NCBI GenBank assembly: GCA_016210325.1
Contig: JACQUK010000134.1
Span: 1-51,197 of the forward strand
DNA length: 51,197 nucleotides
Origin: Chloroflexota bacterium
GTDB taxonomy: Bacteria > Chloroflexota > Dehalococcoidia > Lucifugimonadales > HRBIN23
Direction of reading: 5' to 3'
Shown here: positions 1 to 51,197 of the stretch, piece by piece
Position numbering within the stretch: position 1 is the first letter of the stretch
Layout of the letters: every line of letters begins with the position of its first letter
The notes under the pieces: model-generated
Seen by the model: only the letters and a program-made list of their open reading frames with translations
The model's database searches: none
Told to the model about the DNA's origin: nothing
Translations under genes and position numbers: made by a program

Positions 1-198
1 ATCGTCGCCGTCGCTCACTCCCTCCTGGTCACCATCTACCACATGCTCCGCAGAGGGACTACCTACCAGGACCTCGGTGGCCAGTACTTCGACCACCGCA
101 CCCGCGAGGCGGTCGTACGCAACGCCCTCCGCCAGATCCAACGCTTGGGCTACAGCGTCACCCTTGCTCCGCCCACGCCAGCCCCCGCATTTTCGTAG
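1..198 (+). mobile_element. IS110-family transposase, C-terminal fragment (window edge)
   Basis: Frame 1 reads IVAVAHSLLVTIYHMLRRGTTYQDLGGQYFDHRTREAVVRNALRQIQRLGYSVTL...*, matching the characteristic IS110 C-terminus (AxAHxxLxxxYHML...YxDLG..YF...LGYxVxL). Confidence 0.8.
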
Positions 199-293
199 GA
201 ATGACCATTGAAAGACTCTGCACGCCCCACTTGGTGTCCTGCCGCGCCCGATGGCGGCGTGGTAGGATAGAGAAAAGTCAGCGGAGCAAGCAG

Positions 294-593
294 GTGCACA
301 TCGGGGTCTGTCGCATAAGCCTGCGTCTAGCGGAGAACCACAGCCTCAAGGGAAAGCGGCAGGTCCTGCGCTCCCTGGAAACGCGGGTCCGCCAGCGGTT
401 CAACGTCGCCATCGCCGAGGTGGCTGACCAGGATGCCTGGCAGGTAGGCACCATCGGCTTCGCCTGCGTCAGCAACGCAGGGGCCCACGCCGACCAGATG
501 ATGGCACAGGTGGTCCACTTCATAGAGGACTCGGTCCGTGGGGATGCCGAGGTCTTGGACGTAGCCACCGAGGTTATCGTCAGTCAATCCTGA
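294..593 (+). CDS. DUF503 / YlxP-family protein
   Basis: GTG start; SLKGKRQVLRSL...FNVAIAEVADQDAWQ...IGFACVSN pattern typical of DUF503. Confidence 0.9.
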   Translation: MHIGVCRISLRLAENHSLKGKRQVLRSLETRVRQRFNVAIAEVADQDAWQVGTIGFACVSNAGAHADQMMAQVVHFIEDSVRGDAEVLDVATEVIVSQS

Positions 594-644
594 CGGCGGG
601 CATCGCGCCACATGTCGGCTCCACATTGCAGCAAGGAGGCGGCC

Positions 645-1529
645 GTGGAGTTTGGTGTTTGCATCCCGCACTACGGTGTGCCCATCGATGCCGAAGGCCT
701 GCGGCGGTTCGCGGCCCGCGTCGAGGAGCTGGGCTACGACTCCATCTGGGTCACCGACCACATCATCGTGCCCCAAGGCCTGGACATCGTCTACAAGGAG
801 CGGATGCTGGAGCCCTTCGCCGTGCTTGCCCACGTGGCGGCGCTGACGCGGCGGGTGAAGCTGGGCACCAGCGTCATCATCCTGGGCTACCGCAACCCCA
901 TCGTGGTTGCCAAGATGCTGGCCACGGTAGATGTCCTCTCCGGCGGCCGGCTCATCTTTGGGGCAGCCGCCGGCTGGATGGAGGGCGAGTTCGCGGCACT
1001 GGGGGTGCCCTTCGAGCAGCGGGGCAAGCTCGCCAACGAGTACTTGCAAGTCATCCGCCACCTGTGGACCCAGCCCACAGCGCCATTCCAAGGCGAGTAC
1101 GTCCACTTCTCCGACGTGGTCTTCTCACCGGAGCCTGTGCAGAAGCCCAGCCCACCCATCTGGGTCGGCGGGCGCAGCCGCAGGGCAGTCCGCCGCGCGG
1201 TGGACTACGGCGACGGGTGGCACCCCACGCAGATGGGCCCGGATGAGTTGGCGAAGGAAGCGGCCTACATGCGGGAATACAGCACCTCCAAGGGCCGCCC
1301 GAAGCCGCCGCTGCTCTCCTTGCGGGGCAGGCCTCGCTTCACCGACGGCGCGGCGGGGGCGGAGCGTCGGCCCCTCAGCGGGACGCCGCAGCAGATAGCC
1401 CAGGACCTGGCCGTGTACCAGAAGGCGGGGCTGGAGTACCTGGTGATGGACACCGGCGCCCGCTCCCTGGAGGAGGCCCTGCGCACGATAGAGCGGTTCG
1501 CCCGCGAGGTGCGGCCCCCCGTTGGCTGA
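645..1529 (+). CDS. LLM-class, probably F420-dependent, oxidoreductase
   Basis: GYDSIWVTDH, KLGTSV, RNPIVVAKMLATVDVLSGGRL, PPIWVGG motifs; AAGGAGG RBS before GTG 645. Confidence 0.9.
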   Translation: MEFGVCIPHYGVPIDAEGLRRFAARVEELGYDSIWVTDHIIVPQGLDIVYKERMLEPFAVLAHVAALTRRVKLGTSVIILGYRNPIVVAKMLATVDVLSGGRLIFGAAAGWMEGEFAALGVPFEQRGKLANEYLQVIRHLWTQPTAPFQGEYVHFSDVVFSPEPVQKPSPPIWVGGRSRRAVRRAVDYGDGWHPTQMGPDELAKEAAYMREYSTSKGRPKPPLLSLRGRPRFTDGAAGAERRPLSGTPQQIAQDLAVYQKAGLEYLVMDTGARSLEEALRTIERFAREVRPPVG

Positions 1530-1571
1530 AGTCTCCGTCGCCGCGCAAGCTGGACTCAGGGCCATTGCCCG

Positions 1572-3860
1572 ATGAACCCACAGGCCTTTCTGGACGAGTT
1601 GCGCCGCAAGGGCTGGTACCAGGGCCAGGTGGTCCACGTGGAGCACCTGCCACCCCGCTCTGCCACGTATGGGGAGCTGGAGCAGCCCCTGCATCCCCTG
1701 CTGCGCGCCAGCCTGGAGCGCTTGGGGCTGCTCCCCCTCTACCGTCACCAGGCCGGGGCGATCAGCGCCCTGTGGCGGGGCGAGAACGTCATCCTCACCA
1801 CGCCGGCGGCCAGCGGCAAGAGCATGGCCTACCAGGTACCCACCCTCCAAGCAGTGCTGGAGGACCGCACCGCCCGCGCCCTGTTCCTGTACCCCACCAA
1901 GGCCCTGGCCCAGGACCAGCACCGCAGCCTGGCCTCCCTGGTGCCGCCCGGCGAAGCCATCAACTTCGCGATCTACGATGGCGATACCCCCCACCACGAG
2001 CGGGCCGCGATCCGCCGTCAGGCCAGAGTCCTGCTCTCCAACCCCGACATGCTGCACGTGGGCATCCTGCCTAATCACAAGGTCTGGGCAGGCTTCCTCC
2101 GGGGCCTGCGCTACGTGGTGGTGGACGAGGCCCACATCTACCGTGGCGTGTTTGGCTCCCACATGGCGGACCTGCTGCGGCGGCTGCGACGCCTCTGCCT
2201 GCGCTACGGCTCGCGGCCCCAGTTCATCCTGTGCTCCGCCACTATCGCCAACCCGGCCGAGCTGGCAGAGCGGCTGGTCGGCCTCCCCTTCACCGCCGCT
2301 GCCGAGGACGGCGCCCCCTTCGGTGGCAAGGCCTTCGCCTTTTGGAACCCGCCAGTTACCGACGAACAAAAGGGGACGCGCCGCGGCGCCTCGGGCGAGG
2401 CCACGGTGCTCTTTGTCGAGCTGCTGCGACGTGGGGTCCGCACCCTGGCCTTCGTGCGGACCCGTCGGCAGGCAGAGCTGGTGTACCGCTACGCCAGGGA
2501 CGGGCTGGCCCACGACGGCCCTGGGCTGGCGCAGCGCATCGCCCCCTACCGGGGCACCTACCTGCCCGAGGACCGCCGCCGCATCGAGCACGAGCTTTTC
2601 AGTGGCCGACTGCTGGGGGCCGTCAGCACCAACGCCCTGGAGCTGGGGGTGGACATTGGCTCCCTGGACGCCACGGTGCTCACCGGCTACCCCGGCAGTG
2701 TGGCCTCGGCCTGGCAGCAGGCCGGGCGCAGCGGCCGCCGCGGCGAGCCTTCCCTGACGGTGCTGGTAGCCCGGGATGACCCCCTGGACCAGTACCTGAT
2801 GCGGCACCCCGACTTCTTCTTCGGGCGGCCCCACGAGCAGGCCCTCATCGCACCGGAGAACCCCTACATCCTGAAGCCCCACCTGCTGTGCGCCGCCTAT
2901 GAGGCACCCCTGACAGAGGCCGATGCCACCCTGTTCGGCACCAGCTTCCCCCAGCGGGTCGCGGAGCTGGAGGAGGAGGGGTTGCTGCGCCATGAGGGCA
3001 CCCGCTGGTTCCTTACCCCAGAGATGGCCTACCCCGCCGAGCAGGTGGACTTGCGCACCAGCGGCGGCCACAGCTACACCATTGTGGAGCGCAGCACCGG
3101 GCGAGTGCTGGAGCAGGGCATCAGCGAGTCGTCCGCCTTCGCACAGCTCCATCCGGGGGCGGTGTACCTGCACCAGGGGGAACCCTTCGTCGTGGCTGAG
3201 CTGGACCGCGTGAGCCACTCGGCCTACGTGGAGCGGGAGGAGGTGCCCTACTACACCCAGGTCCGGGAGCTGACCGACACCCGCATTCTGAAGACCTGGA
3301 AGGAGAAGCCCGCTCCCGGCGGCTCAAAGGTCTTCCTGGGCGAGGTGGAGGTGACCACTCAGGTGGTGGCCTTCAAGAAGGTGTCCCACTACAGCGACGA
3401 GCTGCTGGGCGAGGAGGTCATTGACCTGCCACCGCACCGCTTCCGCACCGTGGCCCTCTGGTTCGAGGTCCCAGACGCGACCTACCGGGGCATTCTGGCG
3501 CGGCGGGAGGACCTGGCCGGAGGCCTGCACGCCGCCGAGCACGCCGCCATCGGGGTGCTGCCCCTCTTCGCCCTGTGCGACCGGAACGACATCGGCGGCG
3601 TCTCCACGCCGTTGCACCCGGACACGGGCAAGCCGGCGGTGTTCATCCACGACGGCTACCCTGGAGGCATTGGCATTGCCGAGCGGGGGTACGACATCAT
3701 CGAGCAGCTCTGGGAGGCCACGCTGCGGGCCGTCTCCGAGTGCCCCTGCGAGGCGGGCTGCCCTGGCTGCATCCACTCGCCCAAGTGCGGCAACAACAAC
3801 CACCCCCTGGACAAGGCGGTGGCGGTCACCCTGCTCAAGGCGGTGCTGGGAAGGGGATAG
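1572..3860 (+). CDS. DEAH-box helicase with C-terminal DUF1998 Zn domain (MrfA/SftH/Hrq1-like)
   Basis: Walker A PAASGKS, YPTKALAQDQ, DEAH, SAT, LELGVDIG, QQAGRSGR; C-terminal CPCEAGCPGC cluster. Confidence 0.95.
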   Translation: MNPQAFLDELRRKGWYQGQVVHVEHLPPRSATYGELEQPLHPLLRASLERLGLLPLYRHQAGAISALWRGENVILTTPAASGKSMAYQVPTLQAVLEDRTARALFLYPTKALAQDQHRSLASLVPPGEAINFAIYDGDTPHHERAAIRRQARVLLSNPDMLHVGILPNHKVWAGFLRGLRYVVVDEAHIYRGVFGSHMADLLRRLRRLCLRYGSRPQFILCSATIANPAELAERLVGLPFTAAAEDGAPFGGKAFAFWNPPVTDEQKGTRRGASGEATVLFVELLRRGVRTLAFVRTRRQAELVYRYARDGLAHDGPGLAQRIAPYRGTYLPEDRRRIEHELFSGRLLGAVSTNALELGVDIGSLDATVLTGYPGSVASAWQQAGRSGRRGEPSLTVLVARDDPLDQYLMRHPDFFFGRPHEQALIAPENPYILKPHLLCAAYEAPLTEADATLFGTSFPQRVAELEEEGLLRHEGTRWFLTPEMAYPAEQVDLRTSGGHSYTIVERSTGRVLEQGISESSAFAQLHPGAVYLHQGEPFVVAELDRVSHSAYVEREEVPYYTQVRELTDTRILKTWKEKPAPGGSKVFLGEVEVTTQVVAFKKVSHYSDELLGEEVIDLPPHRFRTVALWFEVPDATYRGILARREDLAGGLHAAEHAAIGVLPLFALCDRNDIGGVSTPLHPDTGKPAVFIHDGYPGGIGIAERGYDIIEQLWEATLRAVSECPCEAGCPGCIHSPKCGNNNHPLDKAVAVTLLKAVLGRG

Positions 3861-3861
3861 T
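3755..3861 (+). repeat. Direct repeat copy 1 (3' end of the helicase gene)
   Basis: 107 bp; 95/107 identical to 4391-4497 by hand alignment. Confidence 0.95.
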
Positions 3862-3906
3862 GAGAGAGCACATGCACAGGAAGGGCGAGCAGCCTATTCC
3901 CTGCGC

Positions 3907-3937
3907 CGCTCGTGGTGAGCTCGTCGAACCACGAGCG
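3907..3937. repeat. REP-like palindrome family A (CGCTCGTGGTGAGC...GAACCACGAGCG)
   Basis: 10-bp stem; related copies at 13729-13763, 17273-17354, 33264-33386, 38682-38761. Confidence 0.85.
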
Positions 3938-3965
3938 CAAAACGGGGCTGTGAGCAGAGGTGAAA

Positions 3966-4091
3966 GATCGCGAGACGGTGCTGCTCATAGACCATGAACT
4001 GGTGCCTCGCGCCGGAGAAGGGGCCGTCAAATCCAAGCTTTCTCAGGCGGCGAATGAAATCGCGGCGGCTACAGGGTCTCCACCGGCTCAC
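3966..4091 (-). pseudogene. hicA: HicA-family toxin, 3'-truncated
   Basis: MSRWRPCSRRDFIRRLRKLGFDGPFSGARHQFMVYEQHRLAI is HicA-like (GF...GxxH); the frame then runs into REP sequence instead of the C-terminal helix. Confidence 0.75.
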
Positions 4092-4344
4092 GTTGCGGCC
4101 CCTGGTTCAGGTCGATGTCACCCACAATAGGCAGGGGATGTCCCAGCTTGAGGCCCATCAGGACCCAGTCTTCCAGTGTCGAACGTAACCCATCCTGACA
4201 CACCTGGAGGGTGGGCCCAAAAGCGACCACACCCTTGCAGGGCGGGATGCGCGCCGCGAAGGTGCCGTCCTCTAGCTTGTCGTAGACCGCCTGGGACAGC
4301 GCCTGTTCAACATAGTCGGTAAGGACGAATCGAACACCCATCAC
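4069..4344 (-). CDS. hicB: HicB-family antitoxin (short form)
   Basis: YDKLEDGTFAARIPPCKGVVAFGPTLQVCQDGLRSTLEDWV...GHPLP is typical HicB; overlaps the hicA start. Confidence 0.9.
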   Translation of the reverse strand: MMGVRFVLTDYVEQALSQAVYDKLEDGTFAARIPPCKGVVAFGPTLQVCQDGLRSTLEDWVLMGLKLGHPLPIVGDIDLNQGPQREPVETL

Positions 4345-4390
4345 ACACCTCAGCCTCGCGACAGGTAAGATTGTAGCACGAAGGAGCGGT

Positions 4391-4497
4391 GGGCTGCCCC
4401 GGCTGCATCCACTCGCCCAAGTGCGGCAACAAGGACCATCCGCTAGACAAGACCGTGGCAGTCACCCTGCTGAAGGCGGTGCTGGGGAAGGGATAGT
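4391..4497 (+). repeat. Direct repeat copy 2 (orphan diverged copy of the helicase 3' end)
   Basis: Translates [34 protein letters not shown] versus [34 protein letters not shown]. Confidence 0.95.
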
Positions 4498-4683
4498 ACT
4501 TCGGACCTGGGTTAGACGCGCACCCTCAACGGCGCAGGTAAGCACATACCCAGGTTTTGTCGCCGTCCGTAGCCGCAAGCCTGGACGTATGGGAACTCGA
4601 AGCCAACCTCCATTTGAGCTTCGTCAGTGTAATAAGGCTTCAGGGGAGGAGAATACCAGCCGTGGGTCAATTAGCGGAATCTC

Positions 4684-5988
4684 TCACTGTTGTTGCAGCT
4701 TTTGAAGGAGTAGCTCATAGCGAAGGTCGAACCGAGAAATAGTGGGGAGCGTCTCCCAAGCCAGGTCGCCAAGGCACAACTCAGCTTTCAGTAATCCGAA
4801 GAGAAACTTATGCGCTTCGCTAACCCTCGACTCATCTATGTCGGTTGCATCGCCGTGAACAGCATTGCTACGGAGCCGAGCCAAGAGCCGGAACTTTTCT
4901 ACAAGGTACGCGTTCCAGTGGTGCTCAACCACGTAGAACTTAGCACGCTCCGTAAGCGTAGACTCAACAAGCCGCTGGCGAGCCAGACCTAGCTCTTCGC
5001 TGGAGAAGTCCCCTTGAAGGGCGCTAAGAATCCGTTCAACTCGGGTTTCGCGATCAAGTACCTCTGGAATCGGTCCGTGCTCCGCTGCGTAGGCATTAAG
5101 GATGGTCTCAATCCCTATGAAATAGGCCAGGAACTTATCTAGTGGGGTGCCGGCTCTGGCCCCTCTTTCATACCATCTTAGCGCCAGCGACGTTGCGCGA
5201 TTCATCCGTCCGTTTTGCAAAAGAACAGGAAGTGTTCCGCTGATGACCTCTAGCTCAGCGTGCTCGGCTTCTCGCGGGAATTTGGCTACTACTGGTATGC
5301 GGAGAGTGCCAAACTGATGACCTTGGGTAGCCTCATAGGATTCTGAGAAAACAACCTCACCAATGGCATGGTCACCTACGCACACACCTGTGAGTCCCAG
5401 GACAGTGTACGCAAGTGCTTCTGCCCGCTCTGCTGACTGACCGGGGGCTACAACCTCTATGAAACGCCCTTCTGCTTCAGCACTGCCGACCGGTAGGCCA
5501 GTAATTGAGAGTGTGCCGTCGGCAACATCCACCTGGTCGTATGGCTCAACTCGCTCTCCTTTGACTTTCCCTTCGGTGAAGCGGACGATCAGGTTCTGCA
5601 CTCTGAGTATGGTGTCTTCACTCCAAGCCAAGTATGGCGTTGCGACCACCAAGCGGTGGAAGCGACCGTAACAAGGGACATGCTTTAAAGTTGTTGGCGC
5701 TCCGGTCAGGTCGTTATCCCACACCCTGGTTACTACCACGTTGTTGATCAGGCGTTCCCACCTAATCTGGAACTGGCGGTCGAGTGCTGATCTGTCATCC
5801 ACACTACAACGAAGGTTGCAGAAGCGGTAAGGCAGAGATTGCACTTTGGAGCCGTTCGGGTCAGTCAAGGGACCAGACCATTGCGTCTGTTCTCCCATCG
5901 TTTGCGATGTGCTCGTCCAGAACTTGGCCTTCGCATCCATGTCCCAGAATAGGATGCCTCGCTGATATTCCTCCACTGTCACCTTCAT
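4684..5988 (-). CDS. Putative HEPN-domain protein (ApeA/MauJ-like C-terminus)
   Basis: ALRWY...DKFLAYFIGIETIL followed by RSNAVH (R-X4-H); visibly lower GC than the flanks; RBS-like GAGGAAGG before ATG 5988. Confidence 0.7.
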   Translation of the reverse strand: MKVTVEEYQRGILFWDMDAKAKFWTSTSQTMGEQTQWSGPLTDPNGSKVQSLPYRFCNLRCSVDDRSALDRQFQIRWERLINNVVVTRVWDNDLTGAPTTLKHVPCYGRFHRLVVATPYLAWSEDTILRVQNLIVRFTEGKVKGERVEPYDQVDVADGTLSITGLPVGSAEAEGRFIEVVAPGQSAERAEALAYTVLGLTGVCVGDHAIGEVVFSESYEATQGHQFGTLRIPVVAKFPREAEHAELEVISGTLPVLLQNGRMNRATSLALRWYERGARAGTPLDKFLAYFIGIETILNAYAAEHGPIPEVLDRETRVERILSALQGDFSSEELGLARQRLVESTLTERAKFYVVEHHWNAYLVEKFRLLARLRSNAVHGDATDIDESRVSEAHKFLFGLLKAELCLGDLAWETLPTISRFDLRYELLLQKLQQQ

Positions 5989-6089
5989 TGTTAAGCTATC
6001 ACCTTCCTCTGAATAAGAAAACCAACAATAAATTACAGAGCCGTGCATAGCGATCTAAACGTTTCCAGCGATCAGCCTGGACTGGTGGG

Positions 6090-6175
6090 TGTCATTCTGA
6101 GCGAAGCGAAGAATCTGGCGGGGTTGGGGACAGCCTCGCCCCAGATTCTTCGTCGCTGCGCTCCTCAGAATGACA
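6090..6175. repeat. REP-like inverted pair family B (TGTCATTCTGAGCGAAGCGAAGAATCT ... AGATTCTTCG...CTCAGAATGACA)
   Basis: Long imperfect inverted repeat; related copy at 12393-12495. Confidence 0.85.
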
Positions 6176-6437
6176 GGGCATATGTTTAGCTCACCGTTCA
6201 AGGCTCTGTAGATAAGAAAGCGATTAGATGGATGGTCGAGGATTTGACTGCATGATCTGGCACCGAACACGGCATGTCAACACCGGGACAGCGCAACAGC
6301 AAGGTTGCAACCCTTCGCTCTCCCTGGCGTTCAGCCCATACCGATTCCCTTCCTCCCACTGCAACCCCTTCCTAACAGCCGCCGAAGCCGTCCTCCTGCA
6401 CGCCGTTCGGCAGGCAAGGCTGCTCGTGGCGCCTACT

Positions 6438-7466
6438 TCACCCCGGCCAGGCTGCCTTCAGCACCCGCAGCGCCCGGAGGGTCACCCACTTGCTGGGCTG
6501 GCCCTTCTGCTCCACATCCGCCCAGGTCTTGCCGTTGTAGGTGTACTCCAGCTTCCACCTGCCCTGGCTGTCCTGCTTGCTCACCACCAGCTCCAGGGCA
6601 TGTGCCAGGCGCGGGTCCCGGGCGTAGCCCAGCAGCGCCAGGGCATCCAGGTTTTGCAGCACGTCGGTGACATAGCCAATGGGGTAGCCAAACTTGAACC
6701 AGCTTCCGCTAGGTTGATTTCCGGAGCCAAATGGGTAGTCGGCCACGGCGGGGTCGCGGCCCAGCAGGAACTCCACGCCCGCCTCGATGGCCGCCTGCAT
6801 GGCAGGCGTTCGCATCGCGGGGGGCACCTTGCCCAGGGCCAGCATCGCCTTGACGCCTCCCCAGGCGCAGCTCAGGCCGGCGTTGGCGACGCAGGCGAAC
6901 AGCGGGCCAGAGGTGCCCGACTTGTAGTACCGCTCGGCAACATCCTGCTGTTCAGGCCTCGCTACCCGCTCGCCGGTAATGGTCCGGGCCTGCCACTCCA
7001 GCGCCCGCATGAGCCGCGGGTCGCCCAGCCAGCCCAGGTCTAGCAGCGCCGCCCCAAGGTTGCCCGCCAGGCAGTGGATGAACGCGGAGGGCGTCCCGTT
7101 GACCGAAAAGCCGCCGTGAGTGGCTACGGAGTGGGCCAGGACGTACTCGCAGCCCTTCCATACCCTGGGGTCCGCACCATCGGCCCCTAGCTGTGCCAGG
7201 AAGATGACCTGCCAGACGGTGCCCTGGTACTTGGGGCCGTAGCCGGGGCCAGGCTTCACCCAGTGCCCCTCCGGCTCCTGGGCGGCTAGAATGGGCGGCA
7301 CCGGCCCATCTGCCATGACCGTTGCTCGCGTCTCCTGGACCTCTGGGTCCTCCTCGCTGCGGCCCAGCAGGTCCCGCAGGGCGAAGTAGCGTACGCCCGG
7401 CTGCCTCGGGTCAGGCTCCAGCAGCCAGGGGAGTGGGTCGCCGTGGAGGGCGTCCTTCCAGTGCAT
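6438..7466 (-). CDS. Prenyltransferase/squalene-cyclase-like alpha/alpha-toroid protein of unknown function
   Basis: WLLE...VRY, QEPEGHW and KQDSQGRW QW-like repeats, PSKWVTLRAL C-terminus. Confidence 0.75.
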   Translation of the reverse strand: MHWKDALHGDPLPWLLEPDPRQPGVRYFALRDLLGRSEEDPEVQETRATVMADGPVPPILAAQEPEGHWVKPGPGYGPKYQGTVWQVIFLAQLGADGADPRVWKGCEYVLAHSVATHGGFSVNGTPSAFIHCLAGNLGAALLDLGWLGDPRLMRALEWQARTITGERVARPEQQDVAERYYKSGTSGPLFACVANAGLSCAWGGVKAMLALGKVPPAMRTPAMQAAIEAGVEFLLGRDPAVADYPFGSGNQPSGSWFKFGYPIGYVTDVLQNLDALALLGYARDPRLAHALELVVSKQDSQGRWKLEYTYNGKTWADVEQKGQPSKWVTLRALRVLKAAWPG

Positions 7467-7565
7467 GGGTCACCTCCCTTCGCCCGCAAACAAGGCCATC
7501 CTCGCGACCCAAGCCTCGTCTTTTGTTGGCGAAGCAGCCGGCATAGTGGGCCGCAGGCAGGCCGG

Positions 7566-8984
7566 CTACTGCTGCGTCACGCTGTACGTGGCCGTGCTGG
7601 TGAAGGTGCCCGGTGTGTCGGTCCAGTCAATGCGGAGGCAGTAGAAATGGGTGTAGGCGGCTACCCCAGGCCCGACCCCCGCCTTCCACGGGCTGAGTGC
7701 GGTGGTGAAAGCGGCCGTGCTGGCGCACCCGCTGTAGCTGCTGGGGGCGCTGCCCTCCGCATACCGCCAGACGCCAGAGGCAACGGTCAACGTCGGCGAA
7801 GTACCGGCGTTCTCCGCGGCAGATAGCGTCCCGTCCCAGGGCTTGTTGCTCTTGACGGTGACGGCCATCCCCGTCCCGCTGGCTGACTTCCATACGTAGT
7901 AGGTCCCCTGGGTCCCGGTGCCGCTCACCGCGGCCAGCACGGTGTCCGCGGAGTTGGACGCAGGGCCAGAGGGGTCAAGGTTGCTACCAAAGTCCGCCGT
8001 GGCATCCGAAATGCTGATACGGATGGTGGCCGGTGCCGTGGTGGTATTCGTGACGCTGCTCTGGACGGTGCTGTCGGCACTGGAGGTGGCGGTCACGGCG
8101 GTGGTGTCACTGAGGGCGCTCCAGCCCACCGTCACCTTGGCCACGATGGTGCGCATTCCTCCAGAAGCCAGGCTACCGGTATCGGGGGTGCCGTCGCCGT
8201 CGGTGTCAGCAAGAGGCGTGACGCCATCAGACAGGTAGAGGTCTACTGCCCAGCCGGCGCCGGAGGATGAAGTCATCTCGAAGGTGTCGGCGCCCCTGCC
8301 GAGGTTGATGACGAGGTGTGTGTAGGAGACCACGGACTCTGGTGCGCCGGAGCCGGTGCGGTTGGGCAATATGATCACCCCCGGCGTGGCGATCTGCGGA
8401 TAAGTGGTGTAGCCCGCCAGGGGGTCCCCGTTCCCCTGGACCATCCGAAAGTAGTAGATGGTAGCTGGGGCAGCCGCGTTGTTCTGGACCACCCACCCCC
8501 ACTCTCCAACCCCCGAGCCGGTGATCCTGCTGACCACGCTGGCGCTGTTCGCCTCCTCGTAGCTTTCCTCCGCGGTGGAGCTGGTCAGCAGCGTGCTGGT
8601 GATGGCGTCTCCATCGGCAGGTGTGGGGTTGTCGTAGCCGCGCCAGGCGGCCTCGGAGCCGAGGTCACCCACGTCAGTCCAGGGCCCGGAGGTTGAGGTG
8701 GCGAACTGGAGTTTCAGGAGGTCCCCAACCTCGAGGGCGGCTCCCGAGTTCCGGGCGCTGATGCGCAGGTGGTAGACGGTCCCCCGGGCTGAGTTGACCA
8801 CCCGCGTGTTCTGGGCCGCCAGCGGTGTGGCCGGTTGGACCCCGTCCACGTTCTGGTACCACTGGTACTGGAGCTGGTTGAGGTTGCGTAGTGCTGCGTC
8901 CACTGCGGCAGGACTGAGGGACGGCCCCACGAGCAGCACGACCCCGACCAGCAGCCAGAAGACCTGGCGATTCCAGCGTGGCAT
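7566..8984 (-). CDS. Secreted Ser/Thr/Ala-rich multi-domain surface protein
   Basis: Signal peptide ending ...VDA; beta-rich domains; DTDGDG Ca-binding-like motif. Confidence 0.75.
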   Translation of the reverse strand: MPRWNRQVFWLLVGVVLLVGPSLSPAAVDAALRNLNQLQYQWYQNVDGVQPATPLAAQNTRVVNSARGTVYHLRISARNSGAALEVGDLLKLQFATSTSGPWTDVGDLGSEAAWRGYDNPTPADGDAITSTLLTSSTAEESYEEANSASVVSRITGSGVGEWGWVVQNNAAAPATIYYFRMVQGNGDPLAGYTTYPQIATPGVIILPNRTGSGAPESVVSYTHLVINLGRGADTFEMTSSSGAGWAVDLYLSDGVTPLADTDGDGTPDTGSLASGGMRTIVAKVTVGWSALSDTTAVTATSSADSTVQSSVTNTTTAPATIRISISDATADFGSNLDPSGPASNSADTVLAAVSGTGTQGTYYVWKSASGTGMAVTVKSNKPWDGTLSAAENAGTSPTLTVASGVWRYAEGSAPSSYSGCASTAAFTTALSPWKAGVGPGVAAYTHFYCLRIDWTDTPGTFTSTATYSVTQQ

Positions 8985-9176
8985 CACGGCCTCACTCTCG
9001 CCTCCGCGGGACACCCGCGCAGAGGCTTCCCTCCCACCACCGGTCCTCTTCCGATGGGAATAATACGGACTCGGGCAGCGAGCGCAAGAGGAGCAGAGGA
9101 GCCGAGACCCATGATCATAGGTCCCGTTGCCACGTGTCAACCTCTCGCGGCGTAAGGCCCGTACGGGGCGCTGCTG

Positions 9177-10769
9177 TCACCACCCCACTGCGCAGCCATC
9201 CTTGCGGGGGTCGGAGCCGCCCCTTAGCACACCCGCAGTATCCCGTTCAATGACTTGGCCCCCGCCAAACTGCATCCTGTCGTAGCCTGAGATTATGTTG
9301 ATTTGGTGCCCCCGTTGCTGAAGCCCCGCTACTACCTCCTCTGACACCCCATCTTCCAGGGCCACCTCGGCACCCCGTTGCACACTGAAGCGCAGGGCGT
9401 CCAGGGCCTCCTGGGGCCCCATGCCGTAGTCCAGCATGTTCGTCAGCACCTGGAGGTGCCCCTGCGGCTGCTGGAAGGCCCCCATGACCCCGAAGGTCAG
9501 CCATAGCTCGCCCTTCCGCGTCGCCATGGCCGGTATGATGGTGTGGTAGGGCCGCTTGCGCGGCGCCAGAGCGTTGGGGTGGGCCGGGTCCAGGGAGAAG
9601 ATGGAGCCACGGTTATGCAGGACCACACCTGTCCCCGGCGCCACCAGCCCCGTGCCGAAGCCCTGGAACAGGCTGTTGATGAAGGAGCAGGCGTTGCCCC
9701 CGCCGTCCACGGCAGCCAGGTAGACCGTGTCGCCCGCCGGGATGGGGCTTCCCGCCGCGGCCTTGGGCATAGCGCGGTCGGGGTGGACCAGGGCGCGGCG
9801 CCCCGCTGCATACTCCTTGGACAGCAGCCCTGCCACGGGCACCGAAGCCAGGGCGGGGTCGGCGATATAGTGTAGGGCGTCGGCAAGGGCCAGCCGCATG
9901 GCCTCGATGAGGTGATGGTAGCTCTCCGGCGTCTGAGGACCCATGCCGGCCAGGTCAAATCCCTCGGCGATGTTCAGGGCCAGGAGGGCCGCCAGTCCCT
10001 GGCCGTTGGGCGGGCACTCCCACACGGTGGCGCCCCGGTAGTCGGTAGTGATGGGCTGGTCCCAGGTGGAGGCATGGCTTGCCATGTCCTGGGCGGAGAG
10101 CCATCCCCCCTGCTGCTGTAGATACCCGGCGATGGCTTCGGCGACCGGGCCGTGGTAGAAGGCGTCCGAGCCGCCCTCAGCCACGGCACGCAGCGTGCGG
10201 GCCAGCGCCGGCAGGCGCACCACCTCCCCTTCACGGGGAGCGCGCCCGTCACGCAGCAGCTCGCCCCCCGATGGGTAGCGCAGCAGCTTCTCCTCGGCCC
10301 TTTGCCACCGCTCGGCGATGACCTCGGCTACCGGGTAACCATCCTCGGCGTAGCGAATGGCGGGCTCCAGCACGCGGGAGAGGGGCATGGTGCCGCAGGC
10401 CTTCAGCAGCGTCTCCCACCCGTGGACTGCGCCGGGGACGGTGACGGCGTAGGGGCTGAGGTCGGGGATGCTAGCGTGCCCCTGGCGCCGGATCTCCTCC
10501 AGGGACGCCGCCGCTGGGGCGCGGCCGCTGCCGTTGAGGGCCAGCACCCGCTTCTCCTTCGCCAGCCACACCAGGGCGAACATATCGCCGCCCAGGCCGG
10601 TGGACATAGGCTCCGTGACGCAGAGGGCCGCCGCTGTGGCTACCGCAGCGTCCACGGCGTTGCCGCCCTCCAGCAGGGTGCGCAGCCCGGCCACGGCGGC
10701 CAGGGGCTCGCTGGTAGCCACCATGCCATGCCTTGCCAGCACATTCGAACGCCGCGATGCGAAGCGCAT
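9177..10769 (-). CDS. ggt: Gamma-glutamyltransferase family protein (YwrD-like)
   Basis: GGNAVDAAVA, GLGGDMF, TVPGAV, autoproteolytic GD|TVY, KRPYHTIIP, GGSDPRKDG. Confidence 0.92.
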   Translation of the reverse strand: MRFASRRSNVLARHGMVATSEPLAAVAGLRTLLEGGNAVDAAVATAAALCVTEPMSTGLGGDMFALVWLAKEKRVLALNGSGRAPAAASLEEIRRQGHASIPDLSPYAVTVPGAVHGWETLLKACGTMPLSRVLEPAIRYAEDGYPVAEVIAERWQRAEEKLLRYPSGGELLRDGRAPREGEVVRLPALARTLRAVAEGGSDAFYHGPVAEAIAGYLQQQGGWLSAQDMASHASTWDQPITTDYRGATVWECPPNGQGLAALLALNIAEGFDLAGMGPQTPESYHHLIEAMRLALADALHYIADPALASVPVAGLLSKEYAAGRRALVHPDRAMPKAAAGSPIPAGDTVYLAAVDGGGNACSFINSLFQGFGTGLVAPGTGVVLHNRGSIFSLDPAHPNALAPRKRPYHTIIPAMATRKGELWLTFGVMGAFQQPQGHLQVLTNMLDYGMGPQEALDALRFSVQRGAEVALEDGVSEEVVAGLQQRGHQINIISGYDRMQFGGGQVIERDTAGVLRGGSDPRKDGCAVGW

Positions 10770-10846
10770 GATGAGCCCTCCGTCGTTCTCTCTGAGCATT
10801 GCCGCTAGCTTACTACCTCCCTGTGTCAGCGGCCAGTACCCTGCCC

Positions 10847-10875
10847 TTGACGGCCCTGGAGCGGCTACCTATACT
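10847..10875 (+). promoter_or_regulatory. Sigma70-type promoter of trpB2
   Basis: TTGACG-17 nt-TATACT. Confidence 0.75.
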
Positions 10876-10949
10876 CCCGCCAATAGCTGTGTGTTCTGCG
10901 GCCCGGTGCCCTGGGAGCGCGAGCATCATTGTTGACGAGGAGACGGGAC

Positions 10950-12308
10950 ATGGCTGAAGAGACCAAGATCACCCTGACCGAGAAGGAGATCCCCACCCGC
11001 TGGTACAACATCCAGGCGGACCTTCCCCAGCCGCTGCCGCCGGTGCTCCACCCCGGCACCAAGCAGCCCGTGGGACCCCAGGACCTGGCCCCCATCTTCC
11101 CCATGGCCCTCATCGGGCAGGAGGTGAGCCGGGAGCGCTACATCGAGATACCGGAGGAGGTGCGGGAGGTCTACAAGCTGTGGCGTCCCACGCCTATGTA
11201 CCGCGCTCGGCGTCTGGAGAAGGCCCTGGGGACTCCGGCGAGAATCTACTACAAGTACGAGGGCACCTCGCCCGCTGGCAGCCACAAACCCAACACCGCG
11301 GTGGCCCAGGCCTACTTCAACAAGCAGGAGGGGGTGAAGCGCCTGACCACCGAGACGGGCGCCGGCCAGTGGGGCAGCGCCCTGGCCTTCGCCTGCCGCT
11401 CCTTCGGCATGGAGTGCAAGGTCTACATGGTGAAGGTGAGCTACCAGCAGAAGCCCTACCGCCGCGTCATGATGGAGACCTGGGGCGCCAAGGTGGTCCC
11501 CAGCCCCAGCAAGGAGACCCAGGCGGGGCAGCGCATCCTGGCCGGGGACGCCGATAGCCCCGGCTCCCTGGGCATCGCCATCTCCGAGGCGGTGGAAGAT
11601 GCCGCCACCCATCCGGACACCAAGTACGCCCTGGGCTCGGTGCTGAACCACGTGCTGATGCACCAGACGGTCATCGGCGAAGAGGCGCTGCTCCAGATGG
11701 AGAAGGCCGGCGCCTACCCGGACATGGTCATCGGCTGCGTGGGAGGCGGGTCCAGCTTCGCGGGCATTTCGCTCCCCTTCATACGGGAGCGGCTCCAGAA
11801 GGGACGCAAGACCCGCTTCATCGCCGTGGAGCCGGAGGCGTGCCCCTCCATCACGCGGGGCAAGTACATCTACGACTTCGGCGACACGGGGGAGATGACC
11901 CCGCTGGTGAAGATGTACACCCTGGGACACACCTTCGTGCCGCCGCGCATCCACGCCGGCGGGCTGCGCTACCACGGCATGTCCCCCATCATCAGCGCCC
12001 TGTGCGAGCAGGGGGTCATCGAGGCACGTGCGGTGCACCAGACCGCCATCTTCGAGGCCGCCCTCCTCTTCGCCCGCGCCGAGGGCATCATCTCGGCGCC
12101 GGAGCCGGCCCACGCCATCAAGGTGGCCATTGACGAGGCGCTGAAGTGCAAGGAGTCTGGCGAAGCCAAGACCATCCTGTTCAACCTGTGCGGCCACGGC
12201 CACTTCGACATGTCCTCGTACGACGACTACCTGGCCGGCCGCCTCCAGGACTACGCCTACCCTCAGGCGGAGATCGAAAAGGCCCTGAAGCTGGTGCCGC
12301 AGGTGTAG
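10950..12308 (+). CDS. trpB2: TrpB2, stand-alone tryptophan synthase beta-like PLP enzyme
   Basis: [10 protein letters not shown]-terminus, [12 protein letters not shown] lysine, [18 protein letters not shown]. Confidence 0.95.
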
Positions 12309-12335
12309 GTGCCCCCGGAGGACCCTCCGTAACCA

Positions 12336-12372
12336 ACAAGAGAAGGGAGCCGCGTTGGCTCCCTTCTCTTGT
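12336..12372. terminator. Intrinsic terminator hairpin, probably bidirectional
   Basis: Perfect 16-bp stem ACAAGAGAAGGGAGCC-gcgtt-GGCTCCCTTCTCTTGT between convergent trpB2 and DUF763. Confidence 0.85.
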
Positions 12373-12532
12373 CTCAGGGCTTTGCCTCAAAAGTCATTCT
12401 GAATCCTTCCTGAGAAGGATGAAGAATCTGGGTGGAGTCCAGTTTATACTTGGCTGACCCCCAACCCCAGACCCTTCGCTTCGCTCAGGGTGACATAAGA
12501 GGCACTTTTAGGGCAAAGTCTCGTCTCAGGGC
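12371..12532. mobile_element. MITE-like element carrying a family B REP pair
   Basis: Inverted ends CTTTGCCTCAAAAGT / ACTTTTAGGGCAAAG; 10-bp direct repeat GTCTCAGGGC at 12371-12380 and 12523-12532. Confidence 0.6.
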
Positions 12533-12586
12533 AAGGGTGAGGGGACCATGAACGGGACAACTGCCTATTGGCCGGGGTTTCAGCGC

Positions 12587-13687
12587 CTAGCCTGCCCGGC
12601 CAAAGCTCGCCAGCCGCCGTAGTGCATCTAGCTCCTCGCGCTGGCCCAGGCGGGCGCGGCGGACGGCCTCGCTCAGAATGTGGACCGTCTGGTCGTAGGT
12701 GGCCCGGTCCACCGGGAAGGGGTAGCCGTCCTTGCCGCCGTGGGCGAAGGCGTACAGGGCCGGCTCCCGGTGGCCCACGGGAACGCCGTGCACCAGCTCC
12801 GCCACCAGGCTCAGCGCCCGCACTGTCCGCGGGCCTACCCCCGGCAGGGCCAGCAGCCCCTCGAAGTTGGAGGGCTGGCGCTCGTAGGTGACCAGTAGGG
12901 CCTTGTAGAGGCGGTCGGGGTCCAGGTCGGCCAGCTCGATGTGGTGGTGCACAGGAAGCTCCAGCATCTTGAGGCGTTTGAGCTCTGCCACCAGCACCTC
13001 GGGCCGCTCCTGCGCCACAGCCGGGATGGCCTGGCGCGCCGGCTCCGCCTCGGCGGCCACCAGGTTCAGCACGTACTGCCCCCGCGCCTGGGCCGCGATG
13101 GCGGCGTGGGGCTCCCGCACAAAGCTCTCGACCCGCTGTCCCAGCCAGTGGTAGCGGCGGGCGTAGCGGTCCTGAGCGTTCATCCCCTGCTGCACGACGG
13201 CCCACTGGCCTTTGACAGTGAAGAAGAAGCTGTGGTGGTAGAGCTGGTAGCCGTCCTGGAGGGCCGCCGAGTCCACCTTGGCAGCCATGCGGCTGGCGTA
13301 GACCAGCGGCGCCGGGTCAAGGCCAGTGCGCTGGCCCGCCTCCGTCACCTCGCCCGGCGTCTTTCGGGAGGTGCCGCCCTTGCCGCCGGCGACCCACAGG
13401 CCACTCTCGTGCTCCAGGCCGCGTAGCCCCTCCTTGAGGGCGCCGCAGACGGTGGTGGTGACCCCACTGGAGTGCCAGTCGAAGCCCAACACGCAGCCGA
13501 AGGCCTGGAACCAGAAGGGGTCCGAGAGGCGGCGCAGCACCTCATCCGGCCCGTAGTCCTCCACGATGGCCAGCGTCATGCCCCGCGCCAGCTTGACCAT
13601 GCGCTGGAACAGCCAGGGCGGCGCCTTGCCGCCGTGGAGGGGCAGGTGGGCCAGGCCGGTGCGCTGCCCGCCGGGGGGAGTGGTCAT
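12587..13687 (-). CDS. DUF763 family protein
   Basis: LPLHGGKAPPWLF, LSDPFWFQAFGCVLGFDWHSSGVTT, WAVVQQGMN, AHGGKDGYPFPVD. Confidence 0.95.
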   Translation of the reverse strand: MTTPPGGQRTGLAHLPLHGGKAPPWLFQRMVKLARGMTLAIVEDYGPDEVLRRLSDPFWFQAFGCVLGFDWHSSGVTTTVCGALKEGLRGLEHESGLWVAGGKGGTSRKTPGEVTEAGQRTGLDPAPLVYASRMAAKVDSAALQDGYQLYHHSFFFTVKGQWAVVQQGMNAQDRYARRYHWLGQRVESFVREPHAAIAAQARGQYVLNLVAAEAEPARQAIPAVAQERPEVLVAELKRLKMLELPVHHHIELADLDPDRLYKALLVTYERQPSNFEGLLALPGVGPRTVRALSLVAELVHGVPVGHREPALYAFAHGGKDGYPFPVDRATYDQTVHILSEAVRRARLGQREELDALRRLASFGRAG

Positions 13688-13728
13688 ACGGTCCTCGCAT
13701 TCCCTAAAAGCCGAGGTAACCTCTCACT

Positions 13729-13763
13729 CCCGCTCATGGTCCGACGCGCTCACCACGAGCGGG
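13729..13763. repeat. REP family A palindrome
   Basis: CCCGCTCATGGT...ACCACGAGCGGG. Confidence 0.85.
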
Positions 13764-13770
13764 CAAATAC

Positions 13771-13848
13771 TACCCCGCCCTGAAGGGCGGGGTATAGGGC
13801 AGTGCTAGGTACCATGCCGCAGCCTTCAGGCTGCGGTGCGGGTTGTCA
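13771..13848. mobile_element. Miniature IS200/IS605-like double-hairpin element
   Basis: TACCCCGCCC-TGAA-GGGCGGGGTA and GCCGCAGCC-TTCA-GGCTGCGGT in inverted orientation. Confidence 0.55.
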
Positions 13849-13855
13849 GCAGACC

Positions 13856-14956
13856 CTACCGCCCTATCTTCCGGGTGAAGGTGACTAGGAAGAGAGCGAC
13901 AAGGAACACGCCCAGAAGAGACTCAACTGCCCCCAAGTAACGGGTCCAGCCCATAGGAGCAATGCGCAAGGTCTCCACCCATCCTCCATAGCCCAAGGAT
14001 GTGAAAGACACCCCAGAGAAGTAAAGTGCCTTCCACAGCAGTTGCCATAGGGTTTTCATGCCACTCCAAGACAACTCGAGGTGTGTGAAGGGTAGATACG
14101 GGAAGTAGGCAGCCGCGAAGCCGCCGATCACTGCTGCGGCCGCCCGGACCACCCGCCAGGGCCGCTCACCGTAGCCGAAGAGCTGTTCGTAAAAGTTGAG
14201 TCTGGCAACTGCACCAAGGTTTGCGCACCACGGTCCCCTCCTCTCCTCAAGCCGTCGCCGCCCAGGGCAAAGCTCGAAAGACGCCAGCCCGAAGAACAGC
14301 ACACCGATCTGGGGAAAGAGGAATCCAGCCACGTGCTGCATCCATGCGGGCCGTCGCCGGAGCCACCGCAAACAGCGCCGCAGGATGGGCCGGCGTCGGC
14401 AGGTGAGTAAAAGCAAGTCGCCCAGGGCCATCTTGCGCAGGCACACCTGCTCCCGATAGTGAAACTCGCCAGCTTCTTCGGAATAAGCGTGAGCCTGGTG
14501 CCATGCTCTGAGTTGCTTATAGATCGAAATGGCGTTGAGGTAGTGTCTTTCGCTTTCCTGGGGCGTGGTGTAGTCGCCCCAGTCCACCCTGTCCAGATCC
14601 GTGTCACTCGACAACGTGACGCGGAATAAGTCCGCGCGGCGCAAATTGGTCCTAACGAGCTTGGCGTCAGACAAATCGGCAAAGCGGAGCACAGCATCAG
14701 ACATATCTGCGCCGCTGAGGTCTGCGCCAACGAGCACGGCGTGTTCCAAGTAGATTCCCCGCATATTTCGCCCGTTTAGGTTCAGTCCCTGGGCCGTCCC
14801 GCCATTGGCCTCAATCAGCCGCTCCACGTCCTCCCGCGTCAGCGGCTCGGTGCCGTCGGCCTGGGCGTGCCGGCCCCAGTGGCGCAGCCAGCAGTCCACC
14901 GCTTCTCGTGTGCGCGGTGGCTCGCAGGGCGGCGGCTGGCCGGTGCCTTCACCCAT
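13856..14956 (-). CDS. Pentapeptide-repeat protein with C-terminal two-TM ion-channel-like domain
   Basis: GADLSGADMSDAVLRFADLSDAKLVRTNLRRADL repeats; GYGERPWRV; YFSGVSFTSLGYG pore motif. Confidence 0.85.
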   Translation of the reverse strand: MGEGTGQPPPCEPPRTREAVDCWLRHWGRHAQADGTEPLTREDVERLIEANGGTAQGLNLNGRNMRGIYLEHAVLVGADLSGADMSDAVLRFADLSDAKLVRTNLRRADLFRVTLSSDTDLDRVDWGDYTTPQESERHYLNAISIYKQLRAWHQAHAYSEEAGEFHYREQVCLRKMALGDLLLLTCRRRPILRRCLRWLRRRPAWMQHVAGFLFPQIGVLFFGLASFELCPGRRRLEERRGPWCANLGAVARLNFYEQLFGYGERPWRVVRAAAAVIGGFAAAYFPYLPFTHLELSWSGMKTLWQLLWKALYFSGVSFTSLGYGGWVETLRIAPMGWTRYLGAVESLLGVFLVALFLVTFTRKIGR

Positions 14957-15290
14957 GTCTACCCTCTCAGCGAAAGGCCTCACCTCAGCGGCCAGTATAA
15001 GCCTACTCCACCTACAGCAGGTAGCACCCCCTGTCACATACCGGCGTCGCCTGACCTTCCGTGGAAGGACCAGGTCCTCCCAGACCGGTGTGGTAGCTAA
15101 AGGTGCGAGATGGCGTGTTTCGTCGCCAGCCCATAGCGCTGCCTAGAACAACATGGATAGTAGCGAGTACCGGCGGCGCGAATGCCATTTGTGGACTCCC
15201 GAACTAACGGCAGGCGTTTTAGAAGCTTTGCCATCTCTATTATGACGTGATTCGGCTCATATGTAACTCTCACTGAGCACATTATAGCCA

Positions 15291-15319
15291 TTGACACGGC
15301 AGATGTGCTGTGCTACGTT
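15291..15319 (+). promoter_or_regulatory. Sigma70-type promoter of the ABC/ureohydrolase cluster
   Basis: TTGACA-17 nt-TACGTT with TG extended -10; implies a ~260-nt 5' leader. Confidence 0.65.
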
Positions 15320-15518
15320 CTGTTCATAGCTATCGGTCCAGGGAGGGACGCGGAACTCGCTCGGGCTTGGGCTGGCCGCAGACCAGGGCAGCAGCCAGCC
15401 CAGGTGGTAAGTGCTTCTTTCTTCGGCAGCGCTGTTGCTCCACACGCACGGGGGTAGAGGGTTACAGGGGTTGGAGATTTCCTGTGTTAGTGCACTCGAA
15501 ACTTTCTTGAGTTACCCC

Positions 15519-15570
15519 CAGCGGGGGACGAGGAGGCTTTCCACCTTGCTGTAAGGACAACTCGCAAAGC
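15519..15570 (+). ncRNA. Candidate guanidine-III (ykkC-III)-like riboswitch aptamer, variant
   Basis: CAGCGGGG pairs with CCTTGCTG; GGACGAGG and AGGACAA motifs; GCTTT(C)C pairs with G(C)AAAGC as a pseudoknot; ends just before the GGAGGT RBS. Confidence 0.5.
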
Positions 15571-15584
15571 GATGGAGGTACAGC

Positions 15585-17207
15585 ATGCGCAGCCAGAAGG
15601 CTTGGCTTCTGCTCATGGGGGTGCTCGGCCTCGTCTTTGTGTTCAGCCTGAGTTGTGCTTCCAGAACACCAACGCCAACCGCCCCTGCTGCCCAACCTAC
15701 CGCCACCACCCCGCGTGCCACGCCCACCCCAACCGCTACAGCGGTCCCCACGGCCAGGCCCACCAGGGTGCTGCGCATCGCTCAGGCGGCTGAGCCAGTC
15801 ACGCTCTTTGCTGGAGCGGACACGGACATCGCCAGCATCCTCTTCCACGCCAACGTGTTCGACTGCCTGGTGGACCGTAAGGCGGACCACAGCATGGGGC
15901 CCGGCCTGGCGACGTCTTGGAAGACTGTGGACCCTACAACGTGGGAGTTCACCCTGCGCCCCGGGCTCAAATGGCACGACGGCAGCCCGGTGGATGCCCA
16001 GTCGGTGGCCGACTACTGGAACTTCCTCCGCACCGACGATGCCAAGACACTGCGCGCCGCTATCCGATTCAAGGGTGTCATTAAAGACGCCCAGCCTGTC
16101 GGCACGGGCACGGTCCGCTTCGTCACTGAGCAATCGGAGCCCATCCTGCCCAACCTGCTTTCGGGCTTCAACTGCGGGGTCGGCAACGCCAAGAGCATCA
16201 AGGCACAGGGGCTCCAGAAGGAACTGGAGAAACCCGTCGGCACCGGCGCCTACCGGGTGGTGGAGTGGAAACGCCAGGTCAACGTGGAGCTGGCCCGGAA
16301 CCCCGACTGGTTCGGGGAGCGCGGCGATGGTGACACGGCCATCATCCGGCCCATACCGGACCAGGGCACTCGCGTGGCCGCCCTGCTGGCTGGCGAGGTG
16401 GACATGATCGTAACGGTGGAGCCGGACTCCATCAAGACCATCCAGGGGAATCCCAACGCCCACGTGACCAGCACCCACATGGTGGACTGGATGATCTACT
16501 ACCCGCACCTCAAGGCCACTGCCCCCATCATCTACCAGTCCAAGGAGTTCCGCCAGGCTGTCAGCATGGCCATTGACCGCGAGGCCATCGCCCGGGACAT
16601 CTTTGGCGGCTACGCGGTCCCTATGCGCGGCGTGTTCCCCAACACGAACCCCTCCTACGATGCCTCCCTGGCATGGCCCTATGACCAGAACAAGGCCAAG
16701 GAGCTTCTGGCGAAGTCTGGCTACGCCGGCCAGGAGATTGTCTTCCAGACCGGCGAGAACATCTTCCAGGGCGACCGGCTCACCACCGAGGCCATCGTCA
16801 ACATGGTCCAGAAGATAGGGGTCAACGCCAAGATCGAGCTGCTGGAGGCGGTGGTGCGGGAGCAGATTGTGCGGGAGAAGACCATGAAGGGGTTCATGAT
16901 CCGTCTTCCCGCCGATTTCGCCTATGACGGCTCTGTGTGGTGGGCCAGCATCAAGCCCGGCGCTGCCATTGACTTCTGGCGCAATGAGCGCGCAGACCAA
17001 CTGATGGGCAAAGACTGCGCCGTGATGTTCGACCTGACAGGGCGCAACGCCTGCTACAAGGAAGCCCAGAAGATCATGTTCGACGAGGTGCCTATCCTCC
17101 AGATCGTCCAGGTGGATTTCGTGGACGCGGTCTCCAGCAATTGGGACTGGAAGCGTCGTCCCAACGAGAAGATTGTCCTGGCTGACTTCAAGTACAAGGG
17201 CAGGTAG
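15585..17207 (+). CDS. Dpp/Opp family 5 ABC substrate-binding lipoprotein
   Basis: Lipobox-like LSC, Pro/Thr/Ala linker, PGLATSW...WEFTLRPGLKWHDG, PVGTGAY, RQAVSMAIDR. Confidence 0.95.
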   Translation: MRSQKAWLLLMGVLGLVFVFSLSCASRTPTPTAPAAQPTATTPRATPTPTATAVPTARPTRVLRIAQAAEPVTLFAGADTDIASILFHANVFDCLVDRKADHSMGPGLATSWKTVDPTTWEFTLRPGLKWHDGSPVDAQSVADYWNFLRTDDAKTLRAAIRFKGVIKDAQPVGTGTVRFVTEQSEPILPNLLSGFNCGVGNAKSIKAQGLQKELEKPVGTGAYRVVEWKRQVNVELARNPDWFGERGDGDTAIIRPIPDQGTRVAALLAGEVDMIVTVEPDSIKTIQGNPNAHVTSTHMVDWMIYYPHLKATAPIIYQSKEFRQAVSMAIDREAIARDIFGGYAVPMRGVFPNTNPSYDASLAWPYDQNKAKELLAKSGYAGQEIVFQTGENIFQGDRLTTEAIVNMVQKIGVNAKIELLEAVVREQIVREKTMKGFMIRLPADFAYDGSVWWASIKPGAAIDFWRNERADQLMGKDCAVMFDLTGRNACYKEAQKIMFDEVPILQIVQVDFVDAVSSNWDWKRRPNEKIVLADFKYKGR

Positions 17208-17252
17208 GACCAGGCAGGCGAGTGAGCAGCCTGCCAACGAGGTGAGAAGGGA

Positions 17253-17383
17253 CTAGGTCCTGTTGACACTGTCCGCTCCCCCTTCGATGGCCTTAGGGTG
17301 AGCGGACCCAACCAGGACCCCGCTCATGGATTCGACAAGCTCACCACGAGCGGGATAAGTGGCAGGATGTCAACAGAACCTAG
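17253..17383. mobile_element. MITE-like element with TIRs, carrying two family A REPs
   Basis: CTAGGTCCTGTTGACA / TGTCAACAGAACCTAG (15/16 inverted match). Confidence 0.75.
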
Positions 17384-17434
17384 CGGGACTGGGGAAGCGC
17401 GGCGGGTGCCGCCACCCAGCGCGAGGGTGAGGGT

Positions 17435-18352
17435 ATGGGCCGCTTTCTGGTCAGGCGGTTCCTGCGCGGCATCCTGGTAGTGCTGGGCGTCTCCACCATT
17501 GTGTTCGGCATCACCCACCTGTCCGGTGACCCGGTCTCGCTGCTGGTGGACCAGGAGTGGACCCACGAGCAGGTGGAGCAGGTACGAAGAGACCTGGGCC
17601 TGGACAAGCCTGTGTACATCCAGTACGTGCGCTACTGGCAGAACGTCCTCCTGGGCGATTGGGGCCAGTCCCTGCGGTACCGCCGGCCAGCGCTGTCCCT
17701 GGTCTGGGAACGGTTCCCGGCCACCGTGGAGCTGGCGGCGGTAACCCTCATCATCGTCGTAGCCCTTTCCATACCGGCGGGGGTCATAGCAGCCGTCAAG
17801 CGAGGAGGGTTCTGGGACCAGGCCATCATGACCCTGGCTATGGTGGGCCAGTCGTGGCCGACCTTCTGGCTGGGCCTGGTGCTGATCCTGGTCTTTGCGG
17901 TGAAGTTCCACTGGCTCCCTACCTCTGGCCGCGGCGGCTTTGACCACCTCATTCTGCCTGCGTTCACCCTGGCCTTCCTGCCCATGGCGATGATGGCCCG
18001 CCTCACCCGCTCGGCCATGCTGGACGTTCTGCGGGCAGACTACATTCGCACGGCCCGCGCCAAGGGGTTGAGGAACAGCACGGTCATTGTGCGTCACGCG
18101 CTCCGGAACGCGGCAATCCCGGTGGTCACCATCCTGGGCATTCAGGTGGGGTCCCTGCTGGCGGGCGCCGTAGTGACCGAGACGGTTTTCGCCTGGCCGG
18201 GAGTCGGCCGCGCCGCGGTGGAGGCCGTCCAGCAGCGGGACTACCCGGTGGTCCAGGCTGTGGTGCTGTTGACCTCGGTAGTCTTTGTCACGGTGAACCT
18301 GGCCGTGGACACTCTGTACGGGGTCCTGGACCCGCGTATCCGCTACGCCTAA
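17435..18352 (+). CDS. ABC permease, DppB/OppB-like
   Basis: LGLDKP, DWGQS, DYIRTARAKGL, VTETVFAWPGVG, LDPRIR. Confidence 0.95.
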   Translation: MGRFLVRRFLRGILVVLGVSTIVFGITHLSGDPVSLLVDQEWTHEQVEQVRRDLGLDKPVYIQYVRYWQNVLLGDWGQSLRYRRPALSLVWERFPATVELAAVTLIIVVALSIPAGVIAAVKRGGFWDQAIMTLAMVGQSWPTFWLGLVLILVFAVKFHWLPTSGRGGFDHLILPAFTLAFLPMAMMARLTRSAMLDVLRADYIRTARAKGLRNSTVIVRHALRNAAIPVVTILGIQVGSLLAGAVVTETVFAWPGVGRAAVEAVQQRDYPVVQAVVLLTSVVFVTVNLAVDTLYGVLDPRIRYA

Positions 18353-18361
18353 GGGGATGGG

Positions 18362-19297
18362 ATGGGCACCCCGACGGGAAACAGCATGCAGGTCAGTGCC
18401 TCCCTGGGCCAGATGGTGGACACCGCCAGGCGGCGGGAATGGCTGCGGAGGACGCTCAGACGCCTGAAGCTGCCCATCACCGGCTGGGTCAGCCTCCTCA
18501 TCCTGGTTGTCCTGGTCCTGGCTGCCATTCTAGCGCCGTTCATCTCGCCCTACGACCCCCTGGAGCAGTCCCTGGCCGACCGTTTGAGCCCCCCGTTGAC
18601 CCGCACCGCTGACGGCCTGTTCTTCCCCCTGGGCACAGACCGCCTTGGAAGGGATTTCCTGAGCCGCATGTTCTATGGCGCCCGCATTTCTCTCAGCCTG
18701 GCTTTTGCTGTCGTAGTGGGTGGGACACTGGTGGGCGTAGCAGTTGGCCTGGTTTCCGGGTTCTTCGGAAAGACGGTGGACCAGGCCCTGATGACCATCG
18801 TGGACATCCAGCTCAGCATCCCCAGCATCCTGCTGGCGATTGCCCTGCTGGCGGTGTTGGGGTCCAGCATCCCAACCCTGCTGGTCGTCCTCATCATCAG
18901 CCGGTGGATTGCCCATGCCCGCGCAGTGCGGGGACAGGTCATGTCCCTCAAGGAGAAGGAGTACATCGAGGCGGCCAGGGCCGTTGGGGCCTCCAATGCG
19001 CGGATTGTGCTGCGCCACCTGCTGCCCAACACCATGTCCATTGTGCTGGTGCTGGCGACCCTCCAGTTCGCCGATGTCATTGTGCTGGAGGCCAGCCTGA
19101 GCTTTCTGGGCCTGGGGGTCCAGCCGCCGACCCCTAGCTGGGGCGGTGAGCTGCAACAGGGGCGGGCCTTCATGCAGACCGCCTGGTGGCTTAGCACCTT
19201 CCCCGGCATTGCCCTGATGCTGGTGACGCTGAGCATGAACCGCCTGGGAGACTGGCTTCGTGATGTTCTCGACCCAGCCCTGCGCGGGTCGCTATAG
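18362..19297 (+). CDS. ABC permease, DppC/OppC-like
   Basis: LGTDRLGRD, EYIEAARAVGA, LSFLGLGVQPPTPSWG. Confidence 0.95.
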   Translation: MGTPTGNSMQVSASLGQMVDTARRREWLRRTLRRLKLPITGWVSLLILVVLVLAAILAPFISPYDPLEQSLADRLSPPLTRTADGLFFPLGTDRLGRDFLSRMFYGARISLSLAFAVVVGGTLVGVAVGLVSGFFGKTVDQALMTIVDIQLSIPSILLAIALLAVLGSSIPTLLVVLIISRWIAHARAVRGQVMSLKEKEYIEAARAVGASNARIVLRHLLPNTMSIVLVLATLQFADVIVLEASLSFLGLGVQPPTPSWGGELQQGRAFMQTAWWLSTFPGIALMLVTLSMNRLGDWLRDVLDPALRGSL

Positions 19298-19332
19298 AGA
19301 CAGCTCTTTGACCTGAGCAAAAAGGAGGACGA

Positions 19333-20313
19333 GTGAGTCAGCGCATTGAGAAGCTGTTGCCGCCGCAACTGGTCCAGAGCCGGGGGGAAACCCGCGACTA
19401 CAACATGATGAGCACCTGGATCAGGCCCTGGGACTACCAGGAGGAACTGGACGTCGGCATTATCGGACTGCCCCAGACCCTCTCTCACGGCTTTCAGGGG
19501 ACCTTCATGGGCCCCAACGCGGTCCGGGAGACCTTTGCCACCTTTGGCACGCGCAGTTTCGACTTTGATGTTGACGTGGCGGACCTGAAGGTCCGGGACG
19601 TCGGCGACGTGAAGCTGCACCCCACCAGTGTGGTGGAGACCCATGCCAACTTCGAGAGCGCCCTGGCCGATGTCTATAAGCAGCGCCCCAACTTCATCCC
19701 TATCCTCCTGGGCGGCCACCATGCGGTGGCTGCGCCATCGGTGCGCGGGTTCAAGAAGGGGCACGGTGGATTCAAAGTGGGCCTCATTGACTTCGACGCC
19801 CACAACGACCTGCGGGACCCGACCTACGAGGGACCCAGCGGCGGCACGCCCTTCCGCCAGCTCATTGACCAGGGGTACGTTGATGGCCGCAATGCTGTCC
19901 AGGTGGGGCTGCACGGGTTCCTGAGCTCCTCGGTGCTCAAGGAGTACGCTGACAAGCGCGGCCTGCGCATGGTCTCGGCGCGGGAGGTACGGGCCCGCGG
20001 CATCATCAAAGTCGTGGAGGAGGCGATAGCCCAGGCCTCGGACGGGACGGATGCCATCTACATCTCCTTTGACATGGATGCCATTGAGGCGGCGCTGGCC
20101 CCAGGGACAGTTGCCCACACGCCTGGCGGACTCATGCTGGGCGACGTCTTCGAAGCCCTCCACCTTCTGGGTCAGACGCCCAAGGTGATGGCTATGGACA
20201 TCGTGGAGATGGACCCCCTGCGCGACCTGCGCGGCATGACCCCCAGGGTGGGCTGCATGATGCTGATGTCCTTCCTGGCAGGGCTCCACCAGCGCAAGAA
20301 GCTGTACCGGTAA
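19333..20313 (+). CDS. Ureohydrolase U1, formimidoylglutamase (HutG)-like, metal site intact
   Basis: GGHH, DFDAHND, GPSGGTPFRQL, SFDMD. Confidence 0.9.
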   Translation: MSQRIEKLLPPQLVQSRGETRDYNMMSTWIRPWDYQEELDVGIIGLPQTLSHGFQGTFMGPNAVRETFATFGTRSFDFDVDVADLKVRDVGDVKLHPTSVVETHANFESALADVYKQRPNFIPILLGGHHAVAAPSVRGFKKGHGGFKVGLIDFDAHNDLRDPTYEGPSGGTPFRQLIDQGYVDGRNAVQVGLHGFLSSSVLKEYADKRGLRMVSAREVRARGIIKVVEEAIAQASDGTDAIYISFDMDAIEAALAPGTVAHTPGGLMLGDVFEALHLLGQTPKVMAMDIVEMDPLRDLRGMTPRVGCMMLMSFLAGLHQRKKLYR

Positions 20314-20323
20314 GGAGGGAGCG

Positions 20324-21298
20324 GTGACTACCAAGACCATCGAGTTCCTGGGCCCACCGCAGATCATCCGCCTGAACCAACTGGAGGGGCAGAAGGAGCG
20401 CCGGGTCAGCAACTGGATCACGGCCTGGGACTTCAGCGAGGCCATTGACGTGGGCATCGTGGGGGTCCCGCTGTCCAAGGCGGGGCACCTGCCCGCCGGA
20501 GTTGACTCCACCCCCAACGCCATTCGCAAGGCCTTCATCTACTTCACCACCTACGACCCGGACCTGGGGGTAGACATCCAGTCGCTAAAGGTCCGCTACG
20601 TGGGGGACGTCCGACTCCACGCCACGGACCTCGTGGAGAACAACCGGCGCATTGAGCAGGCCATGAAAGAGGTCTTTGGCCTCACGGGCAGGGTAGTGAC
20701 GGTCATCATGGGCGGCGATGGCTCCATCACCGCGCCGGTGGTCAGGGGGATGGCCGCCGCCACCAAGCAGAAGATCGGCCTGGTGTGGTTCGACTCCCGG
20801 GCCGACAGCCGCGACGTGGCCGAGGGCGGGCAAAGCGACGTGACCCCTCTGCGCAACATCCTGGAGGCCGGCGTCGTGCAGGGGAGCAGCACCGCCGTGG
20901 TGGGTCTCCACGGGTTCGCCAGCTCAATGGAAGAGCACGGGTGGGCGGCGGGCCAGGGCGTCACGCTGATTACCGCACGGCAGGCCCGCAAAGAGGGCAT
21001 CGCCAACGTCACTCAACGGGCACTGGAAGTGGCCTCCAAGGGCACCGACGCGGTGTACGTCAGCGTGGATGGCACCGTGCTGGACATGTCCTCCAGCGCC
21101 TCTCACCTGGCAACGGTGCCGGGGGGGCTGTCCTGGCTGGAGGTGCAGGAAGCACTGTTCCTGCTGGGACAGGGCACCAGGGTCAAGGCCCTGGACATCA
21201 CCGCAATAGACACCTATGACGACATCAAGGAGGTTGTTGCCAGGACCAGCGCCGGACTGCTGCTGGCCTTCCTGGCGGGAGTCAAGCTTCGCAAATAG
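20324..21298 (+). CDS. Ureohydrolase-fold U2, HutG-like, degenerate metal site
   Basis: GVPLSK N-terminal motif; GGDG, FDSRAD and SVDGT replace GGDH, DAHxD and DxD. Confidence 0.85.
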   Translation: MTTKTIEFLGPPQIIRLNQLEGQKERRVSNWITAWDFSEAIDVGIVGVPLSKAGHLPAGVDSTPNAIRKAFIYFTTYDPDLGVDIQSLKVRYVGDVRLHATDLVENNRRIEQAMKEVFGLTGRVVTVIMGGDGSITAPVVRGMAAATKQKIGLVWFDSRADSRDVAEGGQSDVTPLRNILEAGVVQGSSTAVVGLHGFASSMEEHGWAAGQGVTLITARQARKEGIANVTQRALEVASKGTDAVYVSVDGTVLDMSSSASHLATVPGGLSWLEVQEALFLLGQGTRVKALDITAIDTYDDIKEVVARTSAGLLLAFLAGVKLRK

Positions 21299-21331
21299 GG
21301 TGGCCACGGAAGCCACGATGAGGAGGATACT

Positions 21332-22255
21332 ATGGCAGCGCCGGCAGGGGAGCGAGTTGTTTACCTGAATGGCAAGTTTGTCCCCGAGAGCCAGGCGACG
21401 GTCTCGATCTCTGACCACGGGTTCACCCACGGCGACGCCGCCTTCGACACCATGCGGACCTTCAAAGGCAAGGTTTTCAAGCTCAAGGAGCATGTGGAGC
21501 GACTATACCGCTCGTGCAAGTACGCCGGCATAGACCCCGGTATCTCCCAGGGGGAGATGTCACGTCTGACGGACGAGGTGGTGGAGCGCAACAAGCACCT
21601 GCTGGGCCCCAGCGACGACTTCTGGGTGACCCAGCGAGTCACGCGCGGGGTCCCCTCGGCGCGGCCCGGCGAGAAGGAGCAGCCCACCATCATCATCCTG
21701 TGCCGGCCACTGCCGTGGGAGCGGGCCAAGTTCTACCAGACGGGTATCAGCATGAGGACTTCGCCCATCCGCCGAACACCCCCACAGTACCTGGACCCCC
21801 GGGCCAAGCTCCAGAACTACCTGAACCAGGTGATGGCCGAGATGCTGGCCAAGCAGGGAGACCCGGACGTCTGGAGCCTGCTGCTGGATGAGAACGGCAA
21901 TGTGGCCGAAGGCTCCGGCTACAACTTCTTCATCGTGCGGGATGGGAGGGTCATCACCTCCCACGAGCGCTACGTCCTGGGGGGCATCAGCCGCCAGACA
22001 ACGATGGAGATCTGCCAGGAACTGAACATCCCGGCCGCAGAGATGGACTTCAACCTCTACGATGTGTATACCGCTGACGAGGCGTTCATCACCGCCACCA
22101 GCGTCTGCCTGCTGCCGGTGCGCTCCGTTGACACCCGGACCATTGGGGATGGGGCCATCCCCGGCTCCATCACAGGGCGTATTCTCGGCACGTGGAGCGG
22201 GATGGTGGGCGTGGACATCGCGGGACAGTACCTGGCCCACATCAAGAGCGCCTGA
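21332..22255 (+). CDS. Fold-type IV PLP aminotransferase (IlvE/Dat-like)
   Basis: DHGFTHGDAAFDT, HVERL, RAKLQNY PLP lysine, EGSGYNFF, LGGISR, ADEAFIT. Confidence 0.9.
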   Translation: MAAPAGERVVYLNGKFVPESQATVSISDHGFTHGDAAFDTMRTFKGKVFKLKEHVERLYRSCKYAGIDPGISQGEMSRLTDEVVERNKHLLGPSDDFWVTQRVTRGVPSARPGEKEQPTIIILCRPLPWERAKFYQTGISMRTSPIRRTPPQYLDPRAKLQNYLNQVMAEMLAKQGDPDVWSLLLDENGNVAEGSGYNFFIVRDGRVITSHERYVLGGISRQTTMEICQELNIPAAEMDFNLYDVYTADEAFITATSVCLLPVRSVDTRTIGDGAIPGSITGRILGTWSGMVGVDIAGQYLAHIKSA

Positions 22256-22277
22256 GGAAGGGCGTCCGGAGGTGCCT

Positions 22278-23258
22278 GTGTACACGCGGGAGCTATTGCC
22301 GTCCTTCGCAGGGGTATCGAGCTTTCTGCGGGCACCGTGGGGCACGGCCCGCCAGGTCCGGCCCGGGGCCGTGGCGGTGCTCGGTGCTCCCCATGACGCC
22401 ACCTCCAGCGCACGTCAGGGTGCCCGCTACGGCCCCAAAGCTATCAGAGAGGCCTCCGCCGATTTCGTCTACGACCTCCAGGCCTCGGAGACCCATACCT
22501 TGGTGGACATCGAGACGGGAAAGCAGCTCCGGCTCCCGACTGGTGGCAAGGTAGTAGACCTTGGTGATGCGCCCCTTTACCCCCTCAGCCTGGCCCGCAG
22601 CATGGCATCGCTGCGGAACATCGCGGCCCAAGTGGTCCACCGCGGCGCCTTCCTGGTGGCCCTTGGCGGCGACGCCTTCATCACCTACCCGCTGCTCCAG
22701 GGTGTGGCCCGTGCCCTGGGGCAGGGCGCCGCGCTGGGGTACATCCAGGTGTCCAGCCAGTTTAACCTGGCCGACGCCGACGCGGCCTGGGGCAAGAACT
22801 GGCACGGCGCCACGGCCCGCCGGCTCCTGGAACTGGACCTGGTGAAGCCCCAGAACATGGCCTTCCTCGGCGTCTCCGGCTACGCCCTGGCAGAGGAGTG
22901 GGAGCTGGCCCAAGCTAAAGGGATGAAGGTGGTCACCGTGGAGGCGGTGGGCAAGCTGGGGGCCACACGGGCGGCAGAGGAGGCAGTGGCGGCAGCCGGC
23001 GCCGGGTGCGGGGCCATCTACCTGAGCGTGGACATCGGGGCGGTAGATACCGGCTACGCCCCTGGCCGAGGCGAGGTGGTCATCGGTGGCATGACGCCCC
23101 GAGAGCTGTTGGAGACCATGCGTGCTCTTTCCAAAGTCACCACTCTCCGGGCCATGGACATGGTGGAGGTGGCGCCCACGGTGGACCCCAGCGGCCGTGC
23201 TCAGCGGCTGGCGGCGGAAGCGGTCATCGAGCTCATCAGCCCCAGAGCGCTGGCCTGA
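22278..23258 (+). CDS. Ureohydrolase-fold U3, agmatinase-like, degenerate metal site
   Basis: GAPHD...GARYGP; GGDA, QVSSQFN, SVDIG. Confidence 0.85.
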   Translation: MYTRELLPSFAGVSSFLRAPWGTARQVRPGAVAVLGAPHDATSSARQGARYGPKAIREASADFVYDLQASETHTLVDIETGKQLRLPTGGKVVDLGDAPLYPLSLARSMASLRNIAAQVVHRGAFLVALGGDAFITYPLLQGVARALGQGAALGYIQVSSQFNLADADAAWGKNWHGATARRLLELDLVKPQNMAFLGVSGYALAEEWELAQAKGMKVVTVEAVGKLGATRAAEEAVAAAGAGCGAIYLSVDIGAVDTGYAPGRGEVVIGGMTPRELLETMRALSKVTTLRAMDMVEVAPTVDPSGRAQRLAAEAVIELISPRALA

Positions 23259-23282
23259 GGCTGAGGCGTGGGAGGCTGAAGC

Positions 23283-24299
23283 ATGCCTCTGAACAAGGAC
23301 CCCCTGCCCATGTTCGCCGGCATCCTCACCTTCTTGCGGGTGCCCCACGGGGACCTCGAGGACCTGCAAGAGGGGATGATAGCCATCGCAGGGGTCACCT
23401 ACGACCTCTCCAACACCGCCCGCATCGGCTCCCGCTTCGGCCCGCGAAACATGCGGGAGACCTCCACCTTCTATGCGGGCAGCATCGAGACCGGCAGCGA
23501 GGTCATCGAGGTCACCACCAAGGAGGTGGTGCGCTACAATCCGAAGCCCCGGATGCTGGACCTGGGCGACCTCAACGTGTACCCCGTGGACTGGCCCAAG
23601 ACCGAGGCATCCCTCCGGCGGGCCATGCGCGAGATCACGCGACGGGGCGCCTTCCCCGTCATCCTGGGGGGCGATAACTTCATCACCACCGCCCTGATTC
23701 AAGGCTACAAGGATGCGGTGGTAGCAAAAGGTGGCCGGAGGGTGGGGTACATCCAGCTTTCCCGCAATCTTGACTTGGGGAAAGAGGACCCTGTGTGGGG
23801 CAACGTGTGGCGGGGCGCCACTGCTCGCCAAATTATCGAGATGGGTGCTGTGGACCCCCGCAACATGGTCTGGGTCGGGCCTCACGGCTACGTGCGGGCC
23901 GAGGAGTGGGTCTACGCGCAGGAGCTGAACGCACGGGTGTTTACCCTGAAGGACATCCGCAAACAGGGCATCCTGCCGGTGATGCGCCAGGCTGTAGACA
24001 TCGCGGGTGCAGGCTGCGATGGCATCTACGTGAGCGTTGACCTGGACGTAGTGGACGGCTGCTACACCGCCGGCACCGCGGTCCCGAACCTGGACGGGGT
24101 CCGCGATGTGGAGCTGGTGGACGCCATGGACGTGCTGTGGGATGCCAAGGTTGGCGCAGTGGGGGTGGTGGGGGTGAACCCAACGGTGGAGTTCGTGTAC
24201 CACACCAGTCAGCGCATCGCGGTCACCGCCATTCTGCGGCTCATTGCCCCGCGGATTGCTGCGGTCTCGCCCACGCCTTCCGTTCCAGCCCGAACCTAG
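23283..24299 (+). CDS. Ureohydrolase-fold U4, agmatinase-like, degenerate metal site
   Basis: GSRFGP; GGDN, QLSRNLD, WRGAT; SVDLD retained. Confidence 0.85.
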   Translation: MPLNKDPLPMFAGILTFLRVPHGDLEDLQEGMIAIAGVTYDLSNTARIGSRFGPRNMRETSTFYAGSIETGSEVIEVTTKEVVRYNPKPRMLDLGDLNVYPVDWPKTEASLRRAMREITRRGAFPVILGGDNFITTALIQGYKDAVVAKGGRRVGYIQLSRNLDLGKEDPVWGNVWRGATARQIIEMGAVDPRNMVWVGPHGYVRAEEWVYAQELNARVFTLKDIRKQGILPVMRQAVDIAGAGCDGIYVSVDLDVVDGCYTAGTAVPNLDGVRDVELVDAMDVLWDAKVGAVGVVGVNPTVEFVYHTSQRIAVTAILRLIAPRIAAVSPTPSVPART

Positions 24300-24324
24300 A
24301 ACAGCCGAGAAAGGGGGCTGACCC

Positions 24325-25314
24325 ATGGTGGCAGGAAGACCGGGACCCTGGTATGAAGGCGCGGCCACCTTCCTGCACGCGCCGATGGTGGACTTTGATA
24401 CACTGAAACCGGGCATGGTGGCGGTGAGCGGCGCTCCCCACGACAGCACCCACTCCACTCGCTTTGGCACGCGGACGGGCCCCAAGGGGGTCCGAGAGGC
24501 CTCTTTGCCCTTGGCCGACAAGCTGCGCAACGCCGGCAAGAAAGGCCTGGTGGACGTGGCCACCGGGGCGCGGCTGGTCATGAAGGATGGTGTGCTGGCC
24601 GACGTGGGCGACGCCAATGTGTACCCCACCGACGTGATGAAGACCACTGAGGGCATCGCCGGCCTGGTCTACGAGGTGGTGAAGCGGGGCGCCTTCTCGG
24701 TATGCCTGGGTGGCGATCACTACGTCGGCTACCCCTCATGCCTTGGCGCTACCCGGGCCATTGTGGAGAAGGACCCCCGGGTGAAAGTGGGCTACATCCA
24801 CGTGGACGGGCACCTGGACTTCACCGACGGCAACCCCATCTTTGGACGGTACAACCACGGCACCAACGCCCGGCGCATCTCCGAGTTGCCCATGGTGTCG
24901 CCCAGTAACATGGCCTGGGTGGGCATCCAGGGGTGGGTCAGCACCGAGCAGTGGGACCTCATCCACAAGAATGGCGCCAAGATCTTCACCCACAAGGACC
25001 TGTGGGAGCTGGGCGCACGAGAGGTGGCCCGCCGCGCCGCCGACCACGCCATCCAGGGTTGCGACTACATCTACGTATCCCTGGACATTGACTGCATTGA
25101 CACCGGCTTCGCGCCCGGCACCGGTGGCGTGGTCATCGGCAGCGTAACCCCGCTGATGTACCTCCAGATCATCGAAGAGCTGGCCAAGTACCCTATCCTG
25201 GCCTTTGACCTGACGGAGGTCACCCCCCGTCTGGACTACACCGAGCGGACGCCGCGGATGGCGGCCGAGGCGGTCCTGCGCTTCATTGGGCGCAAGGTGT
25301 TCGAGATTCACTAG
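24325..25314 (+). CDS. Ureohydrolase U5, agmatinase/guanidinobutyrase-like, all catalytic motifs intact
   Basis: GGDH, HVDGHLD, YNHGT, SLDID, DLTEV. Confidence 0.9.
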   Translation: MVAGRPGPWYEGAATFLHAPMVDFDTLKPGMVAVSGAPHDSTHSTRFGTRTGPKGVREASLPLADKLRNAGKKGLVDVATGARLVMKDGVLADVGDANVYPTDVMKTTEGIAGLVYEVVKRGAFSVCLGGDHYVGYPSCLGATRAIVEKDPRVKVGYIHVDGHLDFTDGNPIFGRYNHGTNARRISELPMVSPSNMAWVGIQGWVSTEQWDLIHKNGAKIFTHKDLWELGAREVARRAADHAIQGCDYIYVSLDIDCIDTGFAPGTGGVVIGSVTPLMYLQIIEELAKYPILAFDLTEVTPRLDYTERTPRMAAEAVLRFIGRKVFEIH

Positions 25315-25331
25315 GGAAGAGGAGGCCCCCG

Positions 25332-26633
25332 ATGGTGAAGAGCGTCGTGCGCGGGCAGGCCAGCAAGGAGCTCTGGGAGATGGCCAGGGAGTTCATCCCG
25401 GGGGCGACCCTGCACCTGCGGGGCCTGCCGGATGAGGTAGCCACGGTCTTTGTCCGCGGCAAGGGGAGCCGCATCTGGGACGTGGACGGCAATGAGTACA
25501 TTGACTATCTGATCGGGGCAGGTCCCCTCATCCTGGGGCATGCCCACCCTGCTGTGGTCCAGGCGGTGAAGGAACGCCTGGAGATGGGCTCCCAGTTCTA
25601 CCAGCTTACCGATGTGGCCATACGACTGGTGAAGAAGATAGTGGAGGCGGTCCCCTGCGCCGAGGCCCTGAAGTTCACCAACTCGGGCAACGAGGCCACC
25701 TATGTGGCCCTGCGGCTGGCGCGAGGCTACACCGGCAAGCCCAAGATCCTGAAGTTCGAGGGCGGCTATCACGGCAGCCACGACTACGCGGCCTGGAGCA
25801 CTACACCATCGGGGCCACCCAACTACCCGAAGGGCGAGCCAGACTCCGACGGGGTGCCCAGCGTGTTGGGCGACCGCGTTCTGGTGGCGCCCTTCAACAA
25901 TACTGACTACGTCTGCTCTCTCATCCGCCAGCACAAGGACGAGTTGGCGGCGGTCATCGTGGAGCCCTTCTTCCGCATCATCAAGCCCAAGCCGGGCTTT
26001 CTGGAGGCCCTGCGACAGAACACCAAGGAGTGCGGTGTGCTGCTGGTCTTCGACGAGGTGGTTACCGGCTTCCGTATCGCCTGGGGGGGTGCCCAGGAGC
26101 TTTATGGCGTCGTCCCTGACTTGGCGACCCTGGGCAAAGCCATCGGCGGCGGGTTCCCCGTGGGTGCCGTGGTGGGCCCCAAGGAGATCATGGGCCGACT
26201 GGACCCGGCACTGAAACCCCAGGGACGGTACGTAATGACCAGCGGCACCTTCAGCGGCAACCCCATCACTGCCACGGCCGGCCTGACCACCCTCAACGAG
26301 CTGGAGAAGCCAGGTACGTACGATGCGCTACGGCGCTCCGGCGAGCGACTCAAGAAAGGCTTCAAGCAGGTCTGCGACCTCCTGGAGACGCCCGCGCAGG
26401 TGCTGGGAGAGGGGCCGATTGTGGACATCCTGTTCACTGACGAGGAGATCGTAGACTACCGCTCCACCATGAGGGCCGACCAGGAGAAGGGGCGCAGGGT
26501 GAGCATCGAGATGATTAAGCGGGGAGTCTTCCGTCCGCCTGGCGGGAAGTTCTACATCTCCAAGGCCCACACGGATGCCGACCTGGACGAGACGGTCAAC
26601 ATCTTCGAGGCTGCCCTGCGCGCGGCGTACTAA
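25332..26633 (+). CDS. Class III PLP aminotransferase (GSA-aminomutase-like subfamily)
   Basis: WDVDGNEYIDY, NSGNEA, FEGGYHG, FDEVVTGFR, LGKAIGGG. Confidence 0.9.
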   Translation: MVKSVVRGQASKELWEMAREFIPGATLHLRGLPDEVATVFVRGKGSRIWDVDGNEYIDYLIGAGPLILGHAHPAVVQAVKERLEMGSQFYQLTDVAIRLVKKIVEAVPCAEALKFTNSGNEATYVALRLARGYTGKPKILKFEGGYHGSHDYAAWSTTPSGPPNYPKGEPDSDGVPSVLGDRVLVAPFNNTDYVCSLIRQHKDELAAVIVEPFFRIIKPKPGFLEALRQNTKECGVLLVFDEVVTGFRIAWGGAQELYGVVPDLATLGKAIGGGFPVGAVVGPKEIMGRLDPALKPQGRYVMTSGTFSGNPITATAGLTTLNELEKPGTYDALRRSGERLKKGFKQVCDLLETPAQVLGEGPIVDILFTDEEIVDYRSTMRADQEKGRRVSIEMIKRGVFRPPGGKFYISKAHTDADLDETVNIFEAALRAAY

Positions 26634-26710
26634 GGCTCTATATCCATCGGCTGCACACACTTCGCATGGCACCTCTCTATGCTGGTGAAAAGGGAAAGAG
26701 GCGCTGAGCC

Positions 26711-28411
26711 ATGAGCGGAAAAACCACCAGTTGGGGCGTGCGGAAGAGCCGGATAACCGCCGAGCACGGGATGGTGCTCTCGGAGCACGCGGCGGTAACC
26801 AGGGCGGGCCTGGAGGTGCTCATGGCCGGGGGCAACGCCGTGGACGCTGCGGTGGCCATGGGGTTTGCCATTGGCGTGTGCGGGCCTTTCATGAGCGGTC
26901 TGGGCGGCGGTGGCCACATGGTCATCTACAACGCCCGCAACAAGAAAAGCGCCGTGGTGGACTACAACATGCGGGCACCCAAGGCAGCCACGCCCGCCAT
27001 GTATGAGCTGCTCCCAGGCCCCCCAGAGGGCAACTTTGGCTGGCGCCCGGTGAAGGACCAGGCAAATGCGGTGGGCTACCGTTCCATCACGGTCCCCGGC
27101 ACCATCGCCGGGCTGTGCCTGGCCCTGGAGAGGTTCGGCACCATGGGCCGCCAGGACGTCATGCGCCACGCCATTCGGTACGCCGAGGAAGGGTTCGACG
27201 CAGACATCTTCCTGGCCCTGTCCATCGCCTCGCGCTGGGGCATCATTACCCAGTTCCCGGAGACGATGGGGCTGTTCCGGAACGCTGACGGGTCACTGCT
27301 GACCTCACCGCTTTCACAGAAGGCCGCGGGGAAGATGGTGCAGAAAGACCTGGCCCGCACACTCAGGAGGATAGCGCAAGAGGGACCGGATGCCTTCTAT
27401 CGTGGCGAAGTCGCCAGGGCCATCGTGCGGCACGTGCTCGGGCATGGCGGGCTGCTGGGCGAGGAGGACCTGGCCTCCTACCAGGCGGACGTGTGGTCTC
27501 CAGGAGGGATAGCTTCCTACCGTGGCTACACTGTCGTGGCCCCGCCCATCGCAAGCGGTGGGCCGACGCTGGTGGAAGCCCTGCACATCCTGGACAACTT
27601 CGACATGGCTTCTTTGCCCCATAACTCTGCCGAAGCTCTGCATCTTATTGCCGAGGCCCTGCGGCTGGCTTTTGCCGACCGCTACCACCTGATGGGGGAC
27701 CCGGACCTCATCCCTACGCCCTACGAAAAGCTAGCTTCACCGGGCTACGCCAAGGAGTTGGCCCGGTCTGTCCGTCCCGATAGGGATCTGCCGCTGCCCC
27801 CGGTCAGAGAGCTCCAGAACACCCTTGTTGAGGCCGCGCTGGCCGGCCAGCACGGTGCAGACACCACACAGAGCTGTGTGGTGGACAAAGAGCGCAACAT
27901 GGTCTCTATAACCCAGACCTTGCAGACCTGGAGCGGAGTCATCCCCCCGGGGACTGGGGTACCCCTGAACGGCGCCATGAGCTGGTTCAATCCAGAGCCG
28001 GGGACGCCCAACTCAGTCCAGGGTGGCAAACGCATCCTCTCCAACATGTCCCCGGTCCTGGTGCTGAAGGACAGCAGGCCGGTCATGGCGCTGGGCGCCC
28101 CCGGAGGCCGAAAGATCGTCAGTGCGGTGCTCCAAGTGCTGGTGAACATCCTGGACTACGGCATGGAGCTTAACCAGGCCATCGCCGCCCCGCGGCTGGA
28201 TGCCAGCGCCCTGGACCTGCTGGCCGACGACCGATTGCCGCAGCGGAGCATCCAAGGTCTTCAGGCCCGGGGACACCGCGTGGCGACGGTCCGCGAGGAG
28301 TTGCTGGCACGGTACTTTGCGGGGCCGGCTGGAATACAGGTGGACGGGGGCACCGGGAAGCTGCGCAGCGGGCTATGCGAGTTCGACCTGGCCTCAGCCG
28401 CGGGGTACTAG
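26711..28411 (+). CDS. Divergent gamma-glutamyltransferase-like Ntn hydrolase
   Basis: GGNAVDAAVA, SGLGGGG, TVPGT, D|TTQ nucleophile site, GAPGG. Confidence 0.9.
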   Translation: MSGKTTSWGVRKSRITAEHGMVLSEHAAVTRAGLEVLMAGGNAVDAAVAMGFAIGVCGPFMSGLGGGGHMVIYNARNKKSAVVDYNMRAPKAATPAMYELLPGPPEGNFGWRPVKDQANAVGYRSITVPGTIAGLCLALERFGTMGRQDVMRHAIRYAEEGFDADIFLALSIASRWGIITQFPETMGLFRNADGSLLTSPLSQKAAGKMVQKDLARTLRRIAQEGPDAFYRGEVARAIVRHVLGHGGLLGEEDLASYQADVWSPGGIASYRGYTVVAPPIASGGPTLVEALHILDNFDMASLPHNSAEALHLIAEALRLAFADRYHLMGDPDLIPTPYEKLASPGYAKELARSVRPDRDLPLPPVRELQNTLVEAALAGQHGADTTQSCVVDKERNMVSITQTLQTWSGVIPPGTGVPLNGAMSWFNPEPGTPNSVQGGKRILSNMSPVLVLKDSRPVMALGAPGGRKIVSAVLQVLVNILDYGMELNQAIAAPRLDASALDLLADDRLPQRSIQGLQARGHRVATVREELLARYFAGPAGIQVDGGTGKLRSGLCEFDLASAAGY

Positions 28412-28503
28412 ACTGAATACCGTAGGGCAGGGCGCCGGGAGCGTCCAAAGCCCCGTGCTGCGTGTCCTCGGCCCGCAATCTCAGGCTGGGAGGAGGCATG
28501 TCT

Positions 28504-29487
28504 ATGGTGAAACACCTGCTGCCACCCGGACTCATCCTGGCGTCGAGCCCTCTGGGGGCCAACCCGGACTACAACATGCTGAACAGCGTCATCCTGCCCT
28601 GGGACTTCAAGGAAGACATCCATGCCGGTATCATCGGCGTCCCGTTCAACAAAGGGACCCACATGTTCAAGGGGACCAATGAGGGACCCAACGCGGTGCG
28701 GGAGACCTTCCTCTCCTTCGCCACCCGCAGCTTCGATTTTGGCGTGGACATCATGAACCTGAAAGTGCGGGACATCGGTGACGTGCAGATGCACCCCACC
28801 GATGTGGTGCGGTGCCACGCCAACACTCAGGAGGCGCTGACAGAGCTTTACCAGCGTCATCCGGGGTTTGTGCCTATCATCATCGGTGGCGACCACGCTA
28901 TCGCAGCCCCCTCGTGCCGCGCCCTCCGTGACGGTCGCAGGTTCAGGCGGGTGGGCCTGGTTGACTTCGACGCACACAACGACCTGCGGGACCCAGCCTA
29001 CGACGGCCCCAGCAGCGGCACACCGTTCCGTCAGCTCATTGATGGGGGGTACGTGAACGGGCGCAACGCGGTCCAGGTGGGCTTGCACGGCTTTCTCTCC
29101 TCCTCGGTGCTCAAAGACTATGCCGACAAGCACGGCCTCCGCATGGTCTCGGCCAGGGAGGTGCGCCAGCGGGGCATCGAGGATGTGGTGGAAGAGGCCC
29201 TGGCCCAGGCCGGCGATGGGACAGACGCCATCTATGCCTCCTTCGACATTGATGCCATTGAGGCGGCCTTCGCGCCAGGCACCGGCTCCCACACCCCCGG
29301 CGGGCTGCTGCTGGGCGATGTTTTCGAGGCCATGTACATGCTGGGCCGCGACCCCAGGGTGGCGGCCATGGACCTGGTGGAGTTGGACCCCATCAAGGAC
29401 CTCAAAAAGATGACCTCCCGTGTAGGGTGCATGATGATCCTGACCTTCCTGGTGGGGCTCCAAGAGCGCCTTCAGCTCTACGCCTAG
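28504..29487 (+). CDS. Ureohydrolase U6, HutG-like paralog of U1, metal site intact
   Basis: GGDH, DFDAHND, GPSSGTPFRQL, SFDID; AGGAGG RBS 7 nt before ATG 28504. Confidence 0.9.
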   Translation: MVKHLLPPGLILASSPLGANPDYNMLNSVILPWDFKEDIHAGIIGVPFNKGTHMFKGTNEGPNAVRETFLSFATRSFDFGVDIMNLKVRDIGDVQMHPTDVVRCHANTQEALTELYQRHPGFVPIIIGGDHAIAAPSCRALRDGRRFRRVGLVDFDAHNDLRDPAYDGPSSGTPFRQLIDGGYVNGRNAVQVGLHGFLSSSVLKDYADKHGLRMVSAREVRQRGIEDVVEEALAQAGDGTDAIYASFDIDAIEAAFAPGTGSHTPGGLLLGDVFEAMYMLGRDPRVAAMDLVELDPIKDLKKMTSRVGCMMILTFLVGLQERLQLYA

Positions 29488-29527
29488 TGGATATGTAGTG
29501 CCCGCAACCGCTAGCGAGGAGAGGCCC

Positions 29528-30517
29528 ATGCCCCTGAACCGGGACCCGCTGCCCGCCTTCGCCGGGATCCTTACCATGCTACGGGCACCCAAGGCTGAGG
29601 TGGAGGACCTGAAGGAAGGCATGGTGGCCATCCTGGGCGTCCCCTACGACCTTTCTACCACGGGCCGCATCGGCGCCCGGTTCGGCCCCCGCAGCATGCG
29701 TGAGACGGCCACCTACTATGCCAGCCATATTGAAAGGGGGGACCTCATCGAGGTCACTACGGGCCAAGTCCTGGTGGCCCCCAAGGAACTGCGGCTCGTG
29801 GACCTGGGCGACCTGAACGTCTACCCCGTTGACTGGCCCAAGACGGAGGCAGCCCTCCGGGAGGCCATCGCCCGAATCCTCGAACGCGGGGCCTTCCCCG
29901 TTGTCCTTGGTGGCGACCACTTCATCTCCTATCCTCTGACCCTGGGCCTCCACGACGCCATCCTCCGCCGTGGCGGCAGGAGAATCGGCTATATCCAGGT
30001 CTCCAACCGGCTGGACCTGGGGCAGGAGGACCCCCTCTGGGGCAGGGTGTGGACGGGAGCTACCGCTAGGAGGGTCCTGGAGTCAGGCGCCGTGGACCCC
30101 CGCAACATGGTCTGGCTGGGTGCCCACGGGTACGTCCCCCTGGAGCAACTGGAGACGGCCAGAGAGTTGGATCTCCGGGTCTTCACCCTGGGCGACATGC
30201 GACGTGGAGGTATCCGAGCAGTGGCCCGCCAGGCTGTGGAAGTGGCTTCACAGGGCTGCGACGCCGTCTACCTGAGCCTGGACATGGGTGTGGTCAATGG
30301 GAGCTACGCCGCTGGTACTGCTGCTCCCAGCTTCGACGGGCTGCGGGATGTCGAGCTGCTTGAGGTCATGGACGAGCTGGCGCAATCCCCCATCGGCGCC
30401 TTGGACATCGTGGGGGTGAACCCCACCGTCGAGTTCGTGTACCACACCACACAGCGGCTGGCGGTCACCGCCCTCATCCGCTTCATTGCCCCCAGGGTCC
30501 TGGGCGGCACGGTCTGA
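29528..30517 (+). CDS. Ureohydrolase-fold U7, paralog of U4, degenerate metal site
   Basis: GGDH kept, but QVSNRLD, WTGAT and SLDMG; shares LNVYPVDWPKTEA and VGVNPTVEFVYHT with U4. Confidence 0.85.
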   Translation: MPLNRDPLPAFAGILTMLRAPKAEVEDLKEGMVAILGVPYDLSTTGRIGARFGPRSMRETATYYASHIERGDLIEVTTGQVLVAPKELRLVDLGDLNVYPVDWPKTEAALREAIARILERGAFPVVLGGDHFISYPLTLGLHDAILRRGGRRIGYIQVSNRLDLGQEDPLWGRVWTGATARRVLESGAVDPRNMVWLGAHGYVPLEQLETARELDLRVFTLGDMRRGGIRAVARQAVEVASQGCDAVYLSLDMGVVNGSYAAGTAAPSFDGLRDVELLEVMDELAQSPIGALDIVGVNPTVEFVYHTTQRLAVTALIRFIAPRVLGGTV

Positions 30518-30555
30518 GGCGAGCGTCGAGGCCTTGGCGCCGCTGGCCCCACCTG

Positions 30556-30646
30556 CTAGTGTCCTGTCTCAGCACCCATGTTGACCTCTCCCCCTGTGGT
30601 CCCCCTCTCCTAAAGGCGAGGGGGACCGGGTTTAGAGGGGGTTAGG
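30556..30646. repeat. IS630-like terminal sequence plus REP family C palindrome
   Basis: CTAGTGTCCTGTCTC is the reverse complement of 37399-37413; followed by GGTCCCCCTC...GAGGGGGACC hairpin. Confidence 0.6.
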
Positions 30647-30718
30647 TGCTAGGCAAGTAAGCTGATGGTCGAGACGACCCTACTTGAACAGACCAAGGCC
30701 CCGCAGGCGGTAGCCCGC

Positions 30719-33187
30719 TCACGCCAGGAGGACGATAGTGGCCCCATCGCCGCGGCGGGAGGTATCGGGCTGCCATGCACGCACCAGGGGATGTTTGGCC
30801 AGGCGCTCCCGCAGGGCGACCCGCAGCGCACCGGTCCCTGCCCCGTGGACCACCCGGGCCACGGTGTACCCCTGAAGCAGCGCCTGGTCCAGGAACTTCT
30901 CCAGGCGGCGCAGGGCCTCTTCGGCCCGCTCCCCACGGAGGTCCAGCTCTACCTGGGGCACCGGAGTGGCAATAGCCTCAGTGGCCGGCTCCGCCGGGTG
31001 CGGCCCTTCCACGGAAGGGCGCGGTACAACGGGCTTCACCGCACCCTGCCAGGCGGCCACGGCCTTGGCCAGGCCTTGACCACTGGCCCAGGGTGGCGTG
31101 GGGGTGGGCAGGGCCCGCTCCAGTTGGTCCAGGGCTACTCGCGCCTTGAGTGCCCCAATGATGACCTCGACGGTCCCCCGGGGGTCTGGTGGCCCCTGAA
31201 CGATGCCCGGCTGGGGGAAGCCTCGCACCCTCACCCAGTCGCCGGGACGCAGGCGCGCCACCCACTCCCGCTCTTCGGCGGCCTGCCACTCGGGCGTGCC
31301 CAGCTCGCGGCGGAGGCGCTGGGCCGTTCGAAGGGCCTCGGCCACGGGCATGGCGGCGCCTCCCTCCAGCGCCCGGGAGGCCTCACGAAGCTGCCCCAGC
31401 ACCTCCTCGGCCTTCCGCTGGAGGTCAGCGTGGACCTCCTCCAGGGCCGCAGCCTTCTCTTTTTCCACCTCAGCAAGGCGCCCCTCCAGCTCCTGGCGCA
31501 GCTCCTCGGCGCGGCGAAGGGCGGCCTCCGCCTCCTGCCGCTGGGCCGCGGCCTGGGCCCGCTCCCGCCCCAGGTCAGCCAGCAGGACCTCCATCTGCTG
31601 CTGCAAGGGGGCCAGGTGGGCGCGGGCCGACTCCACGACCTCCCTGGGCAGGCCCAACTGGGCGGCGATGGCCAGAGCGTAGCTCCGGCCGGGCAGGCCG
31701 GCCGTCAGGCGGTAGGTGGGGGCCAGGGTGGCCGGGTCCAGCTCAACGCTGGCGTTCATCATGCCCGGGGTCTCCTGCGCATAGGCGGCCACGTCCCGGT
31801 GGTGAGTGGTGGCGATGGTGGTGACTCCTCGCTCCACCAGGTGGCCCAGCAGCGCCTTGGCCAGGGCTGCCCCCTCCTCCGGGTCGGTGCTGGCCCCCAG
31901 CTCGTCCACCAGCACCAGCGAGCGGGGCGTGGCCCGGCCCAGCATGACGCGGAGGGCGGCGATGTGCGCCGCGAAGGTGGACAGCGAGCGGTCAATGCTC
32001 TGCTGGTCGCCGATGTCGGCGAAGACGGCGTCGAACACCGAGAGCAAGGAGCCAGGGGCGGCTGGAACCTGCAGCCCCGCCTGGTGCATCAGCGCCAGGA
32101 GGCCAGCGGTCTTGAGCGCCACCGTCTTGCCGCCGGCGTTGGGACCGGTGATGAGCAGCACCCGCCATCCATCACCTACCTCGATGGTGTTGGGCACCAC
32201 GGGGCCTGTCAGCAGCGGGTGGCGGGCGTCGGTCAGCCGCAGGACTGCCTGCTCCGCCGTGGGGACGACCGGCTCGAAGGCGTCCAGGGCCACGGCGTAG
32301 CGGGCCTTGGCTAGGGCCAAGTCCAGGCGGGCGGCTAGCTCCAGTCCGGCCAGCAGGTCCTCGGCGTGGCGCTCCACCAGGGCCGAGAGCTCCCGCAGCA
32401 CCTTTACGGCCTCCCGCTCCTCAGCGGCCTTGAGCTGCCGCCAGCGGTTGCCCAGGGGGACCGCCGCCAGTGGCTCCACGAAGAGGGTCGCTCCGCTCTC
32501 GGAGACGTCGTGGACCAGGCCGGGCAGGCGGCCGCGGTGCTCGATTTTCAACGGGAGCACCAGGCGCCCCTCCCGCTGGGTGATGACGGCGTCTTGGAGG
32601 ACATGCACGCCCAGGGAGGAGCGGACGATGCGTCCGAGCGCCGCTTCCAGGCGGGCGTAAGCCACGCGGACCTCGGCTCGCAGCTCGCGCAGGGCCGGCG
32701 AGGCATTGTCGGCCACCTCCCCATGCCGTTCGATGCTCTTGGCGATGCGGTCTTCCAACTCTTTGAGGTCAGCGATGCGCCCCGCCATGTCCCCCAGGGC
32801 GGGGGCCTCCTGGCGGCCGCGGAGGAGCTGGTCCCGGAAGCGGCGGACCGCGTACAGGGTGTCGTGCACCTCCAGCAGCTCGGGGCCGGTCAGGACGCCC
32901 CCCATGGCAGCCCGCCGGAGGGTGCCCCGGATGTCCCGCGCCGCCGAGAGGTCGGGGTCAGCCCGCGCCAGCAGCCTTCGGGCCTCCCTGGTCTCCTGCT
33001 GACGGCGGGCCACCACGTCGGGGTCAAAGGAGGGGCGCAGGGCCAAGGCCGCCTCCCGTCCCAGCACGAAGGTGGCGTGGATGGCCAGTCGCTCCAGGAC
33101 GGCCGGGAACTCCAGCAGCCCCAGGGACCTGGCGCCCAGGTCGCTGGCGGCACTGCTTGGGGTCCCCGGCGTGTCGAGTTGCTGCAT
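30719..33187 (-). CDS. mutS2: MutS2 endonuclease/ATPase with Smr domain
   Basis: LEFPAVL, SESGATLFVEP, ITGPNAGGKT, DIGDQQSI, DELGASTDP, C-terminal LDLRG...VHGAGTGAL. Confidence 0.95.
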   Translation of the reverse strand: MQQLDTPGTPSSAASDLGARSLGLLEFPAVLERLAIHATFVLGREAALALRPSFDPDVVARRQQETREARRLLARADPDLSAARDIRGTLRRAAMGGVLTGPELLEVHDTLYAVRRFRDQLLRGRQEAPALGDMAGRIADLKELEDRIAKSIERHGEVADNASPALRELRAEVRVAYARLEAALGRIVRSSLGVHVLQDAVITQREGRLVLPLKIEHRGRLPGLVHDVSESGATLFVEPLAAVPLGNRWRQLKAAEEREAVKVLRELSALVERHAEDLLAGLELAARLDLALAKARYAVALDAFEPVVPTAEQAVLRLTDARHPLLTGPVVPNTIEVGDGWRVLLITGPNAGGKTVALKTAGLLALMHQAGLQVPAAPGSLLSVFDAVFADIGDQQSIDRSLSTFAAHIAALRVMLGRATPRSLVLVDELGASTDPEEGAALAKALLGHLVERGVTTIATTHHRDVAAYAQETPGMMNASVELDPATLAPTYRLTAGLPGRSYALAIAAQLGLPREVVESARAHLAPLQQQMEVLLADLGRERAQAAAQRQEAEAALRRAEELRQELEGRLAEVEKEKAAALEEVHADLQRKAEEVLGQLREASRALEGGAAMPVAEALRTAQRLRRELGTPEWQAAEEREWVARLRPGDWVRVRGFPQPGIVQGPPDPRGTVEVIIGALKARVALDQLERALPTPTPPWASGQGLAKAVAAWQGAVKPVVPRPSVEGPHPAEPATEAIATPVPQVELDLRGERAEEALRRLEKFLDQALLQGYTVARVVHGAGTGALRVALRERLAKHPLVRAWQPDTSRRGDGATIVLLA

Positions 33188-33241
33188 CGGTGGCTCCGCC
33201 CCAGCCTTGCCTCCATTGTACACGAGGTATCGTAGAGGCTA

Positions 33242-33416
33242 TGCGGCGCTGTTGGCATCGCCTGCTCGCCCCTTCGACTGGCTCAGGGCGAGCGGGCCCA
33301 GGAGGTTTCCGCTCGTGGTGAGCTCCGCCCCCGACTCGACGGGGTCGAGACTCGCGACCCCGTCGGACCCGCCGAACCATGCGCGGAAGAGATGGCAGAA
33401 TGTCAACAGAGCCGCA
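33242..33416. mobile_element. MITE-like element (same family as 17253-17383) with two family A REPs, one carrying a nested insert
   Basis: TGCGGCGCTGTTGGCAT / ATGTCAACAGAGCCGCA (15/17); subterminal TGGCAGRATGTCAACAG shared with the other copy. Confidence 0.75.
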
Positions 33417-33419
33417 CTA

Positions 33420-34304
33420 CTACTTCTCGATTTCTTGAGGAACGGCATGGTGACCCTCCACCGTGACCAGCACGGAGCAGTAGCCCACGACGCCCTCTGG
33501 GTCGCCGCCCGTGTCGGCGGAGGTGGCATAGCCCAGGAGCCGCGCCCTGGGCTTCCCCAGCCGCCTCATGGTCTCCAGCATGGCCATGACCGCTCCAGGC
33601 CCACACATGTTGACCTCCTCCGCGGCCCGGGCCACGGCGGCCGGGTCCAGCGACAGGACTGCCTCGATGGCGGCTTTGTCCAGGACCTCCGCCCTGTCCC
33701 GTGGAAAGTAGTGGGACAGGTCGCTGCTGGCGATGACCACGCCCCGCCGGTCCCTCAGCACCTCCGCCAGGGCCGCCCCCAACTTGCGACAGGTCTCCAA
33801 GGACTGGTCCGACAGGCAGACAGGCAGGAAGGGCAGGCCGGTGCCGTAGAGGTGCTGGAGCCAGGGGAGCACGGCCTCGATGGAGTGCTCCATCCGGTGG
33901 GCAGCGGCATCGGGGACCAGCCGGGGCAGGCGGCGCCGCAGGGCTTCACCCAGATCCGTGTCCACTGGAGAGCGGCCCAAGGGCGTCTCCCAGAAAGCGG
34001 CCGACGAGAGGGCCAGCCCGGCCCCCAGGCCATAGTGATTGGGACCCAGAATAGCCACCACCTCAGGGCGCCCCAGGCCCGCCAGGGCTGCTATCCCCGT
34101 GGCAGCCACAGGCCCGGAGTAGGCGTAGCCGGCGTGGGGCAGCACCAGGCCCAGGAGGCCTGTCAAGAGCGCCTCGCTGGGCTGGGGCACGCGGCCAGGC
34201 CCCAGAGGGCCGCGGATGCACTCCTCCATCTGCAGTCGAAGGGCGCTGGGAGAGCGCTCATAGAGCTGCCCGACGACCGCCGCCGGTCGGACCGCTGCGG
34301 ACAT
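33420..34304 (-). CDS. MEMO1-family (AmmeMemoRadiSam protein B-like) protein
   Basis: RPAAVVGQLY, PHAGYAYSG, GPNH, EHSIE, ASSDLSHY, MCGPG, YATS, VVGY. Confidence 0.92.
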   Translation of the reverse strand: MSAAVRPAAVVGQLYERSPSALRLQMEECIRGPLGPGRVPQPSEALLTGLLGLVLPHAGYAYSGPVAATGIAALAGLGRPEVVAILGPNHYGLGAGLALSSAAFWETPLGRSPVDTDLGEALRRRLPRLVPDAAAHRMEHSIEAVLPWLQHLYGTGLPFLPVCLSDQSLETCRKLGAALAEVLRDRRGVVIASSDLSHYFPRDRAEVLDKAAIEAVLSLDPAAVARAAEEVNMCGPGAVMAMLETMRRLGKPRARLLGYATSADTGGDPEGVVGYCSVLVTVEGHHAVPQEIEK

Positions 34305-34385
34305 CTCCGGCTGTTCCTCCTCCGCATGCTGGCTTATACTACCACCGTGGGACCCCCTGGGGGACAAGCGGGCCGAGGAGACCAC

Positions 34386-35795
34386 GTGAGGACGGGAGAG
34401 GCGAGCCTGGGGCACTGGGCGCACGCGCCAGAGCGGGCCGTGGCCCACCTCTGGCGGCGGGCGGCCGCTGCCCTGGGCCCCCTGGACGCGGGCGACGGCA
34501 GCCGCTTCACGGTGCTCTATCCGGGCCGGCCGGGCGGAGGGCCGGGGCCTGATTTTCGCGACGCGCTGCTGCTGCGGGACGACGGCTCGGTGGTGCGCGG
34601 CGATGTGGAGGTGCACGTTCGGGAGCGGGGCTGGCTGGACCACGGCCACGGTCGGGACCGCCGCTACAACCGGATGGCATTGCACGTGGTGCTGTGGCCC
34701 ACGCCCCCAGCGCCTTTGGATGGCCCCACTGGACGTGGCCCACTGACCCGGCTGGAGATGGGCGCTGTGGTACCGGTAGTGGCCCTGTTCCCGTCGCTGG
34801 CGCGGCTGTACCGCTCCACCACCACCCCCTCTGCGCCATCCAAACGCACGGCCGCACGTCACAGCCCTCGGCCGCAGGACGTGTCTCTCCGGACGGCGGG
34901 GAGGACGCCTCTCCTGGCACCGGAGGCAGTGTCCCCGGAGCCTGACCAATCCCTTTTGGCCGCGCCCCAGGCCGCTGCCCTGACCCCTGGACGGCTGCTC
35001 AGGGCAGGCCTTGTCCGCTTCCACCAGAAGGCGCGGGCCTTCACCCAAGAGCTGTCCCAGTCTGGGCCAGAGGAGGTCCTGTACCAGGGGGTCATGGAAA
35101 CACTGGGGTACAGCGGTAACCGGGAGGCCATGCGGTCTCTGGCGATGGGCCTGCCCCTGGCACTGCTGCGCCGTGCCCTGCTCCCCGTCCCTTCGGAGCA
35201 GCGGCGGACTGCCCTGGAGGCGCTGCTGGTGGGGGCCGCTGGTCTGCTGCCTCAGAGTCCCGACCTCGACGCCACGGCCCTGGCCGGGATTTGGAGGGCC
35301 TCTGGGCTGGAGGCGGTAGTGCCCCAGGCAGCGTGGTCGCTGGCGGGGCTGCGCCCCAGCAACCATCCTCGGCGTCGCCTGCTGGGCATGGCCGGCCTGC
35401 TGCACCGCTTCTGGGAGACAGGGTTGCTTGAGGGGCTTCTGCCCCTGGTCAAACTGCAAGGCCCGCCAGCCCTGGAGCGGGCGCTGGCCGTGGACTGCCC
35501 AGACCAAGCGCAAGGGGCCACAGCGCTCATTGGGGCCGGGCGCGCGCGGGAGGCGGCCGTCAACGTGGTCCTGCCCTTCTTCTACGCCTACGGAGGGCGG
35601 ACCGGCGGGTCAGCGCTGGCCCGGGCGGCCCTGGCCCTGTACCGGGCCTTCCCAGCTCCCGAGGAGAACAGCCAGGTCAGGGAGGCAAGGCGGGTGCTGG
35701 GCGTGGCCTGGCCGGTGCCCACCGCCTGCGGGCAGCAGGGGCTTCTGGGCCTCTACCGTCGCCTGCTGTCCGTTGCGCCTTCCGGCGCACGGTGA
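34386..35795 (+). CDS. DUF2851 family protein
   Basis: PG...GPDFRDA...GDVEVH...WLDHGHGRDRRY..MALHVV; LGYSGN; RPSNHPRRRL; IGAGRA...NVVLP; GAGGAG RBS. Confidence 0.85.
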   Translation: MRTGEASLGHWAHAPERAVAHLWRRAAAALGPLDAGDGSRFTVLYPGRPGGGPGPDFRDALLLRDDGSVVRGDVEVHVRERGWLDHGHGRDRRYNRMALHVVLWPTPPAPLDGPTGRGPLTRLEMGAVVPVVALFPSLARLYRSTTTPSAPSKRTAARHSPRPQDVSLRTAGRTPLLAPEAVSPEPDQSLLAAPQAAALTPGRLLRAGLVRFHQKARAFTQELSQSGPEEVLYQGVMETLGYSGNREAMRSLAMGLPLALLRRALLPVPSEQRRTALEALLVGAAGLLPQSPDLDATALAGIWRASGLEAVVPQAAWSLAGLRPSNHPRRRLLGMAGLLHRFWETGLLEGLLPLVKLQGPPALERALAVDCPDQAQGATALIGAGRAREAAVNVVLPFFYAYGGRTGGSALARAALALYRAFPAPEENSQVREARRVLGVAWPVPTACGQQGLLGLYRRLLSVAPSGAR

Positions 35796-35872
35796 CCGGT
35801 GAGAGGACATGGCCCTGCTGTGCACCTGGTGCCCCCTGGGTCCTACCGCTCGCCAAAGTAGGTAGCGCCTCT

Positions 35873-36160
35873 CTACTGGACTGAGAACGCCCGATAGGTG
35901 CCACTGGAGAGTGCCCAGGTGGCCTTCACCTTGTCAACGCGGGCCAGGGGCGGCCCCCTCCGAAGGTGCTCCAGCAGCGCCTCCAGGGAGGCCCTGGGGC
36001 CCTCGGCCACCACCTCCACCGAGGCGCCGTCAGGCAGGTTGCGCACGTACCCTATGAGGCCCAGGCGACAGGCGCGTTCGGCCACAAACTGTCGGAAGAA
36101 GACCCCCTGGACCCTGCCGTACACCGTGGCGTGCAATGATAACACCTCTTGGACGGCCAT
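35873..36160 (-). CDS. acyP: Acylphosphatase
   Basis: GRVQGVFFR, GYVRNLPDG, GPPLARV. Confidence 0.95.
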   Translation of the reverse strand: MAVQEVLSLHATVYGRVQGVFFRQFVAERACRLGLIGYVRNLPDGASVEVVAEGPRASLEALLEHLRRGPPLARVDKVKATWALSSGTYRAFSVQ

Positions 36161-36364
36161 CCGGTCATCCCCTCCTCCCACTCTGCCTCCAGTGTAGCAG
36201 TCCAGATGGAGGGAAGGGAGCAAGCCCCAGGGGCTGTGGAGGTGAACAAGGCGCTTCAGGCTGTGGTAAAGTAGGGGACGCCCAAGGCAGCCAGGGCCTG
36301 GGTACTGGGGCGGCATGGGATTGCCTTGGGGAGGGACGACACTCAACCGTGGAGGTGCACAGGA

Positions 36365-37201
36365 ATGGTGGACTACCGGCTCTCCATCGGAAATGCGGAG
36401 GTCATCGCCTTCTCCGACGCCACCTTCCAGCGGGGTCCCACTGAGTTCTTCCGGGCCACCTCGGACAAGGACTGGGGACCCTACCGAGACCTCATGACCC
36501 CGGAGGGGCAACTCCGCATCAACATTGGCTGCTACGCCGTGCGCTCTCAGGGGCGCTGGGTGATGGTGGACACGGGCATCGGGCCAGGGCCTGTCGCCGC
36601 CCTGGGCAGCGTCCAGGGCCAGCTCGGGCGGCTGCTGAAGGAGCGCGGGGTGCCGGCCGAGGAGGTGGCAGCGGTGGTCTTCACCCACCTGCACGTGGAC
36701 CACGTGGGCTGGAACATCACCCCGCAGGAGGGTAAACCCAGGCCTCTCTTCCCCAACGCCCGCTACCTGGCGTCCCGGAGCGACTGGGAGTTCTTCACCA
36801 GCCCTGAGAACCAGCAGCGGTTCCCTTACATCAAGACCCAGGTACTGCCGCTCCAGCAGCTTGGCATCCTGGAGCTTACCTCGGGCGAGAAGCGCGTCAC
36901 CGACGAGGTGCGTACGGTGCCTACCCCCGGCCACACGCCGGGCCACGTCAGCGTCGCCATCGCCTCGGGCGGACAGCGGGGATTCATCCTGGGGGATGTG
37001 GCACACCATCCGGCCCAGGCGGCCGAGACCGACTGGGGGACCCGGGCCGACGTGGACCCTGACCTGGCGCGACACACCCGCCACCAGGTGTTCGACCAAC
37101 TGGAGCGGGAGGGGACGACGGTCGCGGCCGGCCATTTCCCCACGCCGGGGTTCGGCCGGCTGGTGCGGGCCCAGGGGCGCCGCTACTGGCAGGTGCTGTA
37201 G
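36365..37201 (+). CDS. MBL-fold hydrolase (YtnP/AHL-lactonase-like)
   Basis: THLHVDHVGWN, FPNARY, TPGHTPGH, GDVAH, HFP. Confidence 0.9.
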   Translation: MVDYRLSIGNAEVIAFSDATFQRGPTEFFRATSDKDWGPYRDLMTPEGQLRINIGCYAVRSQGRWVMVDTGIGPGPVAALGSVQGQLGRLLKERGVPAEEVAAVVFTHLHVDHVGWNITPQEGKPRPLFPNARYLASRSDWEFFTSPENQQRFPYIKTQVLPLQQLGILELTSGEKRVTDEVRTVPTPGHTPGHVSVAIASGGQRGFILGDVAHHPAQAAETDWGTRADVDPDLARHTRHQVFDQLEREGTTVAAGHFPTPGFGRLVRAQGRRYWQVL

Positions 37202-37220
37202 AGCGGGGCATCACCGTTCT

Positions 37221-37413
37221 CTAGTGTGGTGTCCCCGAAGTTCGCCGAGCCCGACGAACGAGAACCGTGGCAATGGTTCGGCAGGCTCACCACGGCGTCT
37301 GGAGGAAGGGTGGACCCCGCCGCTCCCGACAGCATCGGGACTTCGTCGTCCCAATTACATCGGGATTCCTCGCAGTGACAATTCGTAAACGTATTTCGGA
37401 GACAGGACACTAG
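37221..37413. mobile_element. IS630-like MITE with internal palindromes
   Basis: CTAGTGTGGTGTCCCCGAAG / TTTCGGAGACAGGACACTAG (16/20 inverted); CTAG at both ends. Confidence 0.65.
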
Positions 37414-37513
37414 ATGGCGGTGCCTGGAGCGTGGCTGCACCGGGCGTTGTGATCGCCCCTTCTGAAGCCCGGCTACGCCACTCAGGCATCGCCGGCGGGG
37501 TCGGCCCCGCCGG

Positions 37514-38104
37514 CTAGGTTATGCCCGTGGCCCGGGAGACGAGCGCACGTATCTCGTCCACCTCGGCCTGCTGCCAGGCTGGGTAGCGGGCCTGGGACCG
37601 CCGGCGGCTCTCGGCGCGCTGCGCCTCCTCGCCAGCCACCTGGGCCTTTACCTCCGCCTCGATGCGCGCCCGCTCCTCGTTGGCCAGCCCGGGCCGCTCG
37701 ATCCAGTGGCAGAGGTAGCGGCCGTCCTTGGTGTAGAACACAAAGACGGGGATGGAGCGGAACTGCCCGTCCTTCAGGAACTCGTCCATGATGTCCAGGT
37801 TCTGGTCCCGGGGGAAGACGCGGAACTCCAGCCCTGCCAACTCGGCCAGCTTGGCCATCACGGGCATACCCCGGTAGACATCGGGGCACCAGTCCTCACC
37901 CAGGCATAGCACCGTGGCAGGCCCGCCATGTGCCGCCTTGGCCCTACGGAAGAACTCCACGTCCTCCGGGCGGGGCTGGTAGGAGTCCCAGTACTGCTGA
38001 AAGCGGTCTTTGTTGACCTTGATGACCGCCTGGAAGTACTCGTTGTATGGGTGCCCCCGTGCGAACCGCTCCGGGGTGACCACACTGGCCTTCTGCGCCA
38101 TCAT
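37514..38104 (-). CDS. Thioredoxin-like protein (single-Cys WCPD type)
   Basis: EDWCPD...RDQNLDIMD...RSIPVFVF...WIERP. Confidence 0.85.
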   Translation of the reverse strand: MMAQKASVVTPERFARGHPYNEYFQAVIKVNKDRFQQYWDSYQPRPEDVEFFRRAKAAHGGPATVLCLGEDWCPDVYRGMPVMAKLAELAGLEFRVFPRDQNLDIMDEFLKDGQFRSIPVFVFYTKDGRYLCHWIERPGLANEERARIEAEVKAQVAGEEAQRAESRRRSQARYPAWQQAEVDEIRALVSRATGIT

Positions 38105-38207
38105 CCCTCCTTGCTGCCTGAGAAGATGCGTCTATCTGAGAGCCCCAGGGGCACTAGGGGTCTCCCCCACAGGACCCCCACGGGCCAACGGCCCGTCACT
38201 CGATGTG

Positions 38208-38423
38208 TCAGCCGGCTTCGCCCTCGAACCCATGCTCCACGCGGCCGTCCGGCCAGACGACGATGGGCACCGCGTCGCCGTAGCGCAGCGCCTCGTCCAG
38301 CCACCCCTGGTCCGCGTCCACCGGTCGCTCCTCGTAGGCGACGCCTTGGCGCCGCCACGCCCGCTTCAGCTTGATGCACGTAGGGCAAGTGGTGAGGGTA
38401 TACACAATGGGCTTGGTTGTCAT
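38208..38423 (-). CDS. Glutaredoxin/NrdH-like protein
   Basis: VYTLTTCPTC, VP cis-Pro motif, GF end. Confidence 0.85.
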   Translation of the reverse strand: MTTKPIVYTLTTCPTCIKLKRAWRRQGVAYEERPVDADQGWLDEALRYGDAVPIVVWPDGRVEHGFEGEAG

Positions 38424-38681
38424 GGGCCTCCGCCACCCAAAGGGGTGTACCTGGTCTATGATGCCGGAACAGGGGACCGGATGCTGCCCATACTAGCACA
38501 GGTGCCGGTGGGATGTCACGGCAGGATGAGCGCCGGTTCCAGTCAGTTGATGTTGAGGACACTTTCCAGGTATCCTCCGGGCAGCCCAAGCCTGGAGGAA
38601 ATACCGGATGGAATCTCTACCAGGCCCGCTTTCCAATCTGTCAGTCGTCATTCCGCTCGGTTGTCCAAGTCAAGGGTCCAG

Positions 38682-38761
38682 CCCGCTCGTACCTCCACAC
38701 GTCCGACCCCGACTCGTCGGGGTCGCGACTCTCGACGGAGTCGGAGCTCAGTACGAGCGGG
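38682..38761. repeat. REP family A palindrome with nested 44-nt insert
   Basis: CCCGCTCGTAC...GTACGAGCGGG enclosing 38702-38745. Confidence 0.85.
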
Positions 38762-38765
38762 ATCG

Positions 38766-39425
38766 CTAGCCCTTCAGCCAGAGGACATCGCCGCACAGGT
38801 CTGGCGGGTGGGGGCGGCCCGCGAAGACGCGGTACTCCTCTCTGGCCCGCCCAATGGTGGTGGTGTCCCCATGGCCGGGGTAGACCACCGTGGCGTCGGG
38901 TAGGACCAGCAGCTTGGTGGTGATGCTGCGGATGGACTCCTGGAGCGCTTCCGGCGTTCGCGTGTGGCCTGGTCCGCCAGGAAAGAGGGTGTCCCCAGAG
39001 AAGAGGGCGTTGCCCAGAAGCAGACAGGTGGCACCCGGCGTGTGGCCTGGGGTATGGACGACCTTCAACGCCAGGCGCCCGAAGGGCACCAGGTCGCCGT
39101 CGTTGAGGTAGAAGTCCGGGGGCGTGGGCATAGCCTCGGCGTCGGCGCGGCCGATGGCGGCGGGGGCGCCGGTAGCCGTCTTGATAGCGCCGAACCCAGC
39201 CAGGTGGTCGGCGTGGCGGTGGGTGATGAGGATGGCGCGGACCCGGGTCCCCTGGGCCGCGGCCAGCACCTTCTCCGGCTCCTCTGGCGTGTCAATGATG
39301 ACGCTCTCAGCCGTCTGGCAGCAGACCAGCACGTAGGCGTTGTTGTTGTACCGGCCGCACACGGCCCGGTAGAGGCGCAGGGTCTCGTCCTCGTAGTAGG
39401 GCTGCACGGGTCCTCCTTCGCTCAA
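38766..39425 (-). CDS. MBL-fold hydrolase (glyoxalase II-like)
   Basis: THRHADH, HTPGHTPG, SGDTLF, YPGHG. Confidence 0.9.
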   Translation of the reverse strand: MSEGGPVQPYYEDETLRLYRAVCGRYNNNAYVLVCCQTAESVIIDTPEEPEKVLAAAQGTRVRAILITHRHADHLAGFGAIKTATGAPAAIGRADAEAMPTPPDFYLNDGDLVPFGRLALKVVHTPGHTPGATCLLLGNALFSGDTLFPGGPGHTRTPEALQESIRSITTKLLVLPDATVVYPGHGDTTTIGRAREEYRVFAGRPHPPDLCGDVLWLKG

Positions 39426-39550
39426 GCCTCCCGGCGGCCGGCCACTGCCCTGCGGCGTGGTGGGCTGAACTCAAGCGCCTGTTCATGGTCCGACATATTC
39501 ACCATCAGTGTCGTCGCGAACGCAGGGTCATTTCATTGTCGCTCATTCGT

Positions 39551-39628
39551 CCCCCATCCTGACCTTCCCCCGTTTCCGGGGGAAGGCACTGTGCTCTCCC
39601 CCGTGTGGGGGAGAGTCCGCGAGAGGGT
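39551..39628. repeat. REP family C (CCCCATCCTGACCTTCCCCC...GGGGGAAGG / CTCTCCCCC...GGGGGAGAG)
   Basis: Two tandem GC hairpins in an intergenic position. Confidence 0.75.
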
Positions 39629-39724
39629 ACAAACGAAAGGACCCTGGGCGCTGCGTGGGACCAGTAGAGGCAGCGCCAGGCCATCCGGTCCGGGGTGTTT
39701 CCTGGGCCTGGCCAAAGGCCGACG

Positions 39725-40408
39725 TTATCCCCCGGCCTTCACCTTGAGGACAGGCTCCAGCACCTCGACCCTGGCCGCCGCGCCCACCAGCGAGCGGAAC
39801 TTCTCCGGATCGCCGGCCGTGGCGTACTGGTAGTGCATGGGGATGACCACCCTGGGCTTGATAAGGTCTCGTACCGCCTGCGCCGCCTCGGCCTCGTCCA
39901 TGGTATAGGTGCCACCGATGGGCAGCAGGGCGATGTCCACCGGGCCTAGCTTCCCCATCTCTGGCACCTTGCCGGTGTCCCCAGCATGGAAGATGTGCTG
40001 ACCCCCCATGCTGAACAGGAACCCGGTGTTGAACCCCTGCTCCTTGGAGTGGTGCTGGTTGTACCCCGCCACAGCGGTGATGGCAACCCCCTTCTGCTGC
40101 GCCGACTCGCCCGCCTTGATGGCCACGACCTTCCAGGGCCCCTTGAGCTTGGCGGACAGCTCGGCGGCCACCACCGGGTTGGTGACGATGACGGCATCGT
40201 CCTTGGCGCAGACGCGAATGGCGTCGGGGTCCATGTGGTCGAAGTGTGGGTGGGTCACCAGCACCAGGTCGCCCCTGTCCGCGCCCACCTCTTTCGCCGC
40301 AATGCGGTGCGGGTCGGCCCACACGACTACCCGTGGGGACTTGATCTTGAAGCTGGCCTGCACGTAGCGGGTAAACTCCACCCCGTTGATGGTTATGCTA
40401 CTGGCCAT
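39725..40408 (-). CDS. MBL-fold hydrolase (UlaG/UPF0173-like)
   Basis: THPHFDH, HAGDT, LPIGGTYTM, IPMHY. Confidence 0.9.
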   Translation of the reverse strand: MASSITINGVEFTRYVQASFKIKSPRVVVWADPHRIAAKEVGADRGDLVLVTHPHFDHMDPDAIRVCAKDDAVIVTNPVVAAELSAKLKGPWKVVAIKAGESAQQKGVAITAVAGYNQHHSKEQGFNTGFLFSMGGQHIFHAGDTGKVPEMGKLGPVDIALLPIGGTYTMDEAEAAQAVRDLIKPRVVIPMHYQYATAGDPEKFRSLVGAAARVEVLEPVLKVKAGG

Positions 40409-40464
40409 TACGCCACCTCCTTGGCAGGTTAGCTTTTTCAAGCATGGTGAGCCGCGGGTCGCTC

Positions 40465-41439
40465 CTACTGTCGGAAGACCAGCAAGACGGCCACGATGGC
40501 CCCCAGCCAGAGCGCCACCGCCGCCAGGATGGGGCCGTCCCTCAGCAGGATGTCCTCGGGCGCCTCGCCCCGGTTGCGATGGTACACCAGGTACAGGTAG
40601 CGGAACAGGCCATAGGCCACCAGGGGGATGGTCAGCATCATGGCGTGGTTACCGGGCAGGTTGGGGGCGGTGAACGTGTAGAGCGAGTAGGCAATGAGCG
40701 TGGCGGCCGAGACCAGGGCAATGAGCTGGTCCAGCAGCGGCAGAGAGTAGTCCTTCAGGGCCTCCCGCTGGGCCAGGGCAGCGTCGGCGCCTGCCAGGGC
40801 CAGCTCGCTGCGCCGCTTGGCGAAGCCGATAAGCAGCGCGCCCAGGCTGGTGATGACATAGAGCCAGGGTGACACGGGGGCGCTGATGACCACCGCGCCA
40901 GCCACGGCCCGCAGCACGTACCCGGCGCTGAGGGCCATGACATCCAGCAGCACGGCCCGCTTCAGGGCGAAGGAGTAGGCCAGGGTCAGGGCCAGGTAGA
41001 GCAGCGCCACGCCCCCAAACCAGGGGCCCAGCAGGAAGGAGAGGGCAGCACCGCCTGTCCCCAACAGCGCCGCCGTGCCAACCGCCAGGGGCACTGGCAG
41101 GGCCCCACTGGCGATAGGGCGGTGGCGCTTGCGAAGGTGCTGGCGGTCCCGGGATGCGTCGACCAGGTCGTTGACCAGGTAGACGGCGCTGGAGAGGAGG
41201 CAGAACACCAGGAACCCCAGGGTGACCCGCCCCAGCAGGGCAGCCGCACCTCCCGGGTCGGCGGGACTCCACTGCTCGTTGATGGTGAAGAAGAAGGCGA
41301 AGTAGAGCAGCGCGTTCTTGGTCCACTGCTGCGGGCGCGCCGCCAGGGCCAGGGCGCGCAGCATGGCCAGGGCCGCGGCCGGACCGCGCCGTCCCTCCGA
41401 TCCCGAGACCTCGGCCCCCCGTTCCAGGGCCATCGCCAT
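40465..41439 (-). CDS. UbiA-family decaprenyl-phosphate phosphoribosyltransferase-like protein
   Basis: RPQQWTKN, YLVNDLVDASRDRQH..KRHRPIASG, KRRSEL, YGLFRY; start codon uncertain. Confidence 0.9.
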   Translation of the reverse strand: MAMALERGAEVSGSEGRRGPAAALAMLRALALAARPQQWTKNALLYFAFFFTINEQWSPADPGGAAALLGRVTLGFLVFCLLSSAVYLVNDLVDASRDRQHLRKRHRPIASGALPVPLAVGTAALLGTGGAALSFLLGPWFGGVALLYLALTLAYSFALKRAVLLDVMALSAGYVLRAVAGAVVISAPVSPWLYVITSLGALLIGFAKRRSELALAGADAALAQREALKDYSLPLLDQLIALVSAATLIAYSLYTFTAPNLPGNHAMMLTIPLVAYGLFRYLYLVYHRNRGEAPEDILLRDGPILAAVALWLGAIVAVLLVFRQ

Positions 41440-41614
41440 GCCCCACTCTGCCAAGGCTGATGGCATAATAGGCTGGCGGGAGAACCGCCGTCAACGCGGG
41501 ACGGCCAGGCCCAGGGCCGTTCAGAGGTCCGCCTGCGCTTCTATGACGCTCTCGGTTCGACACGCTCAAGGTGAGCGAGGCGCTGCCGCAATCCCACTTG
41601 GACAGGAGGGTGCC

Positions 41615-42193
41615 ATGAAGGTCCGCAAGCTGGTCACCATTGTGGAAGAGGTATGGTCCGAGGGCGGCAGGCCCCTGGAGCGCCCTCTGCGGAAGGCTGC
41701 TGCCATCGCTGTCATCGAGAACCCCTGCGCAGGCCGCTACGTAGAGGACCTGGCCGAGCTGGTGGAGGTTGGCGAGAAGCTGGGCGAGCTGCTGGGCAAG
41801 CGGGCGGTGGAGGCCCTGGGCAAAGGGCCGGCGGGCGTGGAGAGCTATGGCAAGGCGGCGATTGTGGGCACCGACGGGGAGTATGAGCACGCCGCCGCTA
41901 TCCTGCACCCCAAGCTGGGCACCCCCTTCCGCGAGGCCGTGGGCGGCGGTAAGGCCATCATCCCCTCGGCCAAGAAGGTGGCAGGCCCTGGCGCCTCAGT
42001 GGACGTGCCCCTGCACTACAAGGACGCCGCCTTCGTCCGCAGCCACTTCGACGCCATGGAGGTGCGGGTGCCCGACGCGCCGCGGCCCAACGAGATCGTG
42101 GTGGCCCTGGTCGTCACCGACGGCGGCCGCCCCCACCCGCGCATCGGCGGCCTGCGTAAAGAGGAGGCCAAAGGGGTGGACGGGCTGAGGTAG
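41615..42193 (+). CDS. DUF1185 'amino acid synthesis' family protein
   Basis: AVIENPCAGRY, ESYGKAAIVG.DGE.EH, RSHFD, DAPRPNE, GRPHPR. Confidence 0.9.
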   Translation: MKVRKLVTIVEEVWSEGGRPLERPLRKAAAIAVIENPCAGRYVEDLAELVEVGEKLGELLGKRAVEALGKGPAGVESYGKAAIVGTDGEYEHAAAILHPKLGTPFREAVGGGKAIIPSAKKVAGPGASVDVPLHYKDAAFVRSHFDAMEVRVPDAPRPNEIVVALVVTDGGRPHPRIGGLRKEEAKGVDGLR

Positions 42194-42212
42194 GGGGGTG
42201 CGGTCCCGCTTG

Positions 42213-45200
42213 TTACGGCTGCGGCTTCACCCCCAGAAGCTCTGAAACCAGCCCATCAATGCGGGCTGCAATCCCGTCCTCCTGGAGGGCCTTACGGATG
42301 AGCTGCCTGGCCTTGACGAAGTGCGTCCTTTCTCTTAGCGCCACAGCACCGGCCACTTGCTCAGCGTGCGACGCAGCCCGCACTAGCTCCTGATGGAGCG
42401 GCTTGGACGGGTCAAAGGGCGGGATACGCAGGGACAGCATTGCTTTGTCAAAGTGGCGCGCTCCCCACTGGCCGCGGGGCTGTTTGTCTGCCACGCGGGC
42501 GCGGGCTGTTTCGCTGTTGAGCACCGCTGCCAGGTACCACGCCTCTTCCTCGGTCTCTGGAGCAATCCAGTAAAGTGCGTGCTCGACCAGAGCGGAGCCG
42601 TCAGTTAGGAGCGCCGCTGCGGGCAATGTGCCGGACGCCGCATACACGACTCGCAGCAAGGAAGTAGGGAACTGTGCAGTGAGCTTCCCGTAGTAGTCAA
42701 TCTGCTGGGCGAACGTCAGGCCTCCCCGACCATGCTCAGCCCACAGGCGCTCAGCTTTCCCCAGCCATCTCGCCAGGTTAGAGTAGCCAGCCTGCTGGGC
42801 AGCCGCGGCATCCAGAAGGCGGTTGCCTCCCTCCTCCCAGGGGATGACCGCCAGGACGGGCCCCAGTAGCCGGAAGGGTGCCACGGACTCGCCCAGGTAC
42901 AGGGGCCTCAGGAACTCTTCTTCCACATTGTCGTGCAGAGGAGGCAAGTGCTTCCACGGACGTTTCTCCTGACTTGTACGGCGGCTCTGGACTACGGGGG
43001 CTATGGGGTTTCCTCCGAGGGCTCCAATCTGCGCAGGTTCCACCACACACAAGACGCGAGGGAAGATAGTTGCTCCGTTCCGGAAGAGTTCACGGTAAGG
43101 CGATCCCGCCGCCTCCTCATCAGTAACAACGGGCCACGGTTTCTGCTCCCAGTGCAGGGCCACCTCCGCCTCTGCTGGAGAGGCGTCCCGCCGGGGCAGG
43201 GTGCCCTTGGCGGCCAGCACCGTGGTCGGGAGGGCTTTCCCCTCGCCTCCACCAGGTCGTGCAAGCAACACGCAGGAAGGGACGGGAAAAAGGGGCTGCA
43301 CGTTGTCACTGAGGGCCCAGGCCTCCGTAAACTGCACCGTAGCCACGGCCTGCTGCACTCTCTTGCCCCGCCTGGCGCCGTAGATGCCCGTCCGGAACCC
43401 CTCGAACTGCCTTCGGGACATGGCCGCGTAGGGCATGACAAAGGCGATAACGCCCGTAGGCTTCAGGTAGAGCTCCACACAGCGGGCAAAGAAGTAGGCA
43501 GAGAGGTCCTGGTGAGTAGCCATCTTGCCCCCGGCCCACAGGCCGCGGCGCTGACACTCTTCCCGGAAACGTTCCTGTGTCACTCGCTCCATGTCGTGGT
43601 AGGGGAGCCACGGTGGATTGCCAATCACCACATCAGCCCGCTGGTGCTCCTGGGAAAGCCAAACCGGTCGTACCAGGTTGCGGGCCACGAAGCCCCAGAT
43701 GTGGTCGCGCTTCTCCGCGTGCAGCCGACGCAGGGTCTCATAGGTCTGAGCTAGGATTTCAATAGTTTGAGTTGCCAGATGGTGGGTTCGTTCCAGCCAG
43801 GCACTCAAACCTTCGGAAGAGGCATTCTGCCTGCTCAGGTCCAACATACGCCCAATCACCGCATCAAACAGGCCGGGGTCACGGGCCACCTCGAAAGGGA
43901 ACTCAAGGAGTGGGCCGCCATCTGGGACTTCTATGAGCACCTCACGCTCCGCCAGGAACCCTCGAGTGTTCCACTGGAGAGAGTCGCCCAGGTAGACGGG
44001 GATGGTGAGGTGTGGTGGCCGGTGACGCAGTCGCTCCTCACCCAGGGCCAGGAGGAAGGTGACCCGGGCGATCTGGACCGCCACCGGATGCACATCCACG
44101 CCAAAGACCTGCTGGCAGGCCCGCTCCACGCCTCCCCCGGTCGGGATCCCAGCCCCATCGGCTGCGGCAAGCAGGCGGCGCACCGCGTGGAAAAGGAACG
44201 TTCCCGAACCGCAGGCGGGGTCCAATACCCGCTGCTCCAGGGGACGCTCGATGGCCCGGGCGCACATCCGGTGCGCTAACCAGTCCGGGGTATAGTACTC
44301 GCCCAGGCCATGCCGCTGCTCCGGGTCTATCAGCGACTCGTATAAGCCTTTGAGCACGTCGGTCCGCACGTCCCGCAGGCGGAAACGCCCCGCCTGGAGT
44401 GCGATGCGGCGGACGAGGTCATTCCCCCTGCTGTGAGCAAGGAGCCAGTCAAAGAAGTCGGCCTCCACGGCACCGCCGATGCCTGCCTCGAGGAAGGGAC
44501 GCCCGGCCAGCAGGTCGGGCGGCTCCGGCACATCAATACCCAGCACGTGCGTGGCCATTGTCTTGGCGATGGTTGCCAGATAGGTGTGCTGGAAGAAAAG
44601 GGCGTCCTCGTCCACAGAGGAGCCGTAGACGCGCTCCATGAGCCTGGCCCACAGTTCACGCTTCAGGCGGACGTCTGGCTGGGGACCAATCTCCCTCCAC
44701 AGGCCCGCCAACTCTTCTCGCACCATGTGCCAGGCCAGGCTGTCGCGGCCCAGCTCCCGGCTGACCACTTCCGGCGTCGGTTCCAGGTCAGCGCTGACAG
44801 CAACTGCGGAGCTCAGCCAGGCAAGAAGGTCTCTGGGTTTGTCCATGGAGGCAGTGAAAGAAGGGAGCTGACGAAGCTTGCCAACTCGAAGCTCGTATGG
44901 GAGGAAGGTCGCTCCATCGGTGGCGATGCCTACGAAGTGCTGGCCGGTCTCGGCCTCACGCTGGCCCAGGTAGTCGGGCAGCTTGCGCTCCGCATCTTGC
45001 TTCTCATGGCGAAGGTCGGACTTGAACTCAAAGACGGTCCGTCCGAGCAGGGCGTCAATGCGTCCACGGACCTCGGGCACAGGTCGCTCGAAGTCCACCT
45101 CGGTGCTCCTGGCGCCCAAGCCGTCCACCAGCAGTTGATAGATGAGTGCCCGCACCTTCTCGTGTCCAGGGCGGGACGAAAGCTCTCCAACGATTTCCCG

Positions 45201-45224
45201 GAGGCGCTCTGGTGCTAGCGGCAT
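42213..45224 (-). CDS. Type IIG-like fused restriction-modification protein (PD-(D/E)xK nuclease, N6-MTase, TRD)
   Basis: GRIDALL..TVFEFKS nuclease motif; GEYYTP; DPACGSGTFL motif I; GNPPW motif IV. Confidence 0.85.
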   Translation of the reverse strand: MPLAPERLREIVGELSSRPGHEKVRALIYQLLVDGLGARSTEVDFERPVPEVRGRIDALLGRTVFEFKSDLRHEKQDAERKLPDYLGQREAETGQHFVGIATDGATFLPYELRVGKLRQLPSFTASMDKPRDLLAWLSSAVAVSADLEPTPEVVSRELGRDSLAWHMVREELAGLWREIGPQPDVRLKRELWARLMERVYGSSVDEDALFFQHTYLATIAKTMATHVLGIDVPEPPDLLAGRPFLEAGIGGAVEADFFDWLLAHSRGNDLVRRIALQAGRFRLRDVRTDVLKGLYESLIDPEQRHGLGEYYTPDWLAHRMCARAIERPLEQRVLDPACGSGTFLFHAVRRLLAAADGAGIPTGGGVERACQQVFGVDVHPVAVQIARVTFLLALGEERLRHRPPHLTIPVYLGDSLQWNTRGFLAEREVLIEVPDGGPLLEFPFEVARDPGLFDAVIGRMLDLSRQNASSEGLSAWLERTHHLATQTIEILAQTYETLRRLHAEKRDHIWGFVARNLVRPVWLSQEHQRADVVIGNPPWLPYHDMERVTQERFREECQRRGLWAGGKMATHQDLSAYFFARCVELYLKPTGVIAFVMPYAAMSRRQFEGFRTGIYGARRGKRVQQAVATVQFTEAWALSDNVQPLFPVPSCVLLARPGGGEGKALPTTVLAAKGTLPRRDASPAEAEVALHWEQKPWPVVTDEEAAGSPYRELFRNGATIFPRVLCVVEPAQIGALGGNPIAPVVQSRRTSQEKRPWKHLPPLHDNVEEEFLRPLYLGESVAPFRLLGPVLAVIPWEEGGNRLLDAAAAQQAGYSNLARWLGKAERLWAEHGRGGLTFAQQIDYYGKLTAQFPTSLLRVVYAASGTLPAAALLTDGSALVEHALYWIAPETEEEAWYLAAVLNSETARARVADKQPRGQWGARHFDKAMLSLRIPPFDPSKPLHQELVRAASHAEQVAGAVALRERTHFVKARQLIRKALQEDGIAARIDGLVSELLGVKPQP

Positions 45225-45232
45225 ATCACCCC

Positions 45233-45637
45233 CTAAGCGGGCCTTCCCCGGATTTGCAGCCCGTCTCCTGGAAAACGCTCATCCAGCGTGTACACCACCG
45301 TGCTGCCCGCAGACCGGGCCGCCGCCCAGACCATAGCATCGGCAAAAGACACCCGGCCTGACGGCTTGCAGAGCAGCAGGGCATGGAGTACCAGCCCCTT
45401 GTCCAGGGCAAAGGGCGAGATGTTCTCTTTCTGGAGGAAAGCGATCAAGTGGTCTACCACCAGGCTGCGAGGGACCCGGTAGACCGAGGTCAAGACGTAG
45501 GCGGTCTCGGCCAGCACCACGTCGGTGACCTGTAGCCCTTCCTCGCTGTCTATGACCTGGGCGGCCTGCTCCGCCAGGGCGGGCGGGTCGCCGGTCAGGT
45601 AGCGCACCACCATGCTCGTGTCCAGGAAGCCGTTCAC
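45233..45637 (-). CDS. vapC: PIN-domain (VapC-like) toxin
   Basis: LDTSM, VLAET, SFADA, YTLD acidic PIN motifs. Confidence 0.9.
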   Translation of the reverse strand: MNGFLDTSMVVRYLTGDPPALAEQAAQVIDSEEGLQVTDVVLAETAYVLTSVYRVPRSLVVDHLIAFLQKENISPFALDKGLVLHALLLCKPSGRVSFADAMVWAAARSAGSTVVYTLDERFPGDGLQIRGRPA

Positions 45638-45912
45638 TCCCCTTGCTCCGCTGGCTTGACCTCTTGACGGGCGGCCTCAGTCCAAGCGGCTTCGCGGGCC
45701 TTCTCCCACTCTCGGCCCACGCCAACGCGTGCTTTGATATGTCCGGCCAGGCTGCCCTTGAGCGACTTCCTGTGCCGTGGTGGGACGAAGTACACTTCCA
45801 CGTGGTCATTGACCAGCCGCTGGACCGCAACCCACCCAGGCCCAATCCCGAGGCGCTCCCGGATTTCTTTCGAGATGACGACCTGGCCCTTTGGGCCTAC
45901 CACATGGGCCAT
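45634..45912 (-). CDS. vapB: AbrB/MazE-family (VapB-like) antitoxin
   Basis: VGPKGQVVISKEIRERLGIGPG; overlaps the PIN gene by 4 nt (GTGA). Confidence 0.9.
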   Translation of the reverse strand: MAHVVGPKGQVVISKEIRERLGIGPGWVAVQRLVNDHVEVYFVPPRHRKSLKGSLAGHIKARVGVGREWEKAREAAWTEAARQEVKPAEQGE

Positions 45913-46005
45913 AGTATAACCTCCAGCCTATTGGTACAACCAGATGCTAGCACAGAGCCTTCGTACGTACAAGCAGCAAGTACTTCCCAAGAATAGCGAT
46001 TGAAT

Positions 46006-46085
46006 GGGTAGGTCGTCCCGACGGGTCGGGATAACCCGACCGTCGTGATCGGGCAGGTTGGTCCCGACGTGTCGGGGTGCCCCAC
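46006..46085. repeat. Cluster of three short CCCGAC-N-TCGGG palindromes
   Basis: TCCCGACGGGTCGGGA, CCCGACCGTCGTGATCGGG, CCCGACGTGTCGGG. Confidence 0.7.
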
Positions 46086-46202
46086 GAGAGTCAATTGGTA
46101 GTTTCGTGTTAGTTTCGGGCACTTTCGGCCGGTTGCCCCAATGCACCAGGGCCGCTCACGCACCGTTTGGGTGCTGCTGATGGATAGACGGGGAGAGCGT
46201 CG

Positions 46203-49817
<3,615 letters not shown>

Positions 49818-49884
49818 GAGCACACCCACGAGCGCAGGACAACACACCAAAGGCTAGTCCCGCACGACTAGCCCTCCGACTTCC

Positions 49885-49913
49885 AGTATAGCACCTGTCT
49901 CGGAGCGTGACAA
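49885..49913 (-). promoter_or_regulatory. Sigma70-type promoter of mfd
   Basis: Minus strand TTGTCA-17 nt-TATACT. Confidence 0.75.
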
Positions 49914-49932
49914 ACGCCCGGCTGCATCGGGT

Positions 49933-50067
49933 CTTCGTCCTGAACGGGGACGGTGTTGAGGACGAGGGTGACCTGGGAGCGCAGACGCCGCGTCTGCACG
50001 GCGAGGGGACGAGCAGGCCAGGGGTCTGCCCTCCCAGGATACGGCGCCTTCCCCCTAAAGGACGAAG
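49933..50067. other. ~135-nt extended imperfect hairpin between divergent promoters
   Basis: CTTCGTCCT/AGGACGAAG, GGGGACGGTGTTG/CGGCGCCTTCCCC, CCTGGGAG/CTCCCAGG, GCAGAC/GTCTGC nested stems. Confidence 0.6.
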
Positions 50068-50086
50068 CGCCCCCGCTTCCGGCCTC

Positions 50087-50115
50087 TTGAACCGGACGTG
50101 CCGATACGCTACACT
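50087..50115 (+). promoter_or_regulatory. Sigma70-type promoter of leuC
   Basis: TTGAAC-17 nt-TACACT. Confidence 0.65.
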
Positions 50116-50240
50116 GCGACATGCGGGCAGGTGCAGCGCGCCGTCTGCGGCGCTTCGTCCTGCGGTGCCAGCCACCAGCGAGAGAACTCCGCCAGAAGTC
50201 AGCACCGGCCGCGGGCCGCGTGCGTAGAGTGAGGACGACG

Positions 50241-51197
50241 ATGCCCCCAAAGACGATGTTCGAGAAGATCTGGGACGCCCACGTGGTCCACGAGGAGCCG
50301 GGCAAGCCGGCCCTCCTGTACATCGACCTGCACCTGGTCCACGAAGTGACCTCGCCGCAGGCCTTCGAGGGGCTGCGGCTGGCGGGCCGCAAGGTGCGGC
50401 GTCCGGATTTGACGATTGCCACGGCGGACCACAACGTTCCCACCTGGGACCGCGCTCGGCCCATCACCGACGAGATCGCCAAACAGCAGCTGGACACCAT
50501 GGCCCAGAATGCCAGGGAGTTCGGGATCACCTACTACGACATGTTCAGCCCCGACCAGGGCATCGTCCACGTCATCGGCCCACAGTTGGGCTACACCCAG
50601 CCGGGCAAGACCATCGTCTGCGGCGACAGCCACACCTCCACCCACGGAGCCTTCGGGGCCCTGGCCTTCGGCATCGGCACCTCCGAGGTGGAGCACGTGC
50701 TGGCGACCCAGTGCCTGCTCCAGGCCAAGCCCAGGACCATGGAGATCCGGGTCAACGGCCAGTTGCCCACCGGGGTGACGGCCAAGGACATCATCCTGGG
50801 CATCATCGGGAAGATCGGGGTGGACGGCGCGGTGGGCCACGTCATCGAGTACACCGGCGAGGCCATCCGCTCCCTCTCCATGGAGGGACGCATGACCGTC
50901 TGCAACATGTCCATCGAGGCGGGCGCCCGCGCCGGGATGATCGCCCCCGACGAGAAGACCTTTGCCTACCTCAAGGGACGCCGCTACGCCGCCCAGGGCG
51001 CGGACTTCGAGCGGGCCGTGGCGGAGTGGCGCACGCTGCCCACGGACCCCGGCGCCACCTATGACCGCCTCGTGGAGATCGACGCCGCCGCCCTGGAGCC
51101 CCATGTCTCCTGGGGGACCAACCCCGGCATGGTGCAGCCCATCAGCGGACGGGTACCCGACCCGGCAGCGTTCACCGCGGCCGCCGACCGTGCCGCC
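50241..51197 (+). CDS. leuC: 3-isopropylmalate dehydratase large subunit (runs off window)
   Basis: [16 protein letters not shown]...[20 protein letters not shown]...TADHNVPT...[13 protein letters not shown]...[12 protein letters not shown]. Confidence 0.97.

What the first reader, a model, noticed from the sequence alone, without database searches (positions are those of the whole stretch)
15291..30517. Riboswitch-led ABC uptake plus seven-ureohydrolase catabolic cluster
Seen: 13 co-directional, mostly tightly spaced genes: binding protein, two permeases, U1, U2, class IV aminotransferase, U3, U4, U5, class III aminotransferase, GGT-like hydrolase, U6, U7. Established: ureohydrolases cleave guanidino/formimino C-N bonds; the characterised catabolic loci I know (speB, hutG, gbuA, gdmH, mfmAB) have one or two such genes. 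Inference: an undescribed pathway that imports and dismantles a complex or multiply guanidinylated/amidinated compound. Amidino removal would expose amines for the two transaminases, and the Ntn hydrolase would cleave an amide. The substrate cannot be read from sequence.
Basis: partly seen in the sequence, partly recalled or inferred. Interest (0 to 1): 0.92.

Follow-up and report, generated by a model that had tools for sequence, protein, structure and literature searches.

The report
Arginase-fold array with conserved pseudo-subunits
A groundwater Dehalococcoidia bacterium carries a 13-gene uptake-and-breakdown operon with seven arginase-like genes, of which only three can bind the catalytic metals; the other four look like conserved non-catalytic partner subunits, so the operon probably makes about three multi-subunit enzymes.

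Summary
The gene array is real. Thirteen co-directional, tightly spaced genes (15585-30517, + strand) encode an SBP_bac_5 binding protein, two permeases, seven arginase-family proteins, a class IV and a class III aminotransferase, and a GGT.

The "riboswitch" is not supported. There is no Rfam hit, no excess fold stability and no conserved leader.

Only U1, U5 and U6 keep all six metal ligands. U2, U3, U4 and U7 have lost 3-5 of them.

The paralogues fall into ancient classes: alpha and eps are intact; beta, gamma and delta are degenerate (tree). Their order is fixed (alpha-beta; gamma-delta-eps) in other Dehalococcoidia lineages and in metagenome contigs. These include stand-alone gamma-delta-eps-delta-eps operons and nine-gene tandem arrays. 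The degenerate classes are under purifying selection (dN/dS 0.06-0.11).

Best reading (about 0.5): these are heteromeric ureohydrolases with pseudo-subunits, like metformin hydrolase, but with independent origins and up to three subunit types. The substrate is unknown.

This is a new variant of a known kind. Subunit assembly remains untested: the complex prediction gave no verdict and no RNA data were listed.

The parts
15291..15584 (+). 5' leader or promoter region of the operon. It contains a TTGACA hexamer at 15291-15296. It is not a recognisable riboswitch.
   Evidence: Sequence read. No Rfam match. Fold z-score -0.32. No second copy in the genome. No similarity to other loci.
15585..17207 (+). 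Family-5 (Opp/Dpp/Nik-type) substrate-binding protein, 540 aa. The N-terminus MRSQKAWLLLMGVLGLVFVFSLSCA looks like a lipoprotein signal; this is read by eye and the motif is recalled.
   Evidence: Pfam SBP_bac_5 2e-69. All NCBIfam hits are far below their cut-offs; the best is nickel SBP at 127.9 bits against a cut-off of 600. The best PDB hit is 115 bits to an unnamed SBP.
17435..18352 (+). ABC permease (DppB/OppB type)
   Evidence: Pfam BPD_transp_1 9.1e-46 plus BPD_transp_1_N
18362..19297 (+). ABC permease (DppC/OppC type)
   Evidence: Pfam BPD_transp_1 1.3e-31 plus OppC_N
19333..20313 (+). U1, class alpha: HutG-like arginase-fold protein. All six metal ligands are present (with a GGHH variant motif). 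Presumed catalytic.
   Evidence: hutG TIGR01227 scores 192.3 bits, below the 229.15 cut-off.
20324..21298 (+). U2, class beta: ligand-deficient paralogue keeping 3 of 6 ligands (GDRDDT). Sister class to alpha. Presumed partner subunit of U1.
   Evidence: Nearest PDB entry is HutG 3m1r at 145.8 bits.
21332..22255 (+). Class IV (BCAT / D-amino-acid type) aminotransferase. It follows alpha-beta here and in the G014-group loci.
   Evidence: Pfam 1.3e-45. NCBIfam hits are below cut-offs. PDB BCAT 196 bits. Synteny.
22278..23258 (+). U3, class gamma: ligand-deficient paralogue keeping 1 of 6 ligands. The start is taken at GTG 22278.
23283..24299 (+). U4, class delta: ligand-deficient paralogue keeping 3 of 6 ligands. 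The arginase fold is retained.
   Evidence: AF2 model has pLDDT 76.5 and pTM 0.82. Foldseek top hits are guanidinase 9fek and metformin hydrolase chains, TM 0.72-0.76.
24325..25314 (+). U5, class eps: all six ligands present. Presumed catalytic subunit of the gamma-delta-eps module.
   Evidence: Nearest PDB entry is guanidine hydrolase 7esr at 124.4 bits.
25332..26633 (+). Class III aminotransferase of the glutamate-1-semialdehyde aminomutase (HemL)-like subfamily
   Evidence: Pfam 7.4e-60. PRK00062 scores 387.2 against a cut-off of 398, and GntE 342 against 525. PDB GSA aminomutases score about 300 bits.
26711..28411 (+). Gamma-glutamyltransferase-family Ntn hydrolase. No obvious signal peptide is seen (by eye). 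A TTQ nucleophile region is present (motif recalled).
   Evidence: Pfam 2.1e-128. TIGR00066 scores 391.6, above the 357.85 cut-off. Translation.
28504..29487 (+). U6, class alpha (65% identical to U1): all six ligands present. The longest ORF starts at 28462; ATG 28504 is the likelier start.
   Evidence: Nearest PDB entry is HutG 3m1r at 193.6 bits.
29498..30517 (+). U7, class delta (62-63% identical to U4): keeps 3 of 6 ligands. Presumed partner subunit of U6.
30600..30625 (.). GC-rich inverted repeat (TCCCCCTC ... GAGGGGGA) between the convergent U7 and MutS2 genes. It may be a terminator.
   Evidence: Seen by eye. The terminator scan did not list it.

Best explanation
The locus is one operon for binding-protein-dependent import and cytoplasmic breakdown of one or more amidino-, guanidino- or formimino-bearing nitrogen compounds.

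Its seven arginase-fold proteins are probably not seven enzymes.
- Three of them (U1 and U6, class alpha; U5, class eps) can form the binuclear metal site.
- Four (U2, class beta; U3, class gamma; U4 and U7, class delta) are ancient, selected, ligand-deficient paralogues. Each is always encoded next to a catalytic paralogue.

I infer that they assemble into hetero-oligomeric ureohydrolases, roughly U1+U2, U3+U4+U5 and U6+U7. In these the degenerate chains would act as structural or pocket-shaping pseudo-subunits, as MefH-beta/MetCb does in metformin hydrolase.

The amines set free would then be transaminated by the class IV and class III aminotransferases. The GGT would cleave a gamma-glutamyl-type amide.

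What is shown: gene content, ligand loss, class structure, fixed gene order, purifying selection and restricted distribution.
What is inferred: subunit assembly, catalytic roles and the order of the pathway.
The substrate is unknown.
For: 1. Ligand pattern (H, DxHxD, DxD).
- U1, U5 and U6 keep 6/6. U2, U4 and U7 keep 3/6. U3 keeps 1/6.
- The same pattern holds in every one of the 39 paralogues aligned from six genomes. Alpha, eps and zeta keep 6/6, beta 3/6, gamma 1-4/6 and delta 3-4/6. Gamma and delta carry a conserved S-S-Q/R in place of D-x-H.

2. Tree.
- Alpha and beta are sister classes (100/99).
- Gamma and delta are sisters (100/99), and together they are sister to eps (95/91).
- So the pseudo-subunit classes arose by duplication of their catalytic neighbours, as reported for MetCa/MetCb (PMC11271267 passages).

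3. Fixed gene order.
- All 7 G014-group MAG loci read zeta-alpha-beta-gamma-delta-eps-delta. Six of them continue with -eps-eps-DUF1989; the seventh is cut by its contig end.
- All 4 fetched loci of family f63 read gamma-delta-eps-delta-eps.
- In 10 of 12 metagenome loci eps lies directly downstream of delta. The other 2 contigs end at delta.

4. The f63 pentads sit among unrelated housekeeping genes such as AlaRS, MoxR and acyl-CoA ligase. The module is therefore self-contained.

5. dN/dS between two MAGs is 0.025-0.112 for all nine tandem paralogues. Beta is 0.112, gamma 0.090 and the two deltas 0.087 and 0.059.

6. The delta model keeps the arginase fold. Its best fold matches include guanidinase and metformin hydrolase chains.

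7. Precedent.
- MefH is alpha2beta4, and only its alpha subunit carries the ligands (PMC11399263 abstract and passages).
- MetCb is a metal-free pseudoenzyme, and its clade shows 3-5 ligand mutations (PMC11271267 passages).

8. None of the seven reaches an equivalog cut-off. Two other genes in the genome pass the agmatinase cut-off.
Against: - There is no direct evidence that the chains bind each other.
- In most lineages gamma and delta keep 4 of 6 ligands. The region around the lost ligands is itself strongly conserved in delta (invariant GYIQ.S..LD.G). They could therefore be mononuclear or otherwise active enzymes rather than inert subunits.
- Gene numbers are not in simple ratios. G000 has 2 alpha, 1 beta, 1 gamma, 2 delta and 1 eps. 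The G014 group has 2 delta and 3 eps. U7 (delta) sits beside an alpha rather than an eps.
- The lineages with these arrays carry 13-16 arginase-family matches per genome. That also fits plain paralogue expansion for substrate breadth.
- Unlike the MefH/MetCaCb loci, no hypA/hypB nickel chaperone lies in the window. No HypA was found in the MAG, which is 82% complete.
- No ABC ATPase gene is in the operon. Four oligo_HPY ATPase genes lie on other contigs.
- Conservation of the class III aminotransferase is weak (37% identity, opposite strand in the G014 group).
- The GGT is not part of the G014-group locus.
Confidence: 0.5

Rival explanations
1. Plain paralogue expansion. Each arginase-fold protein is a separate homo-oligomer with its own role. 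The intact ones hydrolyse different guanidino or formimino substrates. The ligand-deficient ones are mononuclear or non-canonical hydrolases, or binding or regulatory proteins.
For: - Arginase-family matches number 13, 16 and 15 in G014, G193 and G240, against 2 and 0 in G009 and G205.
- In most lineages gamma and delta keep 4 of 6 ligands, with a conserved replacement motif.
- Gene numbers are not stoichiometric.
- Purified MetCb forms a homohexamer on its own (PMC11271267 passage).
Against: - Every degenerate gene seen lies directly beside an intact one, in a fixed order, across lineages at about 50-60% identity.
- In G000 the degenerate genes have decayed further (U3 keeps 1 of 6 ligands), yet the genes stay intact.
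- Gamma-delta-eps travels as a unit.
Confidence: 0.25
2. The binding protein and permeases import nickel or a metal chelate for Ni-dependent ureohydrolases. On this reading they do not import the organic substrate.
For: - The best NCBIfam hits of the binding protein are nickel SBPs: Opp5A_nikA at 127.9 bits and nikA at 108.7 bits.
- NikA structures match at about 72-75 bits.
- The closest solved relatives of eps and delta are Ni-dependent guanidine hydrolases.
- Permease genes lie directly beside delta-eps in metagenome locus L030.
Against: - All these scores are far below their cut-offs (600 and 393).
- An unnamed SBP (115 bits) and the agrocinopine-binding AccA (about 95 bits) score higher in the PDB search.
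- The f63 pentads have no adjacent transporter.
- The metal used by these enzymes is not known.
Confidence: 0.1
3. Seven active ureohydrolases, under a riboswitch, successively strip amidino groups from a complex, multiply guanidinylated compound.
For: There are seven arginase-family genes in one operon with an importer, two aminotransferases and an Ntn hydrolase.
Against: - Four of the seven lack 3-5 of the 6 metal ligands.
- The riboswitch finds no support.
- The arginase modules recur without the accessory genes.
Confidence: 0.05

Closest known systems
Metformin hydrolase MefH / MfmAB / MetCaCb and dimethylguanidine hydrolase DmgH (heteromeric Ni-dependent ureohydrolases)
   Same: - Adjacent arginase-fold genes, one with all six ligands and one with degenerate ligands.
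- The pseudo-subunit is derived by duplication of the catalytic one.
- Foldseek places the delta model on metformin hydrolase chains at TM 0.76.
- The literature describes an alpha2beta4 hexamer that is active only when the subunits are co-expressed.
   Different: - These proteins are not in the MetCa/MetCb clades. By sequence, alpha and beta are nearest HutG, and eps and delta are nearest guanidine hydrolase. Mfm chains score only 56-98 bits.
- There are three distinct degenerate classes and a three-class module (gamma-delta-eps), not one pair.
- Arrays reach 5-11 genes.
- No hypA/hypB lies nearby.
- The host phylum is Chloroflexota. The published survey of 56 pairs lists Proteobacteria, Actinomycetota, Acidobacteriota and Planctomycetota only. 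I could not see its supplementary list.
- Assembly is untested here.
Guanidine hydrolase GdmH (Synechocystis Sll1077, PDB 7esr/7oi1) and Nitrospira guanidinase (9fek)
   Same: They are the nearest solved relatives of eps (124 bits) and delta (98 bits). The delta model matches 9fek at TM 0.72-0.74.
   Different: Identity in the fold alignments is only about 25%. GdmH and guanidinase are homomeric, single-gene enzymes. The substrate of eps is unknown.
Formimidoylglutamase HutG (B. subtilis, PDB 3m1r; TIGR01227)
   Same: It is the nearest relative of alpha (U6 193.6 bits, U1 similar) and of beta (145.8 bits).
   Different: Scores fall below the equivalog cut-off (192 against 229.15). No hut genes are in the locus. 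Alpha is paired with a degenerate beta and a class IV aminotransferase.
Guanidino-acid catabolism in Pseudomonas: GbuA/GpuA ureohydrolases with transaminases (arginine transaminase pathway; recalled from general knowledge)
   Same: The logic is the same: a ureohydrolase acts alongside aminotransferases. GbuA and GpuA structures are among the top hits (3nio and 3nip).
   Different: Those loci have single homomeric ureohydrolases, with no pseudo-subunits and no tandem arrays.

Membership tests
Arginase / ureohydrolase family (PF00491) | Sequence match to the family profile above the gathering score | tested here: met
   All seven score 155-232 bits against a cut-off of 22.
Arginase / ureohydrolase family (PF00491) | Six ligands of the binuclear metal site (H; D-x-H-x-D; D-x-D) | tested here: not met
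   Met by U1, U5 and U6 (6/6). Not met by U2 (3/6), U3 (1/6), U4 (3/6) or U7 (3/6). The ligand pattern is as given for MetCa in the PMC11271267 passage.
MefH/MetCaCb-type heteromeric ureohydrolase | Adjacent gene pair: one intact and one ligand-degenerate arginase-fold gene | tested here: met
   U1-U2, U4-U5 (with U3) and U6-U7. The same adjacency is seen in all related loci.
MefH/MetCaCb-type heteromeric ureohydrolase | Physical hetero-oligomer; activity only on co-expression | not testable with these tools
   This needs co-purification and an activity assay.
MefH/MetCaCb-type heteromeric ureohydrolase | Membership of the MetCa and MetCb clades | tested here: not met
   Mfm chains score 56-98 bits. 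That is below HutG (146-194 bits) for alpha and beta, and below guanidine hydrolase (98-124 bits) for delta and eps.
MefH/MetCaCb-type heteromeric ureohydrolase | Neighbouring hypA/hypB nickel chaperone genes | tested here: not met
   None appears in the window's Pfam survey. PF01155 (HypA) was not found in the 82%-complete MAG. HypB was not searched.
Formimidoylglutamase HutG (TIGR01227) | Score at or above the equivalog cut-off of 229.15 bits | tested here: not met
   Best scores are U1 at 192.3 and U6 at 192.1 bits.
Agmatinase SpeB (TIGR01230) | Score at or above the equivalog cut-off of 174.3 bits | tested here: not met
   The best of the seven is U6 at 130.3 bits. Two genes on other contigs do pass, at 187.2 and 225.5 bits.
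Guanidine or other known riboswitch (Rfam 15) | Covariance-model match in the leader | tested here: not met
   No gathering-score hit in the window. None with E<0.6 in 14900-15700. None other than cobalamin riboswitches elsewhere in 7 related loci.
Opp/Dpp/Nik-type ABC importer | Family-5 binding protein plus two permeases plus two ATPases in one locus | tested here: inconclusive
   The binding protein and two permeases are present. No ATPase gene is in the operon or window. Four oligo_HPY ATPase genes lie on other contigs.
Gamma-glutamyltransferase (TIGR00066) | Score at or above the equivalog cut-off of 357.85 bits | tested here: met
   391.6 bits.
Glutamate-1-semialdehyde aminomutase HemL | Score at or above the NCBIfam cut-offs | tested here: not met
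   PRK00062 scores 387.2 against 398. TIGR00713 scores 374.9 against 527.3.

The most novel reading that the evidence does not exclude
Gamma-delta-eps would be the first ureohydrolase built from three different arginase-fold chains: one catalytic (eps) and two distinct pseudo-subunits (gamma and delta). It would have evolved independently of metformin hydrolase. Alpha-beta would be a second, separate origin of a pseudo-subunit within the same operon. The delta chain would be a shared scaffold that pairs with alternative catalytic chains (eps in U4-U5, alpha in U6-U7). The 5-11-gene arrays in some Dehalococcoidia would then be a combinatorial kit for tuning substrate specificity towards guanidino compounds in groundwater and soil.
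Probability: 0.3. Interest if true: 0.85.

Novelty: new variant of a known kind. Interest (0 to 1): 0.74.

Why it matters
- Arginase-family enzymes were long taken to be homo-oligomers. Metformin hydrolase (2024) was reported as the first two-subunit case and as a recently evolved one.
- These arrays suggest that recruiting ligand-deficient paralogues as partners is old and recurrent. Here it has gone further: three degenerate classes, fixed gene order across orders of Dehalococcoidia, and purifying selection.
- If the assembly is real, counting "ureohydrolase genes" overestimates the number of enzymes. It would also give a natural system for studying how pseudo-subunits shape substrate pockets.
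- It also points to an unrecognised guanidino-compound niche. Uncultured groundwater and soil Chloroflexota carry up to 16 arginase-family genes per 3-Mb genome.

Tried and rejected
- **Complex prediction.** I submitted U3+U4+U5, each as an alignment, with U5 as the partner (collected). The score was 0.28 and 0.27 against a mark of 0.32, and the controls were not run. That is no verdict, and I count it neither for nor against binding. A pass would in any case have been expected from likeness to solved arginase trimers.
- **RNA evidence for co-transcription.** The run search listed four DNA (groundwater metagenome) holders from one study and no RNA holder. I laid two DNA runs only to check the assembly. 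The short 'joints' there have sides of 25 letters or fewer. I read them as cross-matches between paralogues or other organisms, not as rearrangements.
- **Riboswitch.**
  - Rfam at gathering score over the window.
  - Rfam at E<=10 over the leader.
  - Rfam over 7 related loci, which found only cobalamin riboswitches next to an unrelated FecCD/BtuF transporter.
  - Folding compared with shuffles.
  - A search for a second copy in the genome.
  - Blastn of the leader against all other loci.
  - All were negative.
- **Substrate clues.** The binding protein, the class IV aminotransferase and the class III aminotransferase have only distant named relatives in PDB and NCBIfam. No substrate can be assigned. 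Urease alpha (PF00449) was not found in the MAG, but the genome is only 82% complete.
- **A MutS2-side ABC ATPase.** The 549-aa + strand ORF after U7 (30665-32314) has no Pfam hit. The real gene there is MutS2 on the - strand.
- **Distribution beyond Dehalococcoidia.**
  - 0 of 400 other Chloroflexota genomes have a delta orthologue at E<=1e-75.
  - 0 of 400 other class genomes have a beta orthologue at E<=1e-50.
  - These are samples, not proof of absence.
  - Of 8 loci from the genome-contig scan, one (L020, 28% identity) is not an array.
- **Literature.** Four searches listed no paper on ureohydrolase arrays or pseudo-subunits in Chloroflexota. I read only the abstract and passages of PMC11399263 and passages of PMC11271267.

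Full report
**What is there**

The window is a whole 51.2-kb contig of a 2.29-Mb MAG that is 82% complete. Titles of its relatives' records place it in the Dehalococcoidia. Two groundwater-metagenome DNA runs hold it.

Between 15585 and 30517 the + strand carries 13 genes:
- a family-5 binding protein;
- two permeases;
- U1 and U2;
- a class IV aminotransferase;
- U3, U4 and U5;
- a HemL-like class III aminotransferase;
- a GGT;
- U6 and U7.

All seven U proteins match PF00491 at E 1e-45 to 1e-69.

I refined two starts. U3 starts at GTG 22278, because the listed ORF overlaps the upstream gene. U6 starts at ATG 28504. With these starts every gap is 92 nt or less, except 227 nt after the binding-protein gene.

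The operon ends at 30517. MutS2 converges from the other strand, and a GC-rich inverted repeat lies between them (seen by eye).

Seven of the genome's nine arginase-family matches are here. Contig pieces from two DNA runs bridge most gene junctions without differences. They may come from the source sample, so they are not independent.

**The riboswitch claim fails every test I could run**
- No Rfam family matches the window at gathering score.
- In the leader the only hit at E<=10 is noise.
- The leader folds no better than shuffles (z -0.32).
- It occurs only once in the genome.
- It resembles nothing in the other fetched loci.
- Related loci carry no guanidine-type riboswitch.

**Only three of the seven can be canonical ureohydrolases**

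I aligned the seven and then 39 paralogues from six genomes. The six metal ligands follow the pattern H; D-x-H-x-D; D-x-D, as listed for MetCa in PMC11271267.
- U1, U5 and U6 keep all six.
- U2 keeps 3, U3 keeps 1, U4 keeps 3 and U7 keeps 3.

**The paralogues form ancient classes with a fixed order**

Pairwise identities and a maximum-likelihood tree define the classes:
- alpha (U1, U6), intact;
- beta (U2), degenerate and sister to alpha (100/99);
- eps (U5), intact;
- gamma (U3) and delta (U4, U7), degenerate, sisters to each other (100/99), and together sister to eps (95/91);
- zeta, intact, absent from this window.

Ligand states by class are constant across genomes. Alpha, eps and zeta keep 6/6, beta 3/6, gamma 1-4/6 and delta 3-4/6. 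Gamma and delta always carry S-S-Q/R in place of D-x-H.

*The G014 group.* A relative in the same order but a different family (G014) has nine arginase-fold genes in tandem, followed by a DUF1989 gene. Seven MAG loci of that group read zeta-alpha-beta-gamma-delta-eps-delta. Six continue with -eps-eps-DUF1989; the seventh is cut by its contig end. Where the flank reaches, a further alpha-beta-class IV aminotransferase triad lies upstream, with a class III aminotransferase on the opposite strand. In G014 a PermB-PermC-SBP set lies nearby, again without ATPase genes.

*Family f63.* In a class-wide sample, 13 of 401 genomes have a delta orthologue. These are G000 plus 12 of 12 genomes of family f63, which belongs to another order. 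All 4 fetched f63 loci read gamma-delta-eps-delta-eps. They sit among unrelated housekeeping genes.

*Metagenome contigs.* Twelve contigs contain delta. Eps follows it directly in 10, and the other 2 contigs end at delta. Gamma precedes delta in 5. One contig (L037) has two DUF1989 genes and an unknown gene just upstream of gamma-delta-eps.

*Wider samples.* No delta orthologue was found in 400 other Chloroflexota genomes. No beta orthologue was found in 400 other class genomes.

*Global search.* Among 1.84 billion cluster representatives, 67 match U4 at E<=1e-30. These are a mixture of intact and ligand-deficient proteins.

**The degenerate genes are not decaying**

Between two G014-group MAGs, dN/dS is 0.025-0.112 for all nine paralogues. 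Beta is 0.112, gamma 0.090 and the two deltas 0.087 and 0.059.

An AlphaFold model of U4 (pLDDT 76.5, pTM 0.82) has the arginase fold. Its best Foldseek matches are Nitrospira guanidinase and metformin hydrolase chains, at TM 0.72-0.76.

**How it compares with known enzymes**
- By sequence, alpha and beta are nearest to B. subtilis HutG (193.6 and 145.8 bits).
- Eps and delta are nearest to guanidine hydrolases 7esr and 9fek (124 and 98 bits).
- Metformin hydrolase chains score lower, at 56-98 bits.
- None of the seven reaches an NCBIfam equivalog cut-off.
- Two genes on other contigs pass the agmatinase cut-off. Housekeeping agmatinase is therefore probably encoded elsewhere.

The literature I read says the following.
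- MefH is an alpha2beta4 hexamer, and only alpha carries the ligands. This was called unprecedented in the family (PMC11399263 abstract and passages).
[quoted passage not shown] MetCb is a metal-free pseudoenzyme that caps the MetCa pocket.
- A survey found 56 such pairs in four phyla, none of them Chloroflexota (PMC11271267 passages). I could not see the supplementary list.
- Four full-text searches listed nothing on such arrays in Chloroflexota.

**Interpretation**

The best-supported reading is that the ligand-deficient paralogues are partner subunits of hetero-oligomeric ureohydrolases: alpha with beta; gamma and delta with eps; and, in this window, U6 with U7. The operon would then make about three enzymes, not seven.

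This rests on five lines of evidence:
- ligand loss;
- the sister relationship of each degenerate class to its catalytic neighbour;
- invariant adjacency and order;
- the stand-alone gamma-delta-eps modules;
- purifying selection, together with the MefH precedent.

It is inference. The one complex prediction gave no verdict and counts neither way.

The main rival is plain paralogue expansion. These lineages carry 13-16 arginase-family matches per genome, and the degenerate chains might have activities of their own. That is plausible because gamma and delta usually keep 4 of 6 ligands and a conserved replacement motif.

A second, orthogonal rival is that the importer brings in nickel rather than the substrate.

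The accessory genes are consistent with handling amines and amides released from amidino compounds:
- the class IV aminotransferase, conserved next to alpha-beta;
- the HemL-like aminotransferase;
- a cytoplasmic-looking GGT that passes TIGR00066;
- DUF1989 in relatives.

They do not identify a substrate. No urease alpha or HypA was found in this incomplete MAG. The ABC ATPases must be supplied from elsewhere in the genome.

**Verdict**

It is wrong in counting seven enzymes.

The finding is a new variant of a known kind, namely heteromeric ureohydrolases with pseudo-subunits. It would surprise specialists if the three-chain assembly is real.

Noticed in passing
window 9177-10799 (-), 10929-12308 (+), 12587-13687 (-): Just upstream of the operon lie a second, better-scoring GGT gene (Pfam 9.6e-155), a PALP-family PLP enzyme and a DUF763 protein. 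It is not known whether they work with the operon.
   Followed up: no
window 13856-15037 (-); L029 1080-1817 (+): The gene divergent from the operon encodes a pentapeptide-repeat plus Ion_trans_2 protein. In G014 the gene divergent from the homologous permease operon is also an ion-channel protein (Ion_trans_2 + TrkA_N). This may be a remnant of synteny or a coincidence.
   Followed up: no
window 4001-6000: A dip in G+C to 0.56, against about 0.65-0.69 around it. It contains a 454-aa ORF (4684-6048, -) with no Pfam match.
   Followed up: no
window 42213-45224 (-): A 1003-aa protein with N6_Mtase, Eco57I and MmeI_Mtase domains. It is a likely type IIG/IIL restriction-modification enzyme.
   Followed up: no
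L011 6269-6880 (-); L037 5908-6528 and 6450-7208 (+): DUF1989 genes (the urea-amidolyase-associated / TMAO-demethylase N-domain family) lie directly beside the arginase arrays. There is one after the ninth paralogue in the G014 group and two upstream of gamma-delta-eps in a metagenome contig. This is a recurring but unexplained association.
   Followed up: partly
G193:C1 2419650-2421468 and 2522591-2525732; G240:C1 597062-598997 and 1285432-1288231: Further tandem pairs and triples of arginase-family genes lie elsewhere in the f63 genomes. Total matches are 16 and 15 per genome. Their ligand states were not examined.
   Followed up: no
f63 genomes, gamma and second-delta matches (e.g. G254, G176, G122, G267): Several matches are flagged with 1-2 in-frame stop codons. 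The alignments probably run across the stop of the tightly packed upstream gene, but broken copies were not excluded.
   Followed up: no
L017 19378-19560; L019 19650-19836: Cobalamin riboswitches (93-96 bits) lie a few kb from the G014-group arrays, next to FecCD / Peripla_BP_2 / ABC_tran genes. They are unrelated to the arginase genes.
   Followed up: no
L012 767-2284 (-): In G014 a DDE transposase gene lies beside the alpha-beta-AT4 / AT3 block, on the side facing the nine-gene array about 10 kb away. The other G014-group MAGs have the two blocks closer together.
   Followed up: no

Follow-up and report, generated by a model that had tools for sequence, protein, structure and literature searches.

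The window, the 51,197-nucleotide stretch of DNA analyzed here, comes from an uncultured groundwater Dehalococcoidia bacterium and carries seven arginase-family genes (U1 to U7) in one plus-strand operon at positions 15585 to 30517 (Table 1). All seven are uninterrupted and match Pfam family PF00491 (E values from 1.5e-68 to 2.6e-45). Since the 2.29-Mb assembly has 9 PF00491 matches and 7 of them sit within 11.2 kb, the clustering is not due to chance. Each gene junction from U1 to U7 was spanned by contigs of run X1, although this bridging speaks to contiguity only because the run may be the source sample. The span that an earlier sequence-only reading had assigned to the seven genes, 19333 to 25314, holds U1 to U5, whereas U6 and U7 lie downstream (28462 to 30517); the open reading frame at 21332 to 22255 was ruled out as a ureohydrolase, its match being to the class-IV aminotransferases. 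U1 and U2 are separated by 10 nt, and the most likely start codon of U3 is GTG 22278, 5 nt past a GGAGG at 22268 to 22272, the upstream ATG at 22062 being disfavored. No ATPase gene follows the second ABC permease in the window; the next gene is U1. Beyond U7, a convergent MutS2-like open reading frame ends at 30719.

Table 1. Genes of the ureohydrolase operon, with the subunit roles proposed for modules H (U1 and U2) and G (U3, U4, and U5)
Feature	Coordinates	Strand	Evidence and proposed role
Solute-binding protein, family 5 (Opp/Dpp/Nik type)	15585..17207	+	PF00496, E 2e-69; operon's first gene
ABC permease 1	17435..18352	+	PF00528 and PF19300
ABC permease 2	18362..19297	+	PF00528 and PF12911
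U1, intact HutG-like ureohydrolase	19333..20313	+	PF00491, E 1.6e-64; GGHH/DAHND/DMD; proposed module H catalytic subunit
U2, degenerate HutG-like paralog	20324..21298	+	GGDG/DSRAD/DGT; proposed non-catalytic U1 partner
Class-IV aminotransferase (branched-chain or D-amino-acid type)	21332..22255	+	PF01063, E 1.3e-45; PRK08320, 236 bits, below cut-off
U3, degenerate agmatinase/GdmH-like paralog	22278..23258	+	GGDA/SSQFN/DIG; proposed pseudo-subunit beta1, module G
U4, degenerate paralog	23283..24299	+	GGDN/SRNLD/DLD; proposed pseudo-subunit beta2
U5, intact agmatinase/GdmH-like ureohydrolase	24325..25314	+	PF00491, E 4.3e-58; GGDH/DGHLD/DID; proposed catalytic subunit alpha, module G
Class-III (omega) aminotransferase	25332..26633	+	PF00202, E 7.4e-60; best NCBIfam PRK00062, 387 bits, just under cut-off 398
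Gamma-glutamyltransferase	26711..28411	+	PF01019, E 2.1e-128; TIGR00066, 391.6 bits, over cut-off 357.85
U6, intact HutG-like ureohydrolase	28462..29487	+	GGDH/DAHND/DID; 65% identical to U1
U7, degenerate U4-type paralog	29498..30517	+	GGDH/SNRLD/DMG; operon's last gene

We scored six canonical metal-ligand positions (His, Asp, His, Asp, Asp, and Asp), which we take to be H101, D124, H126, D128, D232, and D234 in rat arginase numbering. In the alignment, U1, U5, and U6 kept 6/6 ligands; U2, U4, and U7 kept 3/6; and U3 kept 1/6. The alignment reproduced every motif string of the sequence-only reading, as well as its division of the seven uninterrupted genes into three intact and four degenerate ones. 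A further position, presumably the substrate-binding Glu277 of arginase, is Glu in 16/16 canonical relatives, Ala in U2, and Gly in U4 and U7. Among the window paralogs, U1 and U2 are 39% identical, U3 and U5 39%, and U4 and U5 33%, while U4 and U7 share 62 to 63% identity with a longest identical block of 17 residues, which agrees with the long identical blocks described for this pair.

Judged from database alignments, the degenerate types each form a family, marked by an altered site that is conserved and particular to it and by a stable signature. In the U4 family, 68/82 matches are non-canonical: Ser replaces the first Asp (D124) in 66/67 non-canonical matches, Gln or Arg stands at H126, and the Glu position is Gly in 63/68 degenerate matches. 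By column conservation, the D128 and D232 positions of this type rank no higher than percentile 10, and H101 is at percentile 24. The U2 family has Gly at the first His in 53/55 database matches; within the 53 scored in detail, replacements were Gly at H101 (52/53), Arg or Lys at H126 (49/53), and Gly (35), Asp (15), or Ala (1) at the Glu position, with D124, D128, and D232 invariant in 53/53. For the U3 family, 58/69 matches are non-canonical, and a signature of ASQNDG or ASKNDG is common to 8 clusters, of which the 7 besides the window's own are 63 to 72% identical to U3. In this type, five of the six columns that once held ligands are as variable as the average column (percentiles 36 to 69), and ligands appear to have been lost step by step, with 24 clusters keeping 4, 9 keeping 3, 2 keeping 2, and 23 keeping 1, as expected of a subunit that has become independent of metal. 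The U7 signature, HSRDDG, also occurs in database protein P0005. The degenerate signatures persist to ~45% identity and across two phyla.

These patterns suggest that the term "pseudoenzyme," which the sequence-only reading had applied to all four genes, suits the U3-type, which behaves like a metal-free subunit, whereas the U2- and U4-types seem to keep a conserved, remodeled site remnant. Since the remaining ligands of the latter two are almost invariant, these types might still bind one metal ion and be active in their own right. The seven paralogs might even be homo-oligomeric hydrolases that work independently, each on its own guanidino or amidino substrate, with at least the U2- and U4-types active through a remodeled one-metal or metal-free site. 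Consistent with such an arrangement, the remaining ligands of the U4-type (H101, D128, and D232) and of the U2-type (D124, D128, and D232) are among the most conserved columns, the replacement residues are also conserved, and tandem isozyme arrays are common. Moreover, the solved formimidoylglutamase 3m1r_A aligns with GGDN at the first motif, so Asn at the first His position is by itself no proof of inactivity, and not every non-canonical site is inactive. However, the U4-type lacks the bridging Asp, the second-site His, and the conserved Glu together; the U2-type, besides that Glu, is missing two ligands (His or Asp) that belong to separate metal sites; the U3-type is down to 1/6 ligands in the 23 clusters noted above; and no degenerate gene was found without an intact neighbor of the matching type, which independent isozymes would not need. 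We therefore regard a battery of isozymes as unlikely.

The degenerate genes are not decaying but are under purifying selection. The sequence-only reading had argued for selection and called for a dN/dS comparison; when run on orthologues, it gave 0.03 to 0.19 for degenerate genes versus 0.006 to 0.08 for their intact neighbors. Between loci L013 and L016 (dS, 0.15 to 0.38), dN/dS was 0.028 to 0.092 for four degenerate genes and 0.006 to 0.065 for five intact ones. Within genome family f63, where dS was usable in 28/66 genome pairs that are kin and hence non-independent, median values were 0.19 for the U3-type and 0.085 and 0.144 for two U4-types, compared with 0.077 and 0.078 for two intact U5-types. 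Because the window's own U4/U7 pair is near saturation (dS about 1.05; dN/dS 0.28), the evidence for selection comes mostly from relatives. Neutrally decaying pseudogenes that are open by chance would account for the lost ligands, and high-G+C DNA does yield long chance reading frames, but the low dN/dS of orthologues with unsaturated dS refutes this explanation, and the full length of the genes in every array read and the signatures kept to distant relatives also speak against it; we give it practically no credence.

The order U3-type, U4-type, U5-type on one strand was found in 16/16 fully read arrays, namely, those of the window, G014, L016, the Rokubacteria metagenome-assembled genome at L017, and 12/12 f63 genomes, all Dehalococcoidia apart from L017. 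Genes in all arrays read were full length, and the U5 orthologues had 6/6 canonical ligands throughout. Directly 5' of the U2-type gene lay an intact U1-type gene in 21/21 cases (that of the window and 20 more in 10 genomes of family f12). In a class sample of 401 genomes, U3- and U4-type matches occurred in the same 13. A degenerate type was never seen alone; the other loci with relatives had one canonical gene each (76/76). In five-gene arrays, the U4- and U5-types were duplicated jointly, as a pair. Some surroundings recur as well: a similar family 5 solute-binding protein, two permeases, and a fused ATPase follow the Rokubacteria array; in G014, as in the window, the U1-type/U2-type pair is followed by a class-IV aminotransferase gene (L014, 7186 to 8112); and a DUF1989 gene, of which none was seen in the window's operon, adjoins the nine-gene array of G014 (L013, 9270 to 9881).

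The groupings U1+U2 and U3+U4+U5 put forward in the sequence-only reading thus correspond to gene modules in conserved order across genomes. Since 12/12 f63 genomes and the Rokubacteria locus have the U3-U4-U5 module but no U2-type gene, modules H and G are separable. The single ring of up to five subunit types that had also been considered is unsupported.

A quick tree of 70 rows united the U3-type (support 99) and U4-type (100) in one clade (88), which fell with the U5-type genes (99) and canonical relatives in a 45-row clade (99). The U2-type (99) grouped with the U1-type (97) inside a HutG-like clade (98). Together with the NCBIfam matches, the tree points to degenerate lineages having arisen within both the agmatinase/GdmH-like and the HutG-like branches, in line with the earlier placement of inactive partners in each. 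Positional orthologues from different phyla group together, which argues that the array moves as a unit. The best solved relatives of U5 are 7esr_A and 9fek_A ("agmatinase 2"; E 6e-35); we take 7esr/7oi1 to be GdmH, the guanidine hydrolase of Synechocystis. These are also the closest solved structures for U3 (4e-35) and U4 (4e-27), with a shared fold and N-terminal region. In contrast, single-gene relatives from cyanobacteria and other phyla, found in the U4-family scan (loci L024, L034, L040, L041, L046, L071, and L084), are all canonical and group in a clade of their own (100), apart from the 45-row clade of U3, U4, U5, and U7; kinship with GdmH does not imply the same substrate. Among solved structures, U2 comes closest to the Bacillus subtilis formimidoylglutamase HutG (3m1r; E 1.4e-41), and in NCBIfam, U1, U2, and U6 all match TIGR01227 best. 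However, their scores of 192 (192.3 for U1), 123, and 192 bits, respectively, all lie under the equivalog cut-off of 229.15, U2 lacks three ligands, and the operon showed no further hut genes.

The closest precedents are metformin hydrolase MefH (also called MfmAB or MetCaCb) and dimethylguanidine hydrolase DmgH, alpha2beta4 heterohexamers of the arginase/ureohydrolase superfamily whose trimers each contain one active subunit and two inactive ones. Their ligands lie in alpha only, and neither subunit is active alone (PMC11399263). MetCb is described as a metal-free "protein binder" that is 34% identical to MetCa and whose N-terminal loop caps the MetCa pocket (PMC11271267). As in the window, intact and degenerate-site paralogs are encoded by adjoining genes, selection maintains the degenerate partner, partner identities are similar (33 to 34% versus 33 to 39%), and the degenerate partner lacks 3 to 5 of 6 ligands (PMC11271267), against 3, 3, 3, and 5 here. 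The window genes are nevertheless non-orthologous: U2, U3, and U4 were rejected as MefH beta orthologues, scoring 56 to 71 bits against 8ryi_C versus 98 to 146 bits against GdmH-type or HutG structures and 188 to 220 bits against their own neighbors. The putative heteromers of the window further differ in that module G has two distinct degenerate types for each catalytic subunit and that degeneration arose a second time, among the HutG-like genes, and the four phyla listed for MetCaCb-like pairs include neither Chloroflexota nor Rokubacteria, the hosts here. MefH, DmgH, and MetCaCb have a Ni-chaperone context, whereas neither HypA nor a urease alpha subunit was found in the window's assembly (82% complete), which counts against a heteromer. 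The CgdAB carboxyguanidine deiminase, a DUF1989 pair of unrelated fold, is described as another enzyme with an inactive cognate (PMC11271267), the same principle in guanidine metabolism. Our literature searches found no HutG-like heteromer or three-subunit-type ureohydrolase, as the sequence-only reading had supposed.

In a three-chain fold of U5, U4, and U3 with U3 as the partner, the score was 0.38 (runs of 0.38, 0.35, and 0.42) versus 0.03 for the best control, with between-run contact agreement of at least 93% and partner pLDDT of at least 89. The mark applied was reached by 58/80 solved complexes and 2/110 mismatched pairs; at scores of 0.60 or less, only 7 of the same 80 complexes and both mismatches reached it. 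This model lends weak support to a mixed assembly; its passing score may reflect resemblance to arginase-fold oligomers of known structure. Conserved adjacency, moreover, is also expected of same-pathway enzymes that make no contact, and U6-U7, whose subunits come from separate branches, fits neither module. The degenerate paralogs could instead be stand-alone non-catalytic proteins, acting in ligand or metal binding, buffering, or regulation outside mixed oligomers. Selection without catalytic residues fits any such function, the fold support is weak, and degenerate paralogs can exist as homomers, since purified MetCb alone forms stable homohexamers (PMC11271267). Yet the only characterized degenerate members of the superfamily known to us are obligate mixed-hexamer partners (PMC11399263, PMC11271267), the strict one-to-one order with a same-branch intact paralog is most simply explained by co-assembly, and the U4- and U5-types were duplicated as a pair. 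A stand-alone role thus strikes us as rather improbable, somewhat more so than the isozymes considered above.

The best reading of these data is that heteromeric ureohydrolases evolved twice independently, as a HutG-like pair of alpha and beta subunits (module H) and as a triad of two distinct pseudo-subunits and a catalytic subunit (module G), for which we infer the physical association, stoichiometry, active subunit, metal, and substrate. By analogy with metformin and dimethylguanidine hydrolase, the intact subunit would carry the dinuclear metal site and do the chemistry, while the degenerate subunits would occupy the remaining places of an arginase-type trimer or hexamer, lend stability to the catalytic subunit, and contribute to the shape of its pocket. 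Each of the two non-equivalent beta places of the module G trimer would be taken by a specialized paralog, and U6-U7, in which a degenerate U4-type gene comes after an intact HutG-like one, may be a lineage-specific extra pair. On balance, we lean toward the view that this bacterium builds its ureohydrolases as paralog heteromers, within an operon that would serve the catabolism of imported amidino or guanidino compounds or the scavenging of their nitrogen.

The seven ureohydrolase genes (U1 to U7) lie in chromosomal DNA of high G+C, in an assembly of 2.29 Mb and 157 contigs that is 82% complete, and two runs labeled as groundwater metagenomes contain fractions of 0.96 and 0.88 of the words sampled from the stretch. 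All seven belong to an operon of thirteen closely packed genes with intergenic gaps of 9 to 77 nt, except for 227 nt after gene 1. U3 probably starts at GTG 22278, which has GGAGG ahead of it. The sequence-only reading had placed all seven ureohydrolases at 19333-25314, a span that proved to hold only U1 to U5 together with an aminotransferase gene (see table). Every gene junction of the array was bridged by contigs from one metagenomic run, X1, which serves as a check of contiguity only since X1 is perhaps the source sample. Elsewhere in the assembly, PF00491 had only two further matches.

Coordinates of the ureohydrolase operon, its surroundings, and features of related loci
Locus	Feature	Position	Strand	Remark
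Window	G+C dip	4001-6000		0.56, against 0.61-0.72 in the remaining window
Window	Three ORFs	4684-6048, 6438-7466, 7566-9140	-	No Pfam match
Window	Upstream group of three ORFs	9177-10799 (-), 10929-12308 (+), 12587-13687 (-)
Window	Whole operon	15585-30517	+	Thirteen genes
Window	Family-5 solute-binding protein, then two ABC permeases	Operon genes 1-3 (permeases 17435-19297)	+
Window	U1, U2	After the permeases	+	PF00491
Window	Class-IV aminotransferase	21332-22255, between U2 and U3	+
Window	U3, U4, U5	After the class-IV aminotransferase	+	PF00491
Window	Class-III aminotransferase, then gamma-glutamyltransferase	Between U5 and U6	+
Window	U6, U7	28462-30517, operon end	+	PF00491
Window	Three metallo-beta-lactamase-fold genes	36326-37201 (+), 38766-39425 (-), 39725-40441 (-)		Within 4 kb; thioredoxin-like gene between
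Window	1003-residue methylase protein	42213-45224	-	N6 DNA methylase and Eco57I/MmeI-type methylase domains
L013 (G014)	Cobalamin riboswitch	6536-6718	-	96 bits
L013 (G014)	DUF1989 gene	9270-9881		Adjoins the array
L013 (G014)	Nine-gene tandem array	9891-19392
L016	Nine-gene tandem array	4495-14326
L017 (Rokubacteria)	Transporter with fused double ATPase	14145-19871		ATPase after the permeases

Several features outside the operon were also recorded. Just upstream lie a second gamma-glutamyltransferase (PF01019, E 1e-154), a PLP-dependent PALP-family enzyme, and a DUF763 protein. The low-G+C stretch with its Pfam-less ORFs may be foreign or lineage-specific DNA. Downstream, the window carries the metallo-beta-lactamase-fold genes and the methylase protein, which probably belongs to the type IIG or IIL restriction-modification enzymes.

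All seven U proteins matched PF00491 at 155.5 to 231.7 bits (cut-off 22), with profile positions of about 2-277 of 280 covered. We took the six metal ligands of the GGDH, DxHxD, and DxD motifs to be His, Asp, His, Asp, Asp, and Asp, following the positions in rat arginase. In the alignment, U1, U5, and U6 retain six of six, U2, U4, and U7 three, and U3 a single one; the residues at these positions read G-D-R-D-D-T in U2, A-S-Q-N-D-G in U3, N-S-N-D-D-D in U4, and H-S-R-D-D-G in U7. Each motif string that had been given for the seven genes from the sequence alone was recovered. A seventh position, presumably equivalent to arginase Glu277, is Glu in every canonical relative, Gly in U4 and U7, and Ala in U2; U3 keeps the Glu. 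The solved formimidoylglutamase 3m1r_A, aligned with U2, reads GGDN where arginases read GGDH. Given that this protein was deposited as an enzyme, an Asn in place of the first His, which U4 also has, would by itself not be disabling, and calls of inactivity made from the motif alone need care.

None of the seven genes reached an equivalog model. The HutG model TIGR01227 (cut-off 229.15 bits) scored 192.3 for U1, 192.1 for U6, and 123.2 for U2, and the SpeB agmatinase models TIGR01230 and PRK02190 (cut-offs 174.3 and 302 bits) scored 113.8 and 140.8 for U5, 125.3 and 142.1 for U3, 62.5 and 90.1 for U4, and 84.2 and 114 for U7.

Every degenerate gene is a member of a family with its own altered yet stable site. 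Of the database matches of the U4/U7 type, 68 of 82 are noncanonical, with the first Asp replaced by Ser in 66 of 67 and the second His by Gln, Arg, or Asn in 57 of 67; the ligand signature of U7 itself recurs in the database protein P0005. The U2 type has Gly for the first His in 53 of 55 matches, Arg or Lys for the second His in 49 of 53, and Thr or Ser for the last Asp in 48 of 53. Among U3-type matches, 58 of 69 are noncanonical, keeping four (24 clusters), three (9 clusters), two (2 clusters), or one (23 clusters) of the ligands, and the extreme state of U3 is common to eight clusters, namely, the window's own and seven at 63 to 72% identity to U3.

The former ligand columns behave differently among these types. 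In the U3 type, five of six stand at percentiles 36 to 69, with variability like that of an average column, which fits a metal-free subunit. The residual ligands of the U4 and U2 types rank with the most conserved columns, and the site of these types is therefore remodeled rather than abandoned; a single metal, or an Arg/Lys side chain amid the remaining Asp residues, is possible there. An alignment of the U3 type (A4) had a mean column identity of 74%, which we do not take as a sign of unusual conservation because 12 of the 17 rows came from one family. In family f63, dN/dS was higher for the U3-type gene than for the other four.

Substitution rates likewise bear out the earlier claim that the degenerate genes are under selection rather than decaying, with dN/dS of 0.028 to 0.19 for degenerate orthologues and altered sites conserved by family. 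Between the array L013 of the same-order genome G014 and the related Dehalococcoidia array L016 (dS 0.15-0.38), dN/dS was 0.028 to 0.092 for degenerate and 0.006 to 0.065 for intact orthologues. For the three degenerate genes of f63, the medians were 0.19 (U3 type), 0.085, and 0.144, as compared with 0.077 and 0.078 for its two intact genes, based on twelve genomes with usable dS in 28 of 66 pairs that are not independent of one another. Within the window, U4 and U7 gave a dN/dS of 0.28 at a dS of about 1.05, close to saturation, and the intact U1 and U6 gave 0.31 at a dS of 0.88. Since these dS values are similar, the duplications behind U1/U6 and U4/U7 may be of about the same age. U6 and U7 form a cross-branch pair in which a U4-type degenerate gene (62 to 63% identity to U4) starts 10 nt downstream of an intact HutG-like gene (65% identity to U1), and a pairing of this kind was seen in none of the other arrays read.

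A scan of species-representative genomes found close U4 relatives in three loci only, in two Dehalococcoidia metagenome-assembled genomes (MAGs) and one Rokubacteria MAG; the remaining 76 loci that it retrieved carry one canonical gene apiece. Of the 401 genomes sampled from the class, 13 had the U4 type, namely, the window's genome and all 12 of f63, and the U2 type occurred in 11 of 401 sampled from the order, comprising the window's genome and 10 of the 11 of family f12. At an E value of 1e-60 or better, the U2 type was found in none of the 400 other genomes of the class sample, and the seven loci scanned out from metagenome contigs all held single canonical HutG-like genes.

Where the arrays occur, their gene order is fixed. 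U3-, U4-, and U5-type genes follow one another in this order on the same strand in all 16 fully read arrays, the window included; 15 of these 16 have a second U4-type/U5-type pair after the triad, which in the G014 and L016 arrays is followed by an additional U5-type gene. An intact U1-type gene stands immediately 5' of the U2-type gene in 21 of 21 cases (the window's and 20 in ten f12 genomes). Intact and ligand-degenerate paralog genes are thus adjacent in both U1-U2 and U3-U4-U5, as in MefH, DmgH, and MetCaCb. The two modules stand side by side in the nine-gene array of f12, and f63 and the Rokubacteria locus have U3-U4-U5 only. Since the modules occur separately, they are separable units, which argues against the single ring with up to five subunit types that had been offered as one option.

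Both nine-gene tandem arrays read an extra intact type (DSHTD) followed by U1-, U2-, U3-, U4-, U5-, U4-, U5-, and U5-type genes. G014 has, besides, a separate U1-type/U2-type pair about 12 kb off, in locus L014, beside which class-IV and class-III aminotransferases recur as accessory genes. Near the G014 array, the cobalamin riboswitch precedes a FecCD-type ABC transporter and genes for cobalamin salvage. The Rokubacteria array is followed by a family-5 binding protein with permeases and an ATPase; the window operon has no ATPase gene with its transporter.

To determine how these types are related, we used a quick maximum-likelihood tree of 70 rows, none of which was dropped (P0137 was flagged as a long branch); it was built from the window's relatives. 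The agmatinase-like array members form one clade (starred support 99), inside which the U3 type (starred, 99) is sister to the U4 type (starred, 100) with support of 88. The U5 type (starred, 99) was placed with canonical single-gene relatives, in a starred clade different from that of the single-gene cyanobacterial and other relatives of the U4-family scan. The U2 type (starred, 99) stands beside the U1 type (starred, 97), both in the HutG-like clade (starred, 98). The statement of the sequence-only reading that inactive types appear in both branches holds in this tree. Dehalococcoidia and Rokubacteria orthologues cluster by array position and not by host, implying that the array moved as a whole. 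For U3 and U5 of the window, the branch point lies below the split of their counterparts, and U4 and U7 fall at the clade base without resolution, a pattern that fits the window triad as a simpler form preceding the duplication of the U4-U5 pair.

The closest solved structures are "agmatinase 2" (7esr and 9fek) for U3, U4, and U5 and formimidoylglutamase 3m1r for U2. We take 7esr to be GdmH, which among solved structures is closest to U5 (124 bits). MefH subunits came 5th to 11th among the best solved relatives (56 to 71 bits), below GdmH-type and HutG structures. In the tree, the degenerate types group with the intact genes beside them, and by the structure scores they fall outside the MetCa and MetCb clades. 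Together, the lower MefH scores and the tree indicate that the degenerate lineages arose apart from MefH beta, and from each other across the two branches; this independent origin is drawn from PDB sequence scores and a tree of the window's relatives. A tblastn search with U5 against a plasmid collection (441 records) gave no Aminobacter or Pseudomonas metformin plasmid among the 60 matches listed.

To our knowledge, the only characterized degenerate members of the superfamily are the beta subunits of metformin hydrolase (MefH, also MfmAB or MetCaCb) and dimethylguanidine hydrolase (DmgH). The window pairs resemble these enzymes in gene arrangement, divergence (33 to 39% identity here), and kind of ligand loss, and for these reasons we read U1-U2 as a candidate alpha-beta enzyme of the HutG-like branch. 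In MefH and DmgH, both Ni ions are bound by alpha only, alpha on its own is insoluble or inactive, and the alpha2beta4 complex consists of two alpha-beta-beta trimers (PMC11399263); the beta N-terminal loop is described as a cap over the alpha pocket (PMC11271267). In U3-U4-U5, the two nonequivalent beta places of such a trimer would be taken by two specialized paralogs.

We folded U5, U4, and U3 as three chains with an alignment for each and U3 as the partner. The score was 0.38 (best control, 0.03), with contact agreement of at least 93% between runs, partner pLDDT of at least 89, and pLDDT of 86 to 90 across all three chains. Of the solved complexes, 58 of 80 reached the mark applied, and so did 2 of 110 mismatched pairs; at scores of 0.60 or below, these numbers were 7 of 80 and both mismatches. 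This pass lends weak support to the assembly and may stem from likeness to solved arginase-fold oligomers.

The presence of degenerate paralogs in the array is a solid observation, and the proposed assembly model is plausible. A more far-reaching version strikes us as possible but somewhat doubtful. By this version, U3-U4-U5 would be an obligate arginase-fold complex of three subunit types, with one catalytic subunit and two position-specialized pseudoenzymes, as an end state of the alpha-beta-beta trimer of metformin hydrolase; U1-U2 would be the first HutG-like heteromer; inactive partners would have been recruited at least three independent times (MefH beta, U2 type, and U3/U4 type); and other Dehalococcoidia would owe their five- and nine-gene arrays to duplication of beta-alpha pairs around a shared U3-type subunit.

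The transporter, two aminotransferases, and gamma-glutamyltransferase of the operon suggest that nitrogen-rich amidino or guanidino compounds or peptides are taken up and broken down. Across the whole window, Rfam gave no family at its gathering score, and the leader (14900-15700) gave a single Rfam match at chance level (E 0.6) and no riboswitch clue to the substrate. In contrast to the nickel enzymes MefH, DmgH, and MetCaCb, whose clusters carry HypA/HypB-type genes, the operon has no such chaperone gene; HypA (PF01155) and urease alpha (PF00449) likewise had no match in the 82% complete assembly.

Searches of the full-text literature turned up neither such arrays nor a HutG-like heteromer or a ureohydrolase of three subunit types, in agreement with the sequence-only reading, which knew of no characterized enzyme of either of the latter two kinds. 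Sinn et al. devote one sentence to a second tandem arrangement that evolved independently, in putative Limnocylindrales (PMC11399263); the Limnocylindria/Limnocylindrales loci from our scan (L029, L031, L068, and L088) have one canonical gene each. MetCaCb-like pairs are described by Li et al. from four phyla that do not include Chloroflexota (PMC11271267); the supplements of these two papers may hold related cases.

If these arrays encode heteromers, the inactive-partner solution recurs, predates drug adaptation, and occurs in uncultured Chloroflexota and Rokubacteria. It would also go one step beyond, to two distinct pseudo-subunits per catalytic subunit, and would be a clear-cut example from nature of paralogs becoming entrenched in a homo-oligomer. 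Expressing a single gene from such a module would probably yield insoluble or inactive protein, as for MefH alpha and MetCa. Annotation pipelines name all these genes "agmatinase" or "formiminoglutamase," which, if the model is true, overstates the catalytic repertoire of these genomes.
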